A stretch of 64,000 nt of DNA, from positions 248,001-312,000 of the IMG/VR virus record IMGVR_UViG_3300044712_001255. One strand, 5' to 3'. Both the position numbers and the translations under genes were made by a program. Below the pieces are notes generated by a model, which saw only the letters and a list, made by a program, of their open reading frames with translations, had not been told where the DNA came from and did no database searches. Positions 1-64,000 of this stretch are shown piece by piece (positions within the stretch are counted from its first letter, which is position 1; every line of letters begins with the position of its first letter).

Positions 1-7
1 TGACGAT

Positions 8-766
8 ATGTTGCTGCTTGGAAACACGACAATTAACACCGTATATCACGAGTCGTTGAGCAATTATCGCTATCATTACATGTCTGACGAAGATCAACCT
101 GATGCTTTGGGACACGTGCCTGTTTATTCGGCGAGATACAAGCGATCATTTGATACTTCTCCTGATTCACGATCGTTGCGTTGGCCTCGATTCAACCCAA
201 ATCGCCTTGATACAAAGGACGGGTGGCGAAAGATTGAGAGGTCGTACGTTCGAGCAACGCAAATTTCCCACCGTACGTGGAATAAATTGGGCGAAACGCT
301 CCTACAAACAATAGAAGAATGTTCACTCGCGGTTGTCAATAACGTGTATGTGTTGTTCAGAGAAGATGACGAGATATCAGCCATTGTTTTTGAGTTTACC
401 AAAGATGGTAAACTTCGATCGTTTGCGAATGTCACGAATAAGTCAGAGCTAGATTACACAAATCCTGGTATTGCGATCATTCATGAACAATTCTCGGCGA
501 CGATAATCTCTGCGTTCCGCCAAAACAGAAACGCGCAAAGACGTTACGAACTCATGCGGTTTGTTCTGATGCGTTGGGCGTTCCCCAAATACCACGCAAA
601 AGAAGAATTTGAGGTCATTGACGCGCCTGGATCTGTCGTTACGACCATTATCGCACGAGCTACACCTGATTGTCCATTTGACAGGGCATATGTGATGCAA
701 GGCAGCTCGCAAGAGGTGCATTTTCCTGCGTTTTGGCCATACGGAAGTTTGAACACGATTGAGTGA
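8..766 (+). CDS. hypothetical protein (start may lie outside the window)
   Basis: 252-aa ORF, no recognisable motif. Confidence 0.5.
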   Translation: MLLLGNTTINTVYHESLSNYRYHYMSDEDQPDALGHVPVYSARYKRSFDTSPDSRSLRWPRFNPNRLDTKDGWRKIERSYVRATQISHRTWNKLGETLLQTIEECSLAVVNNVYVLFREDDEISAIVFEFTKDGKLRSFANVTNKSELDYTNPGIAIIHEQFSATIISAFRQNRNAQRRYELMRFVLMRWAFPKYHAKEEFEVIDAPGSVVTTIIARATPDCPFDRAYVMQGSSQEVHFPAFWPYGSLNTIE

Positions 767-767
767 T

Positions 768-796
768 GTGTAGAAAAATCTTCTACATATTAGGAT
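768..796 (+). promoter_or_regulatory. putative phage promoter GTGTAG-17-TAGGAT
   Basis: Matches recurrent intergenic GTGTAV-N17-TANNNT motif. Confidence 0.55.
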
Positions 797-802
797 GATT
801 GT

Positions 803-949
803 ATGTTGAATCCAAATCTTGTGTTGTTGATGCTTACGTTCGCGCTTGCCGGGTTTCTTATCGGCGGTACGACGGGCGCTGTGAGTGGTGCTCTTGTTGT
901 TTGCATATTGGGACTTATTGCAAACTTTATTGACGTCTTTCGTCGATGA
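803..949 (+). CDS. small membrane protein (48 aa)
   Basis: Manual translation MLNPNLVLLMLTFALAGFLIGG..., hydrophobic; below ORF-track cutoff. Confidence 0.4.
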   Translation: MLNPNLVLLMLTFALAGFLIGGTTGAVSGALVVCILGLIANFIDVFRR

Positions 950-1284
950 TGCGTATGAGAACATTTTCAACTCTAACGTTCAAGCGAATCGTAACGCGAT
1001 CAAAGACGCATGAAGAAACGTGGTGCGCTCACGTTGGTACGAATCGTCTGTACTTGAAACGTACTCGTAGCAAATTGTTTCCAGGTGATACGTGGTCTCT
1101 TGAGGCTTGGGGTCGAGGCCACAATAGATTCGGCCTTGGTGATACGTGGATCGTTTACGATGATGGTGATTTTGACATCATTGATCATCACAGACAGTGC
1201 AGTGATGCGCAAGATCCTGATGTTTGGTTGGCACGTGATCCTGACGTGCTAATTGCTTTCTGGTTGAAGATACACGGAAGATGA
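946..1284 (+). CDS. hypothetical protein
   Basis: ORF with ATGA-type overlaps to neighbours. Confidence 0.5.
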   Translation: MMRMRTFSTLTFKRIVTRSKTHEETWCAHVGTNRLYLKRTRSKLFPGDTWSLEAWGRGHNRFGLGDTWIVYDDGDFDIIDHHRQCSDAQDPDVWLARDPDVLIAFWLKIHGR

Positions 1285-1808
1285 TCGATCAATCAAATTG
1301 GGCAAATACGCTTGAAAAGCTTGTGGGCGAAGAAGCGTCATTGTCAAATTGGGCGGCGTTTTTGTGGCGTAAACGGAAGCATACCCAAGTCAAAAAGATG
1401 CACGTAATTCATCTAAAGCATGAAGAACATAAAAATGCTTTTCGCCCTGGCGATGTTCTTCAGAACGTATACCGCCGCAGTGAGAAGGTGCGTGTTCAAT
1501 CATACGACGCAAAACGCGAACGTTATGATGTGGTGTATTGCGACTCAGGAACTTGTGGCTTTTACTCTGCGAGAAAACTTGAAGATGAATACACAAAAGT
1601 TTCATCTACGTTACAGACACGTCAGGAAAATTTGAATCTATTGCCAGGTATGATGTACAAGAACGTAAAAACTGGCGCATACATTTTCGTAGAAACAAAA
1701 CCAGATGCGAACATGAGAGTACTTGTGAACACTGATAATGGACATCGTACAATGAGCGTTGATGAATTTTGTGATGGTGACTGGCGTCGTGTTGATTTGC
1801 CTTATTAG
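1281..1808 (+). CDS. hypothetical protein
   Basis: 175-aa ORF coupled to upstream gene. Confidence 0.55.
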   Translation: MIDQSNWANTLEKLVGEEASLSNWAAFLWRKRKHTQVKKMHVIHLKHEEHKNAFRPGDVLQNVYRRSEKVRVQSYDAKRERYDVVYCDSGTCGFYSARKLEDEYTKVSSTLQTRQENLNLLPGMMYKNVKTGAYIFVETKPDANMRVLVNTDNGHRTMSVDEFCDGDWRRVDLPY

Positions 1809-1815
1809 TTAAACA

Positions 1816-1992
1816 ATGAGAATTACGCTCGGTGAGTTGAAGGCGCTTATTCATGAGGCGGCATCGAATGATCGTGGTAAGTGTCAAAAGTGTGGCAAAA
1901 TTGTGATGTTGACCGACGACGGGTTAATTGATCAACACGACGATTGTCGTGGGGCTGGCGTAAAACCTGTTTCGACGGCACCACTTACGTAG
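1816..1992 (+). CDS. small Zn-ribbon protein with N-terminal ITLGELxxLIxE motif
   Basis: Manual translation MRITLGELKALIHEA...CQKC...H..C. Confidence 0.55.
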   Translation: MRITLGELKALIHEAASNDRGKCQKCGKIVMLTDDGLIDQHDDCRGAGVKPVSTAPLT

Positions 1993-2037
1993 TTGCTTGC
2001 AAACGTTTACGGGTGATGTCCCTAAAAGGAAAATACG

Positions 2038-2373
2038 ATGCAGGAATTCATCAAATCAATACCCGTTCCTGTCTTCGTCATTGCGTATTCGTTGATGTAT
2101 ACGTTAGGTGAAGTGTTCTCAAAGTTGTGGGCTAACACTGGTAACATTCATAATTTTCTTGCTGCGTTTTCTACCTATTGCGTAGGTACGTTCATTTGGT
2201 TGATGTTGATACTGAACACGAATGAACTTGGAAGAATGGGATATCTCATCATCGCCCAAGGCACATTGGTGACATTCTTGCTTTCATTTTTCATTTTCTC
2301 AGAACGAATGTCAACTGCTCAGTACGTGGGCGTTGCGCTCGCCGCTATCTCTGTGTGGTTGTTATCGATGTAA
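2038..2373 (+). CDS. SMR/EamA-like (DMT superfamily) small membrane transporter
   Basis: 111 aa, four hydrophobic segments, Glu in TM1 (LGEVFSK), C-terminal FSERMSTAQYVGVAL. Confidence 0.6.
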   Translation: MQEFIKSIPVPVFVIAYSLMYTLGEVFSKLWANTGNIHNFLAAFSTYCVGTFIWLMLILNTNELGRMGYLIIAQGTLVTFLLSFFIFSERMSTAQYVGVALAAISVWLLSM

Positions 2374-2402
2374 CTGCACCATTTCTGTGATATACTTAAG
2401 AC

Positions 2403-2792
2403 ATGTTCAACTATCCGTCCGCAGGTGAGGGACACGTTCCCGCGTACCAGGTATCTGCTATTCCTTTCGTGTCTTCATCTACGATGGCTGTGGCTGAAAC
2501 GCAGCGAATTGATTTTGGTTTTCTAACAAGATTCTTGTTCGTAAAGAACACGGGAGCGGCTGCTACAAAACTCGCAGTTGGGTTCACCGCTAACGGCATG
2601 AATCCATCAAATGGGAATTTTTTCTATCTCGCGGGCTCTGAGAGTGTGAACGTAGACCTACGAGTCACTAGCATCTATCTCTCGAGTTCTGTGGGCACCC
2701 CAGGATATTCTGTTGTCGCCGGACTGACAGGTATTCCTGTGCAAAATGCGTCAATTCTAACCGGGTCGTCAGGCTATCCTGGCGTTGGATAA
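2403..2792 (+). CDS. putative virion-associated beta-rich protein
   Basis: Gly/Ser/Thr-rich 129 aa; preceded by ATACTTA late-type motif. Confidence 0.45.
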   Translation: MFNYPSAGEGHVPAYQVSAIPFVSSSTMAVAETQRIDFGFLTRFLFVKNTGAAATKLAVGFTANGMNPSNGNFFYLAGSESVNVDLRVTSIYLSSSVGTPGYSVVAGLTGIPVQNASILTGSSGYPGVG

Positions 2793-2794
2793 AG

Positions 2795-2989
2795 ATGATT
2801 GATCTAACAACGTGTGGTGGGTGGAACATCCCACGCCACGTCTTGCGTAAGTGTAAAAGAGAGAATCTTCTGCGTCTTGCGAGATTCTTACACTTACGTT
2901 ATGCGCTTGACTCAATGTCTGATAGACAATTGAGCAAGCTTGTGTATTGGAAACTAACTCGATGGAAGCAAATCTTGCGATTTGGGTGA
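2795..2989 (+). CDS. small basic hypothetical protein
   Basis: 64-aa ORF filling the gap to a convergent gene. Confidence 0.45.
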   Translation: MIDLTTCGGWNIPRHVLRKCKRENLLRLARFLHLRYALDSMSDRQLSKLVYWKLTRWKQILRFG

Positions 2990-3769
2990 TTACCCAATGA
3001 TCTTTTTGATTATTCGCTTGATTGCTTCTGTCACAGTTTCTATACGCCCACCCTTACCACGAACGCGTGACATACCAAGATCTATCAACACCAATTCACC
3101 GGTGTCAGGTCGCTTCATCATATTTCCTGCGTGGTAGTCGTGGAAGTCTATTCCGATCGCAGTTAATGTCTGGAAAAGATCACGTAGGTGAAATTTTGTA
3201 ACAAGCAAGTTCCACGCTGCGTTTGCTTTCTTAACAAATTCTTGTGCTTCTGGCGTAGAGATTCCACCAAAATCTTTCTTAGCTTTCGCGGCAATGTGTG
3301 ACTTCGTCTTCTCTTTCACAACAGACCAATCACCACCGCTCTTCGCCATCCACAGGGGTACAGCTGTCGCTATTAGCGCGCTATTGAACTCTTTTCCGTC
3401 TGCGTCGCTGATTGGTTCCAGCTTTTCTTGCAATATCGCAAACACGTTGGAATCGCCTAACTGCCATACGCCGAATACTTTTACCACGCCAGGAACATCA
3501 CCACCCAGGCCTGTCAACGCAGCGGACGCCGCTGCTTCTTTTTCATCATTTGTAACTTTTAAGACCTTACCGTCAGGCGTTTCTAACGCTGTACCACGTG
3601 TGCCCGTCGCAATTGTCTTCAATGATGACGCGTCAGATACGCCAATCTTCTCAAGGAATTTTGGAAATTTTGATAGCAACTGCGTAGATTGTGATGCGTC
3701 GACTGGTGATGAATTGATTGCTTCTTTGATCAACTTGCGAATATGACCTACTGTGGTGACGAATCTCAT
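2990..3769 (-). CDS. protein kinase-like fold protein
   Basis: ATGTRG loop, KVLKVT, catalytic HDYHAGN, LIDLG; start re-assigned to MRFVTT. Confidence 0.75.
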   Translation of the reverse strand: MRFVTTVGHIRKLIKEAINSSPVDASQSTQLLSKFPKFLEKIGVSDASSLKTIATGTRGTALETPDGKVLKVTNDEKEAAASAALTGLGGDVPGVVKVFGVWQLGDSNVFAILQEKLEPISDADGKEFNSALIATAVPLWMAKSGGDWSVVKEKTKSHIAAKAKKDFGGISTPEAQEFVKKANAAWNLLVTKFHLRDLFQTLTAIGIDFHDYHAGNMMKRPDTGELVLIDLGMSRVRGKGGRIETVTEAIKRIIKKIIG

Positions 3770-3821
3770 AGGGTTACTTATGGTCGTGAGCGTATTCAAT
3801 GACAAGAAGCTAGATATTGAT

Positions 3822-4295
3822 ATGAAACCAACAATCATCTTCGTTTCTTCGAAATCGTGGGTGTCGAAGGCAATTCAATTCATCACCGGCGGCAACGTAA
3901 CACACGCAATAATCGGTGGATTTACAATCGAGAGTGCCGACATTGTTATGCATTCTGCAACGAGCGGCGTCGCATTTTTGCCTCGAGAAAAAGCTCTCGT
4001 TGGTTGTGACATTGTAGGTGAATTTGCAATTTCACATGACGTTAACATCAAGCAGTTACTGAACGATCTTGGCCAGCCGTACGATTATCTCGAAATGCTT
4101 GGATATGTGTGGGTTTATCTAGGAAAATTGATCAAACAACGTTGGCATAACCCACTGGGTTCGTCGCAAAGTTTCGTATGCGTTGAACTCATAATGTCAA
4201 TGAATCTTCCGGAATTAAATCAACTTGACAAACACGCAACGTCTCCGCAAGATCTGTACAACGCGTGTAGTCTGTGCTATGATAGGATAAAATAA
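3822..4295 (+). CDS. permuted papain-like amidase (YaeF/YiiX, NlpC/P60 superfamily)
   Basis: SKAIQFITGGNVTHA (His first), YDY, FVCVEL (Cys late): permuted order. Confidence 0.7.
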   Translation: MKPTIIFVSSKSWVSKAIQFITGGNVTHAIIGGFTIESADIVMHSATSGVAFLPREKALVGCDIVGEFAISHDVNIKQLLNDLGQPYDYLEMLGYVWVYLGKLIKQRWHNPLGSSQSFVCVELIMSMNLPELNQLDKHATSPQDLYNACSLCYDRIK

Positions 4296-4302
4296 GCGCA
4301 CT

Positions 4303-4638
4303 ATGGCTCGATGGTTGTTGTGGCTTGATGATCAAGCCAATGATATTGACACACCTAATCGCCACCCACCACAAGGATACACAGCGGCGACGTCATCTCA
4401 TGATGCCATTGCGTTAGTGTTGGCGAAGGGCACACCAGAATTCATGGATCTTGACCATGATTTGGGCATGTTAAATGATGGTACTGTCGATGACGCCTTG
4501 CGTTTCTTGACTTGGTTACAAGAACACGCGCCAGAACCTATTCGTTATCGTGTTCACTCGCAGAATCCAATAGGCGCTCAACGCATTCACGCTTTTATGA
4601 AATCGTGGCGACGTTGGTGGCTGTCACAAATCTCATAA
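4303..4638 (+). CDS. receiver-like protein (cyclic-phosphate-processing receiver family)
   Basis: LWLDD, FMDLDHDLG, VHSQNPIGA motifs. Confidence 0.6.
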   Translation: MARWLLWLDDQANDIDTPNRHPPQGYTAATSSHDAIALVLAKGTPEFMDLDHDLGMLNDGTVDDALRFLTWLQEHAPEPIRYRVHSQNPIGAQRIHAFMKSWRRWWLSQIS

Positions 4639-5706
4639 TCCAAAAAACAGCCCGGGGTCAGAGATGACAAGCACGTCTTTTTCTCCGGGCCGCGCCATGA
4701 CGTTATCGCCATGCATATCGCCCCATTCTATGCCCATTTTTTGGCTCAACCAATTTAGCGCTACATGAAATGATCGTAGTTCGGGGTGCTGTTTAATCTT
4801 CTCAACGTCAACATCACGTTCACCAAATTCCATTGGAATCGGCGCTACAACGTTCTTTGTCAAAGCTCTATCGAATTCTACGAAGAAGTATTGTAGGTTG
4901 CGTTCATCAAAATTCTGGCCGCCAAGATCTTTAATCATGTCAACCATCGTTCCCGTAATCTTATCTCTTTCCTTTGTGATTTGTTTGATCACTTGGTCGA
5001 TATCCCATATCGACTCGTCGGCGTCAGAGTAAGCCTTTGGAGGATTGCTACGAACTATCTCTTTGATTTTTGTTACGAATAGGTTGAATGCTTTTGCTGC
5101 TGCATTGCGTGGTAAATTAGCAACGCACCCCTCCCAGAGATCTTGTAAATCATCGCTTTCTAAAAACGCTACAATTCGTTGGTAAGAAGCGTTCTCATCT
5201 AGTTCATAGCTATCAAAAAATGACGCCATCGCTCGTGACATAGGAATCAATGGTTCAACAACGATATACCAAAATGGATGAGTGGGTGATTTAAGCCTCT
5301 TTGAAATCGCAGTTTGCTTTCGTTCGCTTGGAATTTCTCCTATCTCTAAAATGTTCACCATGTGACGTTTCACAATGTCTGGCGCGGCTTCTCGAGCCTT
5401 TTGCCACTTTGCGTACGAGTCAGCCTCTTCTTTTGAGGTGATTTTTGCAATTGCGCGCTTGTTGTGCCAGAGTACTTCATGAGCCGTGCTGTACGCTCCA
5501 GAGCCGACAAAACCCATACCATGATGATCTCCGTCGCCCCTTGGTATTGGAATAAGTCCAACTGACAACAGACGTTTATCGTCTACGCTATTTGACGATT
5601 GCGCCCATTGCAATAGCTTCTCACGATAGAATTCGTCTCGCCCCTTTTCTTCCATGATGACGTTAATCATCGAACGTAACTGTCTAATCGTGATTTGCAT
5701 CATCAT
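4633..5706 (-). CDS. protein kinase-like fold protein
   Basis: VGSGAYS Gly loop, AIAKIT, GDMHGDNVM, ISDPGLF. Confidence 0.75.
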   Translation of the reverse strand: MMMQITIRQLRSMINVIMEEKGRDEFYREKLLQWAQSSNSVDDKRLLSVGLIPIPRGDGDHHGMGFVGSGAYSTAHEVLWHNKRAIAKITSKEEADSYAKWQKAREAAPDIVKRHMVNILEIGEIPSERKQTAISKRLKSPTHPFWYIVVEPLIPMSRAMASFFDSYELDENASYQRIVAFLESDDLQDLWEGCVANLPRNAAAKAFNLFVTKIKEIVRSNPPKAYSDADESIWDIDQVIKQITKERDKITGTMVDMIKDLGGQNFDERNLQYFFVEFDRALTKNVVAPIPMEFGERDVDVEKIKQHPELRSFHVALNWLSQKMGIEWGDMHGDNVMARPGEKDVLVISDPGLFFGL

Positions 5707-5712
5707 ATCTAG

Positions 5713-5741
5713 GTGTAGACGTATCACGCGTAATGTATCAT
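5713..5741 (+). promoter_or_regulatory. putative phage promoter GTGTAG-17-TATCAT
   Basis: Recurrent motif; TG extended -10; ATG at 5748. Confidence 0.65.
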
Positions 5742-5747
5742 AAGAAC

Positions 5748-6218
5748 ATGATCAAGCGTTGGTACGCGTTATTGCTTACGTGTGTTGCGTGCGGAAGCGC
5801 TCATCCTTACGACGGGTGGGACGGAGATCCAAATTATCGAGTCGCAGCGCCTGGACAGGGCGGCATGGCAACCGTTGAATACGTACCTGGGCCGTTCTCA
5901 AGATGCTCTCGATACGATTATATCTGCGCGAATGACCCGTCTGGAAAGTTTCATGCGTACAACGGTGATAGAGATCAGGTTGGCGCTGTACTACGTGATC
6001 CAAACGCTTGCGTTTCAATTCGTGCTGTGACACATGAACCGTCAGAGTGTTGCACCCCACTTGGTACGTGCGAAATCAATAAGGCGTTGGGTCTGTGCGG
6101 CACCGGACAGGTATACGTGTTGAACTGCGAGGCTACGAGTGATTTTGCAAAGCAACGTAGTTGTTCTGTGATTCCAAATGGTGGCGTGCCGTTTCCGGCA
6201 CTTTGCTGTACTTTGTAA
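5748..6218 (+). CDS. Cys-rich putative lipoprotein
   Basis: Signal MIKRWYALLLTCVAC with lipobox-like Cys; many further Cys. Confidence 0.55.
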   Translation: MIKRWYALLLTCVACGSAHPYDGWDGDPNYRVAAPGQGGMATVEYVPGPFSRCSRYDYICANDPSGKFHAYNGDRDQVGAVLRDPNACVSIRAVTHEPSECCTPLGTCEINKALGLCGTGQVYVLNCEATSDFAKQRSCSVIPNGGVPFPALCCTL

Positions 6219-6226
6219 GGAACGTA

Positions 6227-6715
6227 ATGATAAAGCTAGACAGTGACAAGCACCTGAACATTAAGATTCGTATCCAAGTCTCTGAGGTTGAGACTGGAAA
6301 ATTCATTGACTCAGATGACGTAGATACCACAATTCCAAGTTACGAAGTTCTTGAGTGGTTCACCAATTATGGACGTGCCATTACCTCCGTCTTCTGCGCG
6401 AAACAAAATGTTGGCATTCGCATAACTGGTCCTGCCGATCGCAAGATATTACAAATCAAGACTCTACGTGAAATGGGTATTGAAGTCGCCGGATACGTGG
6501 GATTGCGTGAAGCGAAGGACGCAATTGAACAAATCGATCGTGGCCCACACATGGTAATCGCAGGATTGTCGACCACGGGTATTGCTCGCATTCAGTCAAT
6601 TGCGCAAGCTGCTGGGGTGTCAATCGAACTTGCTGCGACGACATCAACAATCGCAGAAGGAAGAAATCAACAGCAATCACAATATGTCATCATGCTAACG
6701 GCGAAATCTGAGTGA
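6227..6715 (+). CDS. protein with ribosomal bL12 (L7/L12) C-terminal-like domain
   Basis: KILQIKTLRE...VGLREAKDAIE...AAGVSIEL resembles bL12 CTD KIxVIKxVRE..GLGLKEAKxLVE...EAGAxVEL. Confidence 0.55.
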   Translation: MIKLDSDKHLNIKIRIQVSEVETGKFIDSDDVDTTIPSYEVLEWFTNYGRAITSVFCAKQNVGIRITGPADRKILQIKTLREMGIEVAGYVGLREAKDAIEQIDRGPHMVIAGLSTTGIARIQSIAQAAGVSIELAATTSTIAEGRNQQQSQYVIMLTAKSE

Positions 6716-6740
6716 TGCAAATGCGCCCTGGGATGGTTAT

Positions 6741-6983
6741 TTGTTAACCAAGGGTAAGACAATGTTTGTTGCAGCATCACTAGATAAGAGCCTCAACGAC
6801 CAAATAATCGGTGGTGACGTCGTGCCATGTCCGTTCGATTGCGGCGGCACGCTTTCAGACGAAACGTCGTCAGCACCTATACGAATGATGCCGGCATCTC
6901 GAGCTCGGATGATCACCACTCGGTGTAGCGGATGTAACACGCTTTTTTACGCATGCGTGCCTGTTGCTCGGAGAGCGTCATAA
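6741..6983 (+). CDS. small Zn-ribbon hypothetical protein
   Basis: CPFDC and CSGC pairs. Confidence 0.4.
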   Translation: MLTKGKTMFVAASLDKSLNDQIIGGDVVPCPFDCGGTLSDETSSAPIRMMPASRARMITTRCSGCNTLFYACVPVARRAS

Positions 6984-6985
6984 TC

Positions 6986-7363
6986 ATGCGAGTTGATCTC
7001 ATTTCAATCGTATCGCTCGCTGTTGCGGTACCCTCTGCTGCTGGAGCGGGCATATTTGCCACGCTTGACATGCATCCATTTCTAATCATCGGCACCGCGT
7101 GTTGTGCCGTGGGTGGCATCGCTGTTGCGACGTGGAGATTTGTTTCAACGTCAACTACGTCTAAGTCACCAGCGAAAAAGGTGTTAAGGTGGCGGCGGTC
7201 GTCTCAACGCAAAAGAAAACGCTTGAAGAGCTTTCCAGAAGATATCAGAAACATCAAACCACTTATCAACACGCGGTATAGCTTTCGTGAATCATCCCCA
7301 CCCGAAGAAATGAACGAAGAGTTCAATTCTCAAGGAGACAGAAATAGCGATATTTTTGGGTGA
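6986..7363 (+). CDS. membrane protein, basic C-terminus
   Basis: Two hydrophobic segments then Lys/Arg-rich tail. Confidence 0.45.
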   Translation: MRVDLISIVSLAVAVPSAAGAGIFATLDMHPFLIIGTACCAVGGIAVATWRFVSTSTTSKSPAKKVLRWRRSSQRKRKRLKSFPEDIRNIKPLINTRYSFRESSPPEEMNEEFNSQGDRNSDIFG

Positions 7364-7410
7364 CCAGTGTAAATGTTTGAAACCGTGTATTATTCTATCA
7401 GTCACCTAAA

Positions 7411-7815
7411 ATGAACGAAACACATAACGTATCCGGGCTCATCGCTCGGTTGCATTCAGAAACATCTTTAATCACTTCACGTCCTGGCAATGAACTCGAA
7501 GAGCGCATCATTCGTTGGACTGCATTGAGTCCAAACGTAATGTCATACGAGGTAGACGCAATCAACGTCATGTTGGACGAACTTGTGAAAAATGAGCCAG
7601 ACGTTGGCGTAATGTTCACAGCGTTTGACACGATCAAATTCAGATTTGAACATGGTGAATCACCAGCGGCCGTCTTGCTTGCATGGGAAATGTGCACGCT
7701 GGCGGCTGCAAATACAAGATCAATGTCGGCATTGCGTCTTTGCAGTACCGTGATGTTCAGTACGGTACGCAAGATGCACCAATCCCTACATGATGAGGCA
7801 GGTCGTGCTGCGTGA
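7411..7815 (+). CDS. hypothetical protein
   Basis: ORF downstream of GTGTAA-type promoter at 7367. Confidence 0.5.
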   Translation: MNETHNVSGLIARLHSETSLITSRPGNELEERIIRWTALSPNVMSYEVDAINVMLDELVKNEPDVGVMFTAFDTIKFRFEHGESPAAVLLAWEMCTLAAANTRSMSALRLCSTVMFSTVRKMHQSLHDEAGRAA

Positions 7816-8164
7816 ACAAGATTTCGTTCCAGGCAACGTCATAGTACAACGTATCATGACACGCGTTGTGAAGCATGTCAACAAAAAAGGCAAGCAAAGT
7901 GCTTTGTTTGATATCGACAAACGCGAAAAAATTGAATATGAATACGTTGAAGATGCACGCTTCATGATCATTTCGTGTGTCAAGCAATTCACGCGTCGTC
8001 ACAACAAACACAAGGTCAACACTGGCAGGTGGGAAGTATTTCTAATGCCGCTTGGATGCAAGACTACAGCACCCGTCAAAATGTCATTTTTGTATGGGCG
8101 TCGTAGCGACTCAGCTGTGAATTATGATTATCAACGCCTGAACATTTACGCTTCAAAGAGGTAA
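7790..8164 (+). CDS. hypothetical protein
   Basis: ORF track; true start uncertain. Confidence 0.45.
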   Translation: MMRQVVLREQDFVPGNVIVQRIMTRVVKHVNKKGKQSALFDIDKREKIEYEYVEDARFMIISCVKQFTRRHNKHKVNTGRWEVFLMPLGCKTTAPVKMSFLYGRRSDSAVNYDYQRLNIYASKR

Positions 8165-8174
8165 ATTCCATCTC

Positions 8175-8393
8175 ATGGAAGATGAAGCGCAACGCAAGAA
8201 GGCGTTAGATGACTTTTTAAGTGTGTTCTCTCAGCAACAACGTGAATTTAAGTTCACTGCGCATGACACAAATGAGACGTTTCGGCCGCCGTTAGCAGGC
8301 GATGGCAATGAATGGCAATTTCAGGCATTTCAGGCATCACCTAAAACAACTGGCGTGGGATATGTGCTGTGGTCTAGAATTCGAAAGCCATGA
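8175..8393 (+). CDS. hypothetical protein
   Basis: 72-aa ORF, ATGA overlap with HNH gene. Confidence 0.45.
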   Translation: MEDEAQRKKALDDFLSVFSQQQREFKFTAHDTNETFRPPLAGDGNEWQFQAFQASPKTTGVGYVLWSRIRKP

Positions 8394-8758
8394 GCAAGAA
8401 AAAGGAGAAACGTGTTCCACGTCCTCGAGGTCGTACGTTGGAACAACTTGCAATTCGAATTGCGCAAACTGATAAAACATTCGACGCATTGCCCGATGGG
8501 TGGAGCGGAAAGTGTATTTTTTGTGGTGGCAGAGTGTTTGTGTCATCATCAGGTAAGACGAACGCTACCATAGAACACATAGTACCAGTTTCTGCGGGTG
8601 GGACAAATGATGAACTCAATGTTGCATTAGCTCATAGCTCTTGCAACTCAGAAAAGGGCGTTCGACACGATCCCAACTACCCAAAAGACCCTCGATCTGT
8701 AGAAGTTGTCAATAACCTGCTCCAAAGACGCCAGGAGAGGTTTCGATCTGATATTTAG
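8390..8758 (+). CDS. HNH endonuclease
   Basis: CIFC...TIEHIVPVSAGG..N.ALAHSSCNSEKG. Confidence 0.75.
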   Translation: MSKKKEKRVPRPRGRTLEQLAIRIAQTDKTFDALPDGWSGKCIFCGGRVFVSSSGKTNATIEHIVPVSAGGTNDELNVALAHSSCNSEKGVRHDPNYPKDPRSVEVVNNLLQRRQERFRSDI

Positions 8759-8762
8759 CTGC

Positions 8763-9209
8763 ATGGACAACATTGCGTTGCTGCGGCACATCATTCTCGA
8801 CGAGGCTAAGAAGATTCAAAAGGCGAAGAAAGCCAAGGTGAAGCCTTGGGATGAAGCGCCAACAGGTGAAGGCGAAACCCAAGACATGGGCGATACCAAG
8901 GATGCCAAGGTTGGCGACAAGGCAAAGCAAACTGCTTGGGAAGATGGCAAGCCAAAGGGCAAGCTAAAGGCGACTCGTGCCACCGAGCGTAAACTTACGG
9001 CCGAAGAATTGCGTCGTCTTGTTATTGACGAGGCCAAGAAGGCTAAGGCGGAGAACGCGTCTGTTACGTCAGCCCGCACGCCGTTGGAAGATCCGGATCA
9101 AGTTCCTGAGCTTCCGTGGGAAAAGGGAATGCGTAAGAAGGGCGAGCACAAGCATGCCGTGAAGCAGGAAAGCGTTCTCAAAGGCCTTGCTGATTCGCTA
9201 GAGGAGTGA
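8763..9209 (+). CDS. charged protein with repeated LRxxIxDE motif (putative virion internal protein)
   Basis: LLRHIILDEAKK and ELRRLVIDEAKK; preceded by ATATTTA. Confidence 0.55.
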   Translation: MDNIALLRHIILDEAKKIQKAKKAKVKPWDEAPTGEGETQDMGDTKDAKVGDKAKQTAWEDGKPKGKLKATRATERKLTAEELRRLVIDEAKKAKAENASVTSARTPLEDPDQVPELPWEKGMRKKGEHKHAVKQESVLKGLADSLEE

Positions 9210-9592
9210 TGCAAATCACCCTTGGACAATTAAGAACCATCGTGCGGCGCACGTTGTCCGAGCGCCGCCGTGGACACCGTAGACATCACTCACATTCATC
9301 GCATGGTCATGGTGGATTTGGCCCGGGTGATATCTTCAGCTGGGGATTGTTCGGTGGGTCAAAGGATTACGGTGGTTCTGAACCTGGGAGTTATTCCGGG
9401 GGCGGCTCGTGGGACATGTACGGCGGCTACGGAGACTATGGATATGGAGCGTATGCTTCTGGACACCATTATCACGACCCGCGCACAGACCCTGACGTTC
9501 CGGAGTTCATGAGGCCCTCTGGTGGAGTCACGGCAAGTACACATTCAGATGATTTTATGGATTTTGATGATGATTCTGACGGATTTGACTGA
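9206..9592 (+). CDS. Gly/His/Tyr-rich low-complexity protein with ITLGQLR motif
   Basis: MQITLGQLRTIVRRTLSE then His-rich, GYGDYGYG and acidic tail. Confidence 0.55.
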   Translation: MMQITLGQLRTIVRRTLSERRRGHRRHHSHSSHGHGGFGPGDIFSWGLFGGSKDYGGSEPGSYSGGGSWDMYGGYGDYGYGAYASGHHYHDPRTDPDVPEFMRPSGGVTASTHSDDFMDFDDDSDGFD

Positions 9593-9693
9593 GTGTAAAG
9601 GGTCAAGCGAGGCTATATACTAGAATCAACGCAACAGAAAATGCCACAGCGGTGGAAAATAGTTGTGTACAAGTGAAAGATTAATGATACTGT
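9593..9693 (+). promoter_or_regulatory. tandem promoters upstream of first RNA cluster
   Basis: GTGTAA(9593)-17-TATACT(9616) and GTGTAC(9665)-17-TACTGT(9688). Confidence 0.65.
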
Positions 9694-9742
9694 ATGATTA
9701 CCGAGGCGTTCATACCGCTCGGTCCTACAAATAGGAAATCCA

Positions 9743-9856
9743 ATGAAGACTGCAATCGCAAATATCGCAAAACAATATCGCCAACCAGAATGGCGTATTG
9801 AGGCGAATTATGCGATTCGCAATGCCAATCAGGAGAAGGATAAGATCCCGAGCTAG
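9743..9856 (+). CDS. putative leader peptide (37 aa)
   Basis: AGGAAA SD; MKTAIANIAKQYRQPEWRIEANYAIRNANQEKDKIPS*. Confidence 0.6.
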   Translation: MKTAIANIAKQYRQPEWRIEANYAIRNANQEKDKIPS

Positions 9857-9884
9857 CGTAGTTGAATAAATAAAGTTCAATGCG

Positions 9885-9920
9885 TCGGCTCGGAAGAAGA
9901 TTCCGGGCCGATTGTGTTTT
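9885..9920 (+). terminator. intrinsic terminator / attenuator hairpin before tRNA cluster
   Basis: 11-bp stem TCGGCTCGGAA/TTCCGGGCCGA, loop GAAGA, then TTGTGTTTT. Confidence 0.7.
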
Positions 9921-9925
9921 AGAAT

Positions 9926-10009
9926 GGTGCGTTGCCCGAATGGTTCAAGGGGCGAGGCTGTAGTCCTCGCGGTTAAGACCGATTGGTGGTTCGAATCCAT
10001 CACGCATCA
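9926..10009 (+). tRNA. tRNA-Tyr(GTA)
   Basis: Cloverleaf, CGAGG-CTGTAGT-CCTCG, long variable arm. Confidence 0.9.
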
Positions 10010-10055
10010 CCGGAACTAACGAGTTCTGATGTTCTCTGAAAACTGATCGTTGTAT

Positions 10056-10141
10056 GGATGTGTTGAGCAGGTGGTGAGCTCAGCTGACTGTAAATCAGCC
10101 GCCCGTAACGGGTTTGTCAGGTTCGATTCCTACCGCATCCA
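10056..10141 (+). tRNA. tRNA-Tyr(GTA)
   Basis: GCTGA-CTGTAAA-TCAGC, long variable arm. Confidence 0.9.
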
Positions 10142-10148
10142 CTCATAT

Positions 10149-10231
10149 TCTCGGGTCGGGAAATTGGTATCCCAAGAGATTGTTAATCTCTCGCACGTAA
10201 GTGTATGTAGGTTCGAGCCCTACTCCGAGAG
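10149..10231 (+). tRNA. tRNA-Asn(GTT) with long variable arm
   Basis: AGAGA-TTGTTAA-TCTCT, G73, variable region CGCACGTAAGTGTAT. Confidence 0.85.
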
Positions 10232-10232
10232 C

Positions 10233-10320
10233 GAACTCATAATGCAAGTGCCTGCGTGGAGCAGGAATACTGCAAGTGAAAGGAAGATTAACATACCAAG
10301 TAACACCAAACAGTGGGTTC
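10233..10320 (+). ncRNA. structured RNA with internal GTGAA...AGTAAC helix
   Basis: Closing GAACTC/GGGTTC, hairpin CCTGC/GCAGG, GTGAA 10276 and AGTAAC 10299. Confidence 0.45.
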
Positions 10321-10324
10321 ACAT

Positions 10325-10397
10325 TGCGTAGTAGGCAAATTGGTAAGCCGTGGAGTTGTTACCTCCTTGATTGCGGGTTCGAATCCTGCCTGCGCAG
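10325..10397 (+). tRNA. tRNA-Asn(GTT)
   Basis: TGGAG-TTGTTAC-CTCCT, G73. Confidence 0.85.
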
Positions 10398-10399
10398 CG

Positions 10400-10582
10400 C
10401 CGGATAGTGGTGGGTTCCACTGCGTAAGTGAATGAAGTAACTATGCTAATGCGACGCTTGGGTTCGAGTCCCAACAGGTAACAAATGGGCATAATGGTAA
10501 CGGTTACTGGTTACGCAAAACAAGTTGACTACGAGGGCAAATGTTAGCGTAATCTACTGGGTTCGATTCCCGATAGTCCGCA
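10400..10582 (+). ncRNA. structured RNA with two T-arm-like hairpins
   Basis: GGTTCGAGTCC and GGTTCGATTCC hairpins, GTAAC-TATGC/GCATA-GTTAC and TTACGC/GCGTAA helices; no cloverleaf. Confidence 0.45.
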
Positions 10583-10595
10583 AATCACAATGAAT

Positions 10596-10666
10596 GCCTC
10601 ACTAACATAATGGTAGTGTAACTGGTTCTTACCCAGCTAGTCTCAGTTCGATTCTGGGGTGTGGCA
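10596..10666 (+). tRNA. tRNA-Lys(CTT)
   Basis: ACTGG-TTCTTAC-CCAGC. Confidence 0.85.
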
Positions 10667-10667
10667 C

Positions 10668-10738
10668 TGCGGCGTAGTTCAATGGTAAAACAGCTCGCTC
10701 TGACCGAGTATCTGTAGGTTCAACTCCTACCGCCGCAA
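10668..10738 (+). tRNA. tRNA-Gln(CTG)
   Basis: GCTCG-CTCTGAC-CGAGT. Confidence 0.9.
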
Positions 10739-10741
10739 CGA

Positions 10742-10916
10742 GCCGACAATTCCAGTTTCGAGTACTGGACGCACTTGATAACATTGGCGCTTGAAAGGGC
10801 CCATTCACATTGTCTCGAGCACCAGTGTGATGGGCAGCAAGTACGTAAAACGCCTCACGACATCGTAGAAATAGCAATGAAAACAAAGTGTGTAATGCAA
10901 GTGGTAGCATATCGGC
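10742..10916 (+). ncRNA. circularly permuted tRNA-like RNA, copy 1
   Basis: 3' half 10742-10777 (GCCGA, T arm, CGCACTT-G) precedes 5' half 10886-10916 (AAGTGTG, D arm ATGC/GCAT, TCGGC); all four stems pair. Confidence 0.75.
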
Positions 10917-10924
10917 GTGTTTTT

Positions 10925-10995
10925 TGGAGCATCATCTAATGGCAGGATAGTAGCCTTTGAAGCTATGAATAGGGGTTCGAGTCCCTTTGCTCCAA
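10925..10995 (+). tRNA. tRNA-Gln(TTG)
   Basis: GTAGC-CTTTGAA-GCTAT. Confidence 0.9.
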
Positions 10996-10998
10996 CAA

Positions 10999-11151
10999 GC
11001 CCGAGACCTGGGTTCGAGTCCCAGTTGGACGGTGGCGCTTGAGAGCAAGTCAACGTGCTGATCACACGGAGACATCGCTAGTACGTAAGTCGCCGGCAAT
11101 TGGCTGATCACCTTTTGTCTTGTCCAGTAGTTTAGCGGTCAGAACACGGGC
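10999..11151 (+). ncRNA. circularly permuted tRNA-like RNA, copy 2 (Asp-like scaffold)
   Basis: 3' half 10999-11032 (GCCCG, T arm, TTGGACG-G) precedes 5' half 11121-11151 (TGTCCAG, D arm GTTT/GAAC, CGGGC). Confidence 0.8.
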
Positions 11152-11164
11152 AGTCCTTTCACAT

Positions 11165-11237
11165 GCACTAGTAACTCAATCGGTAGAGTAGACGGCCTTT
11201 AACCGTAAAGTTGAGAGTTCGAGCCTCTCCTGGTGCA
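11165..11237 (+). tRNA. tRNA-Lys(TTT), C33 variant
   Basis: Loop CCTTTAA. Confidence 0.8.
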
Positions 11238-11252
11238 CTTCAACAACGATTT

Positions 11253-11324
11253 GCTTCTGTACGCATCGGGTGAGGCGGGTGGATTGTCAATCCATTGAGG
11301 CGGGTTCGAGTCCCGTCAGAAGCG
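11253..11324 (+). tRNA. tRNA-Asp(GTC)
   Basis: GTGGA-TTGTCAA-TCCAT, G73. Confidence 0.9.
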
Positions 11325-11330
11325 CAATAC

Positions 11331-11403
11331 GTCCCTATAGCTCAACGGATAGAGCGCTTGGCTACGAACCAAGAGGTTGTAAGTTCGAATCTTGCTAGGG
11401 ACG
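11331..11403 (+). tRNA. tRNA-Arg(ACG)
   Basis: CTTGG-CTACGAA-CCAAG. Confidence 0.92.
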
Positions 11404-11404
11404 C

Positions 11405-11478
11405 TGCGGGTTAGAGAAGAGGCCCATCTCACTTGGCTCATAACCAAGAGACCGCCGGTTCGAATCCGGCATCCGCTA
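11405..11478 (+). tRNA. tRNA-Met(CAT), initiator-like
   Basis: CTCATAA loop, 1:72 mismatch; only two G-C pairs at base of anticodon stem. Confidence 0.8.
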
Positions 11479-11479
11479 C

Positions 11480-11554
11480 GACGCTGTAGCTCAAATGCAA
11501 GAGCAGCTGCAATTAAGCAGCAAGATGTTGGTTAAAATCCAGCTGGCGTCACCA
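11480..11554 (+). ncRNA. tRNA-shaped RNA with 6-nt non-canonical anticodon loop and encoded CCA
   Basis: Intact acceptor, D and T stems; GCTGC-AATTAA-GCAGC; ends ACCA. Confidence 0.65.
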
Positions 11555-11555
11555 T

Positions 11556-11631
11556 GGCCTTGTCGTCTATGAATGTAGGACGCCACCCCTTAGTCGAGGT
11601 GGAAAAACAGGTGCGAATACTGTCGAGGCCG
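11556..11631 (+). ncRNA. Glu-like tRNA scaffold with 10-nt anticodon loop
   Basis: GGCCTTG/CGAGGCC acceptor; CCACC-CCTTAGTCGA-GGTGG; degenerate T loop. Confidence 0.55.
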
Positions 11632-11637
11632 CAAATT

Positions 11638-11710
11638 GATTCTGTCGTCTATGAGTAAGACAATCCCAAATTGGTGGGAATAAAAGCTGATTCGTTGTCA
11701 GCCTGGATCA
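11638..11710 (+). ncRNA. tRNA-shaped RNA with non-canonical anticodon loop
   Basis: GTCT/AGAC D stem; TCCCA-AATTGG-TGGGA; GCTGA/TCAGC T stem. Confidence 0.55.
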
Positions 11711-11711
11711 C

Positions 11712-11785
11712 TGGCACATGATGTAGTGGTTTCTGCATGCTGGTCTGATAAATCAGTCGTACGAGTCCGATTCTCGTTGTGCCTA
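11712..11785 (+). tRNA. tRNA-Ile(GAT)
   Basis: CTGGT-CTGATAA-ATCAG; slightly atypical T loop. Confidence 0.75.
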
Positions 11786-11786
11786 C

Positions 11787-11858
11787 GGCCTTGTCGTCTA
11801 TCGGTAGGACAATTGGTTCTCAGCTAATAAAGGACGGGTTCGACTCCCTCCAAGGCTA
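11787..11858 (+). tRNA. tRNA-Glu(CTC)
   Basis: ATTGG-TTCTCAG-CTAAT. Confidence 0.85.
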
Positions 11859-11860
11859 CA

Positions 11861-11967
11861 CTCTTTTGCATTGTGGTCGTGTCTCGACGGGGACCAGCGA
11901 TAGGTTCAAATCCTATCATAAAATTTGGTAGCTGAGCGTTGGTTCGAATCCAACGGGTGTAAAAGAG
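11861..11967 (+). ncRNA. closed RNA with two tandem T arms
   Basis: 10-bp closing stem CTCTTTTGCA/TGTAAAAGAG; ATAGG-TTCAAAT-CCTAT and GTTGG-TTCGAAT-CCAAC. Confidence 0.6.
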
Positions 11968-11973
11968 ATTTTT

Positions 11974-12047
11974 GGTCCCATCTTCTAAATGGTCAGGATA
12001 CTAGACTTTCAATCTGGTAATGGCGAGTTCAAGTCTCCCTGGGATCA
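11974..12047 (+). tRNA. tRNA-Glu(TTC)
   Basis: CTAGA-CTTTCAA-TCTGG. Confidence 0.9.
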
Positions 12048-12133
12048 CCTCGAGTTTCCTTCATGAACTTTGTCGTGCCTGCGTGCGTGGAAAGCGACTA
12101 GATCACCTGGTGACAATCGGGAAAGACCGATAA

Positions 12134-12207
12134 CGGGGTGTACCTCAGTCTGGTAGAGGGCTTGTTTTGGGTACAAGACGTCGCACGTTCGATTCGTGTC
12201 ACCCCGA
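12134..12207 (+). tRNA. tRNA-Pro(TGG)
   Basis: CTTGT-TTTGGGT-ACAAG, C1-G72, A73. Confidence 0.9.
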
Positions 12208-12221
12208 CAACGAAAGATTAC

Positions 12222-12293
12222 ATGCCACTGGTGTTAATGGTAACATGTGGGTTTCCAAGTCCCGTGATGCGCGTTCGATTCGTGCGTGGCATG
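12222..12293 (+). tRNA. tRNA-Trp(CCA) (Gly TCC register less consistent)
   Basis: TGGGT-TTCCAAG-TCCCG, G73. Confidence 0.65.
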
Positions 12294-12360
12294 CTAAACA
12301 AAAATGTGTGATACAAGCTCACACATTAGGAATACAACATACAAACGCAAGGAAAAAGTC

Positions 12361-12876
12361 ATGAATATCAGCCAAGCTCTTCGTCGTATCTCAGTCATTA
12401 AGGGTCAGCTCGCAACCACAGCAACACGTTTCGCCAGTTCAGTCACGTGGATTGATGACGCAAAGCCAACATATTCGCTTGCTGAGTGCGATGTTGCGTG
12501 GGCTCGTCTCGTAGGTGAGCAGACGTCGCTTGAGGCCGCAGTGGCAATTGCCAATGCAACGAACAAGATCACCTATCGTGGTCAGGAATTCACGCTTGCG
12601 TTTGCCGTGAAGCAGTTGGCTGTTTTCAAGGCAAAGATTGCGCTCTTGCGAACCCTGAATTGTCAGGCGACTGCAGAACGCACCGATGTTACTCGTGATA
12701 CTGAGTACGTAAATGGAAATTACGTAACTGTCACTCGAGAGAAGAAGGTTCACTGTGCATTCACTGAGCGTGAGCGTGATACGAGTGTTCAGGTAGCGCA
12801 GACAGACTTTGACGAGCTCAACGCACTCGTCGAGGCGGCAAATCACACCATTCAGGTCGACCCTCAGGTCGTCTGA
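12361..12876 (+). CDS. helical/coiled-coil protein, DIP1984-like
   Basis: MNISQALRRISVIKGQL...IANATN...ELNALVEAAN resembles DIP1984-family pattern (recalled, not searched). Confidence 0.55.
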   Translation: MNISQALRRISVIKGQLATTATRFASSVTWIDDAKPTYSLAECDVAWARLVGEQTSLEAAVAIANATNKITYRGQEFTLAFAVKQLAVFKAKIALLRTLNCQATAERTDVTRDTEYVNGNYVTVTREKKVHCAFTERERDTSVQVAQTDFDELNALVEAANHTIQVDPQVV

Positions 12877-12883
12877 TGTGAGA

Positions 12884-13081
12884 TGCGCCGAAAGGGAAGT
12901 TGCTGTTGAAACCCTGTTGATTTAAAATCAACTCAACCCTAATAAGGAATGAAAGCTATTGGTATCGGTTCTGGCATCGCATTCAGCACTCAGCGTCCAG
13001 CATCTTTTCCTATCAGCTCATAGCCCTTAGCAGGTAGATTTCAGCAATCAGCAGTCAATTACAACACGCTTCCCTTGCGTT
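12884..13081 (+). ncRNA. structured RNA with 7-nt-period YAGC repeats
   Basis: Closing AAGGGAAGT/GCTTCCCTT; YAGC at 12984,12991,12998,13014,13021,13028,13042,13049. Confidence 0.6.
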
Positions 13082-13085
13082 GTAT

Positions 13086-13157
13086 GCGGTGATAGTTTAG
13101 TGACAAAACGGCAGGCAACCAAAGCCTGAGATCATGGGTTTGATTCCCACATCCGCG
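13086..13157 (+). pseudogene. degenerate Trp-like tRNA (loop AACCAAA)
   Basis: CAGGC/GCCTG stem, no U33, mismatched acceptor. Confidence 0.45.
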
Positions 13158-13269
13158 CTAAGTAACGAGAAAAATTATCGGGTGAAATACCCATATGCCT
13201 GATTGCGTAAGAAGGGTCGACACTTCTGCGATGGAGGTACAACGCCAGAGGAGCGTTAACGTGAAAGTT
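13157..13269 (+). ncRNA. AGUA/GAA-helix RNA
   Basis: AGTA-ACG (13161) ... CGT-GAA (13261), internal hairpins. Confidence 0.5.
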
Positions 13270-13270
13270 T

Positions 13271-13341
13271 GGGGCTTTCGTATAGCGGGATTACGCTGGC
13301 TTTGCAAGCCAGTCACACGGGTTCGAGTCCCGTAGGCTCCA
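13271..13341 (+). tRNA. tRNA-Ala(TGC)
   Basis: CTGGC-TTTGCAA-GCCAG, G3:U70. Confidence 0.92.
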
Positions 13342-13374
13342 CAAATCAACAATGACTGCGTTCAAAGTTGATCA

Positions 13375-13500
13375 ATTACGAGTAACTATTAAGCGGTGTA
13401 AATCCGCATTGTATGCAACGTCATCGACAGTTCGCCTCGATCGGGGTGACTGCCCTCTGCACGTTGACGTACTGGCCGGTGAGCCTAATGTGAAAGTAGT
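13375..13500 (+). ncRNA. AGUA/GAA-helix RNA
   Basis: ATTAC-G-AGTA-AC ... GT-GAA-A-GTAGT; GCGG-TGTAAAT-CCGC hairpin. Confidence 0.55.
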
Positions 13501-13505
13501 GTCAT

Positions 13506-13577
13506 GGGCCTGTAGTTTAATAGGGAAAATTCCTGCCTCGCACGCAGAAAACTCGGGTTCGAATCCCGATGGGTCCA
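13506..13577 (+). tRNA. tRNA-Ala(CGC)
   Basis: CCTGC-CTCGCAC-GCAGA, G3:U70. Confidence 0.88.
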
Positions 13578-13589
13578 CACAATCAACGA

Positions 13590-14630
13590 TCAGTTTGATA
13601 AGAGGTGCCTAAGAACGTCATTGTATGATTCAACCTTGACGTTTGACAATGCATTAAAGATTTCATCTTGCGTTGCCTTGTCTTTCACGTTCTGCTTGAT
13701 CCAATCAATCACTTGGTCCTTATTTACGCCGCCTTGCGTTTGTGATTGTGTACGTGAGCTGCTGTTGGTTTGTTGATTAGGTTGCTGTTCAGTAGACTCT
13801 TCATTAGACCGTTGTGATACTTGCGTATCAAAATTTTGGATCTCTTTGCCCACAGCTTGCATTTTTTCGATCATCGCTGCTAATTTGCCGCTTTTCACTA
13901 TTTGCGCAATTTCTCTTGCTATATTTGCATCAACGTTCATGCCAGCTTGCTTACCAGCTGACATTACAATTGATTGCAACGTATTACTTCCGTGTTGATC
14001 GCCTCGTGGCAATTCACTGCCGCCTGGTACCTTACCAGCATCTAGCGATGTTGCCTGCTTTGTTGGCCTTTGTGCTGTGATTTGTGGTTGTGGTTTTGGC
14101 TTTGGCGTCGCAGGTACAGGTTTCTTTCCAAACTTTGCATTTGCAAGTTCTTCATCTGATTGCACGCCACGTTCTTGTTCGTCTACTGCTTCCATTAGAC
14201 GACGAAACTTTGTGTGAAATGACTCATTGATTTCAGCAGCATCAACTTTTTGTGCAACAAGCTCGTAAAAATGCATACATTTCATGAACTCTTTTTCAAG
14301 AAGCTTGAAATCGCCGTCCTCGTCGTCAAAAATGTCCTTGGAAATACGACCTAAAAATCCTTTTATCTTATCAATGGTGCTTTTCTTATTAACTTGCTTG
14401 TACTTTGCGAATTTCCCTTTTATGTTATCAAGCGTTGTTGCAAGTTGATTTGCGATCGTTATTTGATCATTAGCTTTTAGTACGTCCACTGTTTGCTTCA
14501 CATTTTTGAAAAGCGCTTTGAATTTTGCAAATAACTCTTTATCGATTGCTTCATTCAATTGCTGACGAATGTTCTCATCGATCTTCAAAAGCTTTCGACG
14601 TTGCGCAAGCGTAAGTTTGCTGGTAGACAT
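13590..14630 (-). CDS. charged protein with Gln-rich linker (putative virion internal protein)
   Basis: IRQQLNEA and FRRLMEA motifs; ATAGTTA 10 nt upstream. Confidence 0.6.
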   Translation of the reverse strand: MSTSKLTLAQRRKLLKIDENIRQQLNEAIDKELFAKFKALFKNVKQTVDVLKANDQITIANQLATTLDNIKGKFAKYKQVNKKSTIDKIKGFLGRISKDIFDDEDGDFKLLEKEFMKCMHFYELVAQKVDAAEINESFHTKFRRLMEAVDEQERGVQSDEELANAKFGKKPVPATPKPKPQPQITAQRPTKQATSLDAGKVPGGSELPRGDQHGSNTLQSIVMSAGKQAGMNVDANIAREIAQIVKSGKLAAMIEKMQAVGKEIQNFDTQVSQRSNEESTEQQPNQQTNSSSRTQSQTQGGVNKDQVIDWIKQNVKDKATQDEIFNALSNVKVESYNDVLRHLLSN

Positions 14631-14878
14631 AGCGATATTCTAACTATTCGTTCGGTGATACACGATCAGTCTATGGCTTACTGTCAGCTTATGCAAGGAG
14701 AATACGTTAGGTGGCACGGGCAACTAGCCCTAGTTGTCTACGAATTTTGGGGCCTTGCAACGATTCGGTTGTGCGAGAAGCACTCGATCTACGAGGTTTT
14801 TTTGCACGATCTCAAACCTGTAACCCTTCAACCTGTCCGGTGTAATACCTGACTCAACGTGATAGGCTTGTCCTAGGC

Positions 14879-15256
14879 ATGGACACCACAACATACGTTT
14901 ATATCGCGCTTGGTGCAGTCGCCACAGGAACATCATTGTGGTGGGTAATTCGAACAATTCGTCGTCGATTGACGCGTCCTGCTGGTGGTTCACAGTCGGT
15001 GAACGTGAAACAGCTGCGTGTTCGACTTACAACGTTGACTGGCGAGATTTTTGATATCTCGTTTGAAGGCAAGGCATTCTACATCAATGACACAATCTGG
15101 ATGCAGACTGCTAAAGAAATTTTCAATGATTGGCGTGACGCAGGCGAACACGGTTTGTTTCGTGTTTCTCGTAACCAATGGATTGGCGCGCAGAACGTAA
15201 AGGAACTTCTCTTGGTGAAAGAGAGTGATCTTTTTATTGACGTGCCGTACTCTTGA
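14879..15256 (+). CDS. membrane-anchored hypothetical protein
   Basis: N-terminal TM; promoter GTGTAA(14840)-17-TAGGCT. Confidence 0.55.
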   Translation: MDTTTYVYIALGAVATGTSLWWVIRTIRRRLTRPAGGSQSVNVKQLRVRLTTLTGEIFDISFEGKAFYINDTIWMQTAKEIFNDWRDAGEHGLFRVSRNQWIGAQNVKELLLVKESDLFIDVPYS

Positions 15257-15258
15257 CG

Positions 15259-15287
15259 GTGTACAATCGCACACCGTGTATTATAAT
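15259..15287 (+). promoter_or_regulatory. putative phage promoter GTGTAC-17-TATAAT
   Basis: Perfect -10 hexamer with recurrent GTGTAV -35. Confidence 0.7.
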
Positions 15288-15318
15288 AGCAACCCAAAAA
15301 GAACAAGAAGGATAGAAA

Positions 15319-15705
15319 ATGGCAAAGAAGCTGAAGAAGAACGCAAAGTCCGAGACCGTTGTCGAGAACGTGGCCGCCGTCACTGTTGACGCTGCCCCTG
15401 CAAACCTGTTTGAGGCGTTCATTGATCTGAGTGATCCTGAGCTGTCTCAGGCAATCGAGCGGCTTGAGGCTGAGCGTAACAGCTGCCTGGCGCATCGAGA
15501 GGATCCTATGGAGATTGAGATTGAGAAGTGTTTCGCTCAGCGTGAGTGGAGACTGCGTGCTGAGCGTTGGAAGGCGCATTGCGCGTATCTCGATGCAGAC
15601 GCAGAGTCTCTTCGAGAGGATCAGTACCCGATCGCAGACCTCGATAATTGGGAGTTCGTCTCAATTTGCAACGGTTCGCGAGCGCCTCGCGTTCAGCGCG
15701 CCTAG
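15319..15705 (+). CDS. hypothetical acidic protein
   Basis: Strong SD AAGGA; 128 aa. Confidence 0.6.
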   Translation: MAKKLKKNAKSETVVENVAAVTVDAAPANLFEAFIDLSDPELSQAIERLEAERNSCLAHREDPMEIEIEKCFAQREWRLRAERWKAHCAYLDADAESLREDQYPIADLDNWEFVSICNGSRAPRVQRA

Positions 15706-15716
15706 GATTTCTTGAC

Positions 15717-16532
15717 ATGAAGCAAACGAGTAAAGAACCAAAGATAGTACAAACGTATCTCGACTCATTGACACGTTTGCCGCAGCTTTCGCACCCTGAT
15801 CTTGTGAACCTTTTCAAGGTTCTTGAAGATACTGAAGAGAAGCTTGCGGCAAAGGAACGAGCTCGCAAGAAGGTCATTGAGTGTAATCTTCGTCTTGTCG
15901 TATCAATCGCAAAGAAGTACTACAAGAACTACAAGTTGCCCATTGAAGACCTCATTCAAGAAGGCAACATTGGACTCATGAAAGCCGTAGAGCGATTTGA
16001 CTACAAGAAGGGTTGGCGGTTTTCAACGTACGCTACATGGTGGATTCGCCAAGCAATCGGTCAGCATGTTCAAAAGCGACGTCGAACCGTGCGATTGCCT
16101 GCGCATGCCGCTGCCGTTCAACGCAAGTTGATTCAGGCTGCTGATGATTTCAAGCAACTGCATGGTACTAATCCTTCGAGCGAAGAACTGCAGGAAGTCG
16201 TCAAGGCTTCAGAGACTGTGGTGCGAGCAACGATGTTTGCGTCTCGAGGAACTGTGTCATTGAATGATCCTGCGTATGCAGCTGCCGGTGGACCTACCAA
16301 GACAATTGCTGATGTTCTTGAGGATGAAGATCCGGGTGCTTGCCCATTCACCAACTGTGCTGACGTAGAGATTGTGAACATTGTTCGACAAATCATGAAA
16401 ACGTTGACGGTGAAAGAGTCTGCGATCCTACGTCTGAGGTTTGGCCTCATTGAGGATGATACGAATTCTGAAGAGTTCCCAATCACTCAAGATGAGATTG
16501 ACAACCTTGACGAAGGACGTGGTTTGACGTAG
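15717..16532 (+). CDS. sigma70-family RNA polymerase sigma factor lacking region 4.2
   Basis: NLRLVVSIAKKY, DLIQEGNIGLMKAVERFDYKKGWRFSTYATWWIRQAI; ends after LTVKESAILRLRFGL. Confidence 0.9.
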   Translation: MKQTSKEPKIVQTYLDSLTRLPQLSHPDLVNLFKVLEDTEEKLAAKERARKKVIECNLRLVVSIAKKYYKNYKLPIEDLIQEGNIGLMKAVERFDYKKGWRFSTYATWWIRQAIGQHVQKRRRTVRLPAHAAAVQRKLIQAADDFKQLHGTNPSSEELQEVVKASETVVRATMFASRGTVSLNDPAYAAAGGPTKTIADVLEDEDPGACPFTNCADVEIVNIVRQIMKTLTVKESAILRLRFGLIEDDTNSEEFPITQDEIDNLDEGRGLT

Positions 16533-16735
16533 CGATGGGCGGTGATGGATATGTATTATCTGTCATCGTTGCCATTTTCTGGAGTCAGCCATGAACTTTT
16601 CTGCTATCCTGGTCATAATTGGTCTCACATGCGCCGGTCTTAGCGCATTAGTTTTTACGTTACCGTTCATGGCCAGGATGCAGTGGTTCAAGGATCTTTT
16701 CATAGAGGAACAACCCGATATCGAAATAGTAGAAC

Positions 16736-17026
16736 ATGATGATGACGAATGAGATTACAGTTGGCATAGCTTTCATCATTGGCATTGCGTTGGGATATGT
16801 GGTGCGCTATGCAAGTGAATTCTTGACATCAAGAAAAGTACCAACACCAAAGCGCCTCAAAAAGGCAGACCTTGTAAAAGATATGCAAGATCGTATGCAC
16901 GATCGTCTCAATGAGATTGACTTGCCATTCGGTCGACCACGAAAAACAGAACATGCTCCGGTGACTGCGATTGGCAACGCTCGGGCAAGAACGATGTTGA
17001 TCAATAGAAAAGAAACAAAAGAGTAA
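16736..17026 (+). CDS. membrane-anchored hypothetical protein
   Basis: N-terminal TM. Confidence 0.5.
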   Translation: MMMTNEITVGIAFIIGIALGYVVRYASEFLTSRKVPTPKRLKKADLVKDMQDRMHDRLNEIDLPFGRPRKTEHAPVTAIGNARARTMLINRKETKE

Positions 17027-17028
17027 AA

Positions 17029-17328
17029 ATGAATCCAGGCAAGAAGTTCAAGGCGGGATATGCTACAGTTACAAGCGACAACGGTGGCGACAATTACCGT
17101 GAAATTGCCGAATTGATGACCCAGATAGGGTTCCCAATGAATCATTCATCTGCTCGTAATCACGTCATTAGGGCGATGCACAAGTTTGTGCTTGCATTTT
17201 GTCAAGCTCAAGGTATTGAATTCTCTGAAAAAGAGCAACTACGCATTGCTCGTGATCCTCGCTTTCAGGAGGCCATTTGCGATGTGATGCAGTACCTTGA
17301 GGCTGAGAAAGAAGATCGCCATATTTAA
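17029..17328 (+). CDS. helix-turn-helix protein resembling sigma region 4.2
   Basis: DNYREIAELMTQIGFPMNHSSARNHVIRAMHKF. Confidence 0.55.
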   Translation: MNPGKKFKAGYATVTSDNGGDNYREIAELMTQIGFPMNHSSARNHVIRAMHKFVLAFCQAQGIEFSEKEQLRIARDPRFQEAICDVMQYLEAEKEDRHI

Positions 17329-17332
17329 GGAC

Positions 17333-17785
17333 ATGAAACTGAAGATCAAGTACCAGCCCACAACGGCTGTGAGTCTTGAAAAGATGTTAAAGCGTCGCAA
17401 GATGTCGTTAGCAACATTCTTGACAGAACAGGGCATTAGCACATACGAAAGCTTGCGATCACGTTGCGCCACGATTGGCATCGTTCCGCCGTCGGAAGAA
17501 GAGTACCTACGTGTGTCTGGTCCAATTGTCTCAAACCCCCAAGAGGGCGTTGTGATTCTTGAGCCTATTCCTATCATCAATGATTCCACCGGTAAGGAAA
17601 CTGAGGAGATAGCTCCCGCACCATCTGCGGCTGATATCGCTGGTATAAAACAAACAGATGATGAGAAACCACGCAAGAAACGTGGAGGCTTTCAGCGATC
17701 TGCAGTCGTGGAATCTGTAGACGCTCCTGAGCGCGCCGACGTCATTGACGCGTTCATGTCTGGTTCAATTTTGCCAACTGCATGA
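17333..17785 (+). CDS. hypothetical protein
   Basis: ORF; ATATTTA at 17321. Confidence 0.55.
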   Translation: MKLKIKYQPTTAVSLEKMLKRRKMSLATFLTEQGISTYESLRSRCATIGIVPPSEEEYLRVSGPIVSNPQEGVVILEPIPIINDSTGKETEEIAPAPSAADIAGIKQTDDEKPRKKRGGFQRSAVVESVDAPERADVIDAFMSGSILPTA

Positions 17786-17820
17786 GTGTAGACAACGTAA
17801 TCATGAGATAGACTGGTCTC

Positions 17821-19149
17821 ATGATCAATCAGACCGTCGTCCAGATCCTAGAAGCACTCGAGAAAACTTCCAAGCGCACGGAGAAGGAAACCATCCTTAA
17901 GCAGCACGTAAAAAACGTGCTGCTTCGACAGGTCTTTGTTGCAGCAATGGATCCGTATACGAACTACGGCATTACGAAGTTTAAGAAGTGTCGTCCAGTC
18001 GCCCAGGAGAATGGCGGATCTGACGTTCTTCTAGAGGCGTATTTGACTCGTGTACTTCCTGTGTTGGCATCACGCGAAGTGAGTGGAAATGCGGCACGAG
18101 ATGTCATTGAAAAGACATTCAGCACGTTCAATGCTGACGAGCAGAAGTGGGCAGAACGCATTCTGTTGCATAATCTTCGATGCGGTGTGCAAGAGAAGAC
18201 TGTGAACAAGATCTGGCCCGGTACCATTTCTCCTTATGCGGTTCAGCTAGCAGTTCCTCTTGAACATCACGTTGTTGGTGAGAAAATCGTTCTTGACGAA
18301 CCCATCGTCTTTCCCGTTCTTGTTGAACCAAAGCTTGACGGTTTGCGACTCACTGCGACGAAAGAGAAGGGCGTTGTCACGCTGCGTACTCGAAACGGTA
18401 CTGAGCTTGATACGTTCCCGTCATTGATCAACTTTCTTACCGAGACCGACGGTGATGATTACGTTCTTGATGCCGAAGCCATGGGTGCAGATTGGAATGA
18501 AAGCGCATCTGTATTGATGTCTCGCAAGCGTAGCAAGGATGATAAGAACATGGTCTACAACTTGTTCGATGCCTTGACTCTGCAGGAGTGGAAGACACAA
18601 GATTGTAAGCGCACGCAAGGCACACGTAGAACTGACATGCTGTCATTGTGGAATCAACGCTGGCAGTGCGGTCCTATCAAGCCTACTGACGCGAAGCTGT
18701 GTCACAACCTTGAAGAAGTTCAAGCGTATTATGTAGAATGTGTTAACGCCGGGTACGAGGGCGTGATGATAAAGGATCCAAATGGTCTCTACACATTCGA
18801 TCGTACCAAGGCGTGGCGCAAGCTGAAGCCTTTCACTACGTACGAAGGCGTCGTGGTTGGGTGGTACGAGGGCAAGCGCGGCACGAAGCGTGAAGGAGAC
18901 TTTGGCGGGTTTAACGTTCTGTTGCCGAATGGCGTTGTCACAAACGTCGGTAGCGGATTCTCTGATGATGAGAAAGCAGAGATCAACAACGACCCAACGT
19001 CTTGGATCGGTAAGATCGTTGAAGTAAAGGGACAGCCCCCGCTGACTGACGACGGCAAGGTGCGCTTCCCGAGCAAGGTACGTTACCGCGAGGCGAGTGA
19101 CGTAGATCCCAAGGTTCTCGAAGCTTACGAAGCTTGGTCGGCTAGGTAA
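17821..19149 (+). CDS. lig: ATP-dependent DNA ligase
   Basis: EPKLDGLR (motif I), LDAE, YNLFD, YEGVMIKD, WRKLK, OB-fold VGSG; promoter at 17786. Confidence 0.92.
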   Translation: MINQTVVQILEALEKTSKRTEKETILKQHVKNVLLRQVFVAAMDPYTNYGITKFKKCRPVAQENGGSDVLLEAYLTRVLPVLASREVSGNAARDVIEKTFSTFNADEQKWAERILLHNLRCGVQEKTVNKIWPGTISPYAVQLAVPLEHHVVGEKIVLDEPIVFPVLVEPKLDGLRLTATKEKGVVTLRTRNGTELDTFPSLINFLTETDGDDYVLDAEAMGADWNESASVLMSRKRSKDDKNMVYNLFDALTLQEWKTQDCKRTQGTRRTDMLSLWNQRWQCGPIKPTDAKLCHNLEEVQAYYVECVNAGYEGVMIKDPNGLYTFDRTKAWRKLKPFTTYEGVVVGWYEGKRGTKREGDFGGFNVLLPNGVVTNVGSGFSDDEKAEINNDPTSWIGKIVEVKGQPPLTDDGKVRFPSKVRYREASDVDPKVLEAYEAWSAR

Positions 19150-19156
19150 TTACATC

Positions 19157-19447
19157 GTGGACAACGATCTGCAACATGCGTTCGCGCGAATAAGTTCTAT
19201 CTTGGAAGCTCACGAAATTATTGATTTTCGTGCAAGATGTTCCATGGGAATTTGGCAGGTCGTATTGCTTGGAAAAAATGGCGTCAAACGAGGCTCTGCC
19301 GACGTAGATCTGAGCAGAGCCTTTAATGACGCAGTGAATTACTACGTTGCAGCAACTACTGAGAATTCAACGGGATATTCACAGGATGGTATTGGAATTT
19401 CTCCCATTTCACTTGATCCACCGCCGTCTCCAAATCGTAGACGCTAG
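19157..19447 (+). CDS. hypothetical protein
   Basis: 96-aa ORF (GTG start). Confidence 0.45.
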   Translation: MDNDLQHAFARISSILEAHEIIDFRARCSMGIWQVVLLGKNGVKRGSADVDLSRAFNDAVNYYVAATTENSTGYSQDGIGISPISLDPPPSPNRRR

Positions 19448-19538
19448 ATCAATAAAATCAATACCTTGTACACGAGTGCAGGTTTACTTTGCCCATGGTA
19501 GAGTCAGACCATAGGCAAGGCAAAGGACACAAACACAC

Positions 19539-21179
19539 ATGGCTAAGAAGACTGCTAAGAATGTTGCTCCGGTTCAGATGTCTGAGGCTGACGCAGCGAA
19601 ACTGCGTGAGGCTGCGGCTCGATTCGATCTCAACGTTCACATCATCAATTTCCTCAGCTCTAACGCATTCTATGCTGAGATCTCTCGTCGAGTTCACAAG
19701 ATCAGCACGAAGGACATTCCCACCGCTGCTGTGGCTTGGAACCAGAAGCTCGACAACATCGTGTTGTACTACAACCCGGAATTCATGTGCCAGCACACCC
19801 CAAAGCAGGTGATTGGCATTCTGAAGCACGAATTCAGTCACTTGTTCTACGGACACTTGAACGCTCGTCGGAAGACTCCACACCGTATGTGGAACATCGC
19901 TACCGATCTTGCAATCAATTCGCTGATTGTTTCGAGCGAGCAGAATTCTGCTTCATATTCTAACATCAACAATCCTCAGGCTGTTTTGCCGGAATGCGCA
20001 TTGATTCCCGGCCACCCGGTTTTCTTTGCAGATCTCAAGCGGCCCTTGACGGCTGATGAGAAGGCTGCGCAGCCCATCGCTGCTCTTATCGAGAAGATGA
20101 AGCCGTTGCTCGCTTCTGAGGATTATTTCCAGCAGCTGATGAAGGTCGCAAAGGAACAGCAGAACACTTGCCCGATGTGTGGCGGTTCTGGCAAGATCAA
20201 GGTGAAGTCTGACGCGGGTGGAGATGAGAATAGCTCAGACGGGCGGGACGGCGTCGAGAAGGAAGGCCAGGACAAGGGCGAAAATGACAAGGGTAATGGG
20301 TCATCTCGCGGAGATGATTCTCACGACGAGGGATGCGAGGGCGATGGAAATTGTTCTTGTGGCCACGGCGATAACGAGCCCGGTGGTTGTAGTGGTCCTG
20401 ATGGTGAATATGATTGCCCTTGCTGCAAGGGCGATGGTGAGCTCGGTGACGGCATTGGTTCGATGGACGATCATGGATTTTGGGATGACATCCCGGAAGA
20501 TATGCGTGAATACGTCGAAAATCGTGTGCGTAACGTGATTGAGCGCGCTGTTGAATCCGCCGATCAGAGCTCGAATGGCTGGGGCTATATGCCTGCTTCG
20601 ATTCGTGAGGAGATTCGTCGGTTCGTATCCAAGAAGGTGCCGTGGCGCTCTGTACTCCGGCAGTTCATTGGAGTGCTTCTGCCAGGCGATCGTTCTACCA
20701 GCATCAAGCGCATCAATCGTCGCTATCCGTATATCCATCCCGGTGTGAAGCGTGGTCGCAAGGCTAAGCTTCTCGTCGCAATCGATATGTCTGGTTCTGT
20801 TGGAGAGGAACTTCTCGCAACGTTCTTTGCGGAACTAACCAACTTGGCAAAGAATTGTGAGATCGATGTTGTCCCGTTCGATTGCTCTGCTGAACCTGAA
20901 CATATCGTCAAGTGGCGACGTGGTGGTCCCCCTCCGATGGGTCGGGTGAAGGCCGGTGGTACCAGCTTTGATGCTCCCACTGACCTTGCCAATGATCCTA
21001 AGAACCGCGGTCGTTGGGATGGTCTGCTAATCGTCACAGACGGGATTTGCAACGCTCCCAAGGAAAGTCGGGTACGTCGCGGATGGGTTCTTGGTCCTGG
21101 GTGCAAGCTGCAATTCGACTCGAACGAGCTCCAGGTCTTCGTAGACAATGAGCGACCGATGGTCGGAGCGTGGAGGTGA
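19539..21179 (+). CDS. metallopeptidase-like plus vWA domain protein (DUF2201-type)
   Basis: HEFSH, NIATDLAIN, vWA DMSGS...GGT...IVTDG; promoter GTGCAG(19476)-17-TAGAGT. Confidence 0.8.
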   Translation: MAKKTAKNVAPVQMSEADAAKLREAAARFDLNVHIINFLSSNAFYAEISRRVHKISTKDIPTAAVAWNQKLDNIVLYYNPEFMCQHTPKQVIGILKHEFSHLFYGHLNARRKTPHRMWNIATDLAINSLIVSSEQNSASYSNINNPQAVLPECALIPGHPVFFADLKRPLTADEKAAQPIAALIEKMKPLLASEDYFQQLMKVAKEQQNTCPMCGGSGKIKVKSDAGGDENSSDGRDGVEKEGQDKGENDKGNGSSRGDDSHDEGCEGDGNCSCGHGDNEPGGCSGPDGEYDCPCCKGDGELGDGIGSMDDHGFWDDIPEDMREYVENRVRNVIERAVESADQSSNGWGYMPASIREEIRRFVSKKVPWRSVLRQFIGVLLPGDRSTSIKRINRRYPYIHPGVKRGRKAKLLVAIDMSGSVGEELLATFFAELTNLAKNCEIDVVPFDCSAEPEHIVKWRRGGPPPMGRVKAGGTSFDAPTDLANDPKNRGRWDGLLIVTDGICNAPKESRVRRGWVLGPGCKLQFDSNELQVFVDNERPMVGAWR

Positions 21180-21183
21180 TATC

Positions 21184-21459
21184 ATGTGGGGATTTCTTAG
21201 GGCAGTATTCTTTCTTTCATTGTTCTCAGGAGCGCTGAAATTCAGTCCACTGCTGAGATTGGTCACAGGAATCATCTTGACGCCAATCTGCGGGTTGGGG
21301 TTTGGAACCCTACTAAGCGTGCCATTTATTCTCCTGTTGCTCTTGGTGGGCGGTGGAGGAGGCTTAGGCTTGATGATTGGCGTATGGGGAACTTGTGTAC
21401 TCATTGCGTCAGGATGGGCATTCATCTCTTTGTTGCTTCCAAGCGTGAGTGACGATTAG
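21184..21459 (+). CDS. small membrane protein
   Basis: Three hydrophobic Gly-rich segments. Confidence 0.5.
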   Translation: MWGFLRAVFFLSLFSGALKFSPLLRLVTGIILTPICGLGFGTLLSVPFILLLLLVGGGGGLGLMIGVWGTCVLIASGWAFISLLLPSVSDD

Positions 21460-21467
21460 CTATATAC

Positions 21468-21719
21468 ATGACATTCTTCTGCGCCGGTGATGCGGTGACG
21501 GTGAAACCCGAATGGGACGCTGTCACCGTTTTTTCGTCATCAACGGCAAGTGATCGTGTTGCTATTGGAGAGTTCAAGCGTGGTCAACATGGTCTCGTAA
21601 TTTCAGTGGGTAAAGACATCGGGCAACCAATGATAGAGATCCTTGTAAGATCATTGGTTGGGTGGGTTGCTACAGCTGGCGTCATTAAGACATCATGGTC
21701 GTCGAACATTGACAGCTAA
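21468..21719 (+). CDS. hypothetical protein (SH3/KOW-like)
   Basis: Short beta-rich ORF; fold is a guess. Confidence 0.35.
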   Translation: MTFFCAGDAVTVKPEWDAVTVFSSSTASDRVAIGEFKRGQHGLVISVGKDIGQPMIEILVRSLVGWVATAGVIKTSWSSNIDS

Positions 21720-21857
21720 AATCCGCGTAGCGTGTGTATAGTATTGTTTGACGTTATGGCAATTCGTATTGTTCGTGGAATTGATCGCACTCGTAACAAA
21801 AAAGTGTATTCTTACGGACGACTAACTCATCCAGGATTAGGCGTAAGAAAAACATAT

Positions 21858-22607
21858 ATGAATGTACGTAATTCGCCAAATGATGGGTCGCCATTCCACC
21901 CAATGAATTTTGGATCAGATTTGAAGTTTTGGCTTCGGGGTGATCTTGGTGTGACGACAAGGGATTCATCAGTTGTAAAATGGGAATGTCAAGTTTCTGG
22001 TATTTCATTTGATGAAACTGGTTTTGGTGATCCTCCTACGCTTGTTGCACAGGATTCACGTCTTAACAACGTTGCAACAGTTCAATTCACAAATTCTCTA
22101 TTGACAAAATTATCGTCAACAGGTCCGATTATTTCAGATACGTGGACTTGGTTGATCATTGGATATTGGGATGCAATTAGCGACGCACCAAACTTGTGGC
22201 AGTTGAATTATTCAATCAGTCCAGCCCTTGTTGCTGGTTTCTTGTTTTCGCGACAAAATTACGTATCATCGTATGATCAAACAACCATTATCTCGGCGCA
22301 ATCAGATGACGCTGACGTTGATGCATTATCTGGAGTTAAGGCAGCATTTCTATTATCACAAGATGCAACAGGAGATGTTAATCAAACAACATTGGGATAT
22401 CGTAATGTGAATAGACGATTAGGCGCAACGGACTATGTTTATTCGCCTACGGCTATTCGATTGGACACAACGCTTTCCATGTCTAATACGTACAACAAAT
22501 TGAGTTCTATTGCTGAAGTACTGGTAATTTCAAAACCAATTTCTGATATCTTTAGGCTGAGCCCATATATTCGTGATCGCTACATGATCGATTTATTGGA
22601 CATCTAA
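21858..22607 (+). CDS. LamG/lectin-like beta-sandwich protein
   Basis: LKFWLRGDLGV..VVKW..SG opening typical of LamG-like tail-associated domains. Confidence 0.5.
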   Translation: MNVRNSPNDGSPFHPMNFGSDLKFWLRGDLGVTTRDSSVVKWECQVSGISFDETGFGDPPTLVAQDSRLNNVATVQFTNSLLTKLSSTGPIISDTWTWLIIGYWDAISDAPNLWQLNYSISPALVAGFLFSRQNYVSSYDQTTIISAQSDDADVDALSGVKAAFLLSQDATGDVNQTTLGYRNVNRRLGATDYVYSPTAIRLDTTLSMSNTYNKLSSIAEVLVISKPISDIFRLSPYIRDRYMIDLLDI

Positions 22608-22608
22608 T

Positions 22609-23364
22609 ATGAAAAACGTAATTGAACGCATCAAAAATGGTGAAATGTTGTTGGCATGGGAAACCATCACGCTTACAAGCTCAAAATCTCAATTGGTTGA
22701 TTGCACACTAGAAATTCAAGTGATGCAAGACGCAATGAAACTACAGAATGATTCTGGTAATTGGGTACGTTTCATGGTGACTGCATATCAACAGCAACAA
22801 ATCGCAGATATTGTTGGTGGAATTTTCCATTCTGAGAAGACGGCAGAAGAACGACACAAGCACGCAAATACAATAATTTCCCCAGTGACTCAAACGCCTC
22901 CAGGAAGCGGCAAAATAACTGCGCTCGCAACCGAGGACGATTACAATCACTACGTAGATCTAGCGCTTCAAAAGGCGCAGCCTGACGGCGTCTTTGGTAT
23001 TGTCTCTGCGGTTGGCAAGCCGTGGTGTCTAACAAACAATATGGCAGGTCAACAACGTTATGGTTCAAAAACAGCGTATAACTTCGGTTGGTTTGACAAT
23101 GGGGGCATATACACAAGCCCATGTGGGCTAAAGTGCTGGCAGGCTGTTGCAAGCGGCATGTCAGAATACGTACACAATGATTCTCACGCCGATCCCTCAC
23201 AAGTTTGTGAATTTCCACATAATGATTGCGTGCTGACACTAGCCGACGGGTCTAGACAAGATTGGAAACTAGCTGACGTCTATCAGCATGAGTTATACTG
23301 CGATTTCGTTACACACGGTGGGCCACTAAAGATCGTTAGACAAAATTCTGTCCCTCTTAGTTGA
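22609..23364 (+). CDS. hypothetical protein
   Basis: 251-aa ORF, conserved-looking YNFGW, HND.H.D.SQ. Confidence 0.55.
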   Translation: MKNVIERIKNGEMLLAWETITLTSSKSQLVDCTLEIQVMQDAMKLQNDSGNWVRFMVTAYQQQQIADIVGGIFHSEKTAEERHKHANTIISPVTQTPPGSGKITALATEDDYNHYVDLALQKAQPDGVFGIVSAVGKPWCLTNNMAGQQRYGSKTAYNFGWFDNGGIYTSPCGLKCWQAVASGMSEYVHNDSHADPSQVCEFPHNDCVLTLADGSRQDWKLADVYQHELYCDFVTHGGPLKIVRQNSVPLS

Positions 23365-23371
23365 TTTTTTA

Positions 23372-23400
23372 GTGTACTTGTGTGCGAGACATGATAACCT
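23372..23400 (+). promoter_or_regulatory. putative promoter GTGTAC-17-TAACCT for second RNA cluster
   Basis: Recurrent motif. Confidence 0.6.
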
Positions 23401-23406
23401 ATACTC

Positions 23407-23540
23407 AAGGTGCTGCGGCATCTACTTCAGGATGGTAAACATGCTACGCCAACTCAACACGATACAGAGAACACATACCGGCTTGATGCTGGTGTGCGGC
23501 CTGTCGTGTTTAGGTTTGCCATCCAGCGTCGGCCTCCTTA
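23407..23540 (+). ncRNA. rod-shaped structured RNA (6S-like?)
   Basis: GGATGGTAAAC/GTTTGCCATCC, AACACGA-CAG/CTG-TCGTGTT, CACATACCGGC/GCTGGTGTG nested helices. Confidence 0.35.
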
Positions 23541-23600
23541 CCCCCTCAGGGGTAAGATTTAGTTGCTGACATAGGCCCCTCGTCCTGGGCTAGAAGTTTT

Positions 23601-23670
23601 CAAAGCGTAGCTCAAAGAGAGCGGCTGATCGTGGAGATCAGTGATGCAGAATCGGTACCTGCCGCTTTGA
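23601..23670 (+). ncRNA. tRNA-shaped RNA with non-canonical anticodon and T arms
   Basis: CAAAGCG/CGCTTTG-A, GCTC/GAGC D stem, GCTGATC-GTGGA-GATCAGT. Confidence 0.5.
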
Positions 23671-23722
23671 CGGATCGAAAGAAAGTTGTTTCGATCTTGT
23701 TCATTGACAATCTGCATTCTTT

Positions 23723-23793
23723 CAGCCTATGGCGTAGTGGTAACGCTCCAGTTCGGGGAACTGGCATCATTGGTTCGATTCCGATTAGGCTGA
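23723..23793 (+). tRNA. tRNA-Pro(GGG), C33 variant
   Basis: CCAGT-TCGGGGA-ACTGG, C1-G72, A73. Confidence 0.75.
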
Positions 23794-23869
23794 CTGGGAA
23801 TACGTCATTTTCCTAGTGCAGGGACGCCTGTTGAGTGAGAGTGACGTAGACCATACACTAGAAAAATGA

Positions 23870-24466
23870 TTGATAGAATTGATCGATATGAAGAAATGTG
23901 ATGCATCTCTTGAAGAGATTCAAAGATTCGTAAAAGAATCAACATGTATTTCGCAAGTTGTCATTGCGCTCAAATTACCGTGTAATGCGAAGTACGCAGA
24001 ATTTGTTCGTCAATTGATCTCACAACACGCACTTGACACATCTCACTTCACACGCAAACGAAAATATGAACGAATCAGAAAAGCTTGTCCTGTTTGTCAA
24101 ACAACGTTTGAAACATACGTAAATCATCCTAAATACAACAAAACAACGTGTTCGTGTGCTTGCGCAAATTCATTCTTTCGTAGTGGAAATAACAACCCAA
24201 ACACAAAGCATGACGAAGATAAGGGAACGTGGATGTACACGTTATGTTGGAAAAATCATGAACATCAATGCGTCATTTGTGGTGAACAAAACATCGTAGC
24301 TGTTCACCATTTTAATGGTAAACATGATGACAATCGACCAGAGAATTTGGTACCTATGTGTCCAACACATCATCAATATTGGCACTCTAAATTTCGATCA
24401 CTCATAGAGGAAAAAGTAAACACATATGTAGAAAATTGGATCTCAACACATCAGAGATTAGTGTAG
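23870..24466 (+). CDS. HNH endonuclease
   Basis: CPVC, CSCAC, CVIC..AVHH.N..H.DN..NLVPMCPTHH; stop lies inside downstream tRNA. Confidence 0.7.
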   Translation: MIELIDMKKCDASLEEIQRFVKESTCISQVVIALKLPCNAKYAEFVRQLISQHALDTSHFTRKRKYERIRKACPVCQTTFETYVNHPKYNKTTCSCACANSFFRSGNNNPNTKHDEDKGTWMYTLCWKNHEHQCVICGEQNIVAVHHFNGKHDDNRPENLVPMCPTHHQYWHSKFRSLIEEKVNTYVENWISTHQRLV

Positions 24467-24522
24467 TGGTTGCACACCTGCCTTGGGGACAGGTTGTCGG
24501 AGTTCGATTCTCCGATCTCTGA
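24452..24522 (+). tRNA. tRNA-Pro(TGG)
   Basis: Loop CTTGGGG, C1-G72, A73. Confidence 0.85.
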
Positions 24523-24523
24523 C

Positions 24524-24770
24524 GCACACGTGGTGGAAAGGCAGACACAACATTAAAAGCGTAAGGTGCTTGTTGGCGTTGATTCGCCAGCATCAAGCAT
24601 GGATCGAGGGAGCGTAACGCGGTGCGGAAAACGGCCAACGGGTACGACAATCGTGAAGTGTGCAGCAGGTTTGCGGATGCACCGGAACGGCGCTCGAGGG
24701 TGTCGTAAGGGAAGCGAGCTTATCCTAAAAGCTGCAGATGTGGATGCGGGTTCGAGTCCCGCCGTGCGCA
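24524..24770 (+). ncRNA. tRNA scaffold with 182-nt structured insert replacing the anticodon loop
   Basis: Leu-type D arm GTG-GAAAGGCAGA-CAC, ACATT/GATGT stem, T arm GCGGG-TTCGAGT-CCCGC, A73. Confidence 0.7.
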
Positions 24771-24773
24771 AAT

Positions 24774-24844
24774 CAGGGACAGGTGTAATGGTTGCACCTC
24801 TGTTTCGGGAACAGATAGTCGGAGTTCGATTCTCCGGTCCTTGA
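24774..24844 (+). tRNA. tRNA-Pro(CGG)
   Basis: TCTGT-TTCGGGA-ACAGA. Confidence 0.88.
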
Positions 24845-24956
24845 CAACATCATAACACGACCAAATGGTGCCGGCAAAACCCCCGGAGTGCAAAATGTAG
24901 CTGTGGCAGGCGAATTGACGCCAAGGCGATAACATAGCAACGTGCGATGATGAAAT

Positions 24957-25028
24957 ACCGGGATAGCTCAGTGGTAGAGCGTCTCCCTTACAAGGAGAGT
25001 GTCGCAGGTTCGAGCCCTGTTCCCGGTA
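24957..25028 (+). tRNA. tRNA-Val(TAC)
   Basis: TCTCC-CTTACAA-GGAGA. Confidence 0.92.
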
Positions 25029-25029
25029 C

Positions 25030-25102
25030 GAGCGTCTGGTGTAGATGGTTCGCACAATACCCTGAAGACGTATGGGACTCGGTTCGATCCCGAGGGCGCT
25101 CG
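25030..25102 (+). tRNA. tRNA-Phe(GAA)
   Basis: Loop CTGAAGA. Confidence 0.8.
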
Positions 25103-25105
25103 CAA

Positions 25106-25179
25106 TCCCAAGTTGGTTAAGACGGATGAACGCGTGCCTGAAGAGCACGAGAGGGTGGTTCGATTCCACTGCTTGGGAC
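25106..25179 (+). tRNA. tRNA-Phe(GAA)
   Basis: CGTGC-CTGAAGA-GCACG; atypical D arm. Confidence 0.7.
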
Positions 25180-25206
25180 AATACGAGCAAGATATGTATG
25201 TTTGCT

Positions 25207-25812
25207 ATGTCTGGAGAGAAGAACGGCGTACGTATCAATTCATTAGCAGACGTTGAGGGACCATCGTCCTCCAACTGGCCGGCAAAGATACGCGCTAGTT
25301 CAGGAGAAAAGCTCAAAAATTGGGCCGCAGTGCTGATGGGCGTCGCGGCGCTTGTGACCGCTGGTGGCACATATATCAAGCCCGCGGATGACACAAAAAC
25401 ACGATCGACTTATGAAGAGATTCGACGCGAGATAGGCGAAATGTCGAAAGACATTAAGAATGTGTCGCAGGACGTTGAGTTCTTATACCAGGTGCGTATC
25501 TCTGATGAGAAACAACGACATGACGCGTTTGACAAAGAAGCAAAGATGCAGGAAGAGGAAGATTCATACATAGAGCAATTCCTTGCAAAGAAAAACGGAT
25601 CAAAAGCCGCGAAGGACTACATTGACAAGCGCAAGCTTGAACGTAAAAAGTTGCGTGTGTTGTTCAAGGTAAGTTCAGACAAACGTGAACTCGCACGCCC
25701 ACCGACTACGAGAAATCTTCCGTCGTATGACGCAGTTCCACAAACTTCGGCGAGTGCAGGCGCACCAAATACCAATGATGGTGGGTCAAGCAGGCCGAGT
25801 GTAAACAAGTAA
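25207..25812 (+). CDS. membrane-anchored coiled-coil protein
   Basis: TM WAAVLMGVAALVTAGG then helical region; start re-assigned downstream of tRNAs. Confidence 0.55.
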   Translation: MSGEKNGVRINSLADVEGPSSSNWPAKIRASSGEKLKNWAAVLMGVAALVTAGGTYIKPADDTKTRSTYEEIRREIGEMSKDIKNVSQDVEFLYQVRISDEKQRHDAFDKEAKMQEEEDSYIEQFLAKKNGSKAAKDYIDKRKLERKKLRVLFKVSSDKRELARPPTTRNLPSYDAVPQTSASAGAPNTNDGGSSRPSVNK

Positions 25813-25884
25813 CGCCAAGTGGTAGAACGATAATACATCCGGTTGCAACCCGGAAGATTGCAGGTTTAAGTCCTGTCTTGGCGT
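25813..25884 (+). tRNA. tRNA-Cys(GCA)
   Basis: TCCGG-TTGCAAC-CCGGA, U73. Confidence 0.85.
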
Positions 25885-25886
25885 CA

Positions 25887-26043
25887 GATCAAGTAACCAG
25901 ATCTTTTGATCCGATGTTGATAACGTAAGTCAACTTTTTGGCGGAACTGGCAGACGCGCCGGCCTAAGAAACTGGCATGATCATTTGAACAAAATTCTTG
26001 TGATCTATGTGGGTTCAAGTCCCACAAGAGAAGGTGAACGATC
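25887..26043 (+). ncRNA. tRNA mimic on AGUA/GAA helix, unit 1 (Leu AAG-like core)
   Basis: GATC-A-AGTA-ACC ... GGT-GAA-C-GATC enclosing D arm, loop CTAAGAA, long variable arm, T arm. Confidence 0.7.
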
Positions 26044-26047
26044 ATTT

Positions 26048-26119
26048 GCTGGAGTGGTGATAGTGGTAGCACAGTTGCTTGGTAAGCAACCTGCAGGGGT
26101 TCGATTCCCCTCCCCAGCA
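26048..26119 (+). tRNA. tRNA-Thr(GGT)
   Basis: GTTGC-TTGGTAA-GCAAC. Confidence 0.9.
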
Positions 26120-26121
26120 CA

Positions 26122-26212
26122 GAGCGCGGTAACTACGTTCGTTGTCATGGTTTGACAAGGAATTCTTTCAAAAATTCCTATTTTGGTTCGAATCCAAATA
26201 GGTGAAGCGCTC
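26122..26212 (+). ncRNA. tRNA mimic on GGUA/GAA helix, unit 2 (Glu-like core)
   Basis: GAGCGC-GGTA-ACT ... GGT-GAA-GCGCTC; D, anticodon-like (8-nt loop) and T arms. Confidence 0.7.
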
Positions 26213-26219
26213 AATCTTC

Positions 26220-26318
26220 AAACAAAAGTAACCTCACAAACGAAGTGTTGATAGTGACACAACTTGAGTTTAACAAGAAAAAGTAGGTGCAAGTCCTGCC
26301 GTGAAGGTGAAATTGTTT
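26220..26318 (+). ncRNA. tRNA mimic on AGUA/GAA helix, unit 3
   Basis: AAACAA-A-AGTA-ACC ... GGT-GAA-A-TTGTTT; loop AGTTTAA; T arm GTAGG/CCTGC. Confidence 0.7.
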
Positions 26319-26324
26319 CTTTTT

Positions 26325-26421
26325 CAACAAAGTAACTGTTTTCGTGTTGATTGATAATCATCTTAGCTTAAAACTAAGACAATCTGGTGAGACTCCAGAC
26401 TCGAGTTTAGGTGAAATGTTG
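26325..26421 (+). ncRNA. tRNA mimic on AGUA/GAA helix, unit 4
   Basis: CAACA-A-AGTA-ACT ... GGT-GAA-A-TGTTG; CTTAG-CTTAAAA-CTAAG; T arm TCTGG/CCAGA. Confidence 0.7.
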
Positions 26422-26428
26422 TACAAAC

Positions 26429-26505
26429 GTGATGAGTAACATACAATGTCAAGGTGACATCCACAAGATGTCATACGTGGTGCAAATCCCGGACGTGAAA
26501 ATCAT
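26429..26505 (+). ncRNA. reduced tRNA mimic on AGUA/GAA helix, unit 5
   Basis: GTGAT-G-AGTA-AC ... GT-GAA-A-ATCAT; GGTGCAAATCC T-loop-like. Confidence 0.55.
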
Positions 26506-26510
26506 ACGAT

Positions 26511-26581
26511 GCTGGTCTAGTATAGTGGCATTACAGCTGTTTCGTAAGCAGCCTACAGGGGTTCGATTCCCTTGACCAGCA
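26511..26581 (+). tRNA. tRNA-Thr(CGT)
   Basis: GCTGT-TTCGTAA-GCAGC. Confidence 0.88.
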
Positions 26582-26663
26582 CGATACTAAAAACACAGTA
26601 ACGAAAAAAAGCAATAAACGCTTTGAGAGATTATTGCTGAAGTGAAAATGAGAGTAGGTATCG
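26582..26663 (+). ncRNA. AGUA/GAA-type RNA without tRNA core, unit 6
   Basis: CGATACT/GGTATCG closing, AGTAAC 26597, GTGAA 26642, AGCAATAA/TTATTGCT hairpin; weaker flanking pairs. Confidence 0.4.
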
Positions 26664-26668
26664 ACGTC

Positions 26669-26741
26669 GCCCGTGTAGCTCAATTGGCAGAGCAAGCGCC
26701 CTGTAAGCGCGAGGTTAGGTGTTCGACTCACCTCATGGGCA
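26669..26741 (+). tRNA. tRNA-Thr(TGT), C33 variant
   Basis: Loop CCTGTAA. Confidence 0.82.
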
Positions 26742-26765
26742 TCAAGATCAACAATGATCTTTTAT

Positions 26766-26836
26766 GGACTGGAAGAGCAAACGGTTAGCCGACAGGTTGT
26801 GGCCCTGTCGTAGTGGGTTCGACTCCCGCCCAGCCC
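26766..26836 (+). tRNA. tRNA-His(GTG)
   Basis: ACAGG-TTGTGGC-CCTGT; atypical positions 8-9. Confidence 0.75.
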
Positions 26837-26838
26837 TC

Positions 26839-26921
26839 GCTGTCGTGGTGGAATTAGGCAGACACATCAGGTTGAGAGCCTGACGGTTTATACCATGCAG
26901 GTTCGACTCCTGTCGACAGCA
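26839..26921 (+). tRNA. tRNA-Leu(GAG)
   Basis: TCAGG-TTGAGAG-CCTGA, long variable arm. Confidence 0.92.
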
Positions 26922-26922
26922 C

Positions 26923-27006
26923 ACAACTGTGGCGGAATTGGCAGGCGCGCCAGACTTAGAATCTGGTGACCGCAAGGTCGTGGAGGTTCGATCCCTCTCA
27001 GTTGTA
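26923..27006 (+). tRNA. tRNA-Leu(TAG)
   Basis: CCAGA-CTTAGAA-TCTGG, long variable arm. Confidence 0.9.
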
Positions 27007-27014
27007 CGAGATAC

Positions 27015-27557
27015 ATGGCAAATCAATATTCTAAGTTTAAATGGGAAGATGAACGTCCATTTGAAGATCTGGGCCGAGTAAAACAACGTAACTTCCTAAT
27101 AAAAGAAGCGAATTTTAGTTGTTCTGCTTGCGGCTTCAATAAGTCAAGAGAAGACGGACGATCAATTTTAGAAATTCATCACATCGATGGGAATCATCAA
27201 AATAATGTTCGATCAAATTTGAAAGTGTTATGTCCAAATTGCCATGCCATGACGTTAAAATTCAGATTTTACGGAAAATCACATCTATCGTCAAAAGATC
27301 ATAGAGCTCGAACTATCAATAAAGAGCTCAGAATAAAACGTAAATTAGCGAGAGAACAACGCCAATCAAAAATTAGAGATCAGTTTTGTGAAACGATATT
27401 GTTATGTCATGAGACAAAAGAAATTGATTTCTCTAAATTTGGATGGGTATTACGTCTATCTGAGATGTTTGGCGTAACGCACCAAGCAATTGGTAGACGT
27501 ATAAGAAAATTGATGCCAGAATTCTACAATGATCATTGCTTCAAAAGGAAAGCATAA
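27015..27557 (+). CDS. HNH endonuclease
   Basis: CSAC...LEIHHIDGNHQNN..NLKVLCPNCH. Confidence 0.78.
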   Translation: MANQYSKFKWEDERPFEDLGRVKQRNFLIKEANFSCSACGFNKSREDGRSILEIHHIDGNHQNNVRSNLKVLCPNCHAMTLKFRFYGKSHLSSKDHRARTINKELRIKRKLAREQRQSKIRDQFCETILLCHETKEIDFSKFGWVLRLSEMFGVTHQAIGRRIRKLMPEFYNDHCFKRKA

Positions 27558-27562
27558 AATAC

Positions 27563-27642
27563 GGGACTCGCGGCTTATCCGGATGGTTTGCCGGAATCTG
27601 TCCTATGAACAGACGCCAATGGTTCAATTCCGACGAGTCCTA
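27563..27642 (+). tRNA. atypical tRNA-Ile(TAT)-like, C33, enlarged D loop
   Basis: TCTGT-CCTATGA-ACAGA; weak T stem. Confidence 0.5.
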
Positions 27643-27647
27643 CATAC

Positions 27648-27720
27648 ACCAACATGGCTGAGTGGTTGAGGCGCTCGCTTCATAAGCGAGTTTACGTGGG
27701 TTCGATTCTCACTGTTGGTA
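27648..27720 (+). tRNA. tRNA-Met/Ile2(CAT)
   Basis: CTCGC-TTCATAA-GCGAG. Confidence 0.85.
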
Positions 27721-27724
27721 CAAC

Positions 27725-28042
27725 ATGATAGCACAAAAAGCACGGTTGATGACTAAACTAGTCTCTCTATTGAGAAAGAAGTTGTTTGATAATTCACCTT
27801 TCATTGAAGAGGTGCTCACTCAACTCGACATATTGACTCTCGAGAGAGGCATCAAAGTATGCGTAGAAGATCAGTTGATCGTGGTGTATTTACCAAGCAA
27901 ACCGGGATTCAATCCAATTCCCGTCGCGGCTGGCGTGATGCACCAGGCTGACGTCATTTTTGAATATGAAGCTGGCACGGGACGCATTGTCAAGTGCCTC
28001 AAGCATCGTGAACGTAATCCAGAAGAATTCAATAACGTATGA
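27725..28042 (+). CDS. hypothetical protein
   Basis: 105-aa ORF coupled to next gene. Confidence 0.45.
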   Translation: MIAQKARLMTKLVSLLRKKLFDNSPFIEEVLTQLDILTLERGIKVCVEDQLIVVYLPSKPGFNPIPVAAGVMHQADVIFEYEAGTGRIVKCLKHRERNPEEFNNV

Positions 28043-28443
28043 AAATACTTGTTTGCGGCTCTAGACATTGGGATGACATCGAGACAATTGCGCGTGTGTT
28101 GGAGGGGTTACCCAAATCTGGTGTCACGATAATACATGGGGCGGCTCGAGGGGCTGACATGATAGCCGGAGAGGTGGCCAAGCAGTTTGGATGGAACGTA
28201 CGTGAATACCCGGCGCAGTGGGACAAACACGGTAAAGCTGCTGGACCTCTTAGGAATCAGCTCATGCTTGATCGTGAAAATCTACGAGACAATCCTATTG
28301 AACTGTGCATTGCATTTCATGATGAGTTGCACAAGCAAGAGGGCGGTACTTACGACATGGTGAGACGATCTGCAGCTCTTGGCATACCCGTTAGAAATGT
28401 GAGATCATCAAATGACTCAACAAATAACACGCTTCATCAATGA
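28039..28443 (+). CDS. SLOG-family protein (DUF2493/YspA-like)
   Basis: ILVCGSR, IIHGAARGAD, AAGPLRNQLM, AFH...GGT.DMV. Confidence 0.75.
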   Translation: MKILVCGSRHWDDIETIARVLEGLPKSGVTIIHGAARGADMIAGEVAKQFGWNVREYPAQWDKHGKAAGPLRNQLMLDRENLRDNPIELCIAFHDELHKQEGGTYDMVRRSAALGIPVRNVRSSNDSTNNTLHQ

Positions 28444-28876
28444 GTACGCATTTTTGAGCAGCTTTCATACGTCCACGGTGCGATGGGACGGTAGACTCTG
28501 GAAGTCGGTTGAACACGCGTATCAGGCAGCAAAGACGCTTGATGCCAAACAACGAGACATGATTCAGGCTGCAAAAACTCCTGGCGAAGCAAAGCGGATT
28601 GGGCAAGCTATCACGCTTCGACCTGATTGGGACGACGTAAAGTTGAACATCATGCGTGAATTGATTCATGAAAAGTTTATGAATCCTTTCCTGCGTCACA
28701 GGTTGCTTGAAACGGGTGAAGCAGAGTTGATTGAAATCAACTTTTGGAACGATAAATTTTGGGGCGTCTGTCGCGGTGAAGGAAAAAATCACTTAGGCAG
28801 AATTCTCATGGATGAGCGAGACAGCATACGAGAAGAATTGATCGCAGATAACACCACCGTGGAGGAACTTCGGTAG
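28412..28876 (+). CDS. NADAR family protein (YbiA-like)
   Basis: FLSSF, SVEHAYQAAK, AKRIG, LLETG, DKFWG, GKNHLGRILM. Confidence 0.85.
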   Translation: MTQQITRFINEYAFLSSFHTSTVRWDGRLWKSVEHAYQAAKTLDAKQRDMIQAAKTPGEAKRIGQAITLRPDWDDVKLNIMRELIHEKFMNPFLRHRLLETGEAELIEINFWNDKFWGVCRGEGKNHLGRILMDERDSIREELIADNTTVEELR

Positions 28877-28936
28877 ACTCGATAGACTCAGACTCTATTG
28901 TCGCAAGATGTGCAGGTTCGAATCCTGTCGGTGGTA
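28853..28936 (+). tRNA. tRNA-Leu(CAG), overlaps NADAR 3' end
   Basis: ATAGA-CTCAGAC-TCTAT, long variable arm. Confidence 0.85.
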
Positions 28937-28974
28937 CGAGTGTAGATACGTACAACATATTGTATCATGAGGTC

Positions 28975-29265
28975 ATGATGGAACAAGAAGACATGCAGAC
29001 GGTGAATGTGCCTGAGCGTCGACCTGACGCTGTCCTACTTGAGACTGGCGAGTTTGAAGTCGTTAGAAAGCTTCGCTCTCGCATCCTCGATCAACACGCC
29101 AAGATGTACCCGTGGGTGTATATCACCAGGGTTGGATACGGAGACGATGTGAAGTACGTCCTCTCGGTTGCGAATGGTTTCGGCGGAAAGCTGTCATCTA
29201 GCGAGCTTGAGAAGATTGCTGCCTCGGTCTCTGAAGAGCTGGAAAATCTCACGTTGCCTTCATAG
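28975..29265 (+). CDS. hypothetical protein
   Basis: ORF after promoter GTGTAG(28940)-17-TATCAT; stop inside tRNA-Arg. Confidence 0.5.
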   Translation: MMEQEDMQTVNVPERRPDAVLLETGEFEVVRKLRSRILDQHAKMYPWVYITRVGYGDDVKYVLSVANGFGGKLSSSELEKIAASVSEELENLTLPS

Positions 29266-29327
29266 TAAAACGGAAATAATGGTGCGCTTCGAACGCACAG
29301 TTCTAGGTTCGAATCCTAGTGAGGGCA
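29256..29327 (+). tRNA. tRNA-Arg(TCG)
   Basis: GTGCG-CTTCGAA-CGCAC. Confidence 0.85.
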
Positions 29328-29338
29328 CACCATTATTT

Positions 29339-29411
29339 CTCTTCGTAGTTCAGTGGATAGAACATCGCTTTCCTAAAGCGAATGTCATGTGTTCAAATCA
29401 CATCGAAGAGA
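29339..29411 (+). tRNA. tRNA-Arg(CCT)
   Basis: TCGCT-TTCCTAA-AGCGA. Confidence 0.9.
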
Positions 29412-29415
29412 CTAC

Positions 29416-29489
29416 GTCCCCATAGCTCAGCTGGATAGAGCGTCGGCCTTCTAAGCCGAATGTCGTAGGTTCGAATCCTACTGGGGATG
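29416..29489 (+). tRNA. tRNA-Arg(TCT)
   Basis: TCGGC-CTTCTAA-GCCGA. Confidence 0.93.
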
Positions 29490-29528
29490 CTAAGTGTAGA
29501 CGAACATAAAGTGTGGTAAGTTGAAATT

Positions 29529-29942
29529 ATGGAAACGTCAAATAGCAACATGGCGAACGTCATCATGGAAACTTGGACGGAATCCGAAAGCGGATGGGGC
29601 TGTCGTCCAGACGGATGTTCATTGCACCTCAATCTTGCTGATCTTGATGCTTACGTCAAGGAATATTGGGCAAAAATGCCTAAGGAAGTTCCGTATGAGT
29701 ATAGCACACCAGACGAAAGTCCTAAGTTGATTTCTATCCCAAGGGACAGTTCAGAATACAAACGCCTGTTGGAAACTTGCAATGGTGTTCGACTTTGTCA
29801 GGACGAAATCAATAAGCTACGTTATCCCAACGGGTGGAAACAAGGAGCACATGATGAAACAAACCCTCGCAAGATCGTTGATGATGTGTCTAGTAATGTT
29901 GTCACTCGTTCAACTGCTGACCAGCTGTTACGCAGAGTTTGA
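29529..29942 (+). CDS. hypothetical protein
   Basis: WTESESGWGCRPDG motif; promoter GTGTAG(29494)-17-TAAGTT. Confidence 0.5.
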   Translation: METSNSNMANVIMETWTESESGWGCRPDGCSLHLNLADLDAYVKEYWAKMPKEVPYEYSTPDESPKLISIPRDSSEYKRLLETCNGVRLCQDEINKLRYPNGWKQGAHDETNPRKIVDDVSSNVVTRSTADQLLRRV

Positions 29943-30065
29943 TTTTCCAATCAAGACTCCACGTACAGATCCTTGCACGTCAAAGACAGACGTGGCATAC
30001 GTGTACATCAATCCAACGTGTAGAAATCCTCGAATCATTGTTAGAAAGCCAGAATAGGAGAAAAC

Positions 30066-30305
30066 ATGGAAAAGAGTAAAAAGCAACAGGATATTGAAGG
30101 CAAGTTGGTGGCGTGGCGTAAGCTTACTCCCGCGGAGCAGCTCGCTGATTTGGACCGTCGCCTCGGTAAGGGCGTTGGCGCCGCAAAGCAGCGCGCTCGC
30201 ATTCAGGCAAAGCTCGATAAGCAGCCCGCCAAGGCTGAGGCGATTGCTACTGACGTTGTCAAGGAGCGTCCTCAGCGCCCGAAGCGGCAGAAGAAGGACA
30301 AGTGA
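30066..30305 (+). CDS. small basic hypothetical protein
   Basis: SD AGGAG; Lys/Arg-rich. Confidence 0.55.
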   Translation: MEKSKKQQDIEGKLVAWRKLTPAEQLADLDRRLGKGVGAAKQRARIQAKLDKQPAKAEAIATDVVKERPQRPKRQKKDK

Positions 30306-31363
30306 CAAATCGATCACTCACTGTCATTCAACAGGGTGCGCTTCGATGTGTCTCTTCTGAGGGATACAACTACACGTTTGATACCGAGACGGGTCGGTTT
30401 GCTCGATGGGGCAAGACTGCTAATGACGATCCCATCATGGCTCCACACCCAGAAATTGCAGATATTGAAGTAACCACTATCTGCGCTGGCGTTGGTGGAA
30501 AGCTGTGTGGGCACTGTTATAAGTCCAACACTCGCAGCGGATCGAACATGTCACTCGATACCTACAAGCGAGTTTTTGATCGCATCGCAGCGTCAGGCAC
30601 TCTCACGCAGGTTGCATTTGGCGCAGACAGCACTGGACGAGCAAATCCTGATCTCATTGAGATGATGAAATACACTCGTTCAAAGGGAGTTGTACCAAAC
30701 ATCACAATTGCCGACATTGATGACGACATGGCCCAGCAACTTGCAAGCGTTTGTGGTGCTGTGGCCGTGAGTCGATATGCTGACAAGAACTATTGCTATG
30801 ATTCTGTGGCGAGGTTGTCAGCAGCTGGTCTCAAGCAGATCAACATTCATTTGATGATCAGCCGCGAGACGTTTGATTGGGCATATGAGACGATCAAGGA
30901 CGTTCATTCTGATCCTCGACTAAAGGGGTTGAAGGCAGTAATCTTGCTGTCTCTCAAGCAAAAAGGTCGGGGAACTCGGTACAACACTCTCGTTCAGTCG
31001 CAGTTCGCAAAGCTTGTGCGAGAGTCCGTGGATTACAACGTTCAAATTGGATTTGACAGTTGCAGTTCATTGAAGTTCTTGAGAACACTCAAGAAGAATC
31101 ATCCGGATTACCCCCGCATCAAGCAGCAGGTCGAGCCGTGTGAAAGCACTCTGTTTTCAGTGTTTGTGAATCACAAGGGTGAGACTTTCCCGTGTTCCTT
31201 CACGGAAGGCACGCCAAATTGGGAAAGCGGAATTGATACACTTGCGTATGATGATTTCAATGATGTGTGGAATCACACCAGGATGCAAGACTTTAGGGCA
31301 AAATTGCTTGCGTCAGACAAGAATGAACATGAATGCCGAGAGTGCACGTTATTCAACGTGTGA
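30302..31363 (+). CDS. radical SAM protein with SPASM/twitch-like C-terminus
   Basis: CX7CX2C (CAGVGGKLCGHC), C..V..GETFPCSF, CREC. Confidence 0.85.
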   Translation: MTNRSLTVIQQGALRCVSSEGYNYTFDTETGRFARWGKTANDDPIMAPHPEIADIEVTTICAGVGGKLCGHCYKSNTRSGSNMSLDTYKRVFDRIAASGTLTQVAFGADSTGRANPDLIEMMKYTRSKGVVPNITIADIDDDMAQQLASVCGAVAVSRYADKNYCYDSVARLSAAGLKQINIHLMISRETFDWAYETIKDVHSDPRLKGLKAVILLSLKQKGRGTRYNTLVQSQFAKLVRESVDYNVQIGFDSCSSLKFLRTLKKNHPDYPRIKQQVEPCESTLFSVFVNHKGETFPCSFTEGTPNWESGIDTLAYDDFNDVWNHTRMQDFRAKLLASDKNEHECRECTLFNV

Positions 31364-31374
31364 AAGAAGGAAAA

Positions 31375-31911
31375 ATGAAGATTAGAGATGGTTTTGTAAG
31401 TAATAGCAGCTCAACGTCGTTCACTTGCTCAGTCACTGGCACAGTCCTCACGGGATATGACGGTGAATATGACGAAGCAATCTGTACTTGTCAGCATTGT
31501 GGTGCTGAATTTCTGGCGTCAGAGTTGTATACTCCCAAGCAACCCACTGAAGAATTTATGAAGATTGCTATTGCTGCTTCACGCAATGAATACGATGAAG
31601 ACGAAGACGACAATGTTGAGTCAAGCGCAATACCTGAGAAGCTGAGCGAACTTAAGAAAGCTTACAAGCTTGCAGTTGACAAGATCAAGTCTGGGAGTGG
31701 GAACACATACGTTCCAAAGGAAATGTGCCCAATTTGCACGCTTGATTACATTGATGATAATGATTTGCTTCATTATTTGATGGCAAAGACAGGCGTAGTT
31801 GACGTCTCTGAGATTTACGATGAGATCAAGGCAACTTTTCAGGACCATGATTTGTTGAAGAATTTTCTTGACACAATTGCAATCAAGAGGAGCAAGAAAG
31901 ATGAAGATTAG
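31375..31911 (+). CDS. MKIRDGFVSNSSSTSF-motif Cys-containing protein, paralog 1
   Basis: Conserved N-terminus plus three Cys pairs. Confidence 0.7.
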   Translation: MKIRDGFVSNSSSTSFTCSVTGTVLTGYDGEYDEAICTCQHCGAEFLASELYTPKQPTEEFMKIAIAASRNEYDEDEDDNVESSAIPEKLSELKKAYKLAVDKIKSGSGNTYVPKEMCPICTLDYIDDNDLLHYLMAKTGVVDVSEIYDEIKATFQDHDLLKNFLDTIAIKRSKKDED

Positions 31912-32437
31912 AGACGGATTTGTAAGTAATAGCAGCTCAACATCATTCACGTGTCAAATTTCCGGGCGTGCGTTAGCCGGTCGAGATGGTGAATATGAGG
32001 AAGGTACGTGTACGTGCATCAAATGTGGCACAGATTTTCTATCTCATTACGCACTTAAAGTTGACATTGATCAACTTTCTATTGCGCAAAAGCGTGACAT
32101 CTTGTCCGTAATGAATGAATCAAACTACGGCGGTGGCGCATTCGAAAATCTTGAAATTGACGATCCCAAGCAGATAATCAACGTGACGGATGATGTGATT
32201 ACGTCAACAATGATCGCCGTCAAGCAACAGATTGAAGATGGATATGAACACACCGACGTACACGAAGTTTTCTGTCCATGCTGCAATTTGACTCACATCA
32301 TTGATGCTGACGTAACTGATTATCTGATGGCAAAGTGCGGTTTCTTCACCAAAGATGCCGTACGAGATGAAATTCGTAGTGTTTTCAACTCACGAGAAAC
32401 ATTGCAAAACTTCACAAAGACAATGTTGCGTAAGTAA
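31901..32437 (+). CDS. MKIRDGFVSNSSSTSF-motif Cys-containing protein, paralog 2
   Basis: Identical first 17 aa to paralog 1, same Cys layout. Confidence 0.7.
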   Translation: MKIRDGFVSNSSSTSFTCQISGRALAGRDGEYEEGTCTCIKCGTDFLSHYALKVDIDQLSIAQKRDILSVMNESNYGGGAFENLEIDDPKQIINVTDDVITSTMIAVKQQIEDGYEHTDVHEVFCPCCNLTHIIDADVTDYLMAKCGFFTKDAVRDEIRSVFNSRETLQNFTKTMLRK

Positions 32438-32443
32438 CATTGA

Positions 32444-32517
32444 GTGCGGCGACTGTAGCTGGTGAAACTGCCTGCTCGACAAGCAGGATATGGTGGGTTC
32501 GATCCCCACGCTGCACA
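32444..32517 (+). tRNA. tRNA-Val(GAC), C33 variant
   Basis: CCTGC-TCGACAA-GCAGG. Confidence 0.75.
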
Positions 32518-32570
32518 CGGGAGTGTAACATACGCATCCGTTGGTATAGATTCAATAATCGGAGGTCTCA

Positions 32571-32957
32571 ATGAACGAAGTGAAGCAGGTGATCGTAGTT
32601 CGTAAAGATCTCTCAATGAGGAAAGGAAAAATGTGTTCTCAAGTTGCTCACGCAGCTATGAAGTTCATCCTTGATAACAATGACGCTGATAAAGCGGATA
32701 AAATTCAGGTCGATTTGACGGCGGCCGAGGCAGAATGGGTGAGTGGTACATTCACAAAAATTGTTGTAGGTTGTGATTCTGAGGATGAGCTTGAACAGCT
32801 TATTCTAAAGGCTCAAGTGATGGGCGTCACAGTTCACAAGATCATTGACAATGGCAATACAGAATTTCATGGTGAGAAAACACTGACATGCGCGGCCTTC
32901 GGACCTGCGTATACAGATGAGCTCAATCCAATCACAGGACACCTAAAGTTGCTGTGA
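32571..32957 (+). CDS. pth2: peptidyl-tRNA hydrolase, Pth2 type
   Basis: KQVIVVRKDLSMRKGKMCSQVAHA, KIVV, IDNGNTEF, T..AFGP...ITGHLKLL. Confidence 0.9.
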   Translation: MNEVKQVIVVRKDLSMRKGKMCSQVAHAAMKFILDNNDADKADKIQVDLTAAEAEWVSGTFTKIVVGCDSEDELEQLILKAQVMGVTVHKIIDNGNTEFHGEKTLTCAAFGPAYTDELNPITGHLKLL

Positions 32958-32961
32958 ATTT

Positions 32962-33033
32962 GGCCCACGCACCAGCTGGTGACGGTACTTGGCTTACACC
33001 CAAGCATGCACAGTTCGATCCTGCGGTGGGCTA
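32962..33033 (+). tRNA. tRNA-Val(TAC)
   Basis: CTTGG-CTTACAC-CCAAG; G8. Confidence 0.8.
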
Positions 33034-33035
33034 CG

Positions 33036-33260
33036 ATGTCAGAAGATAAGACATATATCTTTTTTGGTAGTGGAAGCAATCGTTCGTTGGTGGCTCAAGA
33101 CCTCGAGGGTGCCCTCGTTCAATTGGTGAGCATAAAGGGTAGGCTTCCCAATACAATGGGCGCTGTTCCCAAGGGTGACTTTCGAAGAACTAAAGAAAAT
33201 GACTATGAATTCTTCCCAAATGGAGAATTTTCTGAAACACTGTTTGAAACAACATGGTAG
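33036..33260 (+). CDS. hypothetical protein
   Basis: MSEDKTYIFFG..., between tRNAs. Confidence 0.4.
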   Translation: MSEDKTYIFFGSGSNRSLVAQDLEGALVQLVSIKGRLPNTMGAVPKGDFRRTKENDYEFFPNGEFSETLFETTW

Positions 33261-33282
33261 AACGTACTAAAAGATAAATCAT

Positions 33283-33370
33283 AGAAGGTTGGCCGAGTGG
33301 TCTAAGGCGACGATTTTGAAAATCGTAGGTCCTCAAAAGGGACCCGGGAGTTCGAATCTCTCACCTTCTG
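33283..33370 (+). tRNA. tRNA-Ser(TGA)
   Basis: ACGAT-TTTGAAA-ATCGT, long variable arm, G73. Confidence 0.92.
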
Positions 33371-33381
33371 CTATGTACTTT

Positions 33382-33466
33382 GGAAGTGTGTCCGAGAGGC
33401 TTAAGGTAGCTGTTTGCTAAACAGCCGGCGGTAAAACGCCCGCAGGTTCGATTCCTGCCACTTCCG
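33382..33466 (+). tRNA. tRNA-Ser(GCT)
   Basis: GCTGT-TTGCTAA-ACAGC. Confidence 0.92.
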
Positions 33467-33469
33467 TGA

Positions 33470-33712
33470 ATGAAATTTACAATTAAAACACTTGTGAGTG
33501 AAAAGAACTTCACACTCGAGCACTTCGAAGGCTACATCATCTGTCTTCGCAAAGAAGTCGCAGGTGTGAAGGGATTCATGTTGCTTGGGTTTCTTCAAGA
33601 ACTCTGGATACCAATTTCATTATTGACATTGTCACAAATCAAAGTATTGTTGAAAGTGATGAGAGATCGTAAGAAAAGATATCCATTGGTGATTTCAAAA
33701 AAACGTAAGTAA
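33470..33712 (+). CDS. hypothetical protein
   Basis: 80-aa ORF between tRNA-Ser genes. Confidence 0.4.
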   Translation: MKFTIKTLVSEKNFTLEHFEGYIICLRKEVAGVKGFMLLGFLQELWIPISLLTLSQIKVLLKVMRDRKKRYPLVISKKRK

Positions 33713-33713
33713 T

Positions 33714-33800
33714 GGAAATGTGGCCGAGAGGTTTAAGGCACCAATTTCGAAAATTGGCAGGGGCTACCGCCCCTCATAGGTTCGAATCCTATTGCTTCTG
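33714..33800 (+). tRNA. tRNA-Ser(CGA)
   Basis: CCAAT-TTCGAAA-ATTGG. Confidence 0.88.
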
Positions 33801-33954
33801 CTGGAGTAAAGTATGTTACGCAAAATTCTACGTTGGCTTGATGAATATGCATTTTTACGATATGGACATCAATTCACTACGGTTAAGTACGAAGAACCAA
33901 TTTCAACTTGTTTGATTCCTAAAGAAATCATCTTAACTGACGAGGACATTACGT

Positions 33955-34176
33955 ATGGAAAACAGCTCGCAGAACAACTCGCAAAAAGAAGCGCTAACGC
34001 AGGATATCGATAATGATATCGCGTGGCTAAAGAAAAAGAGCCACCAGAAACTCAAGACAGAACAGGAGACAAGAGAGGCTCGTCGTATCTTCAAACGCCT
34101 GACGTCTAAGAAGCAACGTAAATATGGTAAGAAGATTATAGAAAATGTTGATGAGGACGATGAAGCGATCGATTGA
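33955..34176 (+). CDS. small charged hypothetical protein
   Basis: 73-aa ORF. Confidence 0.4.
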   Translation: MENSSQNNSQKEALTQDIDNDIAWLKKKSHQKLKTEQETREARRIFKRLTSKKQRKYGKKIIENVDEDDEAID

Positions 34177-34189
34177 TACTTAAAACATC

Positions 34190-34591
34190 ATGGGCGTACC
34201 GACGAGAGACACATTGGTCGAAAATGTAGCGCGGGGATGCTACGAATTGCAACTGATTCAATATGAACTCAAGGGAATTTTTCTGCCGCATTGGGACAAC
34301 AATGATCCCAACCTTGACGCAAGCGCAAGAGCGCTTTTAGAAGCATCAAAGACAGATATGTTGGGATTCACATATGCATCTCTCGCAGGATGGGATCCAA
34401 TACGCCAACACGAATCGTGGTTATTTGATCAGGCAGTTCTTGGATGGACATACGGTGATTCATATGATCCCGTAAATAAAAAAGATCCACGCATGGTTCA
34501 TTGGGATGAGTACCCACAAGAGAAACAAATGGAAATTATGCAAGCGTTCAAGGTGATTCGTACGCTTTGTGCGCTTATTGGACTAATTTAG
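34190..34591 (+). CDS. RyR-domain protein
   Basis: QHESW..GWTYG..YD..KKDPRMVHWDEYP. Confidence 0.65.
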   Translation: MGVPTRDTLVENVARGCYELQLIQYELKGIFLPHWDNNDPNLDASARALLEASKTDMLGFTYASLAGWDPIRQHESWLFDQAVLGWTYGDSYDPVNKKDPRMVHWDEYPQEKQMEIMQAFKVIRTLCALIGLI

Positions 34592-34676
34592 TAGGGTGGC
34601 CGAGAGGCTTAAGGCACCGCGCTGGAAACGCGGAGGTCCCGTAAGGGACCCGCACGTTCGAATCGTGTCTCTACTG
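34590..34676 (+). tRNA. tRNA-Ser(GGA)
   Basis: CCGCG-CTGGAAA-CGCGG. Confidence 0.92.
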
Positions 34677-34694
34677 CGGTGGAATAGTTAAGAC

Positions 34695-34928
34695 ATGCGT
34701 ATCAAGGTTGGTGAACTTCGTAAGTTAGTGCGTGAATCGTTGGAAGGGCCAACAGCCTGGAGTGATTTGCCACGAATTGAGCAGATCAAGTCAGAATATT
34801 CGGACATCTACAAGGAAAAATTTGGCATTCGTCCAAGATGGAAGCTAGCAGAGCTTGAACAGATGTCGTTAGAAGACGCAGAGGCTGTTCTTCAGGAACT
34901 TCTTGACACGCCGGGTGATGAATTTTGA
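34695..34928 (+). CDS. small protein with IKVGELRKLVRE motif
   Basis: N-terminal motif shared with other late genes; ATAGTTA upstream. Confidence 0.55.
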   Translation: MRIKVGELRKLVRESLEGPTAWSDLPRIEQIKSEYSDIYKEKFGIRPRWKLAELEQMSLEDAEAVLQELLDTPGDEF

Positions 34929-34957
34929 GTGTAAGTGTTTGAAACACCAGATATAAT
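34929..34957 (+). promoter_or_regulatory. putative promoter GTGTAA-17-TATAAT for Gly/Leu tRNAs
   Basis: Perfect -10, recurrent -35. Confidence 0.7.
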
Positions 34958-34965
34958 GGTGTTAT

Positions 34966-35038
34966 GCGGTAGTAGTTCAGTTGGTAGAACGTCTGCTTGC
35001 CATGCAGAAGGTCGCGGGATCGTACCCCGCTTACCGCT
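34966..35038 (+). tRNA. tRNA-Gly(GCC)
   Basis: TCTGC-TTGCCAT-GCAGA, U73. Confidence 0.88.
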
Positions 35039-35039
35039 C

Positions 35040-35110
35040 GCGGAATTGGTATATTGGTCGTGCCTTGGGTTTCCAACCCAAAGAAACCGTTTCGATTACG
35101 GTATTCCGCT
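35040..35110 (+). tRNA. tRNA-Gly(TCC)
   Basis: TTGGG-TTTCCAA-CCCAA, U73. Confidence 0.88.
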
Positions 35111-35139
35111 CATAAGAATGCAGATTGTTTGAAAATTAC

Positions 35140-35222
35140 GCTATCGTGGTGGAACTGGCAGACACGCTAGTCTCAAAAACTGGTGCCCAAAAGGCGTGTG
35201 GGTTCGACTCCCACCGATAGCA
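35140..35222 (+). tRNA. tRNA-Leu(CAA)
   Basis: CTAGT-CTCAAAA-ACTGG. Confidence 0.92.
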
Positions 35223-35223
35223 C

Positions 35224-35307
35224 GGCCCCTTGTTGGAATTGGTAGACAACGTCGATTTAAAATCGATTGCGATAAAAAGCGTCTCGGTTCGAGTCCGGGA
35301 GGGGCTA
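35224..35307 (+). tRNA. tRNA-Leu(TAA)
   Basis: GTCGA-TTTAAAA-TCGAT. Confidence 0.92.
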
Positions 35308-35311
35308 CAAA

Positions 35312-35632
35312 ATGTCGAATCGCAAGAAGGAAATAAGAGAAGTATTTCGACAATGCGTTTTTTCTCGAGACAAATTTAGATGTGTGATGTGTGGAATTGC
35401 AGGAACGCAAGATACGCTTGATGCACATCATATTACTGATCGTAAATTGATGCCCAATGGTGGGTATGTTGTTTCAAATGGAATTAGTCTTTGCGCTGAT
35501 TGTCACATAAAGGCTGAAGAATTTCATATATCTGGAGGCGATCATGTTGACATCGGGTGGGCGCCCGTTGACCTTTATAAGAGAATCAACTCTTCATTTC
35601 AAAGAGCATTCATTGATAGCGAAAAATTATGA
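35312..35632 (+). CDS. HNH endonuclease
   Basis: CVMC..LDAHHI..NGISLCADCH. Confidence 0.7.
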   Translation: MSNRKKEIREVFRQCVFSRDKFRCVMCGIAGTQDTLDAHHITDRKLMPNGGYVVSNGISLCADCHIKAEEFHISGGDHVDIGWAPVDLYKRINSSFQRAFIDSEKL

Positions 35633-35934
35633 GCGATGGTAGCAAATTACACATTCAATCTCTTCTAGAAGGAATTCCCGTCAAATTTCGTCCTCACGGC
35701 AATAGCATGGTGCCAATCATTTACAGCGGTCAACTTGTGACGATCTCCCCCTTGACGCGAGAACCAGAAGTTGGTGACGCAGTGCTATGCAAGGTTCGAG
35801 GGCGACAAATGTTGCATAAGGTAATTGCAATTGGCAGTGACGGACGTTTCCAAATTGGGAACAATCATGGTCTCATCAACGGGTGGTGCACCAGACAAAA
35901 TATTTTTGGCGTCCTTACCTGTGTCGAACCATGA
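35629..35934 (+). CDS. S24/S26 peptidase-like protein
   Basis: GNSMVPII..G...VLCK....LHKV. Confidence 0.6.
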   Translation: MSDGSKLHIQSLLEGIPVKFRPHGNSMVPIIYSGQLVTISPLTREPEVGDAVLCKVRGRQMLHKVIAIGSDGRFQIGNNHGLINGWCTRQNIFGVLTCVEP

Positions 35935-35964
35935 AAATTCTTCCTGTCGACATAATTGAAAGAT

Positions 35965-36126
35965 ATGGCCAATTTCAAGAGAGGTCGCGCAAAGAACAGA
36001 AGACACGGATGCCTGCTTTGCAAGCCGTGGAAGATGAACGGCGGCAAGAAGAAGTTGTGCAAACACAAGTATCGTTGCGAATCGATCTCTATGCGTGAGC
36101 AGATCAACGAACTAGATGAACGTTGA
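35965..36126 (+). CDS. small basic Cys-containing protein (53 aa)
   Basis: Manual translation MANFKRGRAKNRRHGCLLCKPWKMNGGKKK... Confidence 0.45.
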   Translation: MANFKRGRAKNRRHGCLLCKPWKMNGGKKKLCKHKYRCESISMREQINELDER

Positions 36127-36625
36127 CAATACACCCCCACTCAAGTGCTTCTTTTGCCAATAACTTTGCGCCATTGATGTGAAAGTTATTGTCATCATAG
36201 AATTCCACTTGACGTAGGCCACGTTGCTTGATCAATTGCGCAATATATCGCGCCTTTCCAGGTGGAATGTCTGCTTTCTCGCCGAGTGCCATGACTTCGC
36301 ATCCCGGCATATTGTGCATATCAAGGAACTCCTTGGGTCCATTGGGAGATCCTCGGGCAGTCATCACCATCACGCCTTCAGGACCCAATCGCTTGTATGC
36401 GTCCTTTGCTATGTCGAGAATCTCATCATTCTCGTGAAATTCGGGCGCAAGCGACTGGAATTGACTCATATCGTATGAGTACTGTGTTTCGTCCATGCGA
36501 TGTTCTCGCCATTGTCGAGAATCTAGCCATTGGACCTCACCAGTGTCGAGGTCAGTTACCTTGATGCGTGCATCAGAGACACACAACGTATCATCAAAGT
36601 CGAAAATGTAAAGCTTGTTTGGCAT
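36104..36625 (-). CDS. HAD-superfamily phosphatase (RNA-repair type)
   Basis: IFDFDDTL, VMTAR, K, FYDD. Confidence 0.72.
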   Translation of the reverse strand: MPNKLYIFDFDDTLCVSDARIKVTDLDTGEVQWLDSRQWREHRMDETQYSYDMSQFQSLAPEFHENDEILDIAKDAYKRLGPEGVMVMTARGSPNGPKEFLDMHNMPGCEVMALGEKADIPPGKARYIAQLIKQRGLRQVEFYDDNNFHINGAKLLAKEALEWGCIVNVHLVR

Positions 36626-36702
36626 CTAGCTTACCTAGCAAATCCTATCCCTCTTATACGCGGTGTACTCGAGCGTCATTGTGTGGTAATGTACCTATAA
36701 AT

Positions 36703-37938
36703 ATGGCACACAATATTCCCATAGTGATCGAATACTTGAAGACCCACTCTCTCCAGGAGCTGGAGGATGAGCATGGCGTCAAAGCTCGTCCTGACGCGGC
36801 GAACACCAAGTTTAGCCTAAATTACGATCAATTGGCTATCAAGGGCGGTGACAAGCTTGCTGAGCAGTGCCGCGGTATGGTTGTTCGTCCAATCAATGTT
36901 GCAACTTCTGGCGCATCATTTGATTGGGAAAAGCTACGTTCTGCACCCGTTGGCGAGTGCGTTGTCCTGTGTCGGCCAATGGATCGATTCTACAATGACG
37001 GTGATTTCTACGCCGCAAAGATAGACTATGATTCTGCCGTCGTGTATGAGAAGCTCGACGGTACTATGATGGCTGCATATTGGGACCCGCTCAAGGCTGC
37101 ATGGCACACCGCAACTCGATCAATTCCTGAGGCTGACCTGCCAATTCGGTTGGGAGACTTGGTGTTGGAAGATACCACGTTCCGTGGTCTGTTCGATCAG
37201 GCATTGGAATACATGATTAATGGTGAACGTGATCCAATGTTTCCAAATGCAATGACGTGGTGGAATCGACTCAACAAGCAATACACCTATGTCTTTGAAC
37301 TGACGAGCCCATTGAATCGTGTAGTTGTGCAGTATGACGAACCACGTATTACTGCGATCGCTTGTCGAGATAACGTATCTGGTCGTGAATGTCTCACTGG
37401 TATGTATCAACTCTGGCCTCGCCCTCGCACGTGGAAGCTCAATGACACTCATGCTATTAAGGCATTGGCGGATTCATTCTCTCCCGCTGAGTTGGAGGGG
37501 TTTGTAGTGTGTGATGTTCATTTCAAACGCGTCAAGATCAAGAATGCTGCATACGTCTTGGCACACCACGCCAAGGATGGCATCGTGTCTTCAAAGCGCA
37601 ATGCGCTTGTCGCAGCATTCAAGGGAATCCTTGATGACGTCATGCCCATGGTCGATCCTGCAACGCGAAAGGCAATGGAGGAACTGCAATTTGCTGTTGG
37701 CAAGTTCATCAAGGAGAGCGAAGCAAAGTACGCAGATTGGGCATCGCAGTGCGAACCCGGTGACAACAAGACGTTTGCGTCCTTTGTGAGCGCAAATCAA
37801 CCCGTGTTGTCGTCAGCGTACTATGCCGTGTTCCGCGGCAAGAGCAAGACCATCGGAGAATACATGACTCAACACATTGGCGAAGGAATGATTGGCGACA
37901 AGGCACTCGACAATATTCTTACCTACTTGAAGGTGTGA
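36703..37938 (+). CDS. T4 Rnl1-like RNA ligase
   Basis: EKLDGT (motif I), HTATR, YVFELTSP, EGFVV, VKIKN; start re-assigned to MAHNIP. Confidence 0.8.
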   Translation: MAHNIPIVIEYLKTHSLQELEDEHGVKARPDAANTKFSLNYDQLAIKGGDKLAEQCRGMVVRPINVATSGASFDWEKLRSAPVGECVVLCRPMDRFYNDGDFYAAKIDYDSAVVYEKLDGTMMAAYWDPLKAAWHTATRSIPEADLPIRLGDLVLEDTTFRGLFDQALEYMINGERDPMFPNAMTWWNRLNKQYTYVFELTSPLNRVVVQYDEPRITAIACRDNVSGRECLTGMYQLWPRPRTWKLNDTHAIKALADSFSPAELEGFVVCDVHFKRVKIKNAAYVLAHHAKDGIVSSKRNALVAAFKGILDDVMPMVDPATRKAMEELQFAVGKFIKESEAKYADWASQCEPGDNKTFASFVSANQPVLSSAYYAVFRGKSKTIGEYMTQHIGEGMIGDKALDNILTYLKV

Positions 37939-37976
37939 TCCACATCTGCACAAGAAGAATAAACGGATGCCATGAG

Positions 37977-38006
37977 ATGGGCTCGATGATATTGCGTCGA
38001 GCCCAT
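37977..38006. terminator. hairpin between convergent genes
   Basis: ATGGGCTCGA/TCGAGCCCAT 10-bp stem. Confidence 0.6.
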
Positions 38007-38012
38007 TTGCCG

Positions 38013-38366
38013 TTATATGTTCTGCAGGATCTTGGCTAGTGTAGCAGCGCGTGTCAGCTGACTTCGTTTTGTTTCTGGGTAATCAACCCAATGCATCAAA
38101 CGTGGATCGGTTTTTGCGACATCATCGTACTGTTCACCGAACGTCCACCCAGCCAGAAGCTGGTCGACCACCCAAGATTCTTGATGTGCTTCTGGGGTTT
38201 TACCTTCAAACATCGCAATCACAAAAGCAATAAGCTCCTGTTGCGCAAGCGTTGGGTAATCCTCCCAGTGAGGCATTGTCCCGCTTGATTCTATACGATC
38301 AAGTTCACATATTGCTTGCGCAACTAACGAGGCTTTTGCTATCATTGCACTTGGTAATGTTGTCAT
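38013..38366 (-). CDS. RyR-domain protein
   Basis: HQESW..GWTFG..YD..KTDPRLMHWVDYP. Confidence 0.65.
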   Translation of the reverse strand: MTTLPSAMIAKASLVAQAICELDRIESSGTMPHWEDYPTLAQQELIAFVIAMFEGKTPEAHQESWVVDQLLAGWTFGEQYDDVAKTDPRLMHWVDYPETKRSQLTRAATLAKILQNI

Positions 38367-38374
38367 GTTTCACC

Positions 38375-41300
38375 TTAGAAGTTGATTGGACGCCAGACTC
38401 CATTCAGATAAATGAAGTTTCCTTGACGTGCGTTCATGCGAATTTGACCATTTCTTGGGCTCGCGGGCGCCGAGAAGTCGGCGAATGCTGCGGCAGATGG
38501 TGTGAATGCTTGTCCCTTATATCGAGCCCAACCAGAAACACGTACTTCGTCCATGTATCCTAACATTGGTTGACTAATGATGCCACCAATTCTTATACGA
38601 TCTCCGCCGTACATGTATGGAACATATGCTGTAGCTGTTTGGAACGTTCCATCAATGGCCATTCTTACTATGCCATCGTATCGTTCAACACATATATGAT
38701 GCCATGCGTTCAATCCAATCGTTGTAATTGTTGAATTTGATGAGAATGATCCAGCCCACGTACCAGGTGTGATAGACCACGCAAATGACGGTTTGCTATT
38801 ACTTGTTTCAACATAAATGATTGGACCAATTTGATCACCACCAGCTGCGTTGGTGGCAGCGAACCACATGTTATAACCCGTGCCAGACGTAGGATACGCC
38901 CAAAACTCTATTGTGAAATCACCAAATTCTGGGAAGAATGTTGTGTTGGTCACTGTCAAATAGTTTGCAGCATTATCACCAGTATTCAATGACGTTGAAC
39001 CAAATTTCTTTTGTGTTGAACTGCGTGTGGGTGAGCCGGCGGCAGTTACTGTTTGATTACCAATACCTGAATCTGTCCAAGCCGCACCTTCAAAGTGAAG
39101 GTGCAAGTAGTTTAAACATGTGTCAAGCGTAAGAGGAGTCGTATCACTAATTGGATCAACGTAACTGAATGGTACGCCATCGTCAGACGCCGCTGGCGCT
39201 GGTACGCCTTTCAATCGTTTTGAATATAGATTCAATCCATCATTTTCAAATTGATAAGCAGTAACGCCGTTCAAATATACGGATGCGACTGTACCCGCCC
39301 TTATGGATGTCCTAAATAACGTCCATGAGCCAAGCGCTACGCCGCCGCCAGCTTCAACAACGTCTGTCGATAGAATATCAGTGAGACCGCCATACCCTGA
39401 GCGCGTCGTTATCACTGATTCGCCGTCAGACACTCTGATGAGACCAGATGTTGATCCTGAATACGCTGCTCGAGCAGAATACAATGCGTCTCTTGCAACC
39501 CAAGAACCACTGACATTTTGAATCAATTGATTATTGATTCCAGACGGTAACGTCCCAGAAAATATCTGTAGAAGCGTTTTGCCAGTAGGTATTGTTTCGT
39601 CTGTAAACAATAATGATTGATTTACTCGAGTTAATTTGATGCTTGACGTACCAAATTGAACATCGTTAGACGTTATTGTAATAGAACCAGTACCAACTGT
39701 AAGTGATCCTGAAATTCTTACATCACCCGCAAATAGCGCAATTTTGCGATTTGATCCTGATGACACTCCGACAGACCCAGAGACATAAAAGAATACGTCA
39801 CTCCCGGCTAATGATCCAGAATCAAGAAATTGTGTAGGAGAACCAAACGCGACAGAACCTGTTGATAACAACGAACCGCTAAAGTCCATCCATCCGGCAA
39901 ATGATCTTCGTCGTGTAAAATCCGCAAATTGCTCAGTTGGAACTGAGAATGCAACAGGGTATCTGTCTATGCCAACCGTTATTCTAACATCGTCAATATA
40001 TCCATTAAGCGTTCTTGCGCCGCCTGGGAAGTACGGGTAATGTCCAATCCAACACTTGGTGCTTGTGTACATGCTAGTCGCGTATGCGTATGTGCCGGCA
40101 TACACTCCATCGTACCAAAGTCGTATTTGACCACCACTTCTGCTTGCAGCGACATGATGCCAAGCACCTGCGGTTGGCGTAATCACCCCGCCTGGGCCAC
40201 CAGCCCACCCCACCCCAGCAGCAGATACAAGAAACTGTAACGTATTATTCGACTCAAGATAGAGTATTGGTCCCTGCCCATCGGCCGACGTTGCGAACAT
40301 GATAATCGGTTGATAGCCGACACTGACACTTGTGAACCAAACCCAACATTCAATCGTCCAATCACCTGAACCGAGCGTGATAACGCCACCAGAGTTATCA
40401 GCATATAACGTGTTTGTGTTAACTCCATTAAGACCTAATGATGTAGTGCCCCATTTCACCTGAGTGTTTGATAACTGAATTGTTCCCGCCGACGTCATTG
40501 TCATCGGATTACGAGAAGAATCTATCATTGTTGTGCTGCCATTTGACCCATTGAAATGTAGCAACAATTTAGTGTAATCAAAATATGAATCGCCCAAAAA
40601 TAACCCAGAATCACCGCCAGATGCCGTAGATGAAATAGTGACTTGCCCGTTTGATTGAGTCACTATCGCTATATTGCTGCCTGCTGTAAGATACGTTTGT
40701 CCGTTTGTAAGTTTTTGTAATGATCCTCTTAACCCACCAACAAAGTCTACATTACCAGTGAATGTAGCGCCTGATATTGTCGCAACAATGTCATCGTCAA
40801 TAGCAAGCGTGAAAAATCCCGCGCCCCCACCGAGTGGATCTACGACTTGATCATTGAGTTCTAATGCAATAAATGAAACATTATCAACAGTAGACGCATA
40901 GACGTTATCACCATTTTTTGCATATAACTCATACGTATGAGTTCCTGCTGTAGGTGAATCTACAAATGTTATGAATGATGAATTATACGTATATGATGTT
41001 GAAGGAGAATTAGTAACGCCAGGATTCGTAACGCTTATTCCATGTACGGCATTGCTAAGTGGTTGGCCATCTCGATAAATGTTGAATACAGCTGACGCTG
41101 AGTAAAATGGCGTTGGCGTAGTCAGATAGAACGTATTAGCGCATGTTCCCATCAACAGAATTTTCTTACCAAGAGTTGATAGTGTGATGGAATTTGCAAT
41201 AGGTTGATATGACGATGATAACGTCATCGAATTTGATAGGAACGCTGAACCGTAGTTAACGTCAGGCGTTAGTTCGATCGCAATGACTTGTGAAAGTCGT

Positions 41301-43096
41301 GGTACACTGGCCACTTGGCCATTCACTACAAAATTTGATGCAACGTATCCACCTACTTTGACATTGTAGTTATGTGTTCCCGCCGGGGGCGAATCTACAT
41401 GAACAAATGTATCATTAATGTAGCTAAAATCAGAACCAAGGTGCACGCTAAGTGCTGTTTCATCTCGATACGCATGTACGCCTTGAATATATTGATATTG
41501 AGGTGATTGATAGTTCACCTGGCCCAGCATCAAAACAGGGTATCCTGTTGTTGTAATTGACGCAGTTAAATATGGGATTGTCCATAAACTAGCGTCAAAC
41601 CCAAATGACATAACGCTTGACGTTGATCCACTTGCCCAATTTAATGTCGGTGAGAACTCAATCACAGAAAATTGAGCTCTATCGACTGCCGTTGTGTCTG
41701 CGATGATTGACCAATCTTGAGCCTTTTTATTTCTAACGGCTGCAATTGAGTGCGTGCCGGCCGGCGGTGTTTCCATGAAAAAACACCCAAGATTTGCGTA
41801 ATGTTTGTAATTGTGTAGAAACCATGTAGAGTATTCGACATAGTGAGACGCAATTGATGCTGTCGATAAAAATAGACCATCACGACTGTAATATACGTCA
41901 GGATACCACGTACTTCCAGCAGATGTTGTCGCGAAGAGAGACGCAACATACAATACCGGACCGCCCCTTGTGACAATCGATCCTGAAAATTCAGGTATAA
42001 TTGGTGGCCATTGCGTCAGATCATCAGGCCCTGGCATATCGTGAGTTGTAAATGAACTCGTCGTGAATAGCCCATATGTCACAGATGATGCTGACGATGC
42101 TAGCTGTAGACCAAGCCCAGCGTGAAGCACAAGCGAATTTGTGAGTGATGATGTTACGTTGGCAAGAATGTAATACGGGTAAATGTCGCCAGGTCTAGTG
42201 TTTGTGAATGTAATTTGACCATTTGATTGTGTTACTATCGATATGCCTAAGCCTTCTGAGAGATATGACACCCCGTTAGTTGTTTGTTGTAATGAGCCGC
42301 TAAGACCGCCATTGAAATTAACGACACCTGTAAATGTTGATCCTGATATCGTAGCAACAATATTGTTATTGATATTAAGGCTATACGTACTTCCTGCTCC
42401 ATTGTCTGTGCCTATGAGGCTAGGACCAGGAGTGAACACTCGTTCATCTGTGAGATATGTATCAGTTGTTAGCGTGAGGTATTGTGCTGACGATACCGGA
42501 CCAGTTGCGCCCGTGGGACCTGTCGGACCCGTCGGGCCTATCGCGCCAGTCGCTCCAGCAGCACCGGTCGCCCCCGTGGGACCTATAGGACCCGTAGGAC
42601 CTACGCCACCTCCTGACCCTCCCGTGGCCCAAGCGTGCCACTGATCATCATACCAATACGCAGCGTATGATCCATAATCTGTTGATATAGTTTGTGTATA
42701 CGAATCATCGATTGTGATTTTGTTTAATGAATCATCACCAGCAATGATGATGTTTACGCTGGACGCGAGTCCAGAAGCGTCTTTCGCTATGATTAATTGG
42801 CCTTCTCGCGGTGAAGGCGGCAACACAAGAGTTACGCTTCCACTCGGTCCCGTTAGCGTTGAGACAAAATCAACCTCAATTATTGAATCATTGTTATTTG
42901 CGTATTGAACTTCTGTATCGCTAGAAAAAGTATGCTTTACTACATTGATCGATAATCGTCCTGTTATATCAAGTTCAGCAGGTTTATTCACCGTGCCGAT
43001 TTGGAAGTCGCTTGTTGCAGCGACGCGTTGAATATTTCCAAATTGGTCCTGTGCTATAAAGAACAGCGATGTGAGTGTATCGATAGATGTCGGCAT
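38375..43096 (-). CDS. tail fibre protein with collagen-like repeat and LamG-like domains
   Basis: GPTGPIGPTGATG collagen run; two F-H/W-TIECW..WHH...G.IDEVR LamG-like blocks. Confidence 0.8.
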   Translation of the reverse strand: MPTSIDTLTSLFFIAQDQFGNIQRVAATSDFQIGTVNKPAELDITGRLSINVVKHTFSSDTEVQYANNNDSIIEVDFVSTLTGPSGSVTLVLPPSPREGQLIIAKDASGLASSVNIIIAGDDSLNKITIDDSYTQTISTDYGSYAAYWYDDQWHAWATGGSGGGVGPTGPIGPTGATGAAGATGAIGPTGPTGPTGATGPVSSAQYLTLTTDTYLTDERVFTPGPSLIGTDNGAGSTYSLNINNNIVATISGSTFTGVVNFNGGLSGSLQQTTNGVSYLSEGLGISIVTQSNGQITFTNTRPGDIYPYYILANVTSSLTNSLVLHAGLGLQLASSASSVTYGLFTTSSFTTHDMPGPDDLTQWPPIIPEFSGSIVTRGGPVLYVASLFATTSAGSTWYPDVYYSRDGLFLSTASIASHYVEYSTWFLHNYKHYANLGCFFMETPPAGTHSIAAVRNKKAQDWSIIADTTAVDRAQFSVIEFSPTLNWASGSTSSVMSFGFDASLWTIPYLTASITTTGYPVLMLGQVNYQSPQYQYIQGVHAYRDETALSVHLGSDFSYINDTFVHVDSPPAGTHNYNVKVGGYVASNFVVNGQVASVPRLSQVIAIELTPDVNYGSAFLSNSMTLSSSYQPIANSITLSTLGKKILLMGTCANTFYLTTPTPFYSASAVFNIYRDGQPLSNAVHGISVTNPGVTNSPSTSYTYNSSFITFVDSPTAGTHTYELYAKNGDNVYASTVDNVSFIALELNDQVVDPLGGGAGFFTLAIDDDIVATISGATFTGNVDFVGGLRGSLQKLTNGQTYLTAGSNIAIVTQSNGQVTISSTASGGDSGLFLGDSYFDYTKLLLHFNGSNGSTTMIDSSRNPMTMTSAGTIQLSNTQVKWGTTSLGLNGVNTNTLYADNSGGVITLGSGDWTIECWVWFTSVSVGYQPIIMFATSADGQGPILYLESNNTLQFLVSAAGVGWAGGPGGVITPTAGAWHHVAASRSGGQIRLWYDGVYAGTYAYATSMYTSTKCWIGHYPYFPGGARTLNGYIDDVRITVGIDRYPVAFSVPTEQFADFTRRRSFAGWMDFSGSLLSTGSVAFGSPTQFLDSGSLAGSDVFFYVSGSVGVSSGSNRKIALFAGDVRISGSLTVGTGSITITSNDVQFGTSSIKLTRVNQSLLFTDETIPTGKTLLQIFSGTLPSGINNQLIQNVSGSWVARDALYSARAAYSGSTSGLIRVSDGESVITTRSGYGGLTDILSTDVVEAGGGVALGSWTLFRTSIRAGTVASVYLNGVTAYQFENDGLNLYSKRLKGVPAPAASDDGVPFSYVDPISDTTPLTLDTCLNYLHLHFEGAAWTDSGIGNQTVTAAGSPTRSSTQKKFGSTSLNTGDNAANYLTVTNTTFFPEFGDFTIEFWAYPTSGTGYNMWFAATNAAGGDQIGPIIYVETSNSKPSFAWSITPGTWAGSFSSNSTITTIGLNAWHHICVERYDGIVRMAIDGTFQTATAYVPYMYGGDRIRIGGIISQPMLGYMDEVRVSGWARYKGQAFTPSAAAFADFSAPASPRNGQIRMNARQGNFIYLNGVWRPINF

Positions 43097-43115
43097 CTCA
43101 AACTACCTAGCTGCG

Positions 43116-46100
43116 TTAGATCACAAGATTACCGTTTGAATCAGTTGTGATGCTTTGTAAAGTTTGGTTGAGTTGTAGGGGATTGATTGTCGATCGATTG
43201 TGAGCTTCACCATCGAAATATGGTAATGATGACGTTGCTTCAAGACTTAGATTTGACGACCACGTGGTTTCTGGTTCAACGTGTTGACTTGTGATTGGGT
43301 TCACAAAACGAACTTGTACAGGTGAATCCTCTATGTTGTTATCAACAAACATTTTTGTGTCAATCCCTTGTTCAAGCATATCGCGGAATTGACCAAAACG
43401 ACCGCGACGAAATACGAGAGATGTGTTAGATGTTATTCCGCTGAACAGCCCGTATTTCCACCCACGAATCATTACACCATATACGTTATTTCGACCCCAT
43501 AGATCGACTGTCTTAAATTGTGGAAGATGATTTGCTCCACATCTTATCGTATTTGATGAAATATGTTGTAATGTAGAGGGAATTGTTTGTGTACCGTAAT
43601 TGGGATGAGAAAAATCAAAATCATTTCCATTCTTTACACCCAATGCAATGTTGTTTAGATCACCAAATCCAAAAATGATTTTACGTATTTCATCTCTAGA
43701 GATATTAACAGTTCCCGGACCACCTCGATACCACCACGCACCATTTGGTTCAAATTTTAGTGGCGAGTAAAATCCTGTAGGTGACGCATTTGCCCATCCA
43801 CCATAATAGACGTAAATGTTATGTGACGTCCTTAGCAAAACACTGGTGTTAATAACGTCTGGAGCAAGTCCATTCAAATTATATAGTGATGAATTCCAAT
43901 AACGATTGGTATCATAAACAGAAATGAATGGATCAAGTGATCTATCAATAGATGCGTATCTTGATTCAAATGGAAACCCAAATGGCCAATCATTATCGGT
44001 TATATTTGCCGTACCTGGTGTTGCTGGTGGTAATCCACACCAAGACCATAAAATACCACTTACACCGCCAAATTCAGTAGTTTCTGTTGACGTATCAGAA
44101 ATATTTGCAATTGGGAAATTTGTCTCTTGCAATAAATTTGAAAGTGAAGGAACAAATGAATCATAAATGATTTGTTGTGATGTCATTCTTACATTGCTGA
44201 TTATGCCTGCTACTTCGAATTGCTTGCGTAACGCAACATCTCTTTGCATCACCGTATCAGAATATAATTGATTGATGTCTGATAAATCATAGAAAGTATT
44301 TTGAGATGCACTTACAATATTGAATTGTTTTTTACGTTCCTGTAGGGACATAGATCCCGTGACATACGCGTCATTGTACGTACCGTAAAGCGCACGTCTT
44401 CCATAAACTTCAAATTGATCAAGTGCAGGATCATTACCAATAACATCGCTTATTATCGTAGATTGAAATTTCGTATTACGAACATCATGGAATTCTTTTG
44501 CTTCACGTAAGTAACTTCCAAAAAATGTGATCTTTACTGATGATCCTGATGGGATCTTGATGTCATGGCCTAATGTGCCAGTTACATAAAATCTATCATT
44601 AGGATCTCCACCTACGAATGTTGCTCGTTTCACGCATGGTCGTGTTTTACTCACTGCTAACGTAAGCTTTTGATTTGGGAAAATAACATATGGACTTTTT
44701 TGCGTTTGCATTACGCAAATGGGTTGTGTTAACGTAAATGACTGGGCTGCTAACGCAGATGATTTCTCTGTATCTGACATGTAGAAATACTTGTTTTTGT
44801 ATTTCAATGGTGATCGAGATGTAATTTGTTCACGACCAAAAATTGATTGTCCAGACCCGACAAATCCATCTTGGTTTCTTCCAATGTTATTGATCCAATT
44901 TATTCGGTAGTGATTATCATTTCCACCTACAAACAATTTTGTGTCTGTGGACGTTATGATGAATTCCTCTGTACTCACAAATTGAGAAAATCTTAATCTA
45001 TTGTTGTCTGTTCCGCCATTAAGCGCATCGAAACGTAACGTTCCGATGACCCCGTTGGTAATGGCACTCTCGGCAAGTAATTTAACACTACCTGTGAATT
45101 CATAATTGGATTTATTAGGATAAACAATAGTTGATGCTGATGGCAAAAATGAGTTTATGCCGCGAATTTGTCCAACTGCTTCCAACAGCGGCCAAATGAT
45201 TTCTGGACCTTGACTGCCAGTGAAGTCATTACAATTTGTTATTGTAGCAGATAGAATAAGCTCTTGTCGCGTTAGATTATTGTACGTAGTTTGAGCAAAT
45301 AGTGCGACCGTGACCAGCGGACCACCTATATCAATAAACGTGTTCTCCGTGCTTGTCCAATCGTATCCATATGGTTGCACGCAACGAGTTACGTCATCAA
45401 ACCAGGTTTTACCAGCCTCAAGAGGCAATTCAATCATTGCTTTTTCAATAATGAAAGGTTCATTGATTGGCAATGAAAATGTTTCCGTGTTTGACGGAAC
45501 GTACTCTTGATTTATGCAAATACTTTTTGCATACTCCTTTTGAATCGCAACATTGTAATTTTGCTCATTGAAAACATTATTGATATTGTCGTCAGATGAA
45601 TTTGCGATATAATACGGTGGTGCTGTTACAATTGCATCGCTTCCACTAACAATCAAATTGCCTAATGGACCAAATCCCCGGTAATCTTCTGACGTACGTT
45701 TACTATCGATATAAGCCATTCCGTCAGCGAGATCACTTGGATTTTTCACCAAAAATTGTTTATATCGAGTATCATAATACATGATTGAGCTTGTGAGCCC
45801 AAGCATCGGAGTCGTATATTGAATTGGAAGTTCAATATTGATTTGATTCTTTGATTGTAATGTTTCAGTGAGATCTGCGTTGGCATTCACAAAAAATACA
45901 CCATTTGGGGTGGTGATATCATCAATCATAATTTGACGATTGTGCTCACTAAATGGTTTAATTCTTGACCAATTTCGAGGATCATTCTCGGCGATTGAGT
46001 TGATGTCAAGCGTTGCAAACGTTGATCCTGTGGCTTGAATTGTCGTGCCACTTAGGATATCTTCAAGAGATTGAATTTGTTGTGTGTATCCGAGGTTATT

Positions 46101-47492
46101 ACGACTTATCATTGCAGGATATGACACAACGGCTTGAGTTGAGAATATTGTTGATTTTTGATCATCAAACATTCCAATCGAAACACTTGACCCATCATAT
46201 TTTGATGATACACGAGGAAGAAGCTTACGTCTCACCGCAGGAGGTTGAAACACTAATGATGTTGCATTTCCTTGTTGACAAGGCCAATCATACGCCGTCA
46301 ACAAATAGTTGTAGTACGTAGTTGGCATTGACCAGTATTTTTTGTATTGCGCAGGTGTGCTTATTCCACCAAGTGGATGACGTTCAACAGAATTTAAAGA
46401 TGAAACCATTCCCCCTAAAGATGGCGCCCATTCAGGGAATATCAATAATGAAGATCCAATATTGATTTCTGACGTAAAATCTCTAAACCCGTTTTTTGTG
46501 AAAACACCTACGCAAGCAGCGTGGTTTGATTCAAAGTTGTAATTTGCGTAAACACCCGTCTCTTTTATCTGTTCTCCCCCACGTAACTTACGATACGTAA
46601 ATTCTAGACGTCCATTCTCAAAAATTTTCAATTGAAATTGAAAACTTGAAGAAATTGTAGGTACTTTCATCTCAAGATCGGCATACGTTATATGATGAAA
46701 CGAACACCATTGAATTGCTCTATAAAGACCATGTACTGTGTCTGATAGAACTTGTGTCCATCGCACTCCTGCTTTTGAGGGTGAGAAAATTAAATCTGGG
46801 GGTTGTGTCATCCCATAATGAATCTTTTCTACAAGATCATCAGAGTTATATCCCCCCAAATCTACAAGCGATTCATAGTAAATCGATCCAGATAACGCAC
46901 CCGTATTAGGGATCACCTCATTTTGATATTTTGATCCACTAAGATTTGCAATGTAATTAACGGGCGTAGATCCTAATGAGGCAAGGCTATTGGACGGTAA
47001 TGTTGGACCATTTATTTGATAGTTGTCAAGATTAATAGAAAACCATGGTGCAACTAATACACCGTCAAATGTCATGTTCAAATTGATTGAGTGCGGTGAA
47101 CCTGGACCCATACAATTTGTGGGAGAATAAAGATCACGCGCCATTGTATTCCACAATGACGAACTAACGTGCGTAAGTAGATCAGGGTTTTTGCCAATAA
47201 TGCAATATCCTGACATACTGATAACGATATGATCGTATTCTTCACCATTCATACGAAATGAAAAGCCAAGAGGAATAGGCAACGACTGTGGTTCTGTGTG
47301 CCATGTTGTGTTATCAGTTCCAACGTACCCAACTAACGCAACTAACCCGCCAATAGAAGGATCATGTACGGTAGTTGCAGGAATCTTTGTGAACAACGCA
47401 TCATCTAACATCGCCGTGTTGGATACTCTTTTCAACGCGTAATCGTTGATATAGTTTGTGCGTGTTCTTTGTACTTTAGGTGTTGCAGGCAT
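43116..47492 (-). CDS. large virion structural protein
   Basis: 1458 aa, beta-rich, within tail/baseplate operon. Confidence 0.6.
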   Translation of the reverse strand: MPATPKVQRTRTNYINDYALKRVSNTAMLDDALFTKIPATTVHDPSIGGLVALVGYVGTDNTTWHTEPQSLPIPLGFSFRMNGEEYDHIVISMSGYCIIGKNPDLLTHVSSSLWNTMARDLYSPTNCMGPGSPHSINLNMTFDGVLVAPWFSINLDNYQINGPTLPSNSLASLGSTPVNYIANLSGSKYQNEVIPNTGALSGSIYYESLVDLGGYNSDDLVEKIHYGMTQPPDLIFSPSKAGVRWTQVLSDTVHGLYRAIQWCSFHHITYADLEMKVPTISSSFQFQLKIFENGRLEFTYRKLRGGEQIKETGVYANYNFESNHAACVGVFTKNGFRDFTSEINIGSSLLIFPEWAPSLGGMVSSLNSVERHPLGGISTPAQYKKYWSMPTTYYNYLLTAYDWPCQQGNATSLVFQPPAVRRKLLPRVSSKYDGSSVSIGMFDDQKSTIFSTQAVVSYPAMISRNNLGYTQQIQSLEDILSGTTIQATGSTFATLDINSIAENDPRNWSRIKPFSEHNRQIMIDDITTPNGVFFVNANADLTETLQSKNQINIELPIQYTTPMLGLTSSIMYYDTRYKQFLVKNPSDLADGMAYIDSKRTSEDYRGFGPLGNLIVSGSDAIVTAPPYYIANSSDDNINNVFNEQNYNVAIQKEYAKSICINQEYVPSNTETFSLPINEPFIIEKAMIELPLEAGKTWFDDVTRCVQPYGYDWTSTENTFIDIGGPLVTVALFAQTTYNNLTRQELILSATITNCNDFTGSQGPEIIWPLLEAVGQIRGINSFLPSASTIVYPNKSNYEFTGSVKLLAESAITNGVIGTLRFDALNGGTDNNRLRFSQFVSTEEFIITSTDTKLFVGGNDNHYRINWINNIGRNQDGFVGSGQSIFGREQITSRSPLKYKNKYFYMSDTEKSSALAAQSFTLTQPICVMQTQKSPYVIFPNQKLTLAVSKTRPCVKRATFVGGDPNDRFYVTGTLGHDIKIPSGSSVKITFFGSYLREAKEFHDVRNTKFQSTIISDVIGNDPALDQFEVYGRRALYGTYNDAYVTGSMSLQERKKQFNIVSASQNTFYDLSDINQLYSDTVMQRDVALRKQFEVAGIISNVRMTSQQIIYDSFVPSLSNLLQETNFPIANISDTSTETTEFGGVSGILWSWCGLPPATPGTANITDNDWPFGFPFESRYASIDRSLDPFISVYDTNRYWNSSLYNLNGLAPDVINTSVLLRTSHNIYVYYGGWANASPTGFYSPLKFEPNGAWWYRGGPGTVNISRDEIRKIIFGFGDLNNIALGVKNGNDFDFSHPNYGTQTIPSTLQHISSNTIRCGANHLPQFKTVDLWGRNNVYGVMIRGWKYGLFSGITSNTSLVFRRGRFGQFRDMLEQGIDTKMFVDNNIEDSPVQVRFVNPITSQHVEPETTWSSNLSLEATSSLPYFDGEAHNRSTINPLQLNQTLQSITTDSNGNLVI

Positions 47493-48394
47493 CAGTAAGT
47501 CAAGCCTCCAAATGCTATCGAGTCAGTTCCAACGCCTTGTACGCTGTCATACACAAATCCACATGGCGCTGACACTTGATTGTACCTCACGTATGAATCT
47601 GTGCTATATGCAACATGACCTGTTGCATTGTCTATATCTTGTAAATTCAACGCTACATTCATCTGCGAATCATTTGTTTGTGATAGAGGTACACCGCGAG
47701 GTAAACGTTGATCAGTGAATGGTAACAATGAGGTTTGATCATCATTCACATAACCAACAATCACTGTATTTCCAAGATTGTCAGCCGTGTCGATGAACGA
47801 AATGGGCGTGGGATGTGGATTGAAGTAATCAAGAGATAAAATTTGTGGAGTCGCCTTACGAATGTTCGCAGTTCCCCCACACACTTCACCATAAACAGCA
47901 TGCGCTTCAAATGGAGAATCAATACTACTAAATGATGCAACGTTACGAATTGAAAGTGGCTCAATTACGCCATCAAAATCATCTGGTGCGCCGTCGTTAT
48001 CAGGCAACACAACTGGCCAAGCTGCGAATTTCGTTGGTGACAAGTTTGCAGGATCATATACATCAGATGACTGTAACGCGATGTATTGCGTAGGATCAAA
48101 TGGCGCAACGTCTTCAAATTCTGCTATATTTTCTCGATATGTGATACCTTGACCAAACGTACGTTTTGGAATGACATGGCCGGGTTCGCCCGCGTGAATC
48201 TTACAGACGCCAGCGTCCCAATCTGATTGATGTCGTAGTTCAACACCTTGCTTATATGTCGCAATTTGTGACGTGTCTATCGATGACGTGTTGATCATCG
48301 ATGCAACAATCTTTTTGTCATGTACGGGTGGTCCGTCATCAAACCATAACGTTTGCGCGACGAACGGTTGAATCGTTGCGTTTATGACAATCAT
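47492..48394 (-). CDS. virion structural protein
   Basis: Operon context; ends DSIAFGGL. Confidence 0.55.
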   Translation of the reverse strand: MIVINATIQPFVAQTLWFDDGPPVHDKKIVASMINTSSIDTSQIATYKQGVELRHQSDWDAGVCKIHAGEPGHVIPKRTFGQGITYRENIAEFEDVAPFDPTQYIALQSSDVYDPANLSPTKFAAWPVVLPDNDGAPDDFDGVIEPLSIRNVASFSSIDSPFEAHAVYGEVCGGTANIRKATPQILSLDYFNPHPTPISFIDTADNLGNTVIVGYVNDDQTSLLPFTDQRLPRGVPLSQTNDSQMNVALNLQDIDNATGHVAYSTDSYVRYNQVSAPCGFVYDSVQGVGTDSIAFGGLTY

Positions 48395-48403
48395 GGTTGA
48401 TCC

Positions 48404-51400
48404 TTAGTATTTGCGCAAAGATCCAACGACTTGTTGAACCAACAGAACGTCTCTGATCCTTGAGCGATTGCTTTCACCAACATACATCTCTTCAAAATGA
48501 TACTGCAACTTGTGACGTTCCAACATGTGAGATTCAATCAAGAAGTTTGTGCCCTTGAAATTACTCTTATGTGGAATCAGCTGCTCGATAAATGTGCCAA
48601 TGGCGACATCGAACCACCGGAAGAAATCAAAGAAAGCTCTAAAGTTGATTTTTTCCTGTACCTGCGTAAAGTATATGTTACGCAGCTGCTCAAGATCAGG
48701 ATAATCTGATGAGAACGCAAGCTCTGGCGCACCGATTGCTTCATTCAACTTCTCGAACGTTGAAAAGATCGTGATGATATCGCGATTCAATGAATCAATT
48801 AGCGAAAATTCAACAGAGAATTTTGAACTATCAGTTGGCTTTTCAGCTGGTGGGACTTCATACACGGGGGCAAATTGCGTCCATGGATTCATTTCAACTA
48901 CGTCTAATTCCTTTGCGCTTCTAATTCTAATCTTATCAGCTGACACAGCTTCATCAAAATACGGCGACAAGTAGCTGTACCCAAACGTTTGTCCACCAAG
49001 CGCAAGAGTTCCCACGGTAAATTGAGATCCCGTGAGGTGGTTTCCATTAAGACTAAGATCCCACATTATTACGGACCCTGTTGGGAGCCCGAGTGAGGCA
49101 GTTGCGAGCGGATAACGGTAATCGTCTTGTTGCCAGATTGAGAATAACCTAAGTCGTTCCCAAGAACCAGAACTTGTTGTGTTGAAGTTGTAGTTGATCC
49201 ATGGATCGTCCACACCGACGCTCTTGTAGTTACGAACGTGTTCTTTGAATTCTATTTCTGTCTGAGACTTCGTCCAGAATCTAACGTTTGACATTCTTCC
49301 GACAAACATTGTTGTTCGCGCTACAGAATCTACAGAGTCATCATTAAGGAATGCGCCGCCAGTTGTAGTTGACATTGACGTATTACCCCAACGTAATGAA
49401 CTACCTGAAACGTTATCTGACGACTTTGTTTTCAGAACGTTATCTTCTGTATAGAAGACTTCTGAGAAGTACGATGACGTCATCGTCAACTTTGTGATGT
49501 CGCCAAAATCATTTTGTGCAGCTCGCAAAAAATACGTACCAGATGCAGTACCAGATTCTGATGAGTCGATGTATCCAAATGAAACATTCCACGGATCACC
49601 ATCAAATAATCCATCGCCAGATAGATTTAGAGGCATTGCAAGCAGCGGAGAATTTGCGCTGTTACCGGGACGTGCGTATAATGTGAGTTTTGAGCCATTC
49701 TCAACAACAAGGTTCATTATTGTGCGTTCGCTATTCGGAGTAGAACCTGTGATGATGAAGCGTACCAATGATTGCTGATCTTCGAATGAATATTGTCGTT
49801 TCTGTATTGCCAGCGGAAAATGATAGATCGCTTCATACGTCCAGGACGCTCGTGTCAATAACCCATCATTCGCGTTATTTGAGATTCCATGTGGTGGATG
49901 AACGTCTTTTTGCACAAAAGTTCCATACGGCGTCGGAAATCCTGGTTCGATACGAGACGCCGTAAGAAATGGTGTAGTGACTATTGATCCACTGGACATG
50001 TTTATCATTAGTCCAGATTCAATGTGACGTTCTCTAGACGCGTCTAACATTTGTTCTGTTGGACCACCATATTCTCGAATACGAACGCTGTTGTTGGGAT
50101 CAATACCAAGCGCTCTTAAAAATGCTTCAATTGCGTATCGAGTTCCCTTAGATCGTAGGATTTTTGGGAGGTAAATTAGCACCCTTTTCAACAATTCGTC
50201 CTGTACAGTGCGTAATGCTATTGGTCCTGTGTTGATTTCATCATCTATGTTTTCTGCGTAGATGTATTGATCAATTGTTGATTCGTTGAAAAGTGGAGGT
50301 AAGTCTACACCCCATGTACGAGCAACGTCAATCAAAAATGGATTTGGTACTGTGTCATGTGTATCATGAGATACACTTCGCATGTTTGCAAATTGATCGA
50401 TTAGAATTTTGATGTTATCGAAAAACTTTGCATACACGTATAAGAACGACAAGATCAGGTGCGTTGAACCCATTTCGCCTTGTCCGGGAATACCTTCGCC
50501 ACCATACGCATTATTTGCGTCACCCAATTGCGTTTTAAATCCTTCGTATGATTGCCCTTGCAAAATGAGATTTTCTGGCACGAGCTTCGTGATGATGTTG
50601 GGATTTGCTGCATCATACAGTGATGCACTTTGTAGTAGCGTTTCATTCAATGACACAATTGATGGATACGCTGGGAACAAAACAGGCGATAGCTCATCAC
50701 GCTCATAGATCATCAATGATGAAGCTTCATCATCAACGCTCTTACGTAGAGTGCCGACAAAAGCGTTTACTAATGCATGTAAGCTATTTCCAGAGCTATC
50801 AAGCACAATAGCATTCACGTACCCGTTGTCGGGAACCAACGGAGGTGGTGGCTCATTGAACTTATAGTAGAGCTTCAAATCGTCAGACGCTGTAATCAAT
50901 TTTTGATGATATGCTTGTTGCTGTGCAATTGTCCTAACGCTGTGAAAGAATCGAAACTCGTCAAGGCTTCCTGAGAATGTTTGCGTCGGCGTAATTACTG
51001 ACGTGCCATTTATCCACGATGATCCCGACGCAATCGTTAGGGGTGACGTTGTTAACGCAAGGTTTCCAATGACGGGCGTTGTTCGTGATGTCGCCAATAA
51101 TGAAAAATTCTGGTAAAGCGCAGCCAACGCAGGCCCATTGTCTTTGTTCAATACTGCGGCGATGTGCGTGAACGTACCTTTTGGAATTTCCCCTGTTGCA
51201 AATACGCTTGTTGATCCTGAAACTACATTGAAACACAATGTTGCAGCAGCAGAACTAACTGACGGTTCCAAATACAAGGAGAATCCATTGCCATCATTTT
51301 GTTTTTGGCAAATCACCTGTAAATCATTCGCAACTGGTGCAACAAATACATGTGTCTCAACACTAAATGATTTATCGCCGGGATTCATTATCCCGAGACC

Positions 51401-51883
51401 AGTTGCATTTTTTGCAAGCTCTGGGAATAGCGCGCCAGCTTTATCTTGTATGGATATCCAATTACCCAACGCGCCATCCTCGCCTACTTGCGTGCCAGAG
51501 AACATCAAGAATCCATGATACTTTGGGAATTGATCGAATACCCAACGTTCAAATCCAGTCAATTCGTCAAAAAAACGTTCAATCTCTAACTTTGTTCCAT
51601 CAAATGGGAATCCATTGATGATTTGATCGAATGTTGCGTTCACAAGAACTTCAGCTGGCATGAAGAAGCAATGATTCTCAAATTGAGACCAATCAACGTT
51701 CAACTGTTGTGTTGACTTTAGAGGTTCACCACGTGGATCGTATTTGAAAGAGCTAGATGATGCTACGTTTGTATCGATGACATCTTCAAGAGTCATCGTT
51801 ACAGGTCGTACACCTTCTATTGCCGCCTTAAGAAAGCTTGGTACGCCAAACGTTTTTGTTGGAGAATTTGATTTAATGTCCAT
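48404..51883 (-). CDS. baseplate/tail protein with LamG-like domains
   Basis: LRSKGT..AIEAFLRALG (wedge/gp7-like motif), SGSLDEFRFF, LKLYYKFNE. Confidence 0.65.
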   Translation of the reverse strand: MDIKSNSPTKTFGVPSFLKAAIEGVRPVTMTLEDVIDTNVASSSSFKYDPRGEPLKSTQQLNVDWSQFENHCFFMPAEVLVNATFDQIINGFPFDGTKLEIERFFDELTGFERWVFDQFPKYHGFLMFSGTQVGEDGALGNWISIQDKAGALFPELAKNATGLGIMNPGDKSFSVETHVFVAPVANDLQVICQKQNDGNGFSLYLEPSVSSAAATLCFNVVSGSTSVFATGEIPKGTFTHIAAVLNKDNGPALAALYQNFSLLATSRTTPVIGNLALTTSPLTIASGSSWINGTSVITPTQTFSGSLDEFRFFHSVRTIAQQQAYHQKLITASDDLKLYYKFNEPPPPLVPDNGYVNAIVLDSSGNSLHALVNAFVGTLRKSVDDEASSLMIYERDELSPVLFPAYPSIVSLNETLLQSASLYDAANPNIITKLVPENLILQGQSYEGFKTQLGDANNAYGGEGIPGQGEMGSTHLILSFLYVYAKFFDNIKILIDQFANMRSVSHDTHDTVPNPFLIDVARTWGVDLPPLFNESTIDQYIYAENIDDEINTGPIALRTVQDELLKRVLIYLPKILRSKGTRYAIEAFLRALGIDPNNSVRIREYGGPTEQMLDASRERHIESGLMINMSSGSIVTTPFLTASRIEPGFPTPYGTFVQKDVHPPHGISNNANDGLLTRASWTYEAIYHFPLAIQKRQYSFEDQQSLVRFIITGSTPNSERTIMNLVVENGSKLTLYARPGNSANSPLLAMPLNLSGDGLFDGDPWNVSFGYIDSSESGTASGTYFLRAAQNDFGDITKLTMTSSYFSEVFYTEDNVLKTKSSDNVSGSSLRWGNTSMSTTTGGAFLNDDSVDSVARTTMFVGRMSNVRFWTKSQTEIEFKEHVRNYKSVGVDDPWINYNFNTTSSGSWERLRLFSIWQQDDYRYPLATASLGLPTGSVIMWDLSLNGNHLTGSQFTVGTLALGGQTFGYSYLSPYFDEAVSADKIRIRSAKELDVVEMNPWTQFAPVYEVPPAEKPTDSSKFSVEFSLIDSLNRDIITIFSTFEKLNEAIGAPELAFSSDYPDLEQLRNIYFTQVQEKINFRAFFDFFRWFDVAIGTFIEQLIPHKSNFKGTNFLIESHMLERHKLQYHFEEMYVGESNRSRIRDVLLVQQVVGSLRKY

Positions 51884-51893
51884 CTTTCACCGT

Positions 51894-53396
51894 CTAGCGT
51901 AGGTCATTCACTCTAAATGCTGGGGATACGTTTCGATATACGTACTCATTACCTTGCGTAGAAATCATAATGTCTATCGTATACGTGCGTTGATCACGCA
52001 ATGATGACATATCAAGCTCAAAGTACATTCCATCGCCATCACTTGATACTCTTGTCGAGTTGTATGTTGTGTCAAATGGAATGATATTGTCATCAGTCGA
52101 GATGTCTCGTATCTGATAGTGAACATCACGGATCACTAACCCTGGGAGCGCCAAAAACTCCTTTGTTAACTTGATGTATGGAGACAGATAATCGAATATG
52201 TTTACCCTCACAAACACCATCTCATTGGTCTTATGCGACTGACGTAGGCCCGTTGTTGTCACAGTGTAATGGCTATGTTCAATGCGTTTATTCGTCCGTA
52301 GTGGTGGTCTAATTGACAACATCGAACCTGTGACAAACCCGATCGTGTTGTCAACTGACCCCCAAATTGGTATGAATTCAACTGACCCTGATAACAACAA
52401 TTTTGATGCAATTTGATTCGTTAGTGGTACGTTGATTGTAGCGTAGTAAATGCCATCAACTGGTATTGATCCACGAGTGTGTTGTGAACCAGTGAAACCA
52501 AATTCTAACATTCCACCAGAAACTGCCGTTTGTAGTCGAAGAGTGATGCAATTTGTTCCAGTCACTGGCATTGACGCCGACATTAGATTTTGTAATGAAT
52601 TGAATCTATAGTTGTACAGAAATACGTTACAATCACTATCAAATTCAAGTATTTGTGTATCATCTTGTACTGAGTCGTCAAAGCGCACAACTAGACGAGG
52701 ATGCTTTTCTTCATTATATGCATTGCGAGCTGCAAATCTCTTCACAAAGTACGTTCGCGCGTCGTTTTCAAAGTCAGAACTTAGTGAAATACGAAATCCT
52801 TCATCTGGGATTTGACTTGACAATGTGGCGGATATTGCAGCTGTAACGTCTACTGACAGATTTTCTTCTCCGGTTGTGAAGAATTGAGATGCCTTTAGCG
52901 ACACCGCATTTACTGATGTTAAATAATCATGCGCACCAGATGCATCGCCCCCATCATTTGCGCCAGACGCTATCCACACAGAATTTGGATATGAAGCTGT
53001 CAAAAAATTCGTTACATCAAAATCTGCATATTTGACAACGTCACGACCTCTTCCTTCGTCGAAGGATTGAGATAATGGAAAAACATCTATTGTGAAGTTT
53101 TCAGGTGTTGGTTGACCACCATAAACATCAAACAGTTGTAGCTGCGCATTGAAACTTGCATCCGTAATGTCAAGTTCCTTATTTACGATTGCTTTTCGCA
53201 ACTCAGAAAGATCGAACTTTACAAGTAAACGTGACAATTCAATAGGAGATCCAGACAACACGTAGTTGCCTTCGTTGTATAATTTGAACAAATCAAGCGT
53301 AGCTGCGGTACCAACGTTTGAAGTTGAACATCGTACGTTATTGATCACCTTGTCGGTGATGTACGTGTCCTTTGTGACCTGTAGAACCTTGAACAT
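51894..53396 (-). CDS. virion structural protein (DNRLRE-like N-domain)
   Basis: KDTYI...SRLLVKFDL pattern. Confidence 0.55.
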   Translation of the reverse strand: MFKVLQVTKDTYITDKVINNVRCSTSNVGTAATLDLFKLYNEGNYVLSGSPIELSRLLVKFDLSELRKAIVNKELDITDASFNAQLQLFDVYGGQPTPENFTIDVFPLSQSFDEGRGRDVVKYADFDVTNFLTASYPNSVWIASGANDGGDASGAHDYLTSVNAVSLKASQFFTTGEENLSVDVTAAISATLSSQIPDEGFRISLSSDFENDARTYFVKRFAARNAYNEEKHPRLVVRFDDSVQDDTQILEFDSDCNVFLYNYRFNSLQNLMSASMPVTGTNCITLRLQTAVSGGMLEFGFTGSQHTRGSIPVDGIYYATINVPLTNQIASKLLLSGSVEFIPIWGSVDNTIGFVTGSMLSIRPPLRTNKRIEHSHYTVTTTGLRQSHKTNEMVFVRVNIFDYLSPYIKLTKEFLALPGLVIRDVHYQIRDISTDDNIIPFDTTYNSTRVSSDGDGMYFELDMSSLRDQRTYTIDIMISTQGNEYVYRNVSPAFRVNDLR

Positions 53397-53399
53397 GGG

Positions 53400-55235
53400 T
53401 TAGACCGCCCTTCCAATGATATCGACTTCCGGGTATCTGATTTCAAACATTCCTCCCGGAGGTGGGAAAATGATATCCTTGAACGTATTGGATGTTACGT
53501 CAAACGTTCTGTCACTGTAAGAACGATTGTTCACCATACCCGTCATTGTCGTGAATGTCAAAGCATCTGGTCTCACTGAGATGACGCCACGAATTGCCGA
53601 CAATGAATTACGAACCTCTGATAGAATGATGGGTTGATCGATGTAGAAATTTTGTGTTTTGAAGAATTGTTGTAGGCGATTGAGCACGCTTGTTAATACA
53701 AGTTGTTTGTTTAATGCCGGGTCTATCACCACATCAAAATTCAAGCGTAAGTTAATGATTTGACCATCTAACACATCGATCGCGTCTGAGATCATGCGAT
53801 ATGGCGACAAGTATTTCACAAGATTCAACTTTAGTGAATCTGGTGCTGTCACCATCAACCCGTCTGCATCACGTGAAATGATGAATAACTGGGTCGCCAT
53901 TGGATTGTTGGGATTTGCACGAACAGCGGCTCTATACACTCTACCAAAGTTGCTTGGGATAGTATAGACATGCGCAAGCAAGTCTTGACGTGACACCATA
54001 CGTTCCTGCGCTGCTTTTGTCGCAGGAATCAATTCCTTTAACTCATTAATTGTTAACGCGTCCTCTCCACCTGCTGCCCTAGCGTCATTGCTAACTTCGA
54101 TACTGTTTCTTACCTGTGCAGCTATCACAGCAGACGGATTATTTGGGAACGTCATCGTCAATTGAGATACGATTCGAATCTCATTAGGACCAACGTTGTG
54201 ATTTAGACCACCGCCGTATCGATACGTGGCATACAACGTAGTGTTGGTACCAGCAACACCCAAAGTATTTGTCTGCATCATCTTCGTTGGATTAATTGGT
54301 TGTCGAGAGAACGTGCGACGATATGGGTACCGAATTGCAAACGTTGAAGGGTCTGGTATGATATCGTCTTCAAGTGAGTCTGCAGAACCACCACCAAACG
54401 TTAGAGTTGTTTTTCGGCTACCGATATTGACGTTCTTCGTAAATCTGTAAGGCGCAGGAATGATCTTGATAGCTTCGGGTACATCACCAGAATCATCGCG
54501 ATAATTTGGAATGTTTTGATACACTACATCATCAGTCAACGCTGAAACTTCGTAGTAATCATTTCCCAAGGCATCATATACAGATATGATTTGTGTTACA
54601 TGCGCATTTGTGAGTGTTAGTTGTCTGAACGGAACAAACTGCGTTCCAATTTCAAACGTGTCAGTTGTTTCCTGCCCAGAGATACACTCTCCCGACATGA
54701 ACATAACATAAGACAGCACGGCACCTGACGATGATGTTTTGCCAATTTTGATCGTTGCGTAATAATCGCCATTTGCCTTCTTGCGTGTGAAGTCAACGTC
54801 TTCTAACAAAATAAATTGCACGCCATTGTCTGATAACAACGTTGAGTTTGCCTTAATGATGGGTAACGCGTCTACATTTGGGCCCGTCGGTCCAGCGGGT
54901 ACTTGAATGTAGAAAGATACGTCAACTACGGCTGGTGATGCGCCAGACACAGGAACGCCAGAATTGAGCAGGTGTCTTTCTACGTTTCTATTTTCAACTG
55001 CGAGTTGCGGGTCTAGTTCATGGTATTGATGATCTAGATAAAACGCCATGTTATCGCCGACGAATGCGGCAAAATCGATGAGCAAACCACCAAGACCGTT
55101 CTCAGAAAAATCCTGAATCTTGTCAGGGTAGTACCGCCTGGCATAATTCACGAGTTCTGCTCGCAGTGAGTCGAAGTCTCGAGCCAGATAGTTGCGTTGG
55201 CGTGGCTCCTTGATGATAGTATTTTTGAGTGCCAT
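53400..55235 (-). CDS. baseplate wedge protein (T4 gp6/J-like)
   Basis: YLARDFDSLRAEL, DFAAFVGDNMAFYLD, AAGGED, QERMVSRQD. Confidence 0.8.
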   Translation of the reverse strand: MALKNTIIKEPRQRNYLARDFDSLRAELVNYARRYYPDKIQDFSENGLGGLLIDFAAFVGDNMAFYLDHQYHELDPQLAVENRNVERHLLNSGVPVSGASPAVVDVSFYIQVPAGPTGPNVDALPIIKANSTLLSDNGVQFILLEDVDFTRKKANGDYYATIKIGKTSSSGAVLSYVMFMSGECISGQETTDTFEIGTQFVPFRQLTLTNAHVTQIISVYDALGNDYYEVSALTDDVVYQNIPNYRDDSGDVPEAIKIIPAPYRFTKNVNIGSRKTTLTFGGGSADSLEDDIIPDPSTFAIRYPYRRTFSRQPINPTKMMQTNTLGVAGTNTTLYATYRYGGGLNHNVGPNEIRIVSQLTMTFPNNPSAVIAAQVRNSIEVSNDARAAGGEDALTINELKELIPATKAAQERMVSRQDLLAHVYTIPSNFGRVYRAAVRANPNNPMATQLFIISRDADGLMVTAPDSLKLNLVKYLSPYRMISDAIDVLDGQIINLRLNFDVVIDPALNKQLVLTSVLNRLQQFFKTQNFYIDQPIILSEVRNSLSAIRGVISVRPDALTFTTMTGMVNNRSYSDRTFDVTSNTFKDIIFPPPGGMFEIRYPEVDIIGRAV

Positions 55236-55265
55236 AGCGGTTCACACGATAAGTATCGAGCTGCA

Positions 55266-55742
55266 TTACGTCACATACAACGTGATTTCGATGATAGCGT
55301 TCTTGACGTCTAGCGCAGCGACGTCGTACGTTACCATGATCTTAATCGCGGCAACGCGGTTGTTTTTGTTGTTTCTGTCGACGGACGACGCGAAGTTGTT
55401 CAATGAGATATACGGCATCCACTTCGTCACGGCGTTTCTGATGCGTTCAATTGCTTGAGAATCAAAATCATCCAATGAGACGAGTTCTGTTGTTATCGGT
55501 CGGAGGTTGGCACCGTAGTCGTAAAGACCGAGTCTTTCACCGTAGTTTGTAAGTAATAGATTGCGTAGATTGTCGGCAACTTGGTCTTTCAATGAATATG
55601 TGACATCAAATATCAACCCACCCGTAGACGAACGTAACGGGGTCTTAATGCCATACATTGTAGGCGTTTTTGCAGCAGAAGTTGATGACTCAATGTTGTC
55701 TTGAGTTGTTTTGCCGGCGCTGCGAAAGCTAAAGTTTCCCAT
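55266..55742 (-). CDS. baseplate gp25-like protein
   Basis: QVADNLRNLLLTNYGERL..YGANL...I..W.PYI. Confidence 0.8.
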   Translation of the reverse strand: MGNFSFRSAGKTTQDNIESSTSAAKTPTMYGIKTPLRSSTGGLIFDVTYSLKDQVADNLRNLLLTNYGERLGLYDYGANLRPITTELVSLDDFDSQAIERIRNAVTKWMPYISLNNFASSVDRNNKNNRVAAIKIMVTYDVAALDVKNAIIEITLYVT

Positions 55743-55749
55743 TTAGACC

Positions 55750-57381
55750 TCAATCGTTATATTTGTTCTCTGACGACGTGTCAGGTTGATACTCTTTCGG
55801 TTTTGGACGTCCAGTATCAGCAGTAACTACCTTCTCACTGTCGATGACATACCGAACAACGCGTCGATTGCCTGTCTTAGTTGAATTTAGCGCGAACGGA
55901 ACCTGATAAGTCTTGTTGCTTGACCCAAGCTCAAATCTGTATTCATCTGAAGCGACAGCAGACGGGTACAGTGGGCCGTTGGGATCTGAAGTCTTGGGGT
56001 TCAACTTATCGGGTGATCCTCCACCAATTGTTGCTATCGTTTTCCCATTATTTTCTCCACCGCCGTAATCATCTACGAACAGTTCAGCGTGCAACTCAGC
56101 GTCAGTCGCGCCGATGATAACGAAATCTCCCTTTTTGAACGATGGTATTGTTTTGTCACCTTTTTCATAGTTGAATAACACGGCATCACGTCTTGTTGCT
56201 TCACGAATTAGCAATGTTATGGCAGAGCCGTCTGCGTAAGGTCCTTCAAAATAACCTGTTTGTTTACCGTTCTTTTCATATTCTACAAAGTCGCGAGTGC
56301 CCGCTGCTATCAAACAACTTCTGACAAACATGCCACATGAAGATGCTGTTTTTGCGAAATTCACTGCTTTTTGCAATGGGTCACCAGTTTTAGGATCAAG
56401 ATCAGTTGGCATCAACGATTGTGTATACTTCTGGCTGTCTTTCCCCCAACTGCTGTTCACCATTTTATTTGCGTGGTCAATAATCTTTTCCCTTGGAGAG
56501 CGTTGTTTTGCTGTAGATTTCTCTGGTGGTGGTGGACGATACCCATACATGTCGCCAAGCCCGCCAACTGCCCCACCAGATGCTGAACCTAACGTAGCGC
56601 CTACTATGAGAATCGAAGCACATTCTACAGTTTTCTTTACAAGAACAATGTTCGTAGCGATTTGTAATGCTGGATTTGGGCCATTCGGCGCAGGAAAAGC
56701 GCCATAAATCAACTTACAGATGCCTGATAGTTGTAAGCCTAACAATGGTAATAAAATGTCAGGTGATAACATCCCAGGCACTATCATTGTTGGCAATTCT
56801 AACAACTTCAGGTTCAGCTTCACCAACTCGCCCATAAGCGCAATATCATACGATGGAAAATTCACCTTTGGTATGTCAATAGCAGGCGGTTTTGGTATAC
56901 ACAATTGAGCCAACTCAGGAATCTTTACTGCGAAATCTGGTGGTTGTATTTCCAATTTCATTAGAAGCATTGGAAGATTACCCATCAAACTTGGAAATTC
57001 TCCAAAGCTAATCTGTGGCATTGGCAAATTTGCTGATGCTGCCAATGATATTGGATCGAACATTAGTGGAAATAATGCTCGAATGCCTTCGACATTGAAT
57101 GCCGCAGCGATGTTGGCGTACGTACCAAAATTTGTGCTACGCCAATCATGATAGATTTCTTTGTTTGTTAAGTAATCATCTGGTAAAGTCGTACCAGCGG
57201 GTAACGGTGGAACAACAGGAAAGCAATCTCCAAACATCGGTGGAATGACACTTGACGATCCGTCAGACAACACCTTTTTGACGTCTTTGATAAAGCTGTC
57301 TTTTGCGCCAGACGTAAGAATAGCTTTTCCTGTGTGGCTACCCACTATTAGGACACCAGCGTCTTCTTGAGTCCACCCCAT
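55750..57381 (-). CDS. tail-associated protein with Pro-rich region and possible CHAP/NlpC-like C-terminus
   Basis: ASSCGMFVR (Cys), LHAELF (His). Confidence 0.45.
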   Translation of the reverse strand: MGWTQEDAGVLIVGSHTGKAILTSGAKDSFIKDVKKVLSDGSSSVIPPMFGDCFPVVPPLPAGTTLPDDYLTNKEIYHDWRSTNFGTYANIAAAFNVEGIRALFPLMFDPISLAASANLPMPQISFGEFPSLMGNLPMLLMKLEIQPPDFAVKIPELAQLCIPKPPAIDIPKVNFPSYDIALMGELVKLNLKLLELPTMIVPGMLSPDILLPLLGLQLSGICKLIYGAFPAPNGPNPALQIATNIVLVKKTVECASILIVGATLGSASGGAVGGLGDMYGYRPPPPEKSTAKQRSPREKIIDHANKMVNSSWGKDSQKYTQSLMPTDLDPKTGDPLQKAVNFAKTASSCGMFVRSCLIAAGTRDFVEYEKNGKQTGYFEGPYADGSAITLLIREATRRDAVLFNYEKGDKTIPSFKKGDFVIIGATDAELHAELFVDDYGGGENNGKTIATIGGGSPDKLNPKTSDPNGPLYPSAVASDEYRFELGSSNKTYQVPFALNSTKTGNRRVVRYVIDSEKVVTADTGRPKPKEYQPDTSSENKYND

Positions 57382-57384
57382 GAT

Positions 57385-58896
57385 TCACGCCTTCACCAAT
57401 AAACGATTTGCCCAAACGCCTTGAGCTGGTACACCTGTCACTAATTGCCCACCCATCGTAGATATCGGACCAGGGCCTGACACCTTGCCAGTGTCTCTGT
57501 CAAACGTGCATTTTATGCCAGACACTAAAACGCCCTTATCGGCGTCTTCACCACCAAGCTTGATGCAACCACGTTTGCCAGGCTTGAAAATGAAATCACC
57601 AGCTGGTGTTATCGCAAACGCTGCCCATTCATCAATGTTCTCGACGCGTTTCATGCGTCCTTCATTGTCCCCATCTGGTTCATATGTTGTCACGTAAAAT
57701 ACAACGTCAGAACGAGCGATGATGCGTACTTTGTCTGAGGACACGACAACACCACTATCACCAGACACGGCAGATGTTAATTTTTCTTTATCTTCCCCTC
57801 TGTCTAAGATTGCCTTGCCACCGTCTTGTTCTGTGAAATTCGCCTTATTGAACTTGTCTATTTTGAAATTACGATCTATTAACGTCGTGTTTGCTATCAA
57901 CACTCTAGAACGATCATTCACGTAATCAATATCGCCTTCGTTAGGCACGAGTTCTTGCGCAGCTTTTCCAAGTTCATCAAATCCTATTAGATTTGTGACG
58001 ACTTTTCCAGAAGTTTCTGGTGTTTGCCCACGGCCCACAACAAGATCTAAAACGCCGGTATTCTTACCCGTAACGTCAGTTGTTGGTATTGATGTTGTGA
58101 TACCACGTTCATCATCTTTTTCTGTTGTCAGAGCCTTATTCAAGCGATCAGTTCCAAAGATGATAGCTTGGTTATTTGACCCTTCGAACACAAGGTCGGC
58201 AGGGCGCTTACGAAAACGTGGTACTGCTTCTTTATTGATAAGACCACTTACGATGCTATTAGTGATTATATCTTCATACGCATCAGGACCGCCCGAGATG
58301 TATCTTGAATCTGCTAGCGTGAATGGCTCATCATTCTCGTCTTTTGCCGCGATACCATTGTACAGATGGTATATTGGGTCTGTCTTTCCAGACGCTAACG
58401 CTTTTGCAGATTCACCAAGAAAAAAGCCAGGATCGACGTCTCTTGGCGCATGTGAATGATTCACGTCATCAGTGTGTTGAAACGTCACTGCTCTCCACAA
58501 CCACCAACATATTTCTATGCTTTTCACTTCTGGCGATTCAGCAAATGCCCAAACATGTTCGCCAGGTTTGCACGGCAGAGAAATATGTGAAGGCAAAAAT
58601 GGAAAGAAGAATTGTGGTTGCGTTAGTTCTGACGCATCTAGTAACAGTCTCTGACCAACGATTGTATTTCTTGGTAACACGGCACCAAGATTTGCATTGA
58701 TCACCCCAAGATCTTGAAAGTATGTCAAGGTAGCATTATCGATTACAGTTGGATCACAAATTACGTCTAACACAACGACGCGAAAGAAATTTGGTACGGG
58801 AGGTCCATCACCACGATGATACAATGCCTCCCAATTTCGAGCTACGTCAGCTTTACCTTGGGCAATTGCTCCAAATTTGTCGATAATGCCGGTCAT
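57385..58896 (-). CDS. baseplate hub/spike-like (gp5/VgrG-like) protein
   Basis: FPF.P.H..LPCKPGEHVW, DLVFEGSNNQAIIFG; next to gp25. Confidence 0.55.
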   Translation of the reverse strand: MTGIIDKFGAIAQGKADVARNWEALYHRGDGPPVPNFFRVVVLDVICDPTVIDNATLTYFQDLGVINANLGAVLPRNTIVGQRLLLDASELTQPQFFFPFLPSHISLPCKPGEHVWAFAESPEVKSIEICWWLWRAVTFQHTDDVNHSHAPRDVDPGFFLGESAKALASGKTDPIYHLYNGIAAKDENDEPFTLADSRYISGGPDAYEDIITNSIVSGLINKEAVPRFRKRPADLVFEGSNNQAIIFGTDRLNKALTTEKDDERGITTSIPTTDVTGKNTGVLDLVVGRGQTPETSGKVVTNLIGFDELGKAAQELVPNEGDIDYVNDRSRVLIANTTLIDRNFKIDKFNKANFTEQDGGKAILDRGEDKEKLTSAVSGDSGVVVSSDKVRIIARSDVVFYVTTYEPDGDNEGRMKRVENIDEWAAFAITPAGDFIFKPGKRGCIKLGGEDADKGVLVSGIKCTFDRDTGKVSGPGPISTMGGQLVTGVPAQGVWANRLLVKA

Positions 58897-59264
58897 TAAT
58901 TCTTGCCTTTGATCTGATTGAAGAGATCTTCAGCGGACACATTCTCTTCGGAACTTTTTGCCTTTGCAACAAGTTCTGCTAGACGAATCAATTGGTCATT
59001 TGCCTTACTCATACGTTCAAGAAAAGACGCCATGGTTTTGCCATGTACGGCGTGTTCCGAGCTTTTCTTTTGGCATATCTCAACTAACACCAAGTAGTTT
59101 TGCATCGCATTCTGTCGATCAGTGATTGCATTTTCGTAGATTTCCAACCACAAAAGACGCTTTTTATCGTCCAGACTTTCAATGTCAGACAGCAACTGCC
59201 TGAAATTGACAAGCTTTTTGCCAATGCTGACTACGTTATCATTCAAAGAGTCTGAATCGGGCAT
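58896..59264 (-). CDS. helical hypothetical protein
   Basis: 122-aa coiled ORF coupled to sigma-like gene. Confidence 0.55.
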   Translation of the reverse strand: MPDSDSLNDNVVSIGKKLVNFRQLLSDIESLDDKKRLLWLEIYENAITDRQNAMQNYLVLVEICQKKSSEHAVHGKTMASFLERMSKANDQLIRLAELVAKAKSSEENVSAEDLFNQIKGKN

Positions 59265-60066
59265 CTGTCTTTATCCTTCGATAGTGTCGCTTGATTTGCT
59301 GCATGGTTGTTGTGAGTTGCTTTGGGCTGAGTCCAGACAGCTCTCTTAGATAGAGCAAAATTGCGCCCTTATTCAACAAATCAAGATCATCAATGTTTTC
59401 AAAAATAGTGATGATAGAATTGATGCATACGAGCTCGTTCTCTGTCTTTGACTTCCCTCTAATCTCATATAGCATGTCAACAATTCCTTGAGCCGAATTT
59501 TGTTGTTCAAGGATGACATCTTGGCTTGGAATAGTACAGTGATCTTCAATGATCTTCGTTTCATGCGCATTTAGTGCATCTGGATCATCTAGACTCACTG
59601 AGCGACGAGATCGAGTTGTCTTTTGTTTTGTCTTGATGACGAGCCAATTTTTTGCAACAACGTTGAAATAACTGAACGCATTTGTCCCACGGGTTGCATC
59701 AAATTTGCTGATCGTTTCGAACAAAAAGTTGACGCAATCATTCTTCAGATCATCGTAAGATTCATGCATCGCAGAAAATTTATGGATGTTTATCAGGTTC
59801 TCAGCGAGCTTCTGAAATGCTGGCATGATATCTGTGACATAAATCTTCTCACGCTCCTTTGCAAGCGTTGACTGCTGATACGCTACGATTGCCGCTTGCG
59901 TACCCGCATGAAAATACATCTTGTTAGGATTGGGCGCGGCACCCGTCTTGCCTCGACGTCGAATAACGCGAGGCTTTGCATCAACGACCTTTTTCTTTTC
60001 CTTAGGTTGTTTCTTGGTCGTTTGCTTGACTTGAGTTTTCTTGTTCTTGACGGGTGTTGTACTCAT
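59239..60066 (-). CDS. gp55-like late sigma factor
   Basis: YFHAGTQAAI..Y, LKNDCVNFL...KFDATRGTNAFSYFNVVAKNWL. Confidence 0.65.
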   Translation of the reverse strand: MSTTPVKNKKTQVKQTTKKQPKEKKKVVDAKPRVIRRRGKTGAAPNPNKMYFHAGTQAAIVAYQQSTLAKEREKIYVTDIMPAFQKLAENLINIHKFSAMHESYDDLKNDCVNFLFETISKFDATRGTNAFSYFNVVAKNWLVIKTKQKTTRSRRSVSLDDPDALNAHETKIIEDHCTIPSQDVILEQQNSAQGIVDMLYEIRGKSKTENELVCINSIITIFENIDDLDLLNKGAILLYLRELSGLSPKQLTTTMQQIKRHYRRIKTDARFRLFE

Positions 60067-60379
60067 CTATTGCCTCTCGTAGATTCTCTAGCAGCCCTGT
60101 GATGTCATCACGCCCTTGTTTGACCACCTTTACCAGGTGTTGAATGATGGGATCGTCGCTTGTGACCGGATATTTGGAAACCTTGTCAATATCATTATGA
60201 ATTCGTGATATGACAGTTCGTGTTTGATTGAGAAATTTCGCGCCGATATCATGCGCTTCTTCAACATCGCTTTCAAGCTGGATGACTTGGTTTGCTAGCG
60301 ACAAGGCTCGCGTCAACAACCAAATTGATGTACCAAGAAAAAGCAACGTCGTTATTGCGAAAATGATCGTCCAAATCAT
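60002..60379 (-). CDS. membrane-anchored coiled-coil protein
   Basis: N-terminal TM. Confidence 0.5.
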   Translation of the reverse strand: MIWTIIFAITTLLFLGTSIWLLTRALSLANQVIQLESDVEEAHDIGAKFLNQTRTVISRIHNDIDKVSKYPVTSDDPIIQHLVKVVKQGRDDITGLLENLREAIDEYNTRQEQENSSQANDQETT

Positions 60380-61533
60380 AGCACACCTTGGAACGTAGAT
60401 TCATACGTTTTTGCAATTTCATTGAATGAGTAACGTGGAACGATCTTTGATTGTAAGTCAAGAGCCCACTGTCGTGGTACGTCGTGAGATTCATAGAACT
60501 TACGAACTCTCTTCTTGAAGTCTAATGCTGACGGTTCAGCCCACTTTGCACCTTCCATGAAGATCTGATTATCAACTCGAGACTTGTGAATTGCTCGAAG
60601 GTCATAATACACTTCGATGAATTTGCCAAGCTTGAGGAAGTCCATATGACCAGACCACCCGGTTGCGATGATAGGCAATCCACTTGCAGCTGCCTCTAGC
60701 GTTGGCAAACCGTATCCTTCGCCACGTGTCAAAGAAACGAAGCACTTTACCTTTGGATGTTGGTATAGCGCTGCAACTTCATCATCAGACATTGCGCCGT
60801 GTAGCAAGTGAATGCGTGGATATGGGCCCTTACGCACTTCACCAATCAATTTCTGCACGAGGCGCGTGACATTGTGTCGATCGATGCGAGTATTTCTTGC
60901 AGTGTTTGTCTTCAAGATGATGCCAACGTCGCCGTTATTTGCAAACTCTTCGCACAACCAACGCAACGTGTAAAAGATGTTCTTGCGATCATTTTCTGGA
61001 TTTGTACCCGTTATTTGACCGAACACAAGAAAGTTGAAATCAGTAGAAATGTCAAGATCAAGCTGCGGCATCTTCGTAGCTACGGCGTCATGATAAGCCT
61101 CTGGGATGACGTGCAGTGGAACTGTGATGTTACCCGTATTTGTCAATGCCTTCTTGACATGTTCCGACGGTACTACGATTGCCTGCATCTTGTTGCACGC
61201 ATTGATCCACGCAGGATTGCACTTATCAGTTTCAACTGCGGCAGTTACACCAACATTGAATCGCGCCAAATTTGGATCCCATTCATTTGGTAACTGAACT
61301 TGAAAACTTACGTCTACAGGCTGATTGATGGGTTTTGATCTCTGCATGATCTTACCGATCAACCCATCGTTCAATGATTCATTCAATAACCAAGGCGTTG
61401 CACCCCATGGAAGCGCGCCCATTATGACATCATTATCGCCCGGTCGTTCAATCAACCAACGAGCGATTTGTCGAGAATGAACGCCATACCCAGACTGCGT
61501 GAGAACAGGGCCTCTTACAACAATTTGCTTCAT
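60376..61533 (-). CDS. glycosyltransferase family 4
   Basis: SGYG N-terminus, RKN, RGEGYGLPTLEA (EX7E). Confidence 0.8.
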   Translation of the reverse strand: MKQIVVRGPVLTQSGYGVHSRQIARWLIERPGDNDVIMGALPWGATPWLLNESLNDGLIGKIMQRSKPINQPVDVSFQVQLPNEWDPNLARFNVGVTAAVETDKCNPAWINACNKMQAIVVPSEHVKKALTNTGNITVPLHVIPEAYHDAVATKMPQLDLDISTDFNFLVFGQITGTNPENDRKNIFYTLRWLCEEFANNGDVGIILKTNTARNTRIDRHNVTRLVQKLIGEVRKGPYPRIHLLHGAMSDDEVAALYQHPKVKCFVSLTRGEGYGLPTLEAAASGLPIIATGWSGHMDFLKLGKFIEVYYDLRAIHKSRVDNQIFMEGAKWAEPSALDFKKRVRKFYESHDVPRQWALDLQSKIVPRYSFNEIAKTYESTFQGVL

Positions 61534-61534
61534 T

Positions 61535-62779
61535 TTAGATCTCCTTAATTGACCACGGCTTGTAATTTTGACGCCAATTCTTCAACGTTGATTCGAGTGA
61601 TTCATCCCATTTGGTTATCAAATCATCCATACGATAATCGCGTTCTGCGTGGGCTCGGCACTTCTTTGAAAGTTCGATCTTTTCGTCTACTGACAACGCA
61701 TAAATCTTCATGATAGCGTCGCTAAACGTCTTGTTGGAAACAAAATCCTCGTAGATATAAGGGATTGCCTGATTTCCGGTACACACCCTGACCTCCGGAT
61801 CAAGACCAATTCCATAGTGGACGCCAGTCTGATGATCAACAAGCTGGCGTGTTAGCCCACCTGTCTTTATGGTGATAGCTGGAACACCCGCTAGTTTTCC
61901 TTCCAGGATAGGCACGCCAAATCCTTCATTACATGATCTGTTTAGCTGCACATCAGAGATGTTGTAGAGCATATTCATCATATCGAAGCCAATACGCTCT
62001 TGCGAATAGACAACATTGTCAGTTATACCGTACATGTTGACAACTTCATACAGATTTGACCCTTCCTTGTCAAGAGGATCGGTATGCATCACCAACGTAG
62101 CTTTACGATGTCCATGCTTTTGCTGTAATTCATCAAGGAAGATCTTCCATGATGCTATGATATCATTCACCATCTTTCGTCGAGCGTTACGGCCTACGTA
62201 CAACCCAATGAAATGATCTGCCCGTTGATCGCCAATCAAACGTCGCTTGTGTTGTAACGCTTCTTCTCGAGAGAACGGCTTGTAAATCTCAAATGGCACA
62301 GCATGTGGAATGTAGTTCGTACGTTCTGGTAACCACTTATGCACCATCTCGTACGTTGGATAGTTGATGCAATTGATCAAGTCAGTGGATTCGTATAGCA
62401 CCTTATTAAACTCAGGGGCTGGGTCGTTATCCCACAGATGGTTATAAACTATTGGACAGACTTGATGTATTTCATCCTCCTGTTCCCAAACCCAATAGAA
62501 GAATCTAGGGTCAGTAAATAGAAAAATTGCATCTGGCTTTTCGATCGCCAATGCTTGTCTAAGCATCTGTGGATCGCCAAATCCATCCGTTGGCTTAATG
62601 ATGAAATCCTCATTAACAACTACGGTACGATAATCTTCGTGCTTTACCGCTCCCCCAAAACAACGAAAGCTATATTTACCTGTCTTAACAAGTCCTTCTA
62701 TCAACCAACGTGCCTGAACACCGACACCCGACGTTGATAAAGGGTGATCACTTAACATCAAAATCTTATGCTTATGCAT
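61535..62779 (-). CDS. glycosyltransferase family 4
   Basis: STSGVG, GRNARRK, NEGFGVPILE (EX7E). Confidence 0.8.
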   Translation of the reverse strand: MHKHKILMLSDHPLSTSGVGVQARWLIEGLVKTGKYSFRCFGGAVKHEDYRTVVVNEDFIIKPTDGFGDPQMLRQALAIEKPDAIFLFTDPRFFYWVWEQEDEIHQVCPIVYNHLWDNDPAPEFNKVLYESTDLINCINYPTYEMVHKWLPERTNYIPHAVPFEIYKPFSREEALQHKRRLIGDQRADHFIGLYVGRNARRKMVNDIIASWKIFLDELQQKHGHRKATLVMHTDPLDKEGSNLYEVVNMYGITDNVVYSQERIGFDMMNMLYNISDVQLNRSCNEGFGVPILEGKLAGVPAITIKTGGLTRQLVDHQTGVHYGIGLDPEVRVCTGNQAIPYIYEDFVSNKTFSDAIMKIYALSVDEKIELSKKCRAHAERDYRMDDLITKWDESLESTLKNWRQNYKPWSIKEI

Positions 62780-62800
62780 AAGTCAACAATACTACGATCG

Positions 62801-63724
62801 TTAGCATTGTGTAATGCTATCCGGCAATAATGCTTTGATACGTAACAATTCGTAAATATCGGTCTTTAATATTTCAACGTCAGTAATACGTGTGAGATGC
62901 AACGTTGATTGTTGCGTAAACCAAATATCTTGTTCACGGTCTCGCAACCACTTTTTATAGATCGCCTTGTCAACACAAGAAATAGATGTCTTTATTGATG
63001 TTATGTCTCTGTTGAGGCCATGCCAATACACACCGTCTACTTGGACGTATGTGTTGAGTGGTACAATCAATATGTCCATTGACCACCCATTCAACATGGT
63101 GTGAATTAATATATTTGTGTTCCCCCATACATCAATTAATGCATTACGTAACTGAACTTCTGGACGTGATTCCAGCAGTTTACCTGTTTTTCTCTTTGTT
63201 TCATATGCTTTCAAAAATCGTTCACGTCTATTGAACTTTACGAATCTTGAGTTAGCTGCACAGTGACACCCAAAACGTTCGTAGATTGCAACTTGTGCTT
63301 TATTTTGTACGTCTTTACGCGTGAATGGAGAAACAAATGATCTACAATGAATATTGTGAATGTGACCGTATCGTATAAGATTTGTTTTAGATACTTTTTC
63401 ACGCACAGCGCTCGCTTGCATTGCGTGCTTAACGCCAAATCGCATCCATAGTGTGGATGCGATTTTTTCGTTCAATTTTGATCCAAAAGAACCTACGTAA
63501 CCATATCGTTCTTGCATTGTCGATTGATGTCGCAACGCAGTCAACAGACGATGAAATTCTTCTACTGGCACACTATCATGACATTTTTCTAAGCAAGATA
63601 TCGAACAATAGTGGTATTTGTGATTGTTTTTCTTTCCTCTTACAATCTCAGATGAACAACAATCACAAACATAGACATATCTTGCATTTTTTCCTTCATG
63701 TCTTCTACATAGAAACAATTTCAC
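62801..63724 (-). CDS. free-standing Vsr/DUF559-like endonuclease
   Basis: SRPEVQL, SMDI, VQVDGVYWHG; N-terminal CDCC..YCSISC. Confidence 0.6.
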   Translation of the reverse strand: MKLFLCRRHEGKNARYVYVCDCCSSEIVRGKKNNHKYHYCSISCLEKCHDSVPVEEFHRLLTALRHQSTMQERYGYVGSFGSKLNEKIASTLWMRFGVKHAMQASAVREKVSKTNLIRYGHIHNIHCRSFVSPFTRKDVQNKAQVAIYERFGCHCAANSRFVKFNRRERFLKAYETKRKTGKLLESRPEVQLRNALIDVWGNTNILIHTMLNGWSMDILIVPLNTYVQVDGVYWHGLNRDITSIKTSISCVDKAIYKKWLRDREQDIWFTQQSTLHLTRITDVEILKTDIYELLRIKALLPDSITQC

Positions 63725-64000
63725 ACCTTTCTAAACACAGAGTCACAGTGCTCGGTGCCAAAAAAATCGCACCATTGACATGACATTCTGTTTTTTAGAG
63801 CTACATTTCTTTCCATACTTGTCAACATATTTCTCACAAGCTGCGTTGACTTTTGAATTGTCGTTTCTCCGACTGACACTGGAAATAACTCACAATGATT
63901 CCCAGGCTTTGCAGATCTTTTCAAAATGACAAATCCACAACGAACGTCCTTGATGGGCGTAGACGTCTTTCTTGTCCAGAAATCCTTGTACAAAATCAAC
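63721..64000 (-). CDS. C-terminal part of PD-(D/E)xK (Cas4/RecB-like) nuclease, partial
   Basis: C-terminal CQWCDFFGTEHC cluster; start outside window. Confidence 0.5.
   Translation of the reverse strand, partial: LILYKDFWTRKTSTPIKDVRCGFVILKRSAKPGNHCELFPVSVGETTIQKSTQLVRNMLTSMERNVALKNRMSCQWCDFFGTEHCDSVFRKV

What the first reader, a model, noticed from the sequence alone, without database searches (positions are those of the whole stretch)
10742..11151. Two circularly permuted tRNA-shaped genes in a phage tRNA cluster
In both copies the 3' half (anticodon-stem 3' strand, variable loop, T arm, acceptor 3' strand, G73) lies upstream of the 5' half (acceptor 5' strand, TA at 8-9, D arm, anticodon-stem 5' strand). 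Copy 1: AAGTGTG/CGCACTT, ATGC/GCAT, TCGGC/GCCGA. Copy 2: TGTCCAG/TTGGACG, GTTT/GAAC, CGGGC/GCCCG. The sequences differ but all pairings hold, which argues against chance or a single assembly error. Each unit sits between normal tRNAs, so processing of the neighbours would release an RNA whose ends lie in the anticodon loop. Permuted tRNA genes are established in red algae, some other algae/nucleomorphs and a few archaea; I know of none in phages. Junction sequences do not rebuild a canonical YU-anticodon loop, so either (a) the phage Rnl1-like ligase circularises them before maturation or (b) they mimic anticodon-cleaved tRNA as decoys or sensors against host anticodon nucleases.
Basis: partly seen in the sequence, partly recalled or inferred. 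Interest (0 to 1): 0.92.

Follow-up and report, generated by a model that had tools for sequence, protein, structure and literature searches.

The report
Two capped tRNA mimics in phage
Two adjacent stretches in a giant phage's tRNA gene cluster really do encode tRNA-shaped RNAs with their halves in swapped order, but they look like non-decoding tRNA mimics carrying a conserved extra domain (a design related to the known YrlA RNAs), not like true permuted tRNA genes.

Summary
Units 10739-10924 and 10996-11164 each have the order anticodon-stem 3' strand, variable loop, T arm, acceptor 3' strand, G73, an 88-108 nt insert, acceptor 5' strand, UA, D arm, anticodon-stem 5' strand. Both lie flush between ordinary tRNAs. 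All 12 inter-half base pairs form in both units; none of 1,980 chimeras of unrelated halves exceeds 10 of 12, and 300 randomised windows gave no hit. Joining the real ends would give 11- and 16-nt 'anticodon loops', there is no BHB motif, and tRNA-Glu(UUC) and the other tRNAs expected are already present. The same strand order is already known in phages: YrlA RNAs next to Ro60 genes. These units are not YrlA members: no Ro60 gene in the 64 kb window, no RF02553 match, different arm sequences, and caps 5-30 times longer. Best reading (confidence 0.5): acceptor-capped, non-decoding tRNA mimics released by processing of the neighbouring tRNAs. No homologue was found anywhere, so function stays inferred.

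The parts
10739..10924 (+). Unit 1, whole RNA as released by processing of the flanking tRNAs (186 nt): 3-nt leader CGA, permuted tRNA body with 108-nt cap, 8-nt tail GTGTTTTT
10742..10777 (+). Unit 1 3' half: anticodon-stem 3' strand GCCGA, variable loop CAATT, T arm, extra A 10769, acceptor 3' strand CGCACTT, discriminator G
10778..10885 (+). Unit 1 acceptor cap (108 nt); conserved core 10785-10854 = TGGCGCTTGAAAG (10785-10797), hairpin of about 11 bp, AGTACGTAA (10840-10848), CGCC (10851-10854)
10886..10916 (+). Unit 1 5' half: acceptor 5' strand AAGTGTG, U8 A9, D arm, A26, anticodon-stem 5' strand TCGGC
10925..10995 (+). Ordinary tRNA-Gln(UUG) separating the two units; its RNase P site and 3' end define unit 1's 3' end and unit 2's 5' end
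10996..11164 (+). Unit 2, whole RNA as released by processing of the flanking tRNAs (169 nt): leader CAA, permuted tRNA body with 88-nt cap, 13-nt tail AGTCCTTTCACAT
10999..11032 (+). Unit 2 3' half: GCCCG, variable loop AGAC, T arm CTGGG-TTCGAGT-CCCAG, acceptor 3' strand TTGGACG, discriminator G
11033..11120 (+). Unit 2 acceptor cap (88 nt); conserved core 11033-11094 = TGGCGCTTGAGAG (11033-11045), hairpin of unrelated sequence, AGTACGTAA (11080-11088), CGCC (11091-11094)
11121..11151 (+). Unit 2 5' half: TGTCCAG, U8 A9, D arm GTTT-AGCGGTCA-GAAC, A26, CGGGC
10668..10738 (+). Ordinary tRNA-Gln(CUG); its discriminator (10738) lies 3 nt before unit 1's first stem
11165..11237 (+). Ordinary tRNA-Lys(UUU); its 5' end defines unit 2's 3' end
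36568..37938 (+). T4 Rnl1-family RNA ligase (context only; candidate end-joining enzyme, link to the units not shown)
   Evidence: Pfam RNA_lig_T4_1, E 1.6e-5, below cut-off; phrog_562, E 2.9e-34; T4 Rnl1 2C5U, E 6e-6

Best explanation
The two units are paralogous, non-decoding tRNA mimics. Each is co-transcribed with the tRNA array. It is freed when the 3' end of the upstream tRNA and the RNase P site of the downstream tRNA are cut. It then folds into a tRNA-like L shape in which the acceptor end is closed by an 88-108 nt domain and the 'anticodon stem' is an open-ended 5-bp helix with short tails. The tRNA body supplies shape only, for recognition by tRNA-handling proteins. The conserved core of the cap (TGGCGCUUGARAG ... 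AGUACGUAA-NN-CGCC around a variable hairpin, possibly a loop-E / bulged-G type module) is the sequence-specific part and most likely binds a dedicated partner. The RNA would then work as a tRNA-shaped adaptor or decoy in this phage's tRNA-maintenance toolkit, analogous in logic to YrlA with Ro60. Shown: the anatomy, the statistics, the conservation pattern, and the absence of a rebuildable anticodon loop. Inferred: co-transcription and release (probability about 0.8), L-shaped fold (about 0.75), non-decoding (about 0.85), a partner that binds the cap (about 0.5), and a role in tRNA repair or anti-defence (about 0.3). By analogy with M. smegmatis YrlA, whose 7-bp acceptor stem is cut by RNase P and then receives CCA, the units may also be nicked at the acceptor end in vivo.
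For: The permuted cloverleaf is recovered by unguided folding, by pair counting and by the scanner with its null. No promoter- or terminator-like site lies inside the units, the spacers to neighbouring tRNAs are 3 and 8-13 nt as between ordinary tRNAs here (0-14 nt), and the phage's tRNAs lack encoded CCA, so a 3' endonucleolytic cut is needed. The tRNA bodies of the two units are 58% identical, which is the background between unrelated tRNAs of this phage (median 55%), yet the caps share exact 13-, 9- and 4-nt blocks around a hairpin whose sequence differs while its pairing is kept. The motif occurs only twice in the window and only on this contig among viral contigs. The real junctions give 11- and 16-nt loops, not anticodon loops. 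The tRNA repertoire is already near-complete, including Glu-UUC at 11974-12047. The same strand order exists in phage-encoded YrlA tRNA mimics. The context includes Rnl1, a possible PNK and Pth2. No decayed complementary halves lie nearby.
Against: There is no expression data. No homologue was found in any collection: the only relative's contig stops short of the region, and the nearest annotated phage lacks such elements in the 150 kb scanned. The only comparative evidence is therefore two paralogues in one metagenomic contig. The fold of the cap is unresolved, because the GGCG/CGCC closure has only about 5% probability in full-length unit 1. No partner protein is identified, and no Ro60 is in the window. 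MFE z-scores are unremarkable (-1.8 and +0.14). The apparent covariation (13 of 21 stem pairs differ on both sides, none broken) could reflect descent from two different tRNAs and not compensatory evolution.
Confidence: 0.5

Rival explanations
1. True circularly permuted tRNA genes. After the neighbours are processed, the 5'-P and 3'-OH ends in the open 'anticodon loop' are sealed by the phage Rnl1. RNase P and the 3' endonuclease then remove the cap, CCA is added, and a functional tRNA results.
For: The tRNA bodies are canonical, with 7-bp acceptor, G73, 5-bp anticodon stem, A26 and the tertiary-pair nucleotides. The ends produced by RNase P and 3' processing would be directly ligatable (established enzymology). 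A T4 Rnl1-family ligase is encoded 25 kb away. [quoted passage not shown]
Against: Sealed loops would be 11 and 16 nt with no conserved YU-NNN-R pattern, and ARAGORN rejects them without an invented intron. There is no BHB. The cap is conserved and structured, which is unexpected for a discarded linker. Unit 1 has an extra base between the T and acceptor stems. No decoding gap needs filling.
Confidence: 0.1
2. The cap is the functional product. The paired tRNA halves only act as a processing cassette, so that RNase P and the 3' endonuclease excise a 90-110 nt small RNA with exact 5'-P and 3'-OH ends, possibly circularised afterwards. The nicked tRNA body is a by-product.
For: Sequence conservation is concentrated in the cap. 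7-bp acceptor stems are RNase P determinants. Phage tRNA clusters are known to carry other small stable RNAs released by tRNA processing, such as T4 rnaC and rnaD.
Against: Two ordinary flanking tRNAs would do the same job. Keeping matched halves with intact D/T tertiary nucleotides and a 5-bp closing stem in both paralogues suggests the tRNA-shaped body itself is needed.
Confidence: 0.17
3. Divergent members of the YrlA family proper: they bind a Ro60/TROVE protein encoded elsewhere on the 324-kb genome or by the host.
For: The order of T arm, capped acceptor and D arm is the same. TROVE proteins are widespread in viral contigs, including huge phages, and are noted in jumbo phages with a tRNA-like partner.
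Against: No TROVE protein is in the 64-kb window, whereas YrlA is defined as lying within 4 kb of Ro60. RF02553 gives no hit at E<=10 although it detects the Bxz1 copy. The YrlA-typical D and T stems are absent, and none of 72 YrlA-type elements abuts a tRNA. There is no extended Ro-binding stem, because the closing helix is 5 bp and flush with tRNAs.
Confidence: 0.1
4. Non-functional relics of tandem tRNA duplications and rearrangements in a fast-turning-over tRNA cluster full of homing endonucleases.
For: The cluster is mosaic, with several HNH genes. The one relative differs immediately upstream of tRNA-Trp. Tandem paralogues do mimic a permuted pair, as with tRNA-Pro at 24488-24804. Other spacers hold orphan T arms.
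Against: Both units keep every stem and all tertiary nucleotides with no disruption. Identical cap blocks persist while everything around them has diverged. No decayed complementary halves are nearby.
Confidence: 0.1
5. Assembly artefact.
For: This is a single metagenomic contig and no reads are available here.
Against: Two units of different sequence share the same architecture and are separated by an intact tRNA. The exact cap blocks are embedded in otherwise unrelated sequence.
Confidence: 0.03

Closest known systems
YrlA (Y RNA-like A; Rfam RF02553), the tRNA-mimicking partner of bacterial and phage Ro60/Rsr
   Same: It has the same strand order: variable region, T arm, acceptor-like stem closed by a loop, U8-A9, D arm, closing stem. 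It has no free CCA end and keeps tRNA tertiary nucleotides. It occurs in phages with many tRNAs. I verified this on Bxz1 and on 72 elements in 80 viral Ro60 loci.
   Different: YrlA lies within 4 kb of Ro60, has a 3-22 nt cap, near-invariant GCUC/GAGC D and GCGGG/CCCGY T stems, an extended Ro-binding stem at its ends, and never abuts a tRNA in my sample. The window's units have 88-108 nt caps with their own conserved core, unrelated arm sequences, a bare 5-bp closing stem flush with tRNAs, no Ro60 in 64 kb and no RF02553 hit.
Circularly permuted tRNA genes of red and green algae and Thermofilum pendens
   Same: The 3' half lies upstream of the 5' half, the intervening sequence sits at the acceptor boundary, and the body is a canonical cloverleaf.
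   Different: Those genes depend on a BHB motif at the junction and on a splicing endonuclease and ligase. Joining restores a canonical tRNA, and the intervening sequence is removed and discarded. Here there is no BHB, no canonical loop after joining, the setting is bacterial or phage, and the intervening domain is conserved.
Two-piece (circularly permuted) tmRNA genes
   Same: The order is permuted, with an intervening segment between the acceptor 3' and 5' strands, in bacteria (cited).
   Different: ARAGORN calls no tmRNA. The 3:70 pairs are G-C and U-A, with no G3:U70 alanine identity. No tag reading frame is conserved between the units (my reading of the sequence).
Phage T4 species 1 and 2 RNAs (rnaC, rnaD)
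   Same: They are small stable RNAs of unknown function encoded flush inside a phage tRNA cluster. rnaC carries a T arm and an acceptor-like helix.
   Different: rnaC has normal topology, with the acceptor strands at the two ends and the extra domain inside. It is not permuted and shares no sequence motif with the units.

Membership tests
Circularly permuted tRNA gene (algal/archaeal type) | 3' half encoded upstream of 5' half, joined by an intervening sequence at the acceptor boundary | tested here: met
Circularly permuted tRNA gene (algal/archaeal type) | Leader and trailer form a bulge-helix-bulge motif at the junction | tested here: not met
   The leader is only 3 nt (CGA, CAA) before the stem and the tails are 8 and 13 nt, so there is no room for a 4-bp helix with two 3-nt bulges
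Circularly permuted tRNA gene (algal/archaeal type) | Joining the termini restores a canonical tRNA (7-nt anticodon loop or other canonical position) | tested here: not met
   Loops of 11 and 16 nt; ARAGORN gives 0 genes without the intron option
Circularly permuted tRNA gene (algal/archaeal type) | Circular RNA intermediate and mature CCA-ended tRNA in vivo | not testable with these tools
   Needs RT-PCR or RNA-seq
YrlA (RF02553) | Order of T arm, capped acceptor-like stem-loop and D arm, with tRNA tertiary nucleotides | tested here: met
YrlA (RF02553) | Encoded within about 4 kb of a Ro60/TROVE gene on the same strand | tested here: not met
   No TROVE hit among 67 ORFs (the larger ones across the window) scanned with Pfam or PHROGs. 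The rest of the 324-kb contig was not examined; TROVE scans of viral contigs did not list it but are not exhaustive
YrlA (RF02553) | Match to the family covariance model | tested here: not met
   No RF02553 hit at E<=10 on 10700-11200; the positive control Bxz1 gave 32.5 bits, E 3.9e-4
YrlA (RF02553) | Conserved D and T stem sequences | tested here: not met
   60/72 YrlA-type elements have GCUC/GAGC and 41/72 have GCGGG/CCCGY; the units have AUGC/GCAU and GUUU/GAAC, and CCAGU/ACUGG and CUGGG/CCCAG
YrlA (RF02553) | GNCGAAN0-1G motif near the 5' end | tested here: inconclusive
   Absent from both units, but the exact motif was also absent from my Bxz1 control stretch
YrlA (RF02553) | Binds Ro60 | not testable with these tools
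   Needs immunoprecipitation
Two-piece tmRNA | tRNA-Ala-like acceptor (G3:U70) plus a tag reading frame; detected by ARAGORN's permuted tmRNA search | tested here: not met
Canonical tRNA (RF00005) | Contiguous cloverleaf with a 7-nt anticodon loop | tested here: not met
   No RF00005 or ARAGORN call on the units as encoded

The most novel reading that the evidence does not exclude
These are the first permuted tRNA genes of a bacterial virus, matured without any BHB splicing machinery. Processing of the flanking tRNAs by RNase P and the 3' endonuclease leaves 5'-P and 3'-OH ends in the open anticodon loop. The phage's own Rnl1, whose known role is sealing broken anticodon loops, joins them into a circle or a re-ordered tRNA. 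The acceptor cap is then removed or kept as a regulatory lid. A weaker version is that Rnl1 merely circularises the mimic to make it exonuclease-proof.
Probability: 0.1. Interest if true: 0.9.

Novelty: new variant of a known kind. Interest (0 to 1): 0.6.

Why it matters
If these RNAs are expressed, three things follow. First, tRNA mimicry with a capped acceptor end would not be tied to Ro60. Second, a huge phage would be placing such mimics directly inside its tRNA processing line. Third, a new conserved RNA module of about 60-70 nt would be riding on a tRNA scaffold. That offers a concrete handle on what phage tRNA clusters do beyond decoding: sponging or recruiting tRNA-binding enzymes, toxins or repair factors. 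It would also be a natural substrate for testing whether Rnl1-type ligases do more than repair. The work also gives a practical caution: tRNA-shaped 'permuted' genes in bacteria and phages should first be compared with YrlA-type mimics before being called permuted tRNA genes.

Tried and rejected
1. 'Missing tRNA-Glu(UUC)' idea. UUUC strings in both tails suggested a hidden Glu anticodon. Rejected because an ordinary tRNA-Glu(UUC) lies at 11974-12047, found by Rfam only.

2. Homologue hunt by the exact cap motif. The viral scan returned only the window's own contig. The 6 metagenome hits and 1 genome hit are all chance matches inside coding DNA. A looser motif gave 120 or more chance loci.

3. 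Homologue hunt by flanking proteins. I found one relative at 78% and 49% amino-acid identity on a 4.7-kb contig that ends 685 nt upstream of the homologous gene, short of the units. The upstream ORF has no homologue.

4. Nearest annotated phage, LR756508.1. I scanned 150 kb and found no element.

5. Known RNA families. Rfam gave nothing at the gathering threshold or at E<=10.

6. Promoters and terminators. There is no promoter or terminator inside the units.

7. Peptide or tmRNA-like tag in the cap. The reading frames are not conserved between the units (my reading of the sequence).

8. Split-tandem relic. There are no decayed complementary halves within 9600-13600.

9. Origin from one of the phage's own tRNAs. 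The best body identity is 63-68%, about the 95th percentile of the background.

10. ARAGORN as a significance test. Dropped as too lenient, because it.5% of chimeras.

11. Secondary structure of the cap. Several registers are possible (GGCG/CGCC; GCUUG/CNAGU; a bulged-G-like GAR/AGUA juxtaposition). Two sequences cannot decide between them.

12. Ro60 elsewhere on the contig. Two viral scans did not list the contig, but they keep only the best 80 of 393 hits, so this is inconclusive.
Full report
**Setting**

The window is part of a 324,468-bp IMG/VR contig, IMGVR_UViG_3300044712_001255. The window corresponds to contig positions 248,001-312,000. The contig is a myovirus-type jumbo phage: it has a baseplate wedge protein, giant lectin-domain fibre proteins and two sigma factors. 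It has no DNA match in the annotated phage collection. Between positions 9,926 and 35,308 it carries about 48 tRNA genes, all on the + strand. ARAGORN finds 45, and Rfam adds three more at 11480-11551, 11974-12047 and 32444-32517. Interspersed with the tRNA genes are:
- HNH endonuclease genes;
- a Pth2 peptidyl-tRNA hydrolase;
- a NADAR/SLOG pair;
- a radical-SAM/SPASM protein;
- an ATP-dependent DNA ligase.

Just downstream lie a T4 Rnl1-family RNA ligase and, next to it, a weak polynucleotide-kinase candidate. The ligase is supported by PHROG 562 at E 2.9e-34 and by T4 Rnl1 (2C5U) as the best solved structure.

Yes. In both tRNA-free gaps (10739-10924 and 10996-11164) the sequence reads, in order: anticodon-stem 3' strand, variable loop, T arm with loop TTCGAGT, acceptor 3' strand, G73, a long insert, acceptor 5' strand, U8-A9, D arm with G18G19, A26, anticodon-stem 5' strand. 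The evidence is as follows.
- **Unguided folding.** Minimum-free-energy folding of each complete gap, with no guidance, returns exactly this permuted cloverleaf. In the thermodynamic ensemble the four stems have pair probabilities of 0.74-1.0 in unit 1 and 0.3-0.98 in unit 2.
- **Pairing between the halves.** The two stems that join the halves (acceptor 7 bp plus anticodon 5 bp) are 12/12 paired in both units. None of 1,980 chimeras built from halves of the phage's ordinary tRNAs exceeds 10/12. Crossing the two units gives 5-6/12.
- **Formal scanner.** A strict scanner requiring the T arm, 7/7 acceptor, 4/4 D stem with GG, and 5/5 anticodon stem finds the two units and one instructive trivial case at 24488-24804. 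That case is the 3' half of the intact tRNA-Pro(UGG) pairing with the 5' half of the intact paralogue tRNA-Pro(CGG). The scanner finds nothing in 300 Markov-randomised copies of the window.
- **ARAGORN.** It calls both un-permuted sequences tRNAs when a neutral loop is supplied. It also accepts 6.5% of unrelated chimeras, so I give this little weight.
- **Divergence between the units.** 13 of the 21 stem pairs differ on both sides and none is broken. The 15:48 tertiary pair switches from A:U to G:C (read from the sequence).
- **One irregularity.** Unit 1 has an extra A (10769) between the T stem and the acceptor strand.

The 'linkers' are not junk. They are 108 and 88 nt long and share exact blocks: TGGCGCTTGA-R-AG, AGTACGTAA and CGCC. 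These blocks flank a hairpin whose sequence is unrelated in the two units but whose pairing is kept. The tRNA bodies, by contrast, are only 58% identical. That is the background level between unrelated tRNAs of this phage (median 55%), and neither body is a recent copy of any resident tRNA.

This pattern fits a sequence-constrained RNA module mounted on a scaffold that is constrained only in shape. The combined motif occurs twice in the window against zero expected, and nowhere else in the window even with mismatches in either half. The fold of the module cannot be settled from two sequences. GGCG/CGCC closure is favoured for the isolated cores but has only about 5% probability in full-length unit 1. 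The facing strings GAR and AGUA would be compatible with a loop-E / bulged-G module, but that is my inference and is not a tested result.

**Could it be a real permuted tRNA gene?**

Established permuted tRNA genes, in algae and one archaeon, have several defining features. A BHB motif formed by leader and trailer is cut and ligated by the splicing machinery to give a circular intermediate. The junction restores a canonical tRNA. RNase P and tRNase Z then remove the intervening sequence. This locus differs on each point.
- The leader is 3 nt and the tails are 8 and 13 nt, so no BHB can form.
- Joining the real ends gives loops of 11 nt (GUGUUUUUCGA) and 16 nt (AGUCCUUUCACAUCAA). ARAGORN rejects both products unless it may invent a 4- or 9-nt intron.
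- My own idea that the units supply a missing tRNA-Glu(UUC) failed, because an ordinary one lies at 11974-12047.

The phage's tRNAs lack encoded CCA, so their 3' ends are made by an endonucleolytic cut. Standard RNase P and RNase Z chemistry would then leave a 5'-phosphate and a 3'-OH on each unit, and an Rnl1-type ligase is encoded. I keep this as the low-probability novel case.

**The closest known thing**

Chen et al. 2014 (PMC4201824) described YrlA RNAs next to Ro60 genes in more than 250 bacteria and 22 phages. Their tRNA-like domain has the order T arm, acceptor-like stem closed by a loop, then D arm. The M. smegmatis YrlA, which has a 7-bp acceptor stem, is cut by RNase P and receives CCA in vivo. 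I verified the comparison instead of relying on memory.
- **Positive control.** Rfam holds YrlA (RF02553) and detects a copy 190 nt upstream of the Ro-like gene gp220 of mycobacteriophage Bxz1 (32.5 bits, E 3.9e-4).
- **Same order.** That RNA reads GCGGG-UUCGAAU-CCCGU / CAGGUGG / 16-nt cap / ACGCCUG / UA / GCUC-AUGGUA-GAGC, which is the same order as the window's units.
- **A larger sample.** In 80 viral Ro60 loci fetched with a TROVE alignment, my scanner finds 72 such elements.

So tRNA-shaped RNAs with 'permuted' order are not new to phages. The window's units nevertheless fail the family's defining tests.
- There is no TROVE protein among the window's ORFs.
- There is no RF02553 hit even at E<=10.
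- The arm sequences differ: 60 of 72 YrlA-type elements have the GCUC/GAGC D stem.
- The caps are 88-108 nt, against 3-22 nt in 65 of 72 YrlA-type elements.
- The units are flush with tRNAs on both sides, which none of the 72 elements is.

The exact GNCGAA motif is absent, but it was also absent from my Bxz1 control stretch, so that test is inconclusive.

Other comparators:
- ARAGORN, which detects permuted tmRNA genes, calls none here, and the 3:70 pairs are G-C and U-A.
- T4's rnaC, a stable RNA flush in the T4 tRNA cluster, is tRNA-like but of normal topology.

**Ordinary explanations**
- **Relic of split tandem tRNAs.** This would predict decayed complementary halves nearby. None scores above the shuffled-query null within 9600-13600, and both units are free of any stem disruption.
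- **Internal transcription signals.** There is no promoter- or terminator-like site inside the units.
- **Mis-assembly.** This cannot be tested without reads. It is unlikely given two different sequences with the same architecture.

**Relatives**

I could not find any homologue.
- The exact motif is unique to this contig in IMG/VR.
- All seven hits in the metagenome and genome collections are chance matches in coding DNA.
- The flanking proteins have a single relative. Its 4.7-kb contig aligns with the window only from 12270 onward and carries an inserted endonuclease-like ORF upstream.
- The nearest annotated phage, LR756508.1 at 26-30% amino-acid identity, has no such element in the 150 kb scanned.

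All comparative inference therefore rests on two paralogues.

**Verdict**

The best-supported reading (confidence about 0.5) is a pair of non-decoding, acceptor-capped tRNA mimics. They would be cut out of the tRNA precursor by processing of their neighbours. Their conserved cap module is the specific functional element, most likely a partner-binding site. They work like YrlA but are not members of that family. I rate them a new variant of a known kind.

The rivals, in order of confidence, are:
- the cap as an excised small RNA (0.17);
- true permuted tRNAs sealed by Rnl1 (0.10);
- divergent YrlA with a distant Ro60 (0.10);
- relics (0.10);
- assembly artefact (0.03).

Noticed in passing
window 11480-11551, 11974-12047, 32444-32517: Three tRNAs are found by Rfam but not by ARAGORN. 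11974-12047 is tRNA-Glu(UUC). 11480-11551 seems to have a 5-bp anticodon stem GCUGC/GCAGC closing a 6-nt loop AAUUAA, which is non-canonical. 32444-32517 has loop UCGACAA (Val-GAC-like, with C at position 33).
   Followed up: partly
window 10399-10595, 25886-26047, 26121-26510 (also 10233-10324, 13343-13505, 26583-26668): Other tRNA-free spacers of the cluster hold structured, partly tRNA-like elements. There are orphan T arms at 10458, 26009 and 26182; the last sits in a long hairpin closed by AGAGCGC/GCGCUC. Short strings AGUAAC (5' side) and GGUGAA (3' side) recur. These may be a second family of small RNAs or processing signals.
   Followed up: partly
window 24488-24804: The 3' half of the intact tRNA-Pro(UGG) pairs 7/7 and 5/5 with the 5' half of the intact tRNA-Pro(CGG) 249 nt downstream. 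This is a natural example of how tandem paralogues could seed a permuted arrangement.
   Followed up: yes
window 8390-8758, 19539-21179, 23870-24466, 27015-27557, 35312-35632, 62801-63724: At least six HNH or homing-endonuclease-like genes lie in or next to the tRNA cluster. The one relative (L124:1-552) has a different endonuclease-like ORF (Cys finger plus a PD-(D/E)XK-like YPDFYL...EVKG motif) where the window has tRNAs. This indicates rapid mosaic turnover of the cluster.
   Followed up: partly
window 28039-28876, 32571-32957, 30302-31363, 34190-34591: A YspA/SLOG-NADAR gene pair, a Pth2 peptidyl-tRNA hydrolase, a SPASM-domain (radical SAM-like) protein and a RyR-domain protein are embedded among the tRNAs.
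   Followed up: no
window 36104-36625 (-) and 36568-37938 (+): A divergently arranged pair: an Rnl1-family RNA ligase and a 173-aa ORF with only a weak polynucleotide-kinase PHROG hit (E 1.3e-4; no Pfam or PDB match). If the ORF is a real kinase, this is a T4-like tRNA repair module with overlapping gene starts.
   Followed up: partly
L233:157-228 (LR756508.1, 434334-434405): The nearest annotated relative, a 484-kb uncultured phage, carries a CUA-anticodon (amber suppressor-type) tRNA. ARAGORN labels it tRNA-Pyl. This hints at stop-codon recoding in that phage.
   Followed up: no
L135, L138, L143, L144, L147, L148 (viral Ro60 loci): Many viral Ro60 genes are preceded by two or three tandem YrlA-type capped tRNA-like elements, not one. 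393 viral stretches encode TROVE relatives, including contigs of 435-465 kb.
   Followed up: partly

What the first reader, a model, noticed from the sequence alone, without database searches (positions are those of the whole stretch)
11165..32517. Repeated U33-to-C substitution across unrelated tRNAs
Lys(TTT) CCTTTAA 11165, Pro(GGG) TCGGGGA 23723, Thr(TGT) CCTGTAA 26669, Ile(TAT)-like CCTATGA 27563, Val(GAC) TCGACAA 32444. U33 is nearly invariant because it forms the anticodon U-turn. Five independent C33 cases suggest selection, for example escape from anticodon nucleases such as PrrC (Lys), or C-to-U editing by a deaminase.
Basis: partly seen in the sequence, partly recalled or inferred. 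Interest (0 to 1): 0.6.

Follow-up and report, generated by a model that had tools for sequence, protein, structure and literature searches.

The report
C33 tRNA genes in jumbo phage
A 324-kb soil phage carries about 48 tRNA genes, and three or four of them have C instead of the textbook U just before the anticodon; in my samples about 3% of virus-encoded tRNAs show the same change, so it is not peculiar to this phage and no function is shown for it.

Summary
The window lies in a 324-kb jumbo-phage record from a rhizosphere metagenome. Between 9.9 and 35.3 kb it carries 48 tRNA calls covering all 20 amino acids.

C33 is real in three canonical tRNA genes: Lys(UUU), Pro(GGG) and Thr(UGU). It is also present in one marginal gene, Val(GAC). 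The fifth case, "Ile(UAU)", is not a credible tRNA. An independent assembly gives the same letters, and a second sample confirms Thr.

The trait is not special to this phage.
- In 1,722 other virus-encoded tRNAs, 3.1% have C33, almost always as the only departure from the invariant positions.
- It arose many times and favours certain isoacceptors: Ile-GAU, Val-GAC, Pro-GGG.
- The window's 4 of 48 is not significantly above this background (P = 0.06).
- C33 Val(GAC) is also a normal cellular gene (16 of 99 bacterial sequences).
- C33 Lys(UUU)/Thr(UGU) occurred in about 5% of viral genes but in none of 602 bacterial genomes.

These are most likely working tRNAs. C33 plausibly changes how host loop-directed enzymes see them, namely the t6A machinery and nucleases that cut beside position 33. 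Nuclease escape is untested. Editing has no support.

The parts
9926..35308 (+). tRNA gene islands of a jumbo phage: 48 calls (45 ARAGORN, 46 Rfam, union 48) covering all 20 amino acids. No CCA is encoded and many genes abut with 0-14 nt spacers. Islands lie at 9.9-13.6, 23.7-29.5 and 32.4-35.3 kb, separated by protein genes.
11165..11237 (+). tRNA-Lys(UUU) with C33 (base 11197), loop CCTTTAA. Otherwise canonical, with A73. It is the only Lys(UUU) gene in the genome.
   Evidence: (58.8 bits)
23723..23793 (+). tRNA-Pro(GGG) with C33 (base 23754), loop TCGGGGA. It has C1:G72 and A73 as in bacterial tRNA-Pro. In the MFE fold C33 can pair with G37 and U32 with A38.
   Evidence: (57.4 bits)
26669..26741 (+). 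tRNA-Thr(UGU) with C33 (base 26701), loop CCTGTAA. It has G1:C72, C2:G71 and A73. The same letters appear in a second sample.
   Evidence: (58.7 bits)
32444..32517 (+). Marginal tRNA-Val(GAC) with C33 (base 32477), loop TCGACAA. Position 8 is G and the D stem is poor. The same loop is found in cellular Val(GAC) genes of Bacteroidota and Planctomycetota genomes.
   Evidence: (32.5 bits)
It has an acceptor-like stem, a D-like hairpin and an anticodon-like hairpin with loop CCTATGA, but no T arm. It is probably a decayed tRNA gene and should not be counted as a C33 tRNA.

Best explanation
Lys(UUU), Pro(GGG) and Thr(UGU), and perhaps Val(GAC), are working elongator tRNA genes within a near-complete phage tRNA set. 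C33 is a discrete variant that recurs in virus-encoded tRNAs. It is not damage.

The proposed working is as follows. A pyrimidine at position 33 keeps enough of the anticodon-loop geometry for decoding; C33 is the natural state of initiator tRNAs of multicellular eukaryotes and, as shown here, of many bacterial Val(GAC) genes. What changes is the face of the loop read by host enzymes.

Two consequences are the most likely. First, the ANN decoders Lys(UUU) and Thr(UGU) would escape t6A37 formation, because E. coli TsaBCDE does not modify a U33C tRNA. Second, the substrate is altered for nucleases that cut beside position 33: PrrC and RloC cut at 33|34 and CdiA-CT(EC536) cuts at 32|33.

Shown: the C33 genes exist, are otherwise canonical, and belong to a pattern common in viruses. 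Inferred: that they are expressed and charged, that C33 changes modification or cleavage in this host, and that this is why C33 is kept.
For: The three genes score 57-59 bits on RF00005 despite C33. They keep every other invariant position and the identity elements A73, C1:G72 in Pro, and G1:C72 with C2:G71 in Thr (sequences).

Each is the genome's only gene for its anticodon. The codons they read are in normal use: AAA is 33% of Lys codons, ACA 33% of Thr, CCC+CCU 40% of Pro.

In 1,722 other viral tRNAs, C33 occurs in 54 and G33 in 4. The position-33 change is the sole departure from the invariants in 56 of 58, whereas T-arm departures mostly co-occur. So C33 does not mark decay.

C33 recurs in unrelated phages and in the same isoacceptors: Ile-GAU 10 of 44, Val-GAC 25 of 75, Pro-GGG 2 of 8. 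The window's C33 tRNAs are no closer to other C33 tRNAs than to U33 ones, at 59-71% identity, which points to independent origins.

A C33 Ile(GAU) gene has copies at 90% identity or more in 162 cultured-phage records.

C33 Lys(UUU)/Thr(UGU) makes up 6 of 114 viral sequences but was found in 0 of 602 bacterial genomes. The U33 form was present in 5 of 5 control genomes.

From the literature: C33 is an anti-determinant for E. coli TsaBCDE (PMC8887486). PrrC cuts 3' of U33 (PMC2610378). Phage tRNAs with anticodon-arm changes resist host tRNases (PMC10264068, PMC12409363).

The genome also encodes two PF09414 RNA ligases, a circumstantial hint that the phage meets tRNA damage.
Against: No relative of this phage with orthologous tRNAs could be found. 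Conservation of C33 in this lineage is therefore untested.

No RNA data exist, and the host is unknown.

The window's count is not above the viral background.

C33 shows no enrichment in t6A-type ANN decoders (22 of 596 against 32 of 1,126, p=0.38). The t6A effect therefore cannot be the general cause.

U33C does not protect against the one nuclease tested in the papers I could read, gamma-toxin (PMC2275089). The known PARIS escape changes lie at positions 39-41, not 33 (PMC12409363).

In Pro(GGG), C33 could pair with G37 and close the loop, which might harm function.
Confidence: 0.5

Rival explanations
1. Near-neutral drift. The tRNAs work, but C33 brings no benefit. Host tRNAs back up the phage set, so the mildest possible change at position 33 (U to C, a transition that keeps a pyrimidine) is simply tolerated and fixed now and then.
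For: The window's 4 of 48 matches the 3.1% viral background. Replacements are almost only C (54 C against 4 G), as expected if only the mildest change survives. There is no strong context signal: no enrichment among ANN decoders (p=0.38), C32 is as frequent as in the pool, and the G34 excess is modest (odds ratio 1.9, p=0.024). No conservation data exist for this lineage.
Against: Position 33 changes alone while the other invariants stay strict in the same genes (56 of 58). C33 concentrates strongly in a few isoacceptors and is kept over wide phage diversity, as with Ile-GAU in T5-like, T4-like, Bacillus and Xanthomonas phages. C33 Val(GAC) is fixed as the only Val(GAC) gene found in whole bacterial lineages. 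These facts suggest C33 is maintained rather than passing through.
Confidence: 0.3
2. The C33 genes are inactive or decaying copies in a bloated array.
For: The array does hold decayed or odd members. These are the tRNA-like element at 27563, a tRNA with a 6-nt anticodon loop at 11480-11551, two ARAGORN-only calls lacking U8 and A14, and Val(GAC) with G8 and a weak D arm.
Against: Lys, Pro and Thr have intact stems, all other invariants and high scores. Each is the only gene for its anticodon.
Confidence: 0.08
3. C33 is edited to U33 in the RNA by a cytidine deaminase.
For: The genome has one CDA-fold deaminase. C-to-U editing of tRNA anticodon loops exists in other systems (from my own knowledge, not tested here).
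Against: That deaminase lies directly after thymidine kinase and matches dCMP/dCTP-deaminase models best. That is the usual phage nucleotide-metabolism setting. C33 Val(GAC) is widespread in bacteria and viruses of many kinds, which would require an equally widespread editing enzyme. No RNA evidence exists.
Confidence: 0.03
4. Sequencing or assembly error.
For: This is a metagenome assembly of modest depth, about 11x in X1.
Against: An independent Logan assembly is identical over 23700-29452, and a second study's run is identical over Thr(UGU). The change hits the same functional position in four genes, which random error would not do.
Confidence: 0.01

Closest known systems
Large tRNA arrays of jumbo and other tRNA-rich phages (Xanthomonas phage XacN1, mycobacteriophage cluster C1, T5-like phages)
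   Same: Dozens of tRNA genes lie on one strand in islands interleaved with small ORFs. The genome also encodes RNA ligase, and a suppressor tRNA is present. XacN1 has the same layout, and the cultured arrays also contain C33 tRNAs.
   Different: There is no sequence relationship to any cultured phage. The nearest IMG/VR relatives, at 48% ligase identity, show no tRNAs in the recovered parts. The arrays compared are not orthologous, at 60-75% tRNA identity.
Phage tRNAs with anticodon-arm substitutions that resist host tRNases (van den Berg et al. 2023, PMC10264068; T5 tRNA-Lys/Thr/Asn against PARIS AriB, PMC12409363)
   Same: These are phage-encoded isoacceptors, among them Lys(UUU) and Thr(UGU), the two main AriB targets. 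Their anticodon loop differs from every cellular counterpart I sampled.
   Different: The published escape changes are at the cleavage or recognition sites, for example positions 39 and 41 for AriB. Position 33 is not mentioned in those papers. No cleavage test exists for C33, and the host and its nucleases are unknown.
C33 in initiator tRNA-Met of multicellular eukaryotes
   Same: It is a natural, functional tRNA with C33. C33 blocks t6A37 formation by bacterial and yeast enzymes (PMC8887486, PMC5041475).
   Different: Those are initiators of eukaryotes. Here the tRNAs are elongators made in a bacterium.
Cellular tRNA-Val(GAC) with C33, seen here in genomes titled Planctomycetota, Bacteroidota, Acidimicrobiia and others
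   Same: The loop TCGACAA is the same as in the window's Val(GAC). It is the only Val(GAC) match to the search pattern in four genomes checked.
   Different: The window's copy is a poor tRNA (G8, weak D arm). It is only 69-74% identical to the sampled bacterial genes, so it is not a recent capture from any of them.

Membership tests
tRNA (Rfam RF00005) | Cloverleaf that scores at or above the curated threshold of 29 bits | tested here: met
   Lys 58.8, Pro 57.4, Thr 58.7 and Val 32.5 bits. The Ile(TAT)-like element fails even at E<=10.
tRNA (Rfam RF00005) | Invariant U33 that forms the U-turn | tested here: not met
   C at 11197, 23754, 26701 and 32477. This is the finding itself. C33 also occurs in accepted tRNAs: eukaryotic initiators (PMC5041475) and bacterial Val(GAC).
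tRNA (Rfam RF00005) | Other invariant positions (U8, A14, G18G19, A21, G53, T54 T55 C56, A58, C61) and the expected identity elements | tested here: met
   Met for Lys, Pro and Thr, with A73 in all, C1:G72 in Pro, and G1:C72 with C2:G71 in Thr. Val(GAC) has G8 and a mispaired D stem.
Nuclease-resistant phage tRNA (as in T5 tRNA-Lys against PARIS, or the C1 mycobacteriophage tRNAs) | The anticodon arm differs from the host's cognate tRNA at the site the nuclease recognises or cuts | tested here: inconclusive
   The host is unknown. The C33 form of Lys(UUU)/Thr(UGU) was not found in 602 bacterial genomes of two phyla, while the U33 form was present in 5 of 5 controls. PrrC and RloC cut 3' of position 33 (PMC2610378). 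Val(GAC) C33 does occur in cells.
Nuclease-resistant phage tRNA (as in T5 tRNA-Lys against PARIS, or the C1 mycobacteriophage tRNAs) | Resistance to cleavage shown in vitro or in vivo, and rescue of infection | not testable with these tools
   This needs cleavage assays with C33 and U33 transcripts and plating tests.
C-to-U edited tRNA | A dedicated tRNA cytidine deaminase, and U in the mature RNA where the gene has C | tested here: not met
   The only CDA-fold protein is dCMP-deaminase-like and lies next to thymidine kinase. No RNA run holds the sequence, so the RNA letter itself could not be read.
tRNA pseudogene | Several lost invariants, broken stems, sub-threshold score | tested here: not met
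   Not met for Lys, Pro and Thr. Met for the element at 27563-27643. Partly met for Val(GAC).

The most novel reading that the evidence does not exclude
Position 33 is a general, so far undescribed site of virus-host conflict. On this reading, phages repeatedly switch U33 to C in chosen isoacceptors, here Lys(UUU) and Thr(UGU), forms I found only in viruses. The switch would make their tRNAs poor substrates for host enzymes that read or cut next to U33: PrrC/RloC-type anticodon nucleases, toxins cutting at 32|33, and the t6A machinery. The tRNAs would still decode.
Probability: 0.2. Interest if true: 0.7.

Novelty: new variant of a known kind. Interest (0 to 1): 0.4.

Why it matters
U33 is taught as nearly invariant.

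If C33 alters modification or cleavage, it would add a simple sequence marker for phage tRNAs built to survive tRNA-targeting defences. It would also give an easy test: swap one base and assay cleavage, t6A and plating.

If it is only tolerated, it sets a useful baseline. Scans should then not flag C33 in phage arrays as exceptional.

Tried and rejected
Relatives of this phage:
- Megablast and blastn of the array, and tblastn of a structural protein, against 50,697 phage records found nothing beyond generic tRNA similarity.
- Four proteins were searched in IMG/VR: the ligase, ORF 22609-23364, the SPASM protein and the 503-aa structural protein. Only the ligase had relatives, at 48% identity. 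Their records hold no tRNAs.
- A search for the Lys anticodon arm found only unrelated U33 tRNAs.
- Conservation of C33 in this lineage therefore could not be tested.

Orthology with the other jumbo phage that carries several C33 tRNAs (G005) is rejected: tRNA identity is 60-75% and different isoacceptors are affected.

Capture of Val(GAC) from a sampled bacterium is rejected: the best identity is 74%.

t6A avoidance as the general cause is rejected: ANN decoders show no enrichment.

The window as an outlier is rejected: P=0.06.

RNA evidence: no RNA run holds the stretch.

Not done:
- Pro(GGG) C33 in cellular genomes, because a specific enough pattern could not be written.
- The cellular C33 rate over all isoacceptors.
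- Host prediction.
- The large protein searches, structure prediction and complex prediction were not used, because the question is about RNA genes.


Full report
**What the window is**

The window is bases 248,001-312,000 of a 324,468-bp IMG/VR virus record that CheckV rates 86% complete. The sequence was found in two rhizosphere metagenome runs.

The right half encodes very large tail and baseplate-like proteins. Between 9.9 and 35.3 kb, all on the + strand, lie 45 ARAGORN tRNA genes and 46 Rfam RF00005 matches, a union of 48 calls. Two more lie elsewhere in the genome: a Met(CAT) and a suppressor with anticodon TTA.

All 20 amino acids are covered. None of the genes encodes CCA, and many abut with 0-14 nt between them. 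The islands are interleaved with small ORFs and with genes for a sigma-70-like factor, an ATP-dependent DNA ligase, a DUF2201 metallopeptidase-like protein and a SPASM-domain protein. This is the layout of the tRNA region of jumbo phages such as Xanthomonas phage XacN1.

**Check of the observation**

Three of the five cases are solid:
- Lys(UUU), 11165-11237: C33 at 11197, 58.8 bits.
- Pro(GGG), 23723-23793: C33 at 23754, 57.4 bits.
- Thr(UGU), 26669-26741: C33 at 26701, 58.7 bits.

They keep U8, A14, GG, A21, G53, TTCGA and C61. They also keep the expected identity elements: A73 in all three, C1:G72 in Pro, and G1:C72 with C2:G71 in Thr.

Val(GAC), 32444-32517, has C33 at 32477 but is marginal. 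It scores 32.5 bits, has G8 and a mispaired D stem, and ARAGORN calls it only at a lowered threshold.

The 'Ile(UAU)-like' element at 27563 is not a tRNA by any standard test.

The letters are reproducible. An independent Logan assembly is identical over 23700-29452, and a contig from a second study is identical over Thr(UGU).

**Is it unusual?**

Against cellular tRNAs, yes. Reviews list only eukaryotic initiators (C33) and Candida Ser(CAG) (G33) as exceptions to U33 (PMC5041475).

Against virus-encoded tRNAs, no.
- A second uncultured jumbo phage (IMGVR_UViG_3300037484_000235, locus L096) has 46 tRNAs. Four carry C33 (Lys-CUU, Glu-CUC, Val-GAC, Gln-CUG) and one carries G33. Its array is not orthologous to this one.
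- Thirteen cultured tRNA-rich phages hold 14 C33 tRNAs among about 269. Ile(GAU) with loop CCGATAA occurs in XacN1, Bacillus phage P59, Rhodobacter phage RcXuper, Vibrio phage IW18, Pantoea phage AAS21 and Klebsiella phage AM_K4. Val(GAC) with C33 occurs in a cluster C1 mycobacteriophage and in RcXuper. Pro(GGG) and Thr(GGU) with C33 occur in RcXuper.
- The AM_K4 Ile gene has copies at 90% identity or more in 162 phage records.
- I pooled 1,722 unique viral tRNAs, leaving out this genome and the isoacceptors used to fish the loci. Of these, 54 (3.1%) have C33 and 4 have G33.
- The window's 4 of 48 is not significantly above that rate (P=0.063).

**What kind of change it is**

In the pool, the position-33 change is the only departure from the invariant positions in 56 of 58 tRNAs. 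Departures in the T arm or D loop mostly come together. C33 is thus a clean single substitution in otherwise strict tRNAs, not a sign of decay.

It is nearly always C, which keeps a pyrimidine. It has hot spots:
- Ile-GAU: 10 of 44
- Val-GAC: 25 of 75 in a dedicated scan
- Val-CAC: 3 of 7
- Pro-GGG: 2 of 8
- Glu-CUC: 4 of 22

There is a modest excess before G34 (odds ratio 1.9, p=0.024). There is no excess among ANN decoders (p=0.38).

The window's Lys, Thr and Pro genes are no more similar to other C33 genes than to U33 genes, at 59-71% identity. The change has therefore arisen many times.

**Cells against viruses**

I ran the same Val(GAC) pattern over one genome per prokaryotic species. The record titles name Planctomycetota, Cytophagales, Cyclobacteriaceae, Sphingobacterium, Acidimicrobiia, Bacteriovorax and an alphaproteobacterial MAG.

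In four such genomes the C33 gene is the only Val(GAC) match to the pattern. Val(GAC) with C33 is therefore an ordinary cellular tRNA in some lineages. Viruses have it about twice as often (25 of 75, p=0.011).

Lys(UUU) and Thr(UGU) behave differently. The C33 form makes up 3 of 57 and 3 of 57 viral sequences. It was not found in 301 genomes of the phylum of a Cytophagales MAG, nor in 301 of the phylum of a Pseudomonas. The U33 form was present in 5 of 5 control genomes.

The two U34 cases in this window are therefore the more unusual ones. The two G34 cases, Pro-GGG and Val-GAC, belong to the common class.

**How it most likely works**

I take Lys, Pro and Thr to be working tRNAs. Each is the only gene for its anticodon, and the codons they read are in everyday use in the phage's long ORFs.

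What C33 does is inferred from published biochemistry:
- E. coli TsaBCDE and yeast KEOPS do not put t6A37 on U33C tRNAs (PMC8887486).
- An archaeal TrmJ loses activity on U33C, while the E. coli enzyme does not (PMC4105751).
- PrrC and RloC cut 3' of U33 (PMC2610378).
- CdiA-CT(EC536) cuts between 32 and 33 (PMC11724271).
- Yeast gamma-toxin is indifferent to U33C (PMC2275089).
- Phage tRNAs with changes in the anticodon arm are known or proposed to resist host tRNases (PMC10264068, PMC12409363).

The genome also encodes two RNA-ligase-family proteins. This hints that the phage meets tRNA damage.

My best reading (0.5) is that C33 is a maintained variant that changes how host loop-directed enzymes treat these tRNAs. 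The main rival (0.3) is that it is merely tolerated. I cannot separate the two for this genome because no relative with orthologous tRNAs exists in the collections.

Editing is unlikely. The only CDA-fold deaminase sits next to thymidine kinase and matches dCMP/dCTP deaminase models.

One caution applies to Pro(GGG). C33 can pair with G37 and U32 with A38, leaving a 3-nt loop in the MFE fold. Function may therefore depend on m1G37.

**Comparison with what is known, and novelty**

The object is a phage tRNA array, a known kind. The idea that phage tRNAs carry anticodon-loop changes to evade host tRNases is published.

I found no mention of position 33 in those papers. Full-text searches for C33, U33C or 'position 33' together with phage tRNAs found no paper on the subject. 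Subscription journals are not covered by these searches.

I therefore file the finding as a new variant of a known kind. The instance in this window is ordinary for tRNA-rich phages. The general pattern may be worth a proper census: C33 as the leading isolated exception in viral tRNAs, its cellular occurrence in Val-GAC, and the virus-only C33 forms of Lys-UUU and Thr-UGU.

**Limits**

The frequencies are therefore sample estimates.
- IMG/VR contigs include prophage ends that carry host tRNAs.
- The pooled loci are not phylogenetically independent.
- Cellular absence is 'not found in those searched'.

Noticed in passing
window 11480-11551 (+): A tRNA (RF00005, 44.7 bits) that directly abuts Met(CAT) and has a 6-nt anticodon loop, AATTAA, on a perfect 5-bp stem. 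ARAGORN cannot assign an anticodon. It may be a loop-deletion pseudogene or an odd decoder.
   Followed up: partly
genome G000:C1:313008-313079 (-), i.e. L495:1008-1079, about 1 kb beyond the window's end: A well-formed suppressor tRNA with anticodon TTA, which reads UAA (63.2 bits, loop CTTTAAA). TAA still ends 71 of 227 long ORFs, so there is no sign of genome-wide recoding. XacN1 also carries tRNA-Sup genes.
   Followed up: partly
loci L250, L266, L280, L284, L294, L296, L298, L300, L312, L316, L317 and others; genomes G010-G013: Bacterial tRNA-Val(GAC) genes with C33 (loops TCGACAA, TCGACAC, TCGACAT) in genomes titled Planctomycetota, Bacteroidota, Acidimicrobiia and Bacteriovorax. They make up 16 of 99 sampled sequences, and in four genomes checked they are the only Val(GAC) match to the pattern. 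This is an exception to 'invariant U33' in cellular elongator tRNAs.
   Followed up: partly
L103:17872-17947, L118:2803-2877, L119:13677-13751, L123:5165-5240, L126:13138-13213, L128:5205-5280, L129:1006-1081: tRNA-Ile(GAU) with loop CCGATAA (C33) in cultured phages of very different families and hosts: Xanthomonas, Bacillus, Rhodobacter, Vibrio, Pantoea and Klebsiella. The anticodon arm is often identical while the acceptor stems differ. Copies at 90% identity or more occur in 162 phage records.
   Followed up: partly
window 10596-10739, 11331-11551, 11712-11859, 24957-25103, 26766-27007, 34966-35111, 35140-35308: Runs of two or three tRNA genes with no base between them, and no encoded CCA in any gene. 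Maturation must rely on exact RNase P and 3'-end processing plus CCA addition.
   Followed up: no
window 11871-11963 and 24690-24770 (+): Two ARAGORN-only calls, Leu(CAA) of 93 nt and Arg(CCT) of 81 nt. Both lack U8 and A14 and do not reach the Rfam threshold. They are dubious or decayed tRNAs, and canonical copies of the same anticodons exist at 35140 and 29339.
   Followed up: partly
window 23748-23764 (anticodon arm of Pro-GGG): In the MFE fold C33 pairs with G37 and U32 with A38, giving a 7-bp stem and a 3-nt loop. Decoding may depend on m1G37 keeping the loop open.
   Followed up: no
window 15648-16532, 17821-19149, 19539-21179, 30302-31363 (+): Protein genes sit between the tRNA islands: a sigma-70 region 2/3 protein, an ATP-dependent DNA ligase, a DUF2201 metallopeptidase/VWA-like protein, and a protein with a SPASM iron-sulfur domain. 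The last could be a radical-SAM RNA or peptide modifier, but this was not examined.
   Followed up: no
genome G000:C1:115179-116045, 162202-163227, 143499-144576 (loci L493, L494, L492): Two RNA-ligase-family (PF09414) proteins of 288 and 341 aa. Also a thymidine kinase immediately followed by a CDA-fold, dCMP-deaminase-like protein.
   Followed up: partly
window 29272-29470 and 26884-27082: Contig depth in both runs spikes to hundreds or thousands over Arg(CCT)/Arg(TCT) and Leu(TAG). Many short contigs of other organisms match these conserved tRNAs at 85-95% identity. This is cross-mapping, not copy number.
   Followed up: no

What the first reader, a model, noticed from the sequence alone, without database searches (positions are those of the whole stretch)
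11480..11710. Three adjacent tRNA bodies with intact stems but dead anticodon loops
Loops AATTAA (6 nt, with encoded CCA), CCTTAGTCGA (10 nt) and AATTGG (6 nt); similar cases at 13086 (AACCAAA) and 23601. Stems remain paired while only loops and T-loops deviate, the opposite of random pseudogene decay. Candidates for uncleavable decoys, uncharged-tRNA mimics acting on RelA/T-box sensing, or non-ribosomal aminoacyl donors.
Basis: partly seen in the sequence, partly recalled or inferred. Interest (0 to 1): 0.6.

Follow-up and report, generated by a model that had tools for sequence, protein, structure and literature searches.

The report
Non-decoding tRNA look-alikes in jumbo phage
Three neighbouring genes in a giant phage's cluster of about 50 tRNA genes fold like tRNAs but cannot read codons; two similar genes in the same cluster have been kept in shape by selection, so these are probably retired tRNAs retained as folded units, not plain decaying junk.

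Summary
Window 11480-11711 holds three head-to-tail cloverleaves between a working tRNA-Met and tRNA-Ile, inside a ~50-gene tRNA array of an uncultured 324-kb jumbo myovirus. All four stems are intact in each (20-21 of 21 pairs), but the anticodon loops are 6, 8-10 and 6 nt. The D-loop GG and the canonical T-loop are also lost.

They cannot decode. They are not recent copies (64-67% identity to any other tRNA here). A uniform neutral-decay model is rejected for each (P about 1e-3 to 1e-5).

No orthologue of the three could be found in any collection. The two "similar cases" do have orthologues in a relative whose synonymous sites are saturated (56% different). There the stems, acceptor and T-arm are unchanged or changed compensatorily, while the anticodon loops are rewritten. 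One of them (23601) is an ex-tRNA-Pro(UGG).

Best reading: retired tRNA duplicates kept as folded, co-transcribed units of a tightly tiled precursor. A trans-acting role is not excluded. The RelA/T-box-mimic and aminoacyl-donor ideas are not supported; the decoy idea is untested. This is a new variant of a known kind, of moderate interest.

The parts
9926..35308 (+). tRNA array of the phage (45 ARAGORN / 46 Rfam tRNAs plus aberrant bodies), interspersed with small ORFs
11405..11479 (+). Working tRNA-Met(CAU). Its N73-C74 abuts position +1 of body 1 with no spacer.
   Evidence: (57.5 bits)
11480..11554 (+). Body 1: cloverleaf with 21/21 pairs, 6-nt anticodon loop AAUUAA, D-loop without GG, T-loop UUAAAAU, encoded ACCA
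   Evidence: (Rfam tRNA 44.7 bits)
11556..11632 (+). Body 2: Glu-type cloverleaf. The first 15 nt and the D-stem are identical to tRNA-Glu(CUC) at 11787. Anticodon loop 8-10 nt, T-loop UGCGAAU, G53.A61.
   Evidence: (no tRNA hit)
11638..11711 (+). Body 3: Glu-type cloverleaf, 6-nt anticodon loop AAUUGG, T-loop UUCGUUG, A53-U61 in place of G53-C61. Its A73-C74 abuts tRNA-Ile.
   Evidence: (no tRNA hit)
11712..11786 (+). Working tRNA-Ile(GAU), starting directly after body 3
   Evidence: (47.3 bits)
11787..11859 (+). tRNA-Glu(CUC), the working paralogue of body 2
11974..12049 (+). tRNA-Glu(UUC). Rfam scores it 43.2 bits; default ARAGORN misses it. It is the nearest paralogue of body 3 (66%).
13085..13158 (+). 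Sister case: aberrant body with loop AACCAAA. Its orthologue is L083:1414-1487.
23601..23671 (+). Sister case: an ex-tRNA-Pro(UGG). Its orthologue is L085:3222-3292. A canonical tRNA-Pro(UGG) sits at the same position in L086 and L088.

Best explanation
Bodies 1-3 are retired tRNA genes. They are former decoding tRNAs (bodies 2 and 3 of the Glu family) made redundant by other copies in the array.

They have lost everything a ribosome or a synthetase reads: a 7-nt anticodon loop with U33, and the G18G19/T-loop elbow. They are still transcribed within the same precursor as tRNA-Asp, Arg, Met, Ile and Glu, and they are kept as stable, self-contained cloverleaves.

Proposed mechanism (inferred, not shown): the array is tiled so tightly that N73-C74 of one unit is followed directly by +1 of the next. 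The RNase P cut at the 5' end of body 1 therefore creates the 3' end of tRNA-Met. Every unit must also fold on its own so that it does not mispair with its tRNA-like neighbours. Selection then keeps the acceptor, D, anticodon and T helices while the anticodon loop drifts freely.

Shown here: the anatomy, the tiling, the non-neutral pattern, and conservation with compensatory change in two sister bodies.

Inferred: expression, RNase P cleavage, and the processing role.
For: **Anatomy and tiling**
- The spacers are 0, 1, 5 and 0 nt. The bodies follow the same junction pattern as ten zero-spacer pairs of working tRNAs.
- No + strand promoter-like or terminator-like site lies inside 11253-11860.

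**Not young copies**
- Best identity to any tRNA in the window is 64-67%. The median best-paralogue identity among working tRNAs is 70%.

**Neutral decay rejected**
- P = 7e-5, 1e-3 and 1.5e-5 for the three bodies.

**Sister bodies compared with a relative (L083/L085)**
- Four-fold sites in the relative differ at 56%.
- Body 23601 has 0/47 differences in acceptor, D-stem, variable loop and T-arm, against 10/24 in the D-loop, junction and anticodon arm (Fisher 4e-6).
- All four nucleotide changes in the stem of body 23601 keep pairing: one A-U<->G-C double change and two changes to G.U.
- Body 13086 has two double compensatory changes in the D-stem. Its 5-bp anticodon helix is kept by a register shift. 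The loop and variable region differ at 15/19 positions (Fisher 1.5e-7).

**Ancestry of 23601**
- More distant relatives (L086, L088) carry a canonical tRNA-Pro(UGG) at the position of body 23601.
- Relative to them, the body changed acceptor pairs 3-70 and 4-69 and a T-stem pair on both sides.
- The window still has two other tRNA-Pro(UGG) genes and both tRNA-Glu species, so the bodies are redundant as decoders.

**Investment in RNase P processing**
- A relative of this phage carries a full-length RNase P RNA beside its array.
Against: - No orthologue of bodies 1-3 was found, so for them selection is inferred only from a model and from analogy.
- Spacers in the array are also well conserved (pooled p = 0.14). 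Against that yardstick the invariance of body 13086 outside its loop is not exceptional (P = 0.36), and that of 23601 is only moderately so (P = 7e-4).
- A recently exchanged array segment would mimic conservation. However, third-position divergence stays at about 40% right up to the stop codon next to the 5%-diverged spacer.
- Bacterial RNase P uses the D/T elbow, which all the bodies have lost.
- Bodies 2 and 3 are not needed to make the end of any working tRNA.
- Body 2 shares 15 identical nucleotides with tRNA-Glu(CUC) but has an unrelated anticodon arm and T-arm. That points to segmental exchange, which could yield intact hairpins without selection.
- There are no expression data.
Confidence: 0.4

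Rival explanations
1. Neutral relics: ordinary tRNA pseudogenes with no function. They look intact because they died recently, or were assembled by segmental recombination or gene conversion between tRNA paralogues, and phage deletion has not yet removed them.
For: - ARAGORN flags all three as possible pseudogenes.
- Phage tRNA arrays are routinely reported to contain pseudogenes, for example XacN1 (PMC5852040).
- Body 2 is a mosaic: its 5' 15 nt and D-stem are identical to tRNA-Glu(CUC), while the other arms are unrelated.
- The array is rearranged quickly. L083 has a different gene where the window has tRNAs upstream of tRNA-Trp, and the window has an HNH gene that L085 lacks.
- There is no orthologue evidence for these three bodies.
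Against: - Uniform decay is rejected for each body.
- They are as far from every paralogue as different tRNA species are from each other.
- The two aberrant bodies that can be compared across relatives persisted through saturating synonymous divergence with pair-preserving changes only.
Confidence: 0.3
2. Trans-acting tRNA-shaped RNAs, processed out of the precursor and acting on their own. They might serve as sponges or decoys for host tRNA-binding defence nucleases or tRNA-handling enzymes that recognise the acceptor/T-arm or the overall shape, or as small regulators. The anticodon loop would be either irrelevant or under diversifying selection.
For: - The pattern is the same as for the best explanation: helices conserved, anticodon loops rewritten.
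- The non-canonical T-loops are invariant between relatives: 9 nt in body 23601 and 7 nt in body 13086.
- The array sits in a translation-maintenance island with a T4 Rnl1-like RNA ligase, PTH2 peptidyl-tRNA hydrolase and a NADAR domain protein. This suggests conflict over tRNAs.
- Published work shows that phage tRNAs counter tRNA-targeting defences (PMC10264068, PMC11555353, PMC11464382).
- T4 makes stable RNAs (RNAC, RNAD) whose function is still unknown.
Against: - Known anticodon nucleases read the anticodon loop, which is gone here.
- T-loop invariance is no greater than that of the surrounding spacers.
- The divergence of the anticodon arm (0.42-0.79) is compatible with plain neutrality at p = 0.56, so diversifying selection is not needed.
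- The 10-nt loop of body 2 has no complementary target above chance.
- There are no expression data.
Confidence: 0.2
3. Unconventional decoders: tRNAs that still work on the ribosome with 6- or 8-nt loops, as frameshift or stop suppressors.
For: ARAGORN can draw body 2 with an 8-nt loop C-U-UAGU-C-G that has U33. Huge phages are known to carry suppressor tRNAs.
Against: - Bodies 1 and 3 have 6-nt loops with no U33.
- Body 2 has a pyrimidine at position 37 and a C.A closing mismatch.
- All three lack the elbow nucleotides.
- In the sister bodies the loop sequence and even its length differ between close relatives (AACCAAA vs AAUUUUCA; GUGGA vs CAGGAA). That is incompatible with a conserved decoding role.
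Confidence: 0.04
4. One reading: uncharged-tRNA mimics acting on RelA or T-box sensing, or non-ribosomal aminoacyl donors.
For: The acceptor stems are intact and body 1 encodes CCA.
Against: - RelA and T-box sensing need anticodon pairing, and T-box also needs the elbow. Both are destroyed (established knowledge).
- There is no G3.U70, no long variable arm and no G-1, so no anticodon-independent synthetase identity is visible.
- The encoded CCA is at chance level.
Confidence: 0.03

Closest known systems
tRNA pseudogenes reported in phage tRNA arrays (e.g. Xanthomonas jumbo phage XacN1: 58 tRNA-like sequences including pseudogenes; PMC5852040)
   Same: Both are tRNA-like sequences inside a large jumbo-phage tRNA cluster that gene finders flag as non-functional. 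Both arise from duplicated tRNA genes.
   Different: Here all helices are intact although many invariant loop nucleotides are lost. Two sister bodies also show conservation and compensatory change across saturated synonymous divergence, which a decaying pseudogene should not show.
Bacteriophage T4 stable RNAs RNAC and RNAD (species 1 and 2). They are encoded with the T4 tRNA genes, and their function is still unknown (PMC9697503; the location in the tRNA region is from my own knowledge).
   Same: Both are small non-decoding RNAs encoded alongside a phage's tRNA genes, with no assigned function.
   Different: There is no sequence similarity: a sensitive blastn search of the phage collection with the three bodies found nothing. 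The present bodies are full four-arm cloverleaves clearly derived from tRNAs. Their expression is unknown.
Nuclease-insensitive phage tRNAs (anticodon-loop substitutions that evade VapC, PrrC and colicins; T5 tRNAs that rescue phage from retron and PARIS defences; PMC10264068, PMC11555353, PMC11464382)
   Same: Both are phage-encoded tRNA genes whose anticodon loops depart from the host consensus. The surrounding context suggests conflict over tRNAs.
   Different: Those tRNAs keep a 7-nt loop and a working anticodon and still decode. These bodies cannot decode, so they cannot replace depleted tRNAs.
tRNA punctuation of polycistronic transcripts (mitochondrial genomes) and non-aminoacylated viral tRNA-like processing modules (from my own knowledge)
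   Same: In both, a tRNA-shaped fold serves as a cleavage signal for RNase P/Z and not as an adaptor. This matches the mechanism proposed here.
   Different: This is an analogy only. Processing of these bodies has not been tested, and they have lost the elbow that bacterial RNase P normally contacts.

Membership tests
tRNA (Rfam RF00005) | Covariance-model score at or above the gathering threshold of 29 bits | tested here: met
   This row is for body 1 only, which scores 44.7 bits.
tRNA (Rfam RF00005) | Covariance-model score at or above 29 bits (bodies 2 and 3) | tested here: not met
   There is no tRNA hit for 11556-11711 even at E <= 10. Sister body 13086 scores 21.6 bits. The L085 copy of body 23601 scores 32.6 bits.
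Decoding tRNA | Four-helix cloverleaf with a 7-bp acceptor stem, 3-4-bp D-stem, 5-bp anticodon stem and 5-bp T-stem | tested here: met
   The bodies have 21/21, 20/21 and 20/21 pairs. The cloverleaf is the minimum-energy fold of each.
Decoding tRNA | 7-nt anticodon loop with U33 and a purine at position 37 | tested here: not met
   The loops are 6, 8-10 and 6 nt. All 44 working tRNAs here have 7-nt loops, 93% have U33 and 100% have R37.
Decoding tRNA | D/T elbow: G18G19 in the D-loop and U54-U55-C56-R57-A58 in the T-loop, with G53-C61 | tested here: not met
   All three bodies lack GG. Their T-loops are UUAAAAU, UGCGAAU and UUCGUUG. Each of these positions is kept in 98-100% of the working tRNAs.
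Neutrally decaying tRNA pseudogene | Stems accumulate disrupting changes at the same rate as loops | tested here: not met
   For the three target bodies this is a model test only (P = 7e-5, 1e-3, 1.5e-5). For sister bodies 13086 and 23601 it was tested on real orthologues. No orthologues of the three target bodies were found.
Frameshift-suppressor tRNA with an expanded loop | 8-nt loop with U33, a four-base anticodon followed by a purine, and otherwise normal tRNA core | tested here: not met
   Only body 2 can be drawn with 8 nt, and that drawing has C37, a C.A closing mismatch and no elbow.
Anticodon-independent aminoacylation substrates (Ala, Ser, Leu type) | G3.U70 pair, or a long variable arm | tested here: not met
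   The 3-70 pairs are C-G, C-G and U-A. The variable regions are 4-6 nt.
T4 RNAC/RNAD | Sequence homology to the T4 stable RNAs | tested here: not met
   A sensitive blastn search of 11480-11711 against 50,697 phage records, T4 and its relatives included, found no match.
Processed unit of a polycistronic tRNA precursor | Co-transcribed with flanking tRNAs and cleaved by RNase P at its 5' end | not testable with these tools
   Only indirect evidence is available: zero-spacer tiling and no internal promoter-like or terminator-like sites.

The most novel reading that the evidence does not exclude
Jumbo phages of this lineage maintain a class of selection-preserved, non-decoding 'ex-tRNAs'. The cloverleaf scaffold (acceptor, D, anticodon and T helices, and non-canonical T-loops) is conserved. 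The anticodon loop is free or even diversifying. The RNAs act in trans after processing, for example by titrating host tRNA-targeting defence nucleases or tRNA-handling enzymes that recognise shape and not the anticodon.
Probability: 0.15. Interest if true: 0.8.

Novelty: new variant of a known kind. Interest (0 to 1): 0.5.

Why it matters
Genome annotators and papers usually dismiss odd tRNA-like calls in phage tRNA clusters as pseudogenes. Here the pattern is the reverse of decay. Two comparable cases have been held in shape through saturating synonymous divergence, and one can be traced to a specific working ancestor, tRNA-Pro(UGG).

If this is general, large phage tRNA arrays contain a second, non-decoding class of structured RNA. 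Its role is either as a processing unit of tightly tiled precursors or as a trans-acting tRNA mimic. That bears on why phages carry so many tRNA genes, on how such arrays are matured, and on the long-unexplained stable RNAs of the T4 tRNA cluster. It also gives concrete, cheap experiments.

Tried and rejected
**Search for orthologues of bodies 1-3 (all negative)**
- An exact 25-mer of body 1 in IMG/VR found only the source contig.
- Degenerate T-arm/acceptor patterns for each body in IMG/VR found only the source contig. One search used a mistyped pattern.
- Degenerate 3'-half patterns of the flanking tRNA-Ile and of tRNA-Ala(UGG-neighbour UGC) gave zero hits in metagenome contigs and in GTDB genomes. 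Those collections do not even hold the source contig.
- megablast and sensitive blastn against GenBank phages found no match.

**Relatives sought through neighbouring proteins**
- The 190-aa array ORF has one close relative, L083, whose array is rearranged upstream of tRNA-Trp. Its more distant homologues are not syntenic.
- The last ORF upstream of the array has no homologues.
- The DNA ligase has relatives only at 48% identity or less, with no adjacent array.
- The RNA ligase matches only the source contig.
- The L086 contig ends inside its tRNA-Ile.

**Ideas rejected**
- The encoded CCA of body 1 as a signal: it is at chance level.
- The weak RAGATH-21 and Plastid-ycf2 hits over the bodies: they score far below threshold.
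- A base-pairing target for the 10-nt loop of body 2: hits are at chance level.
- Sequencing-indel artefact: no single homopolymer indel restores U33, and the T- and D-loop lesions are substitutions.
- Recent copy of a neighbouring tRNA: best identity is only 64-67%.

Full report
**Where the window comes from.** The window is positions 248,001-312,000 of IMG/VR contig IMGVR_UViG_3300044712_001255, which is 324,468 bp long. The contig is an uncultured jumbo myovirus. It encodes baseplate wedge proteins, an ATP-dependent DNA ligase, a sigma-70-like factor, a T4 Rnl1-like RNA ligase and several HNH endonucleases. It has no close cultured relative: megablast found no match, and the ligase is at most 32% identical to any GenBank phage. 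Between 9926 and 35308 the + strand carries a very large tRNA array. ARAGORN genes and Rfam, and together they cover all 20 amino acids.

**The observation.**
- Body 1 is 11480-11554 with loop AAUUAA. Body 2 is 11556-11632, with a loop of 10 nt on a 5-bp stem or 8 nt on a 4-bp stem. Body 3 is 11638-11711 with loop AAUUGG.
- They have 21, 20 and 20 of 21 stem pairs intact.
- They fold into the cloverleaf as their unconstrained minimum-energy structure. Z-scores are -3.5, -1.7 and -2.3, similar to the real tRNAs next door.
- They tile head to tail between tRNA-Met and tRNA-Ile with spacers of 0, 1, 5 and 0 nt.
- Rfam accepts body 1 as a tRNA (44.7 bits) but does not see bodies 2 and 3 at all.
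- Besides the anticodon loops, all three lack the D-loop G18G19 and the U54-U55-C56-R57-A58 T-loop.
- Among the 44 working tRNAs of this phage, each of these features is present in 93-100%.
- The encoded CCA of body 1 is unique in the array but within chance expectation.

**Not recent copies, not uniform decay.**
- The bodies are 64-67% identical to their best match among all tRNAs in the window. That is the background similarity between different tRNA species here; the median best-paralogue identity is 70%.
- Bodies 2 and 3 are of the Glu family. Body 2 shares its first 15 nt and its D-stem with tRNA-Glu(CUC) at 11787, and the closest paralogue of body 3 is tRNA-Glu(UUC) at 11974.
- Both Glu isoacceptors are present as working genes, so the bodies are redundant as decoders.
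- I took the 3-5 lesions per body at about 11 near-invariant positions as the per-site change rate and simulated neutral substitution. The simulation predicts 10-13 intact pairs of 21, where 20-21 are observed. The probabilities are 7e-5, 1e-3 and 1.5e-5.
- This is a model-based test. It assumes the loop lesions arose by ordinary point substitution.

**The comparative test.**
- I could not find any orthologue of bodies 1-3. IMG/VR holds them only in the source contig.
- Hypothesis-neutral degenerate patterns for the flanking tRNA-Ile and for tRNA-Ala(UGC) found nothing in the metagenome or GTDB collections, which do not even contain the source contig.
- Protein-anchored searches did reach one close relative, JGI 3300071648 (contigs L083 and L085). 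They also reached more distant ones, Logan SRR29340339 (contigs L086/L089 and L088).
- None of those contigs covers the Met-Ile segment. In L083 the array is rearranged upstream of tRNA-Trp.
- They do cover both 'similar cases'.
- As a yardstick, four-fold degenerate sites of three shared genes differ at 56% (119/214) between the window and the close relative, which is essentially saturated.

**Body 23601.**
- The window copy and the L085 copy are identical at all 47 positions of the acceptor stem, D-stem, variable loop and T-arm, including a non-canonical 9-nt T-loop.
- They differ at 10 of 24 positions in the D-loop, junction and anticodon arm (Fisher 4e-6).
- The four changed stem nucleotides all preserve pairing: A-U<->G-C at one pair, and G.U<->A-U and U-A<->U.G at two others. 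The loop is GUGGA in one copy and CAGGAA in the other.
- In L086 and L088 the same position holds a canonical tRNA-Pro(UGG). That position lies downstream of the 251-aa ORF orthologue and upstream of tRNA-Pro(GGG).
- The body is therefore an ex-tRNA-Pro(UGG). Relative to those outgroups it changed acceptor pairs 3-70 and 4-69 (G-C to A-U) and a T-stem pair on both sides, lost G53-C61 and the UUCAAAU T-loop, and shortened the D-loop.

**Body 13086.**
- Compared with L083, the 24 nt of T-arm plus 3' acceptor, the 5' acceptor and the D-loop are unchanged.
- The D-stem carries two double compensatory changes (GCUC/GAGC versus GUUU/AAAC).
- The 5-bp anticodon helix is preserved by a one-pair register shift.
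- The loop (AACCAAA versus AAUUUUCA) and the variable region differ at 15 of 19 positions (Fisher 1.5e-7).

**Caveats on that test.**
- The spacers of the array are also conserved (p = 0.05-0.27, pooled 0.14). Measured against the spacers and not against synonymous sites, the invariance is much less striking: P = 7e-4 for 23601 and 0.36 for 13086.
- The anomaly then becomes the fast anticodon arm (P = 1e-3 and 5e-10).
- A recently exchanged array segment could produce this. However, third-position divergence stays at 8-10 of 21 up to the last codons of the adjacent ORF and drops to 5% immediately after the stop codon. That is easier to explain by constraint on the non-coding array.
- Working tRNAs are themselves heterogeneous between the two phages. 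There is 1 difference in 72 for Ala-UGC and Pro-GGG, 11 mismatches for Ala-CGC and 28 for Trp.
- Under either reading a single neutral rate cannot explain both compartments, and the compensatory pairs argue for selection on the fold.
- With two sequences per body the shuffle control of the pair counter is uninformative. Only the slid-partner control shows specificity: 97-100% paired, against 26-57% when the partners are slid.

**What they most likely are.**
- They cannot decode. The loops have the wrong length, lack U33 and lack the elbow, and in the sister bodies the loop sequence is not even conserved.
- They carry no anticodon-independent synthetase identity marks: no G3.U70 and no long variable arm. 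GluRS needs the anticodon (established knowledge).
- The best-supported reading is that they are retired tRNA duplicates retained as self-folding units of a tightly tiled polycistronic precursor.
- There are ten zero-spacer junctions between working tRNAs in which N73-C74 abuts +1 of the next gene. The Met|body 1 and body 3|Ile junctions follow the same pattern. An RNase P cut at body 1 would therefore make the 3' end of tRNA-Met.
- No promoter-like or terminator-like site interrupts 11253-11860.
- A relative of this phage carries a full-length class A RNase P RNA at the end of its array (259 bits). That indicates this lineage invests in RNase P processing.
- This mechanism is inferred. It is weakened by the loss of the elbow that RNase P contacts, and by the fact that bodies 2 and 3 are not needed for the end of any working tRNA.
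- I give it 0.4, plain neutral relics 0.3, a trans-acting role such as a decoy or sponge 0.2, and the remaining ideas under 0.1 together.

**Comparison with what is known.**
- Pseudogenes in jumbo-phage tRNA clusters are commonly reported, for example in XacN1. Evidence that such elements are held in shape is, as far as the searched literature shows, not reported.
- The RNAC and RNAD of T4 are the classical non-decoding RNAs associated with a phage tRNA cluster, and their function is still unknown. There is no sequence relationship.
- Nuclease-insensitive phage tRNAs keep a working anticodon, which these do not.
- I therefore rate this a new variant of a known kind, of moderate interest. The decisive data are orthologues of the three bodies and expression or processing evidence.

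Noticed in passing
L089:143-468 (+) (Logan SRR29340339_173060): A phage contig syntenic with window 13.6-25 kb (sigma-like factor, DNA ligase, 251-aa ORF, tRNA-Pro cluster) carries a full-length bacterial class A RNase P RNA (259.4 bits, E 1e-83). It lies directly after a tRNA-Ile(GAU) at the end of that contig's tRNA array. The window itself has no RNase P RNA hit. A literature search found no clear report of phage-encoded RNase P RNA.
   Followed up: partly
window 23365-23600: The 236-nt spacer after the 251-aa ORF differs at only 12 positions (5%) from the relative. Third codon positions of the ORF differ at about 40% right up to the stop codon. The spacer contains hairpins, and motifs such as GCUGACAUAGGCCCC are conserved even in the distant relatives L086 and L088. 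It is a candidate structured RNA or regulatory region.
   Followed up: partly
window 11872-11962: ARAGORN's 91-nt 'tRNA-Leu(CAA)' here is doubtful. It has 12 internal unpaired positions, its 'anticodon arm' is a T-arm look-alike (GAUAGG-UUCAAAU-CCUAUC), and Rfam gives no tRNA hit. It is probably another rearranged tRNA remnant next to the three bodies.
   Followed up: partly
window 28039-37938: The array is interleaved with translation- and RNA-maintenance genes. These are a SLOG-family protein (28039-28443), a NADAR domain protein (28412-28876), a radical-SAM/SPASM protein (30302-31363), peptidyl-tRNA hydrolase PTH2 (32571-32957) and a T4 Rnl1-like RNA ligase (36568-37938) directly after the last tRNA.
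   Followed up: no
window 11480-11711 and 13085-13158; L083:1414-1487: The aberrant anticodon loops of body 1 (AAUUAA), body 3 (AAUUGG) and the L083 copy of body 13086 (AAUUUUCA) all begin with AAUU. The window copy of 13086 begins with AA. Working tRNAs here start the loop with Y-U. AAUUA and AAUUU fit the old RAUUW consensus for RNase E sites (from my own knowledge). This could be chance and remains unexplained.
   Followed up: no
window 11974-12049 and 32444-32518: Two likely working tRNAs are missed by default ARAGORN. One is tRNA-Glu(UUC) (Rfam 43.2 bits). The other is a tRNA-Val(GAC) with C33 in place of U33 (Rfam 32.5 bits).
   Followed up: partly
window 11405-11479 and 11712-11786: Both working tRNAs flanking the bodies have a U1.U72 mismatch at the top of the acceptor stem. 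The tRNA-Met also has A11-U24, an initiator-like trait, but only two of the three G-C pairs typical of initiator anticodon stems. The tRNA-Ile has an unusual T-loop, UCCGAUU.
   Followed up: no
window 25813-25885: tRNA-Cys(GCA) is the one working tRNA that lacks the D-loop GG, and it also has a U at T-loop position 56 (UUUAAGU). This looks like a coordinated change of the two elbow partners in an otherwise normal tRNA.
   Followed up: no
window 8390-8758, 19539-21179, 23870-24466, 27015-27557, 35312-35632; L083:1-552: Several HNH-type endonuclease genes are scattered through and around the array. The one at 23870-24466 is absent from the relative L085. L083 has an unrelated zinc-finger/nuclease-like gene where the window has tRNAs upstream of tRNA-Trp. 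The array is being remodelled by mobile genes.
   Followed up: partly
window 25934-26030, 26136-26205, 26340-26407, 27570-27643: These are further weak tRNA-like bodies. One is a 97-nt element at 24.3 bits. The others are relaxed-ARAGORN 'Glu', 'Leu' and 'Ile(UAU)' calls with several mismatches. They were not analysed, and some may be chance calls.
   Followed up: no
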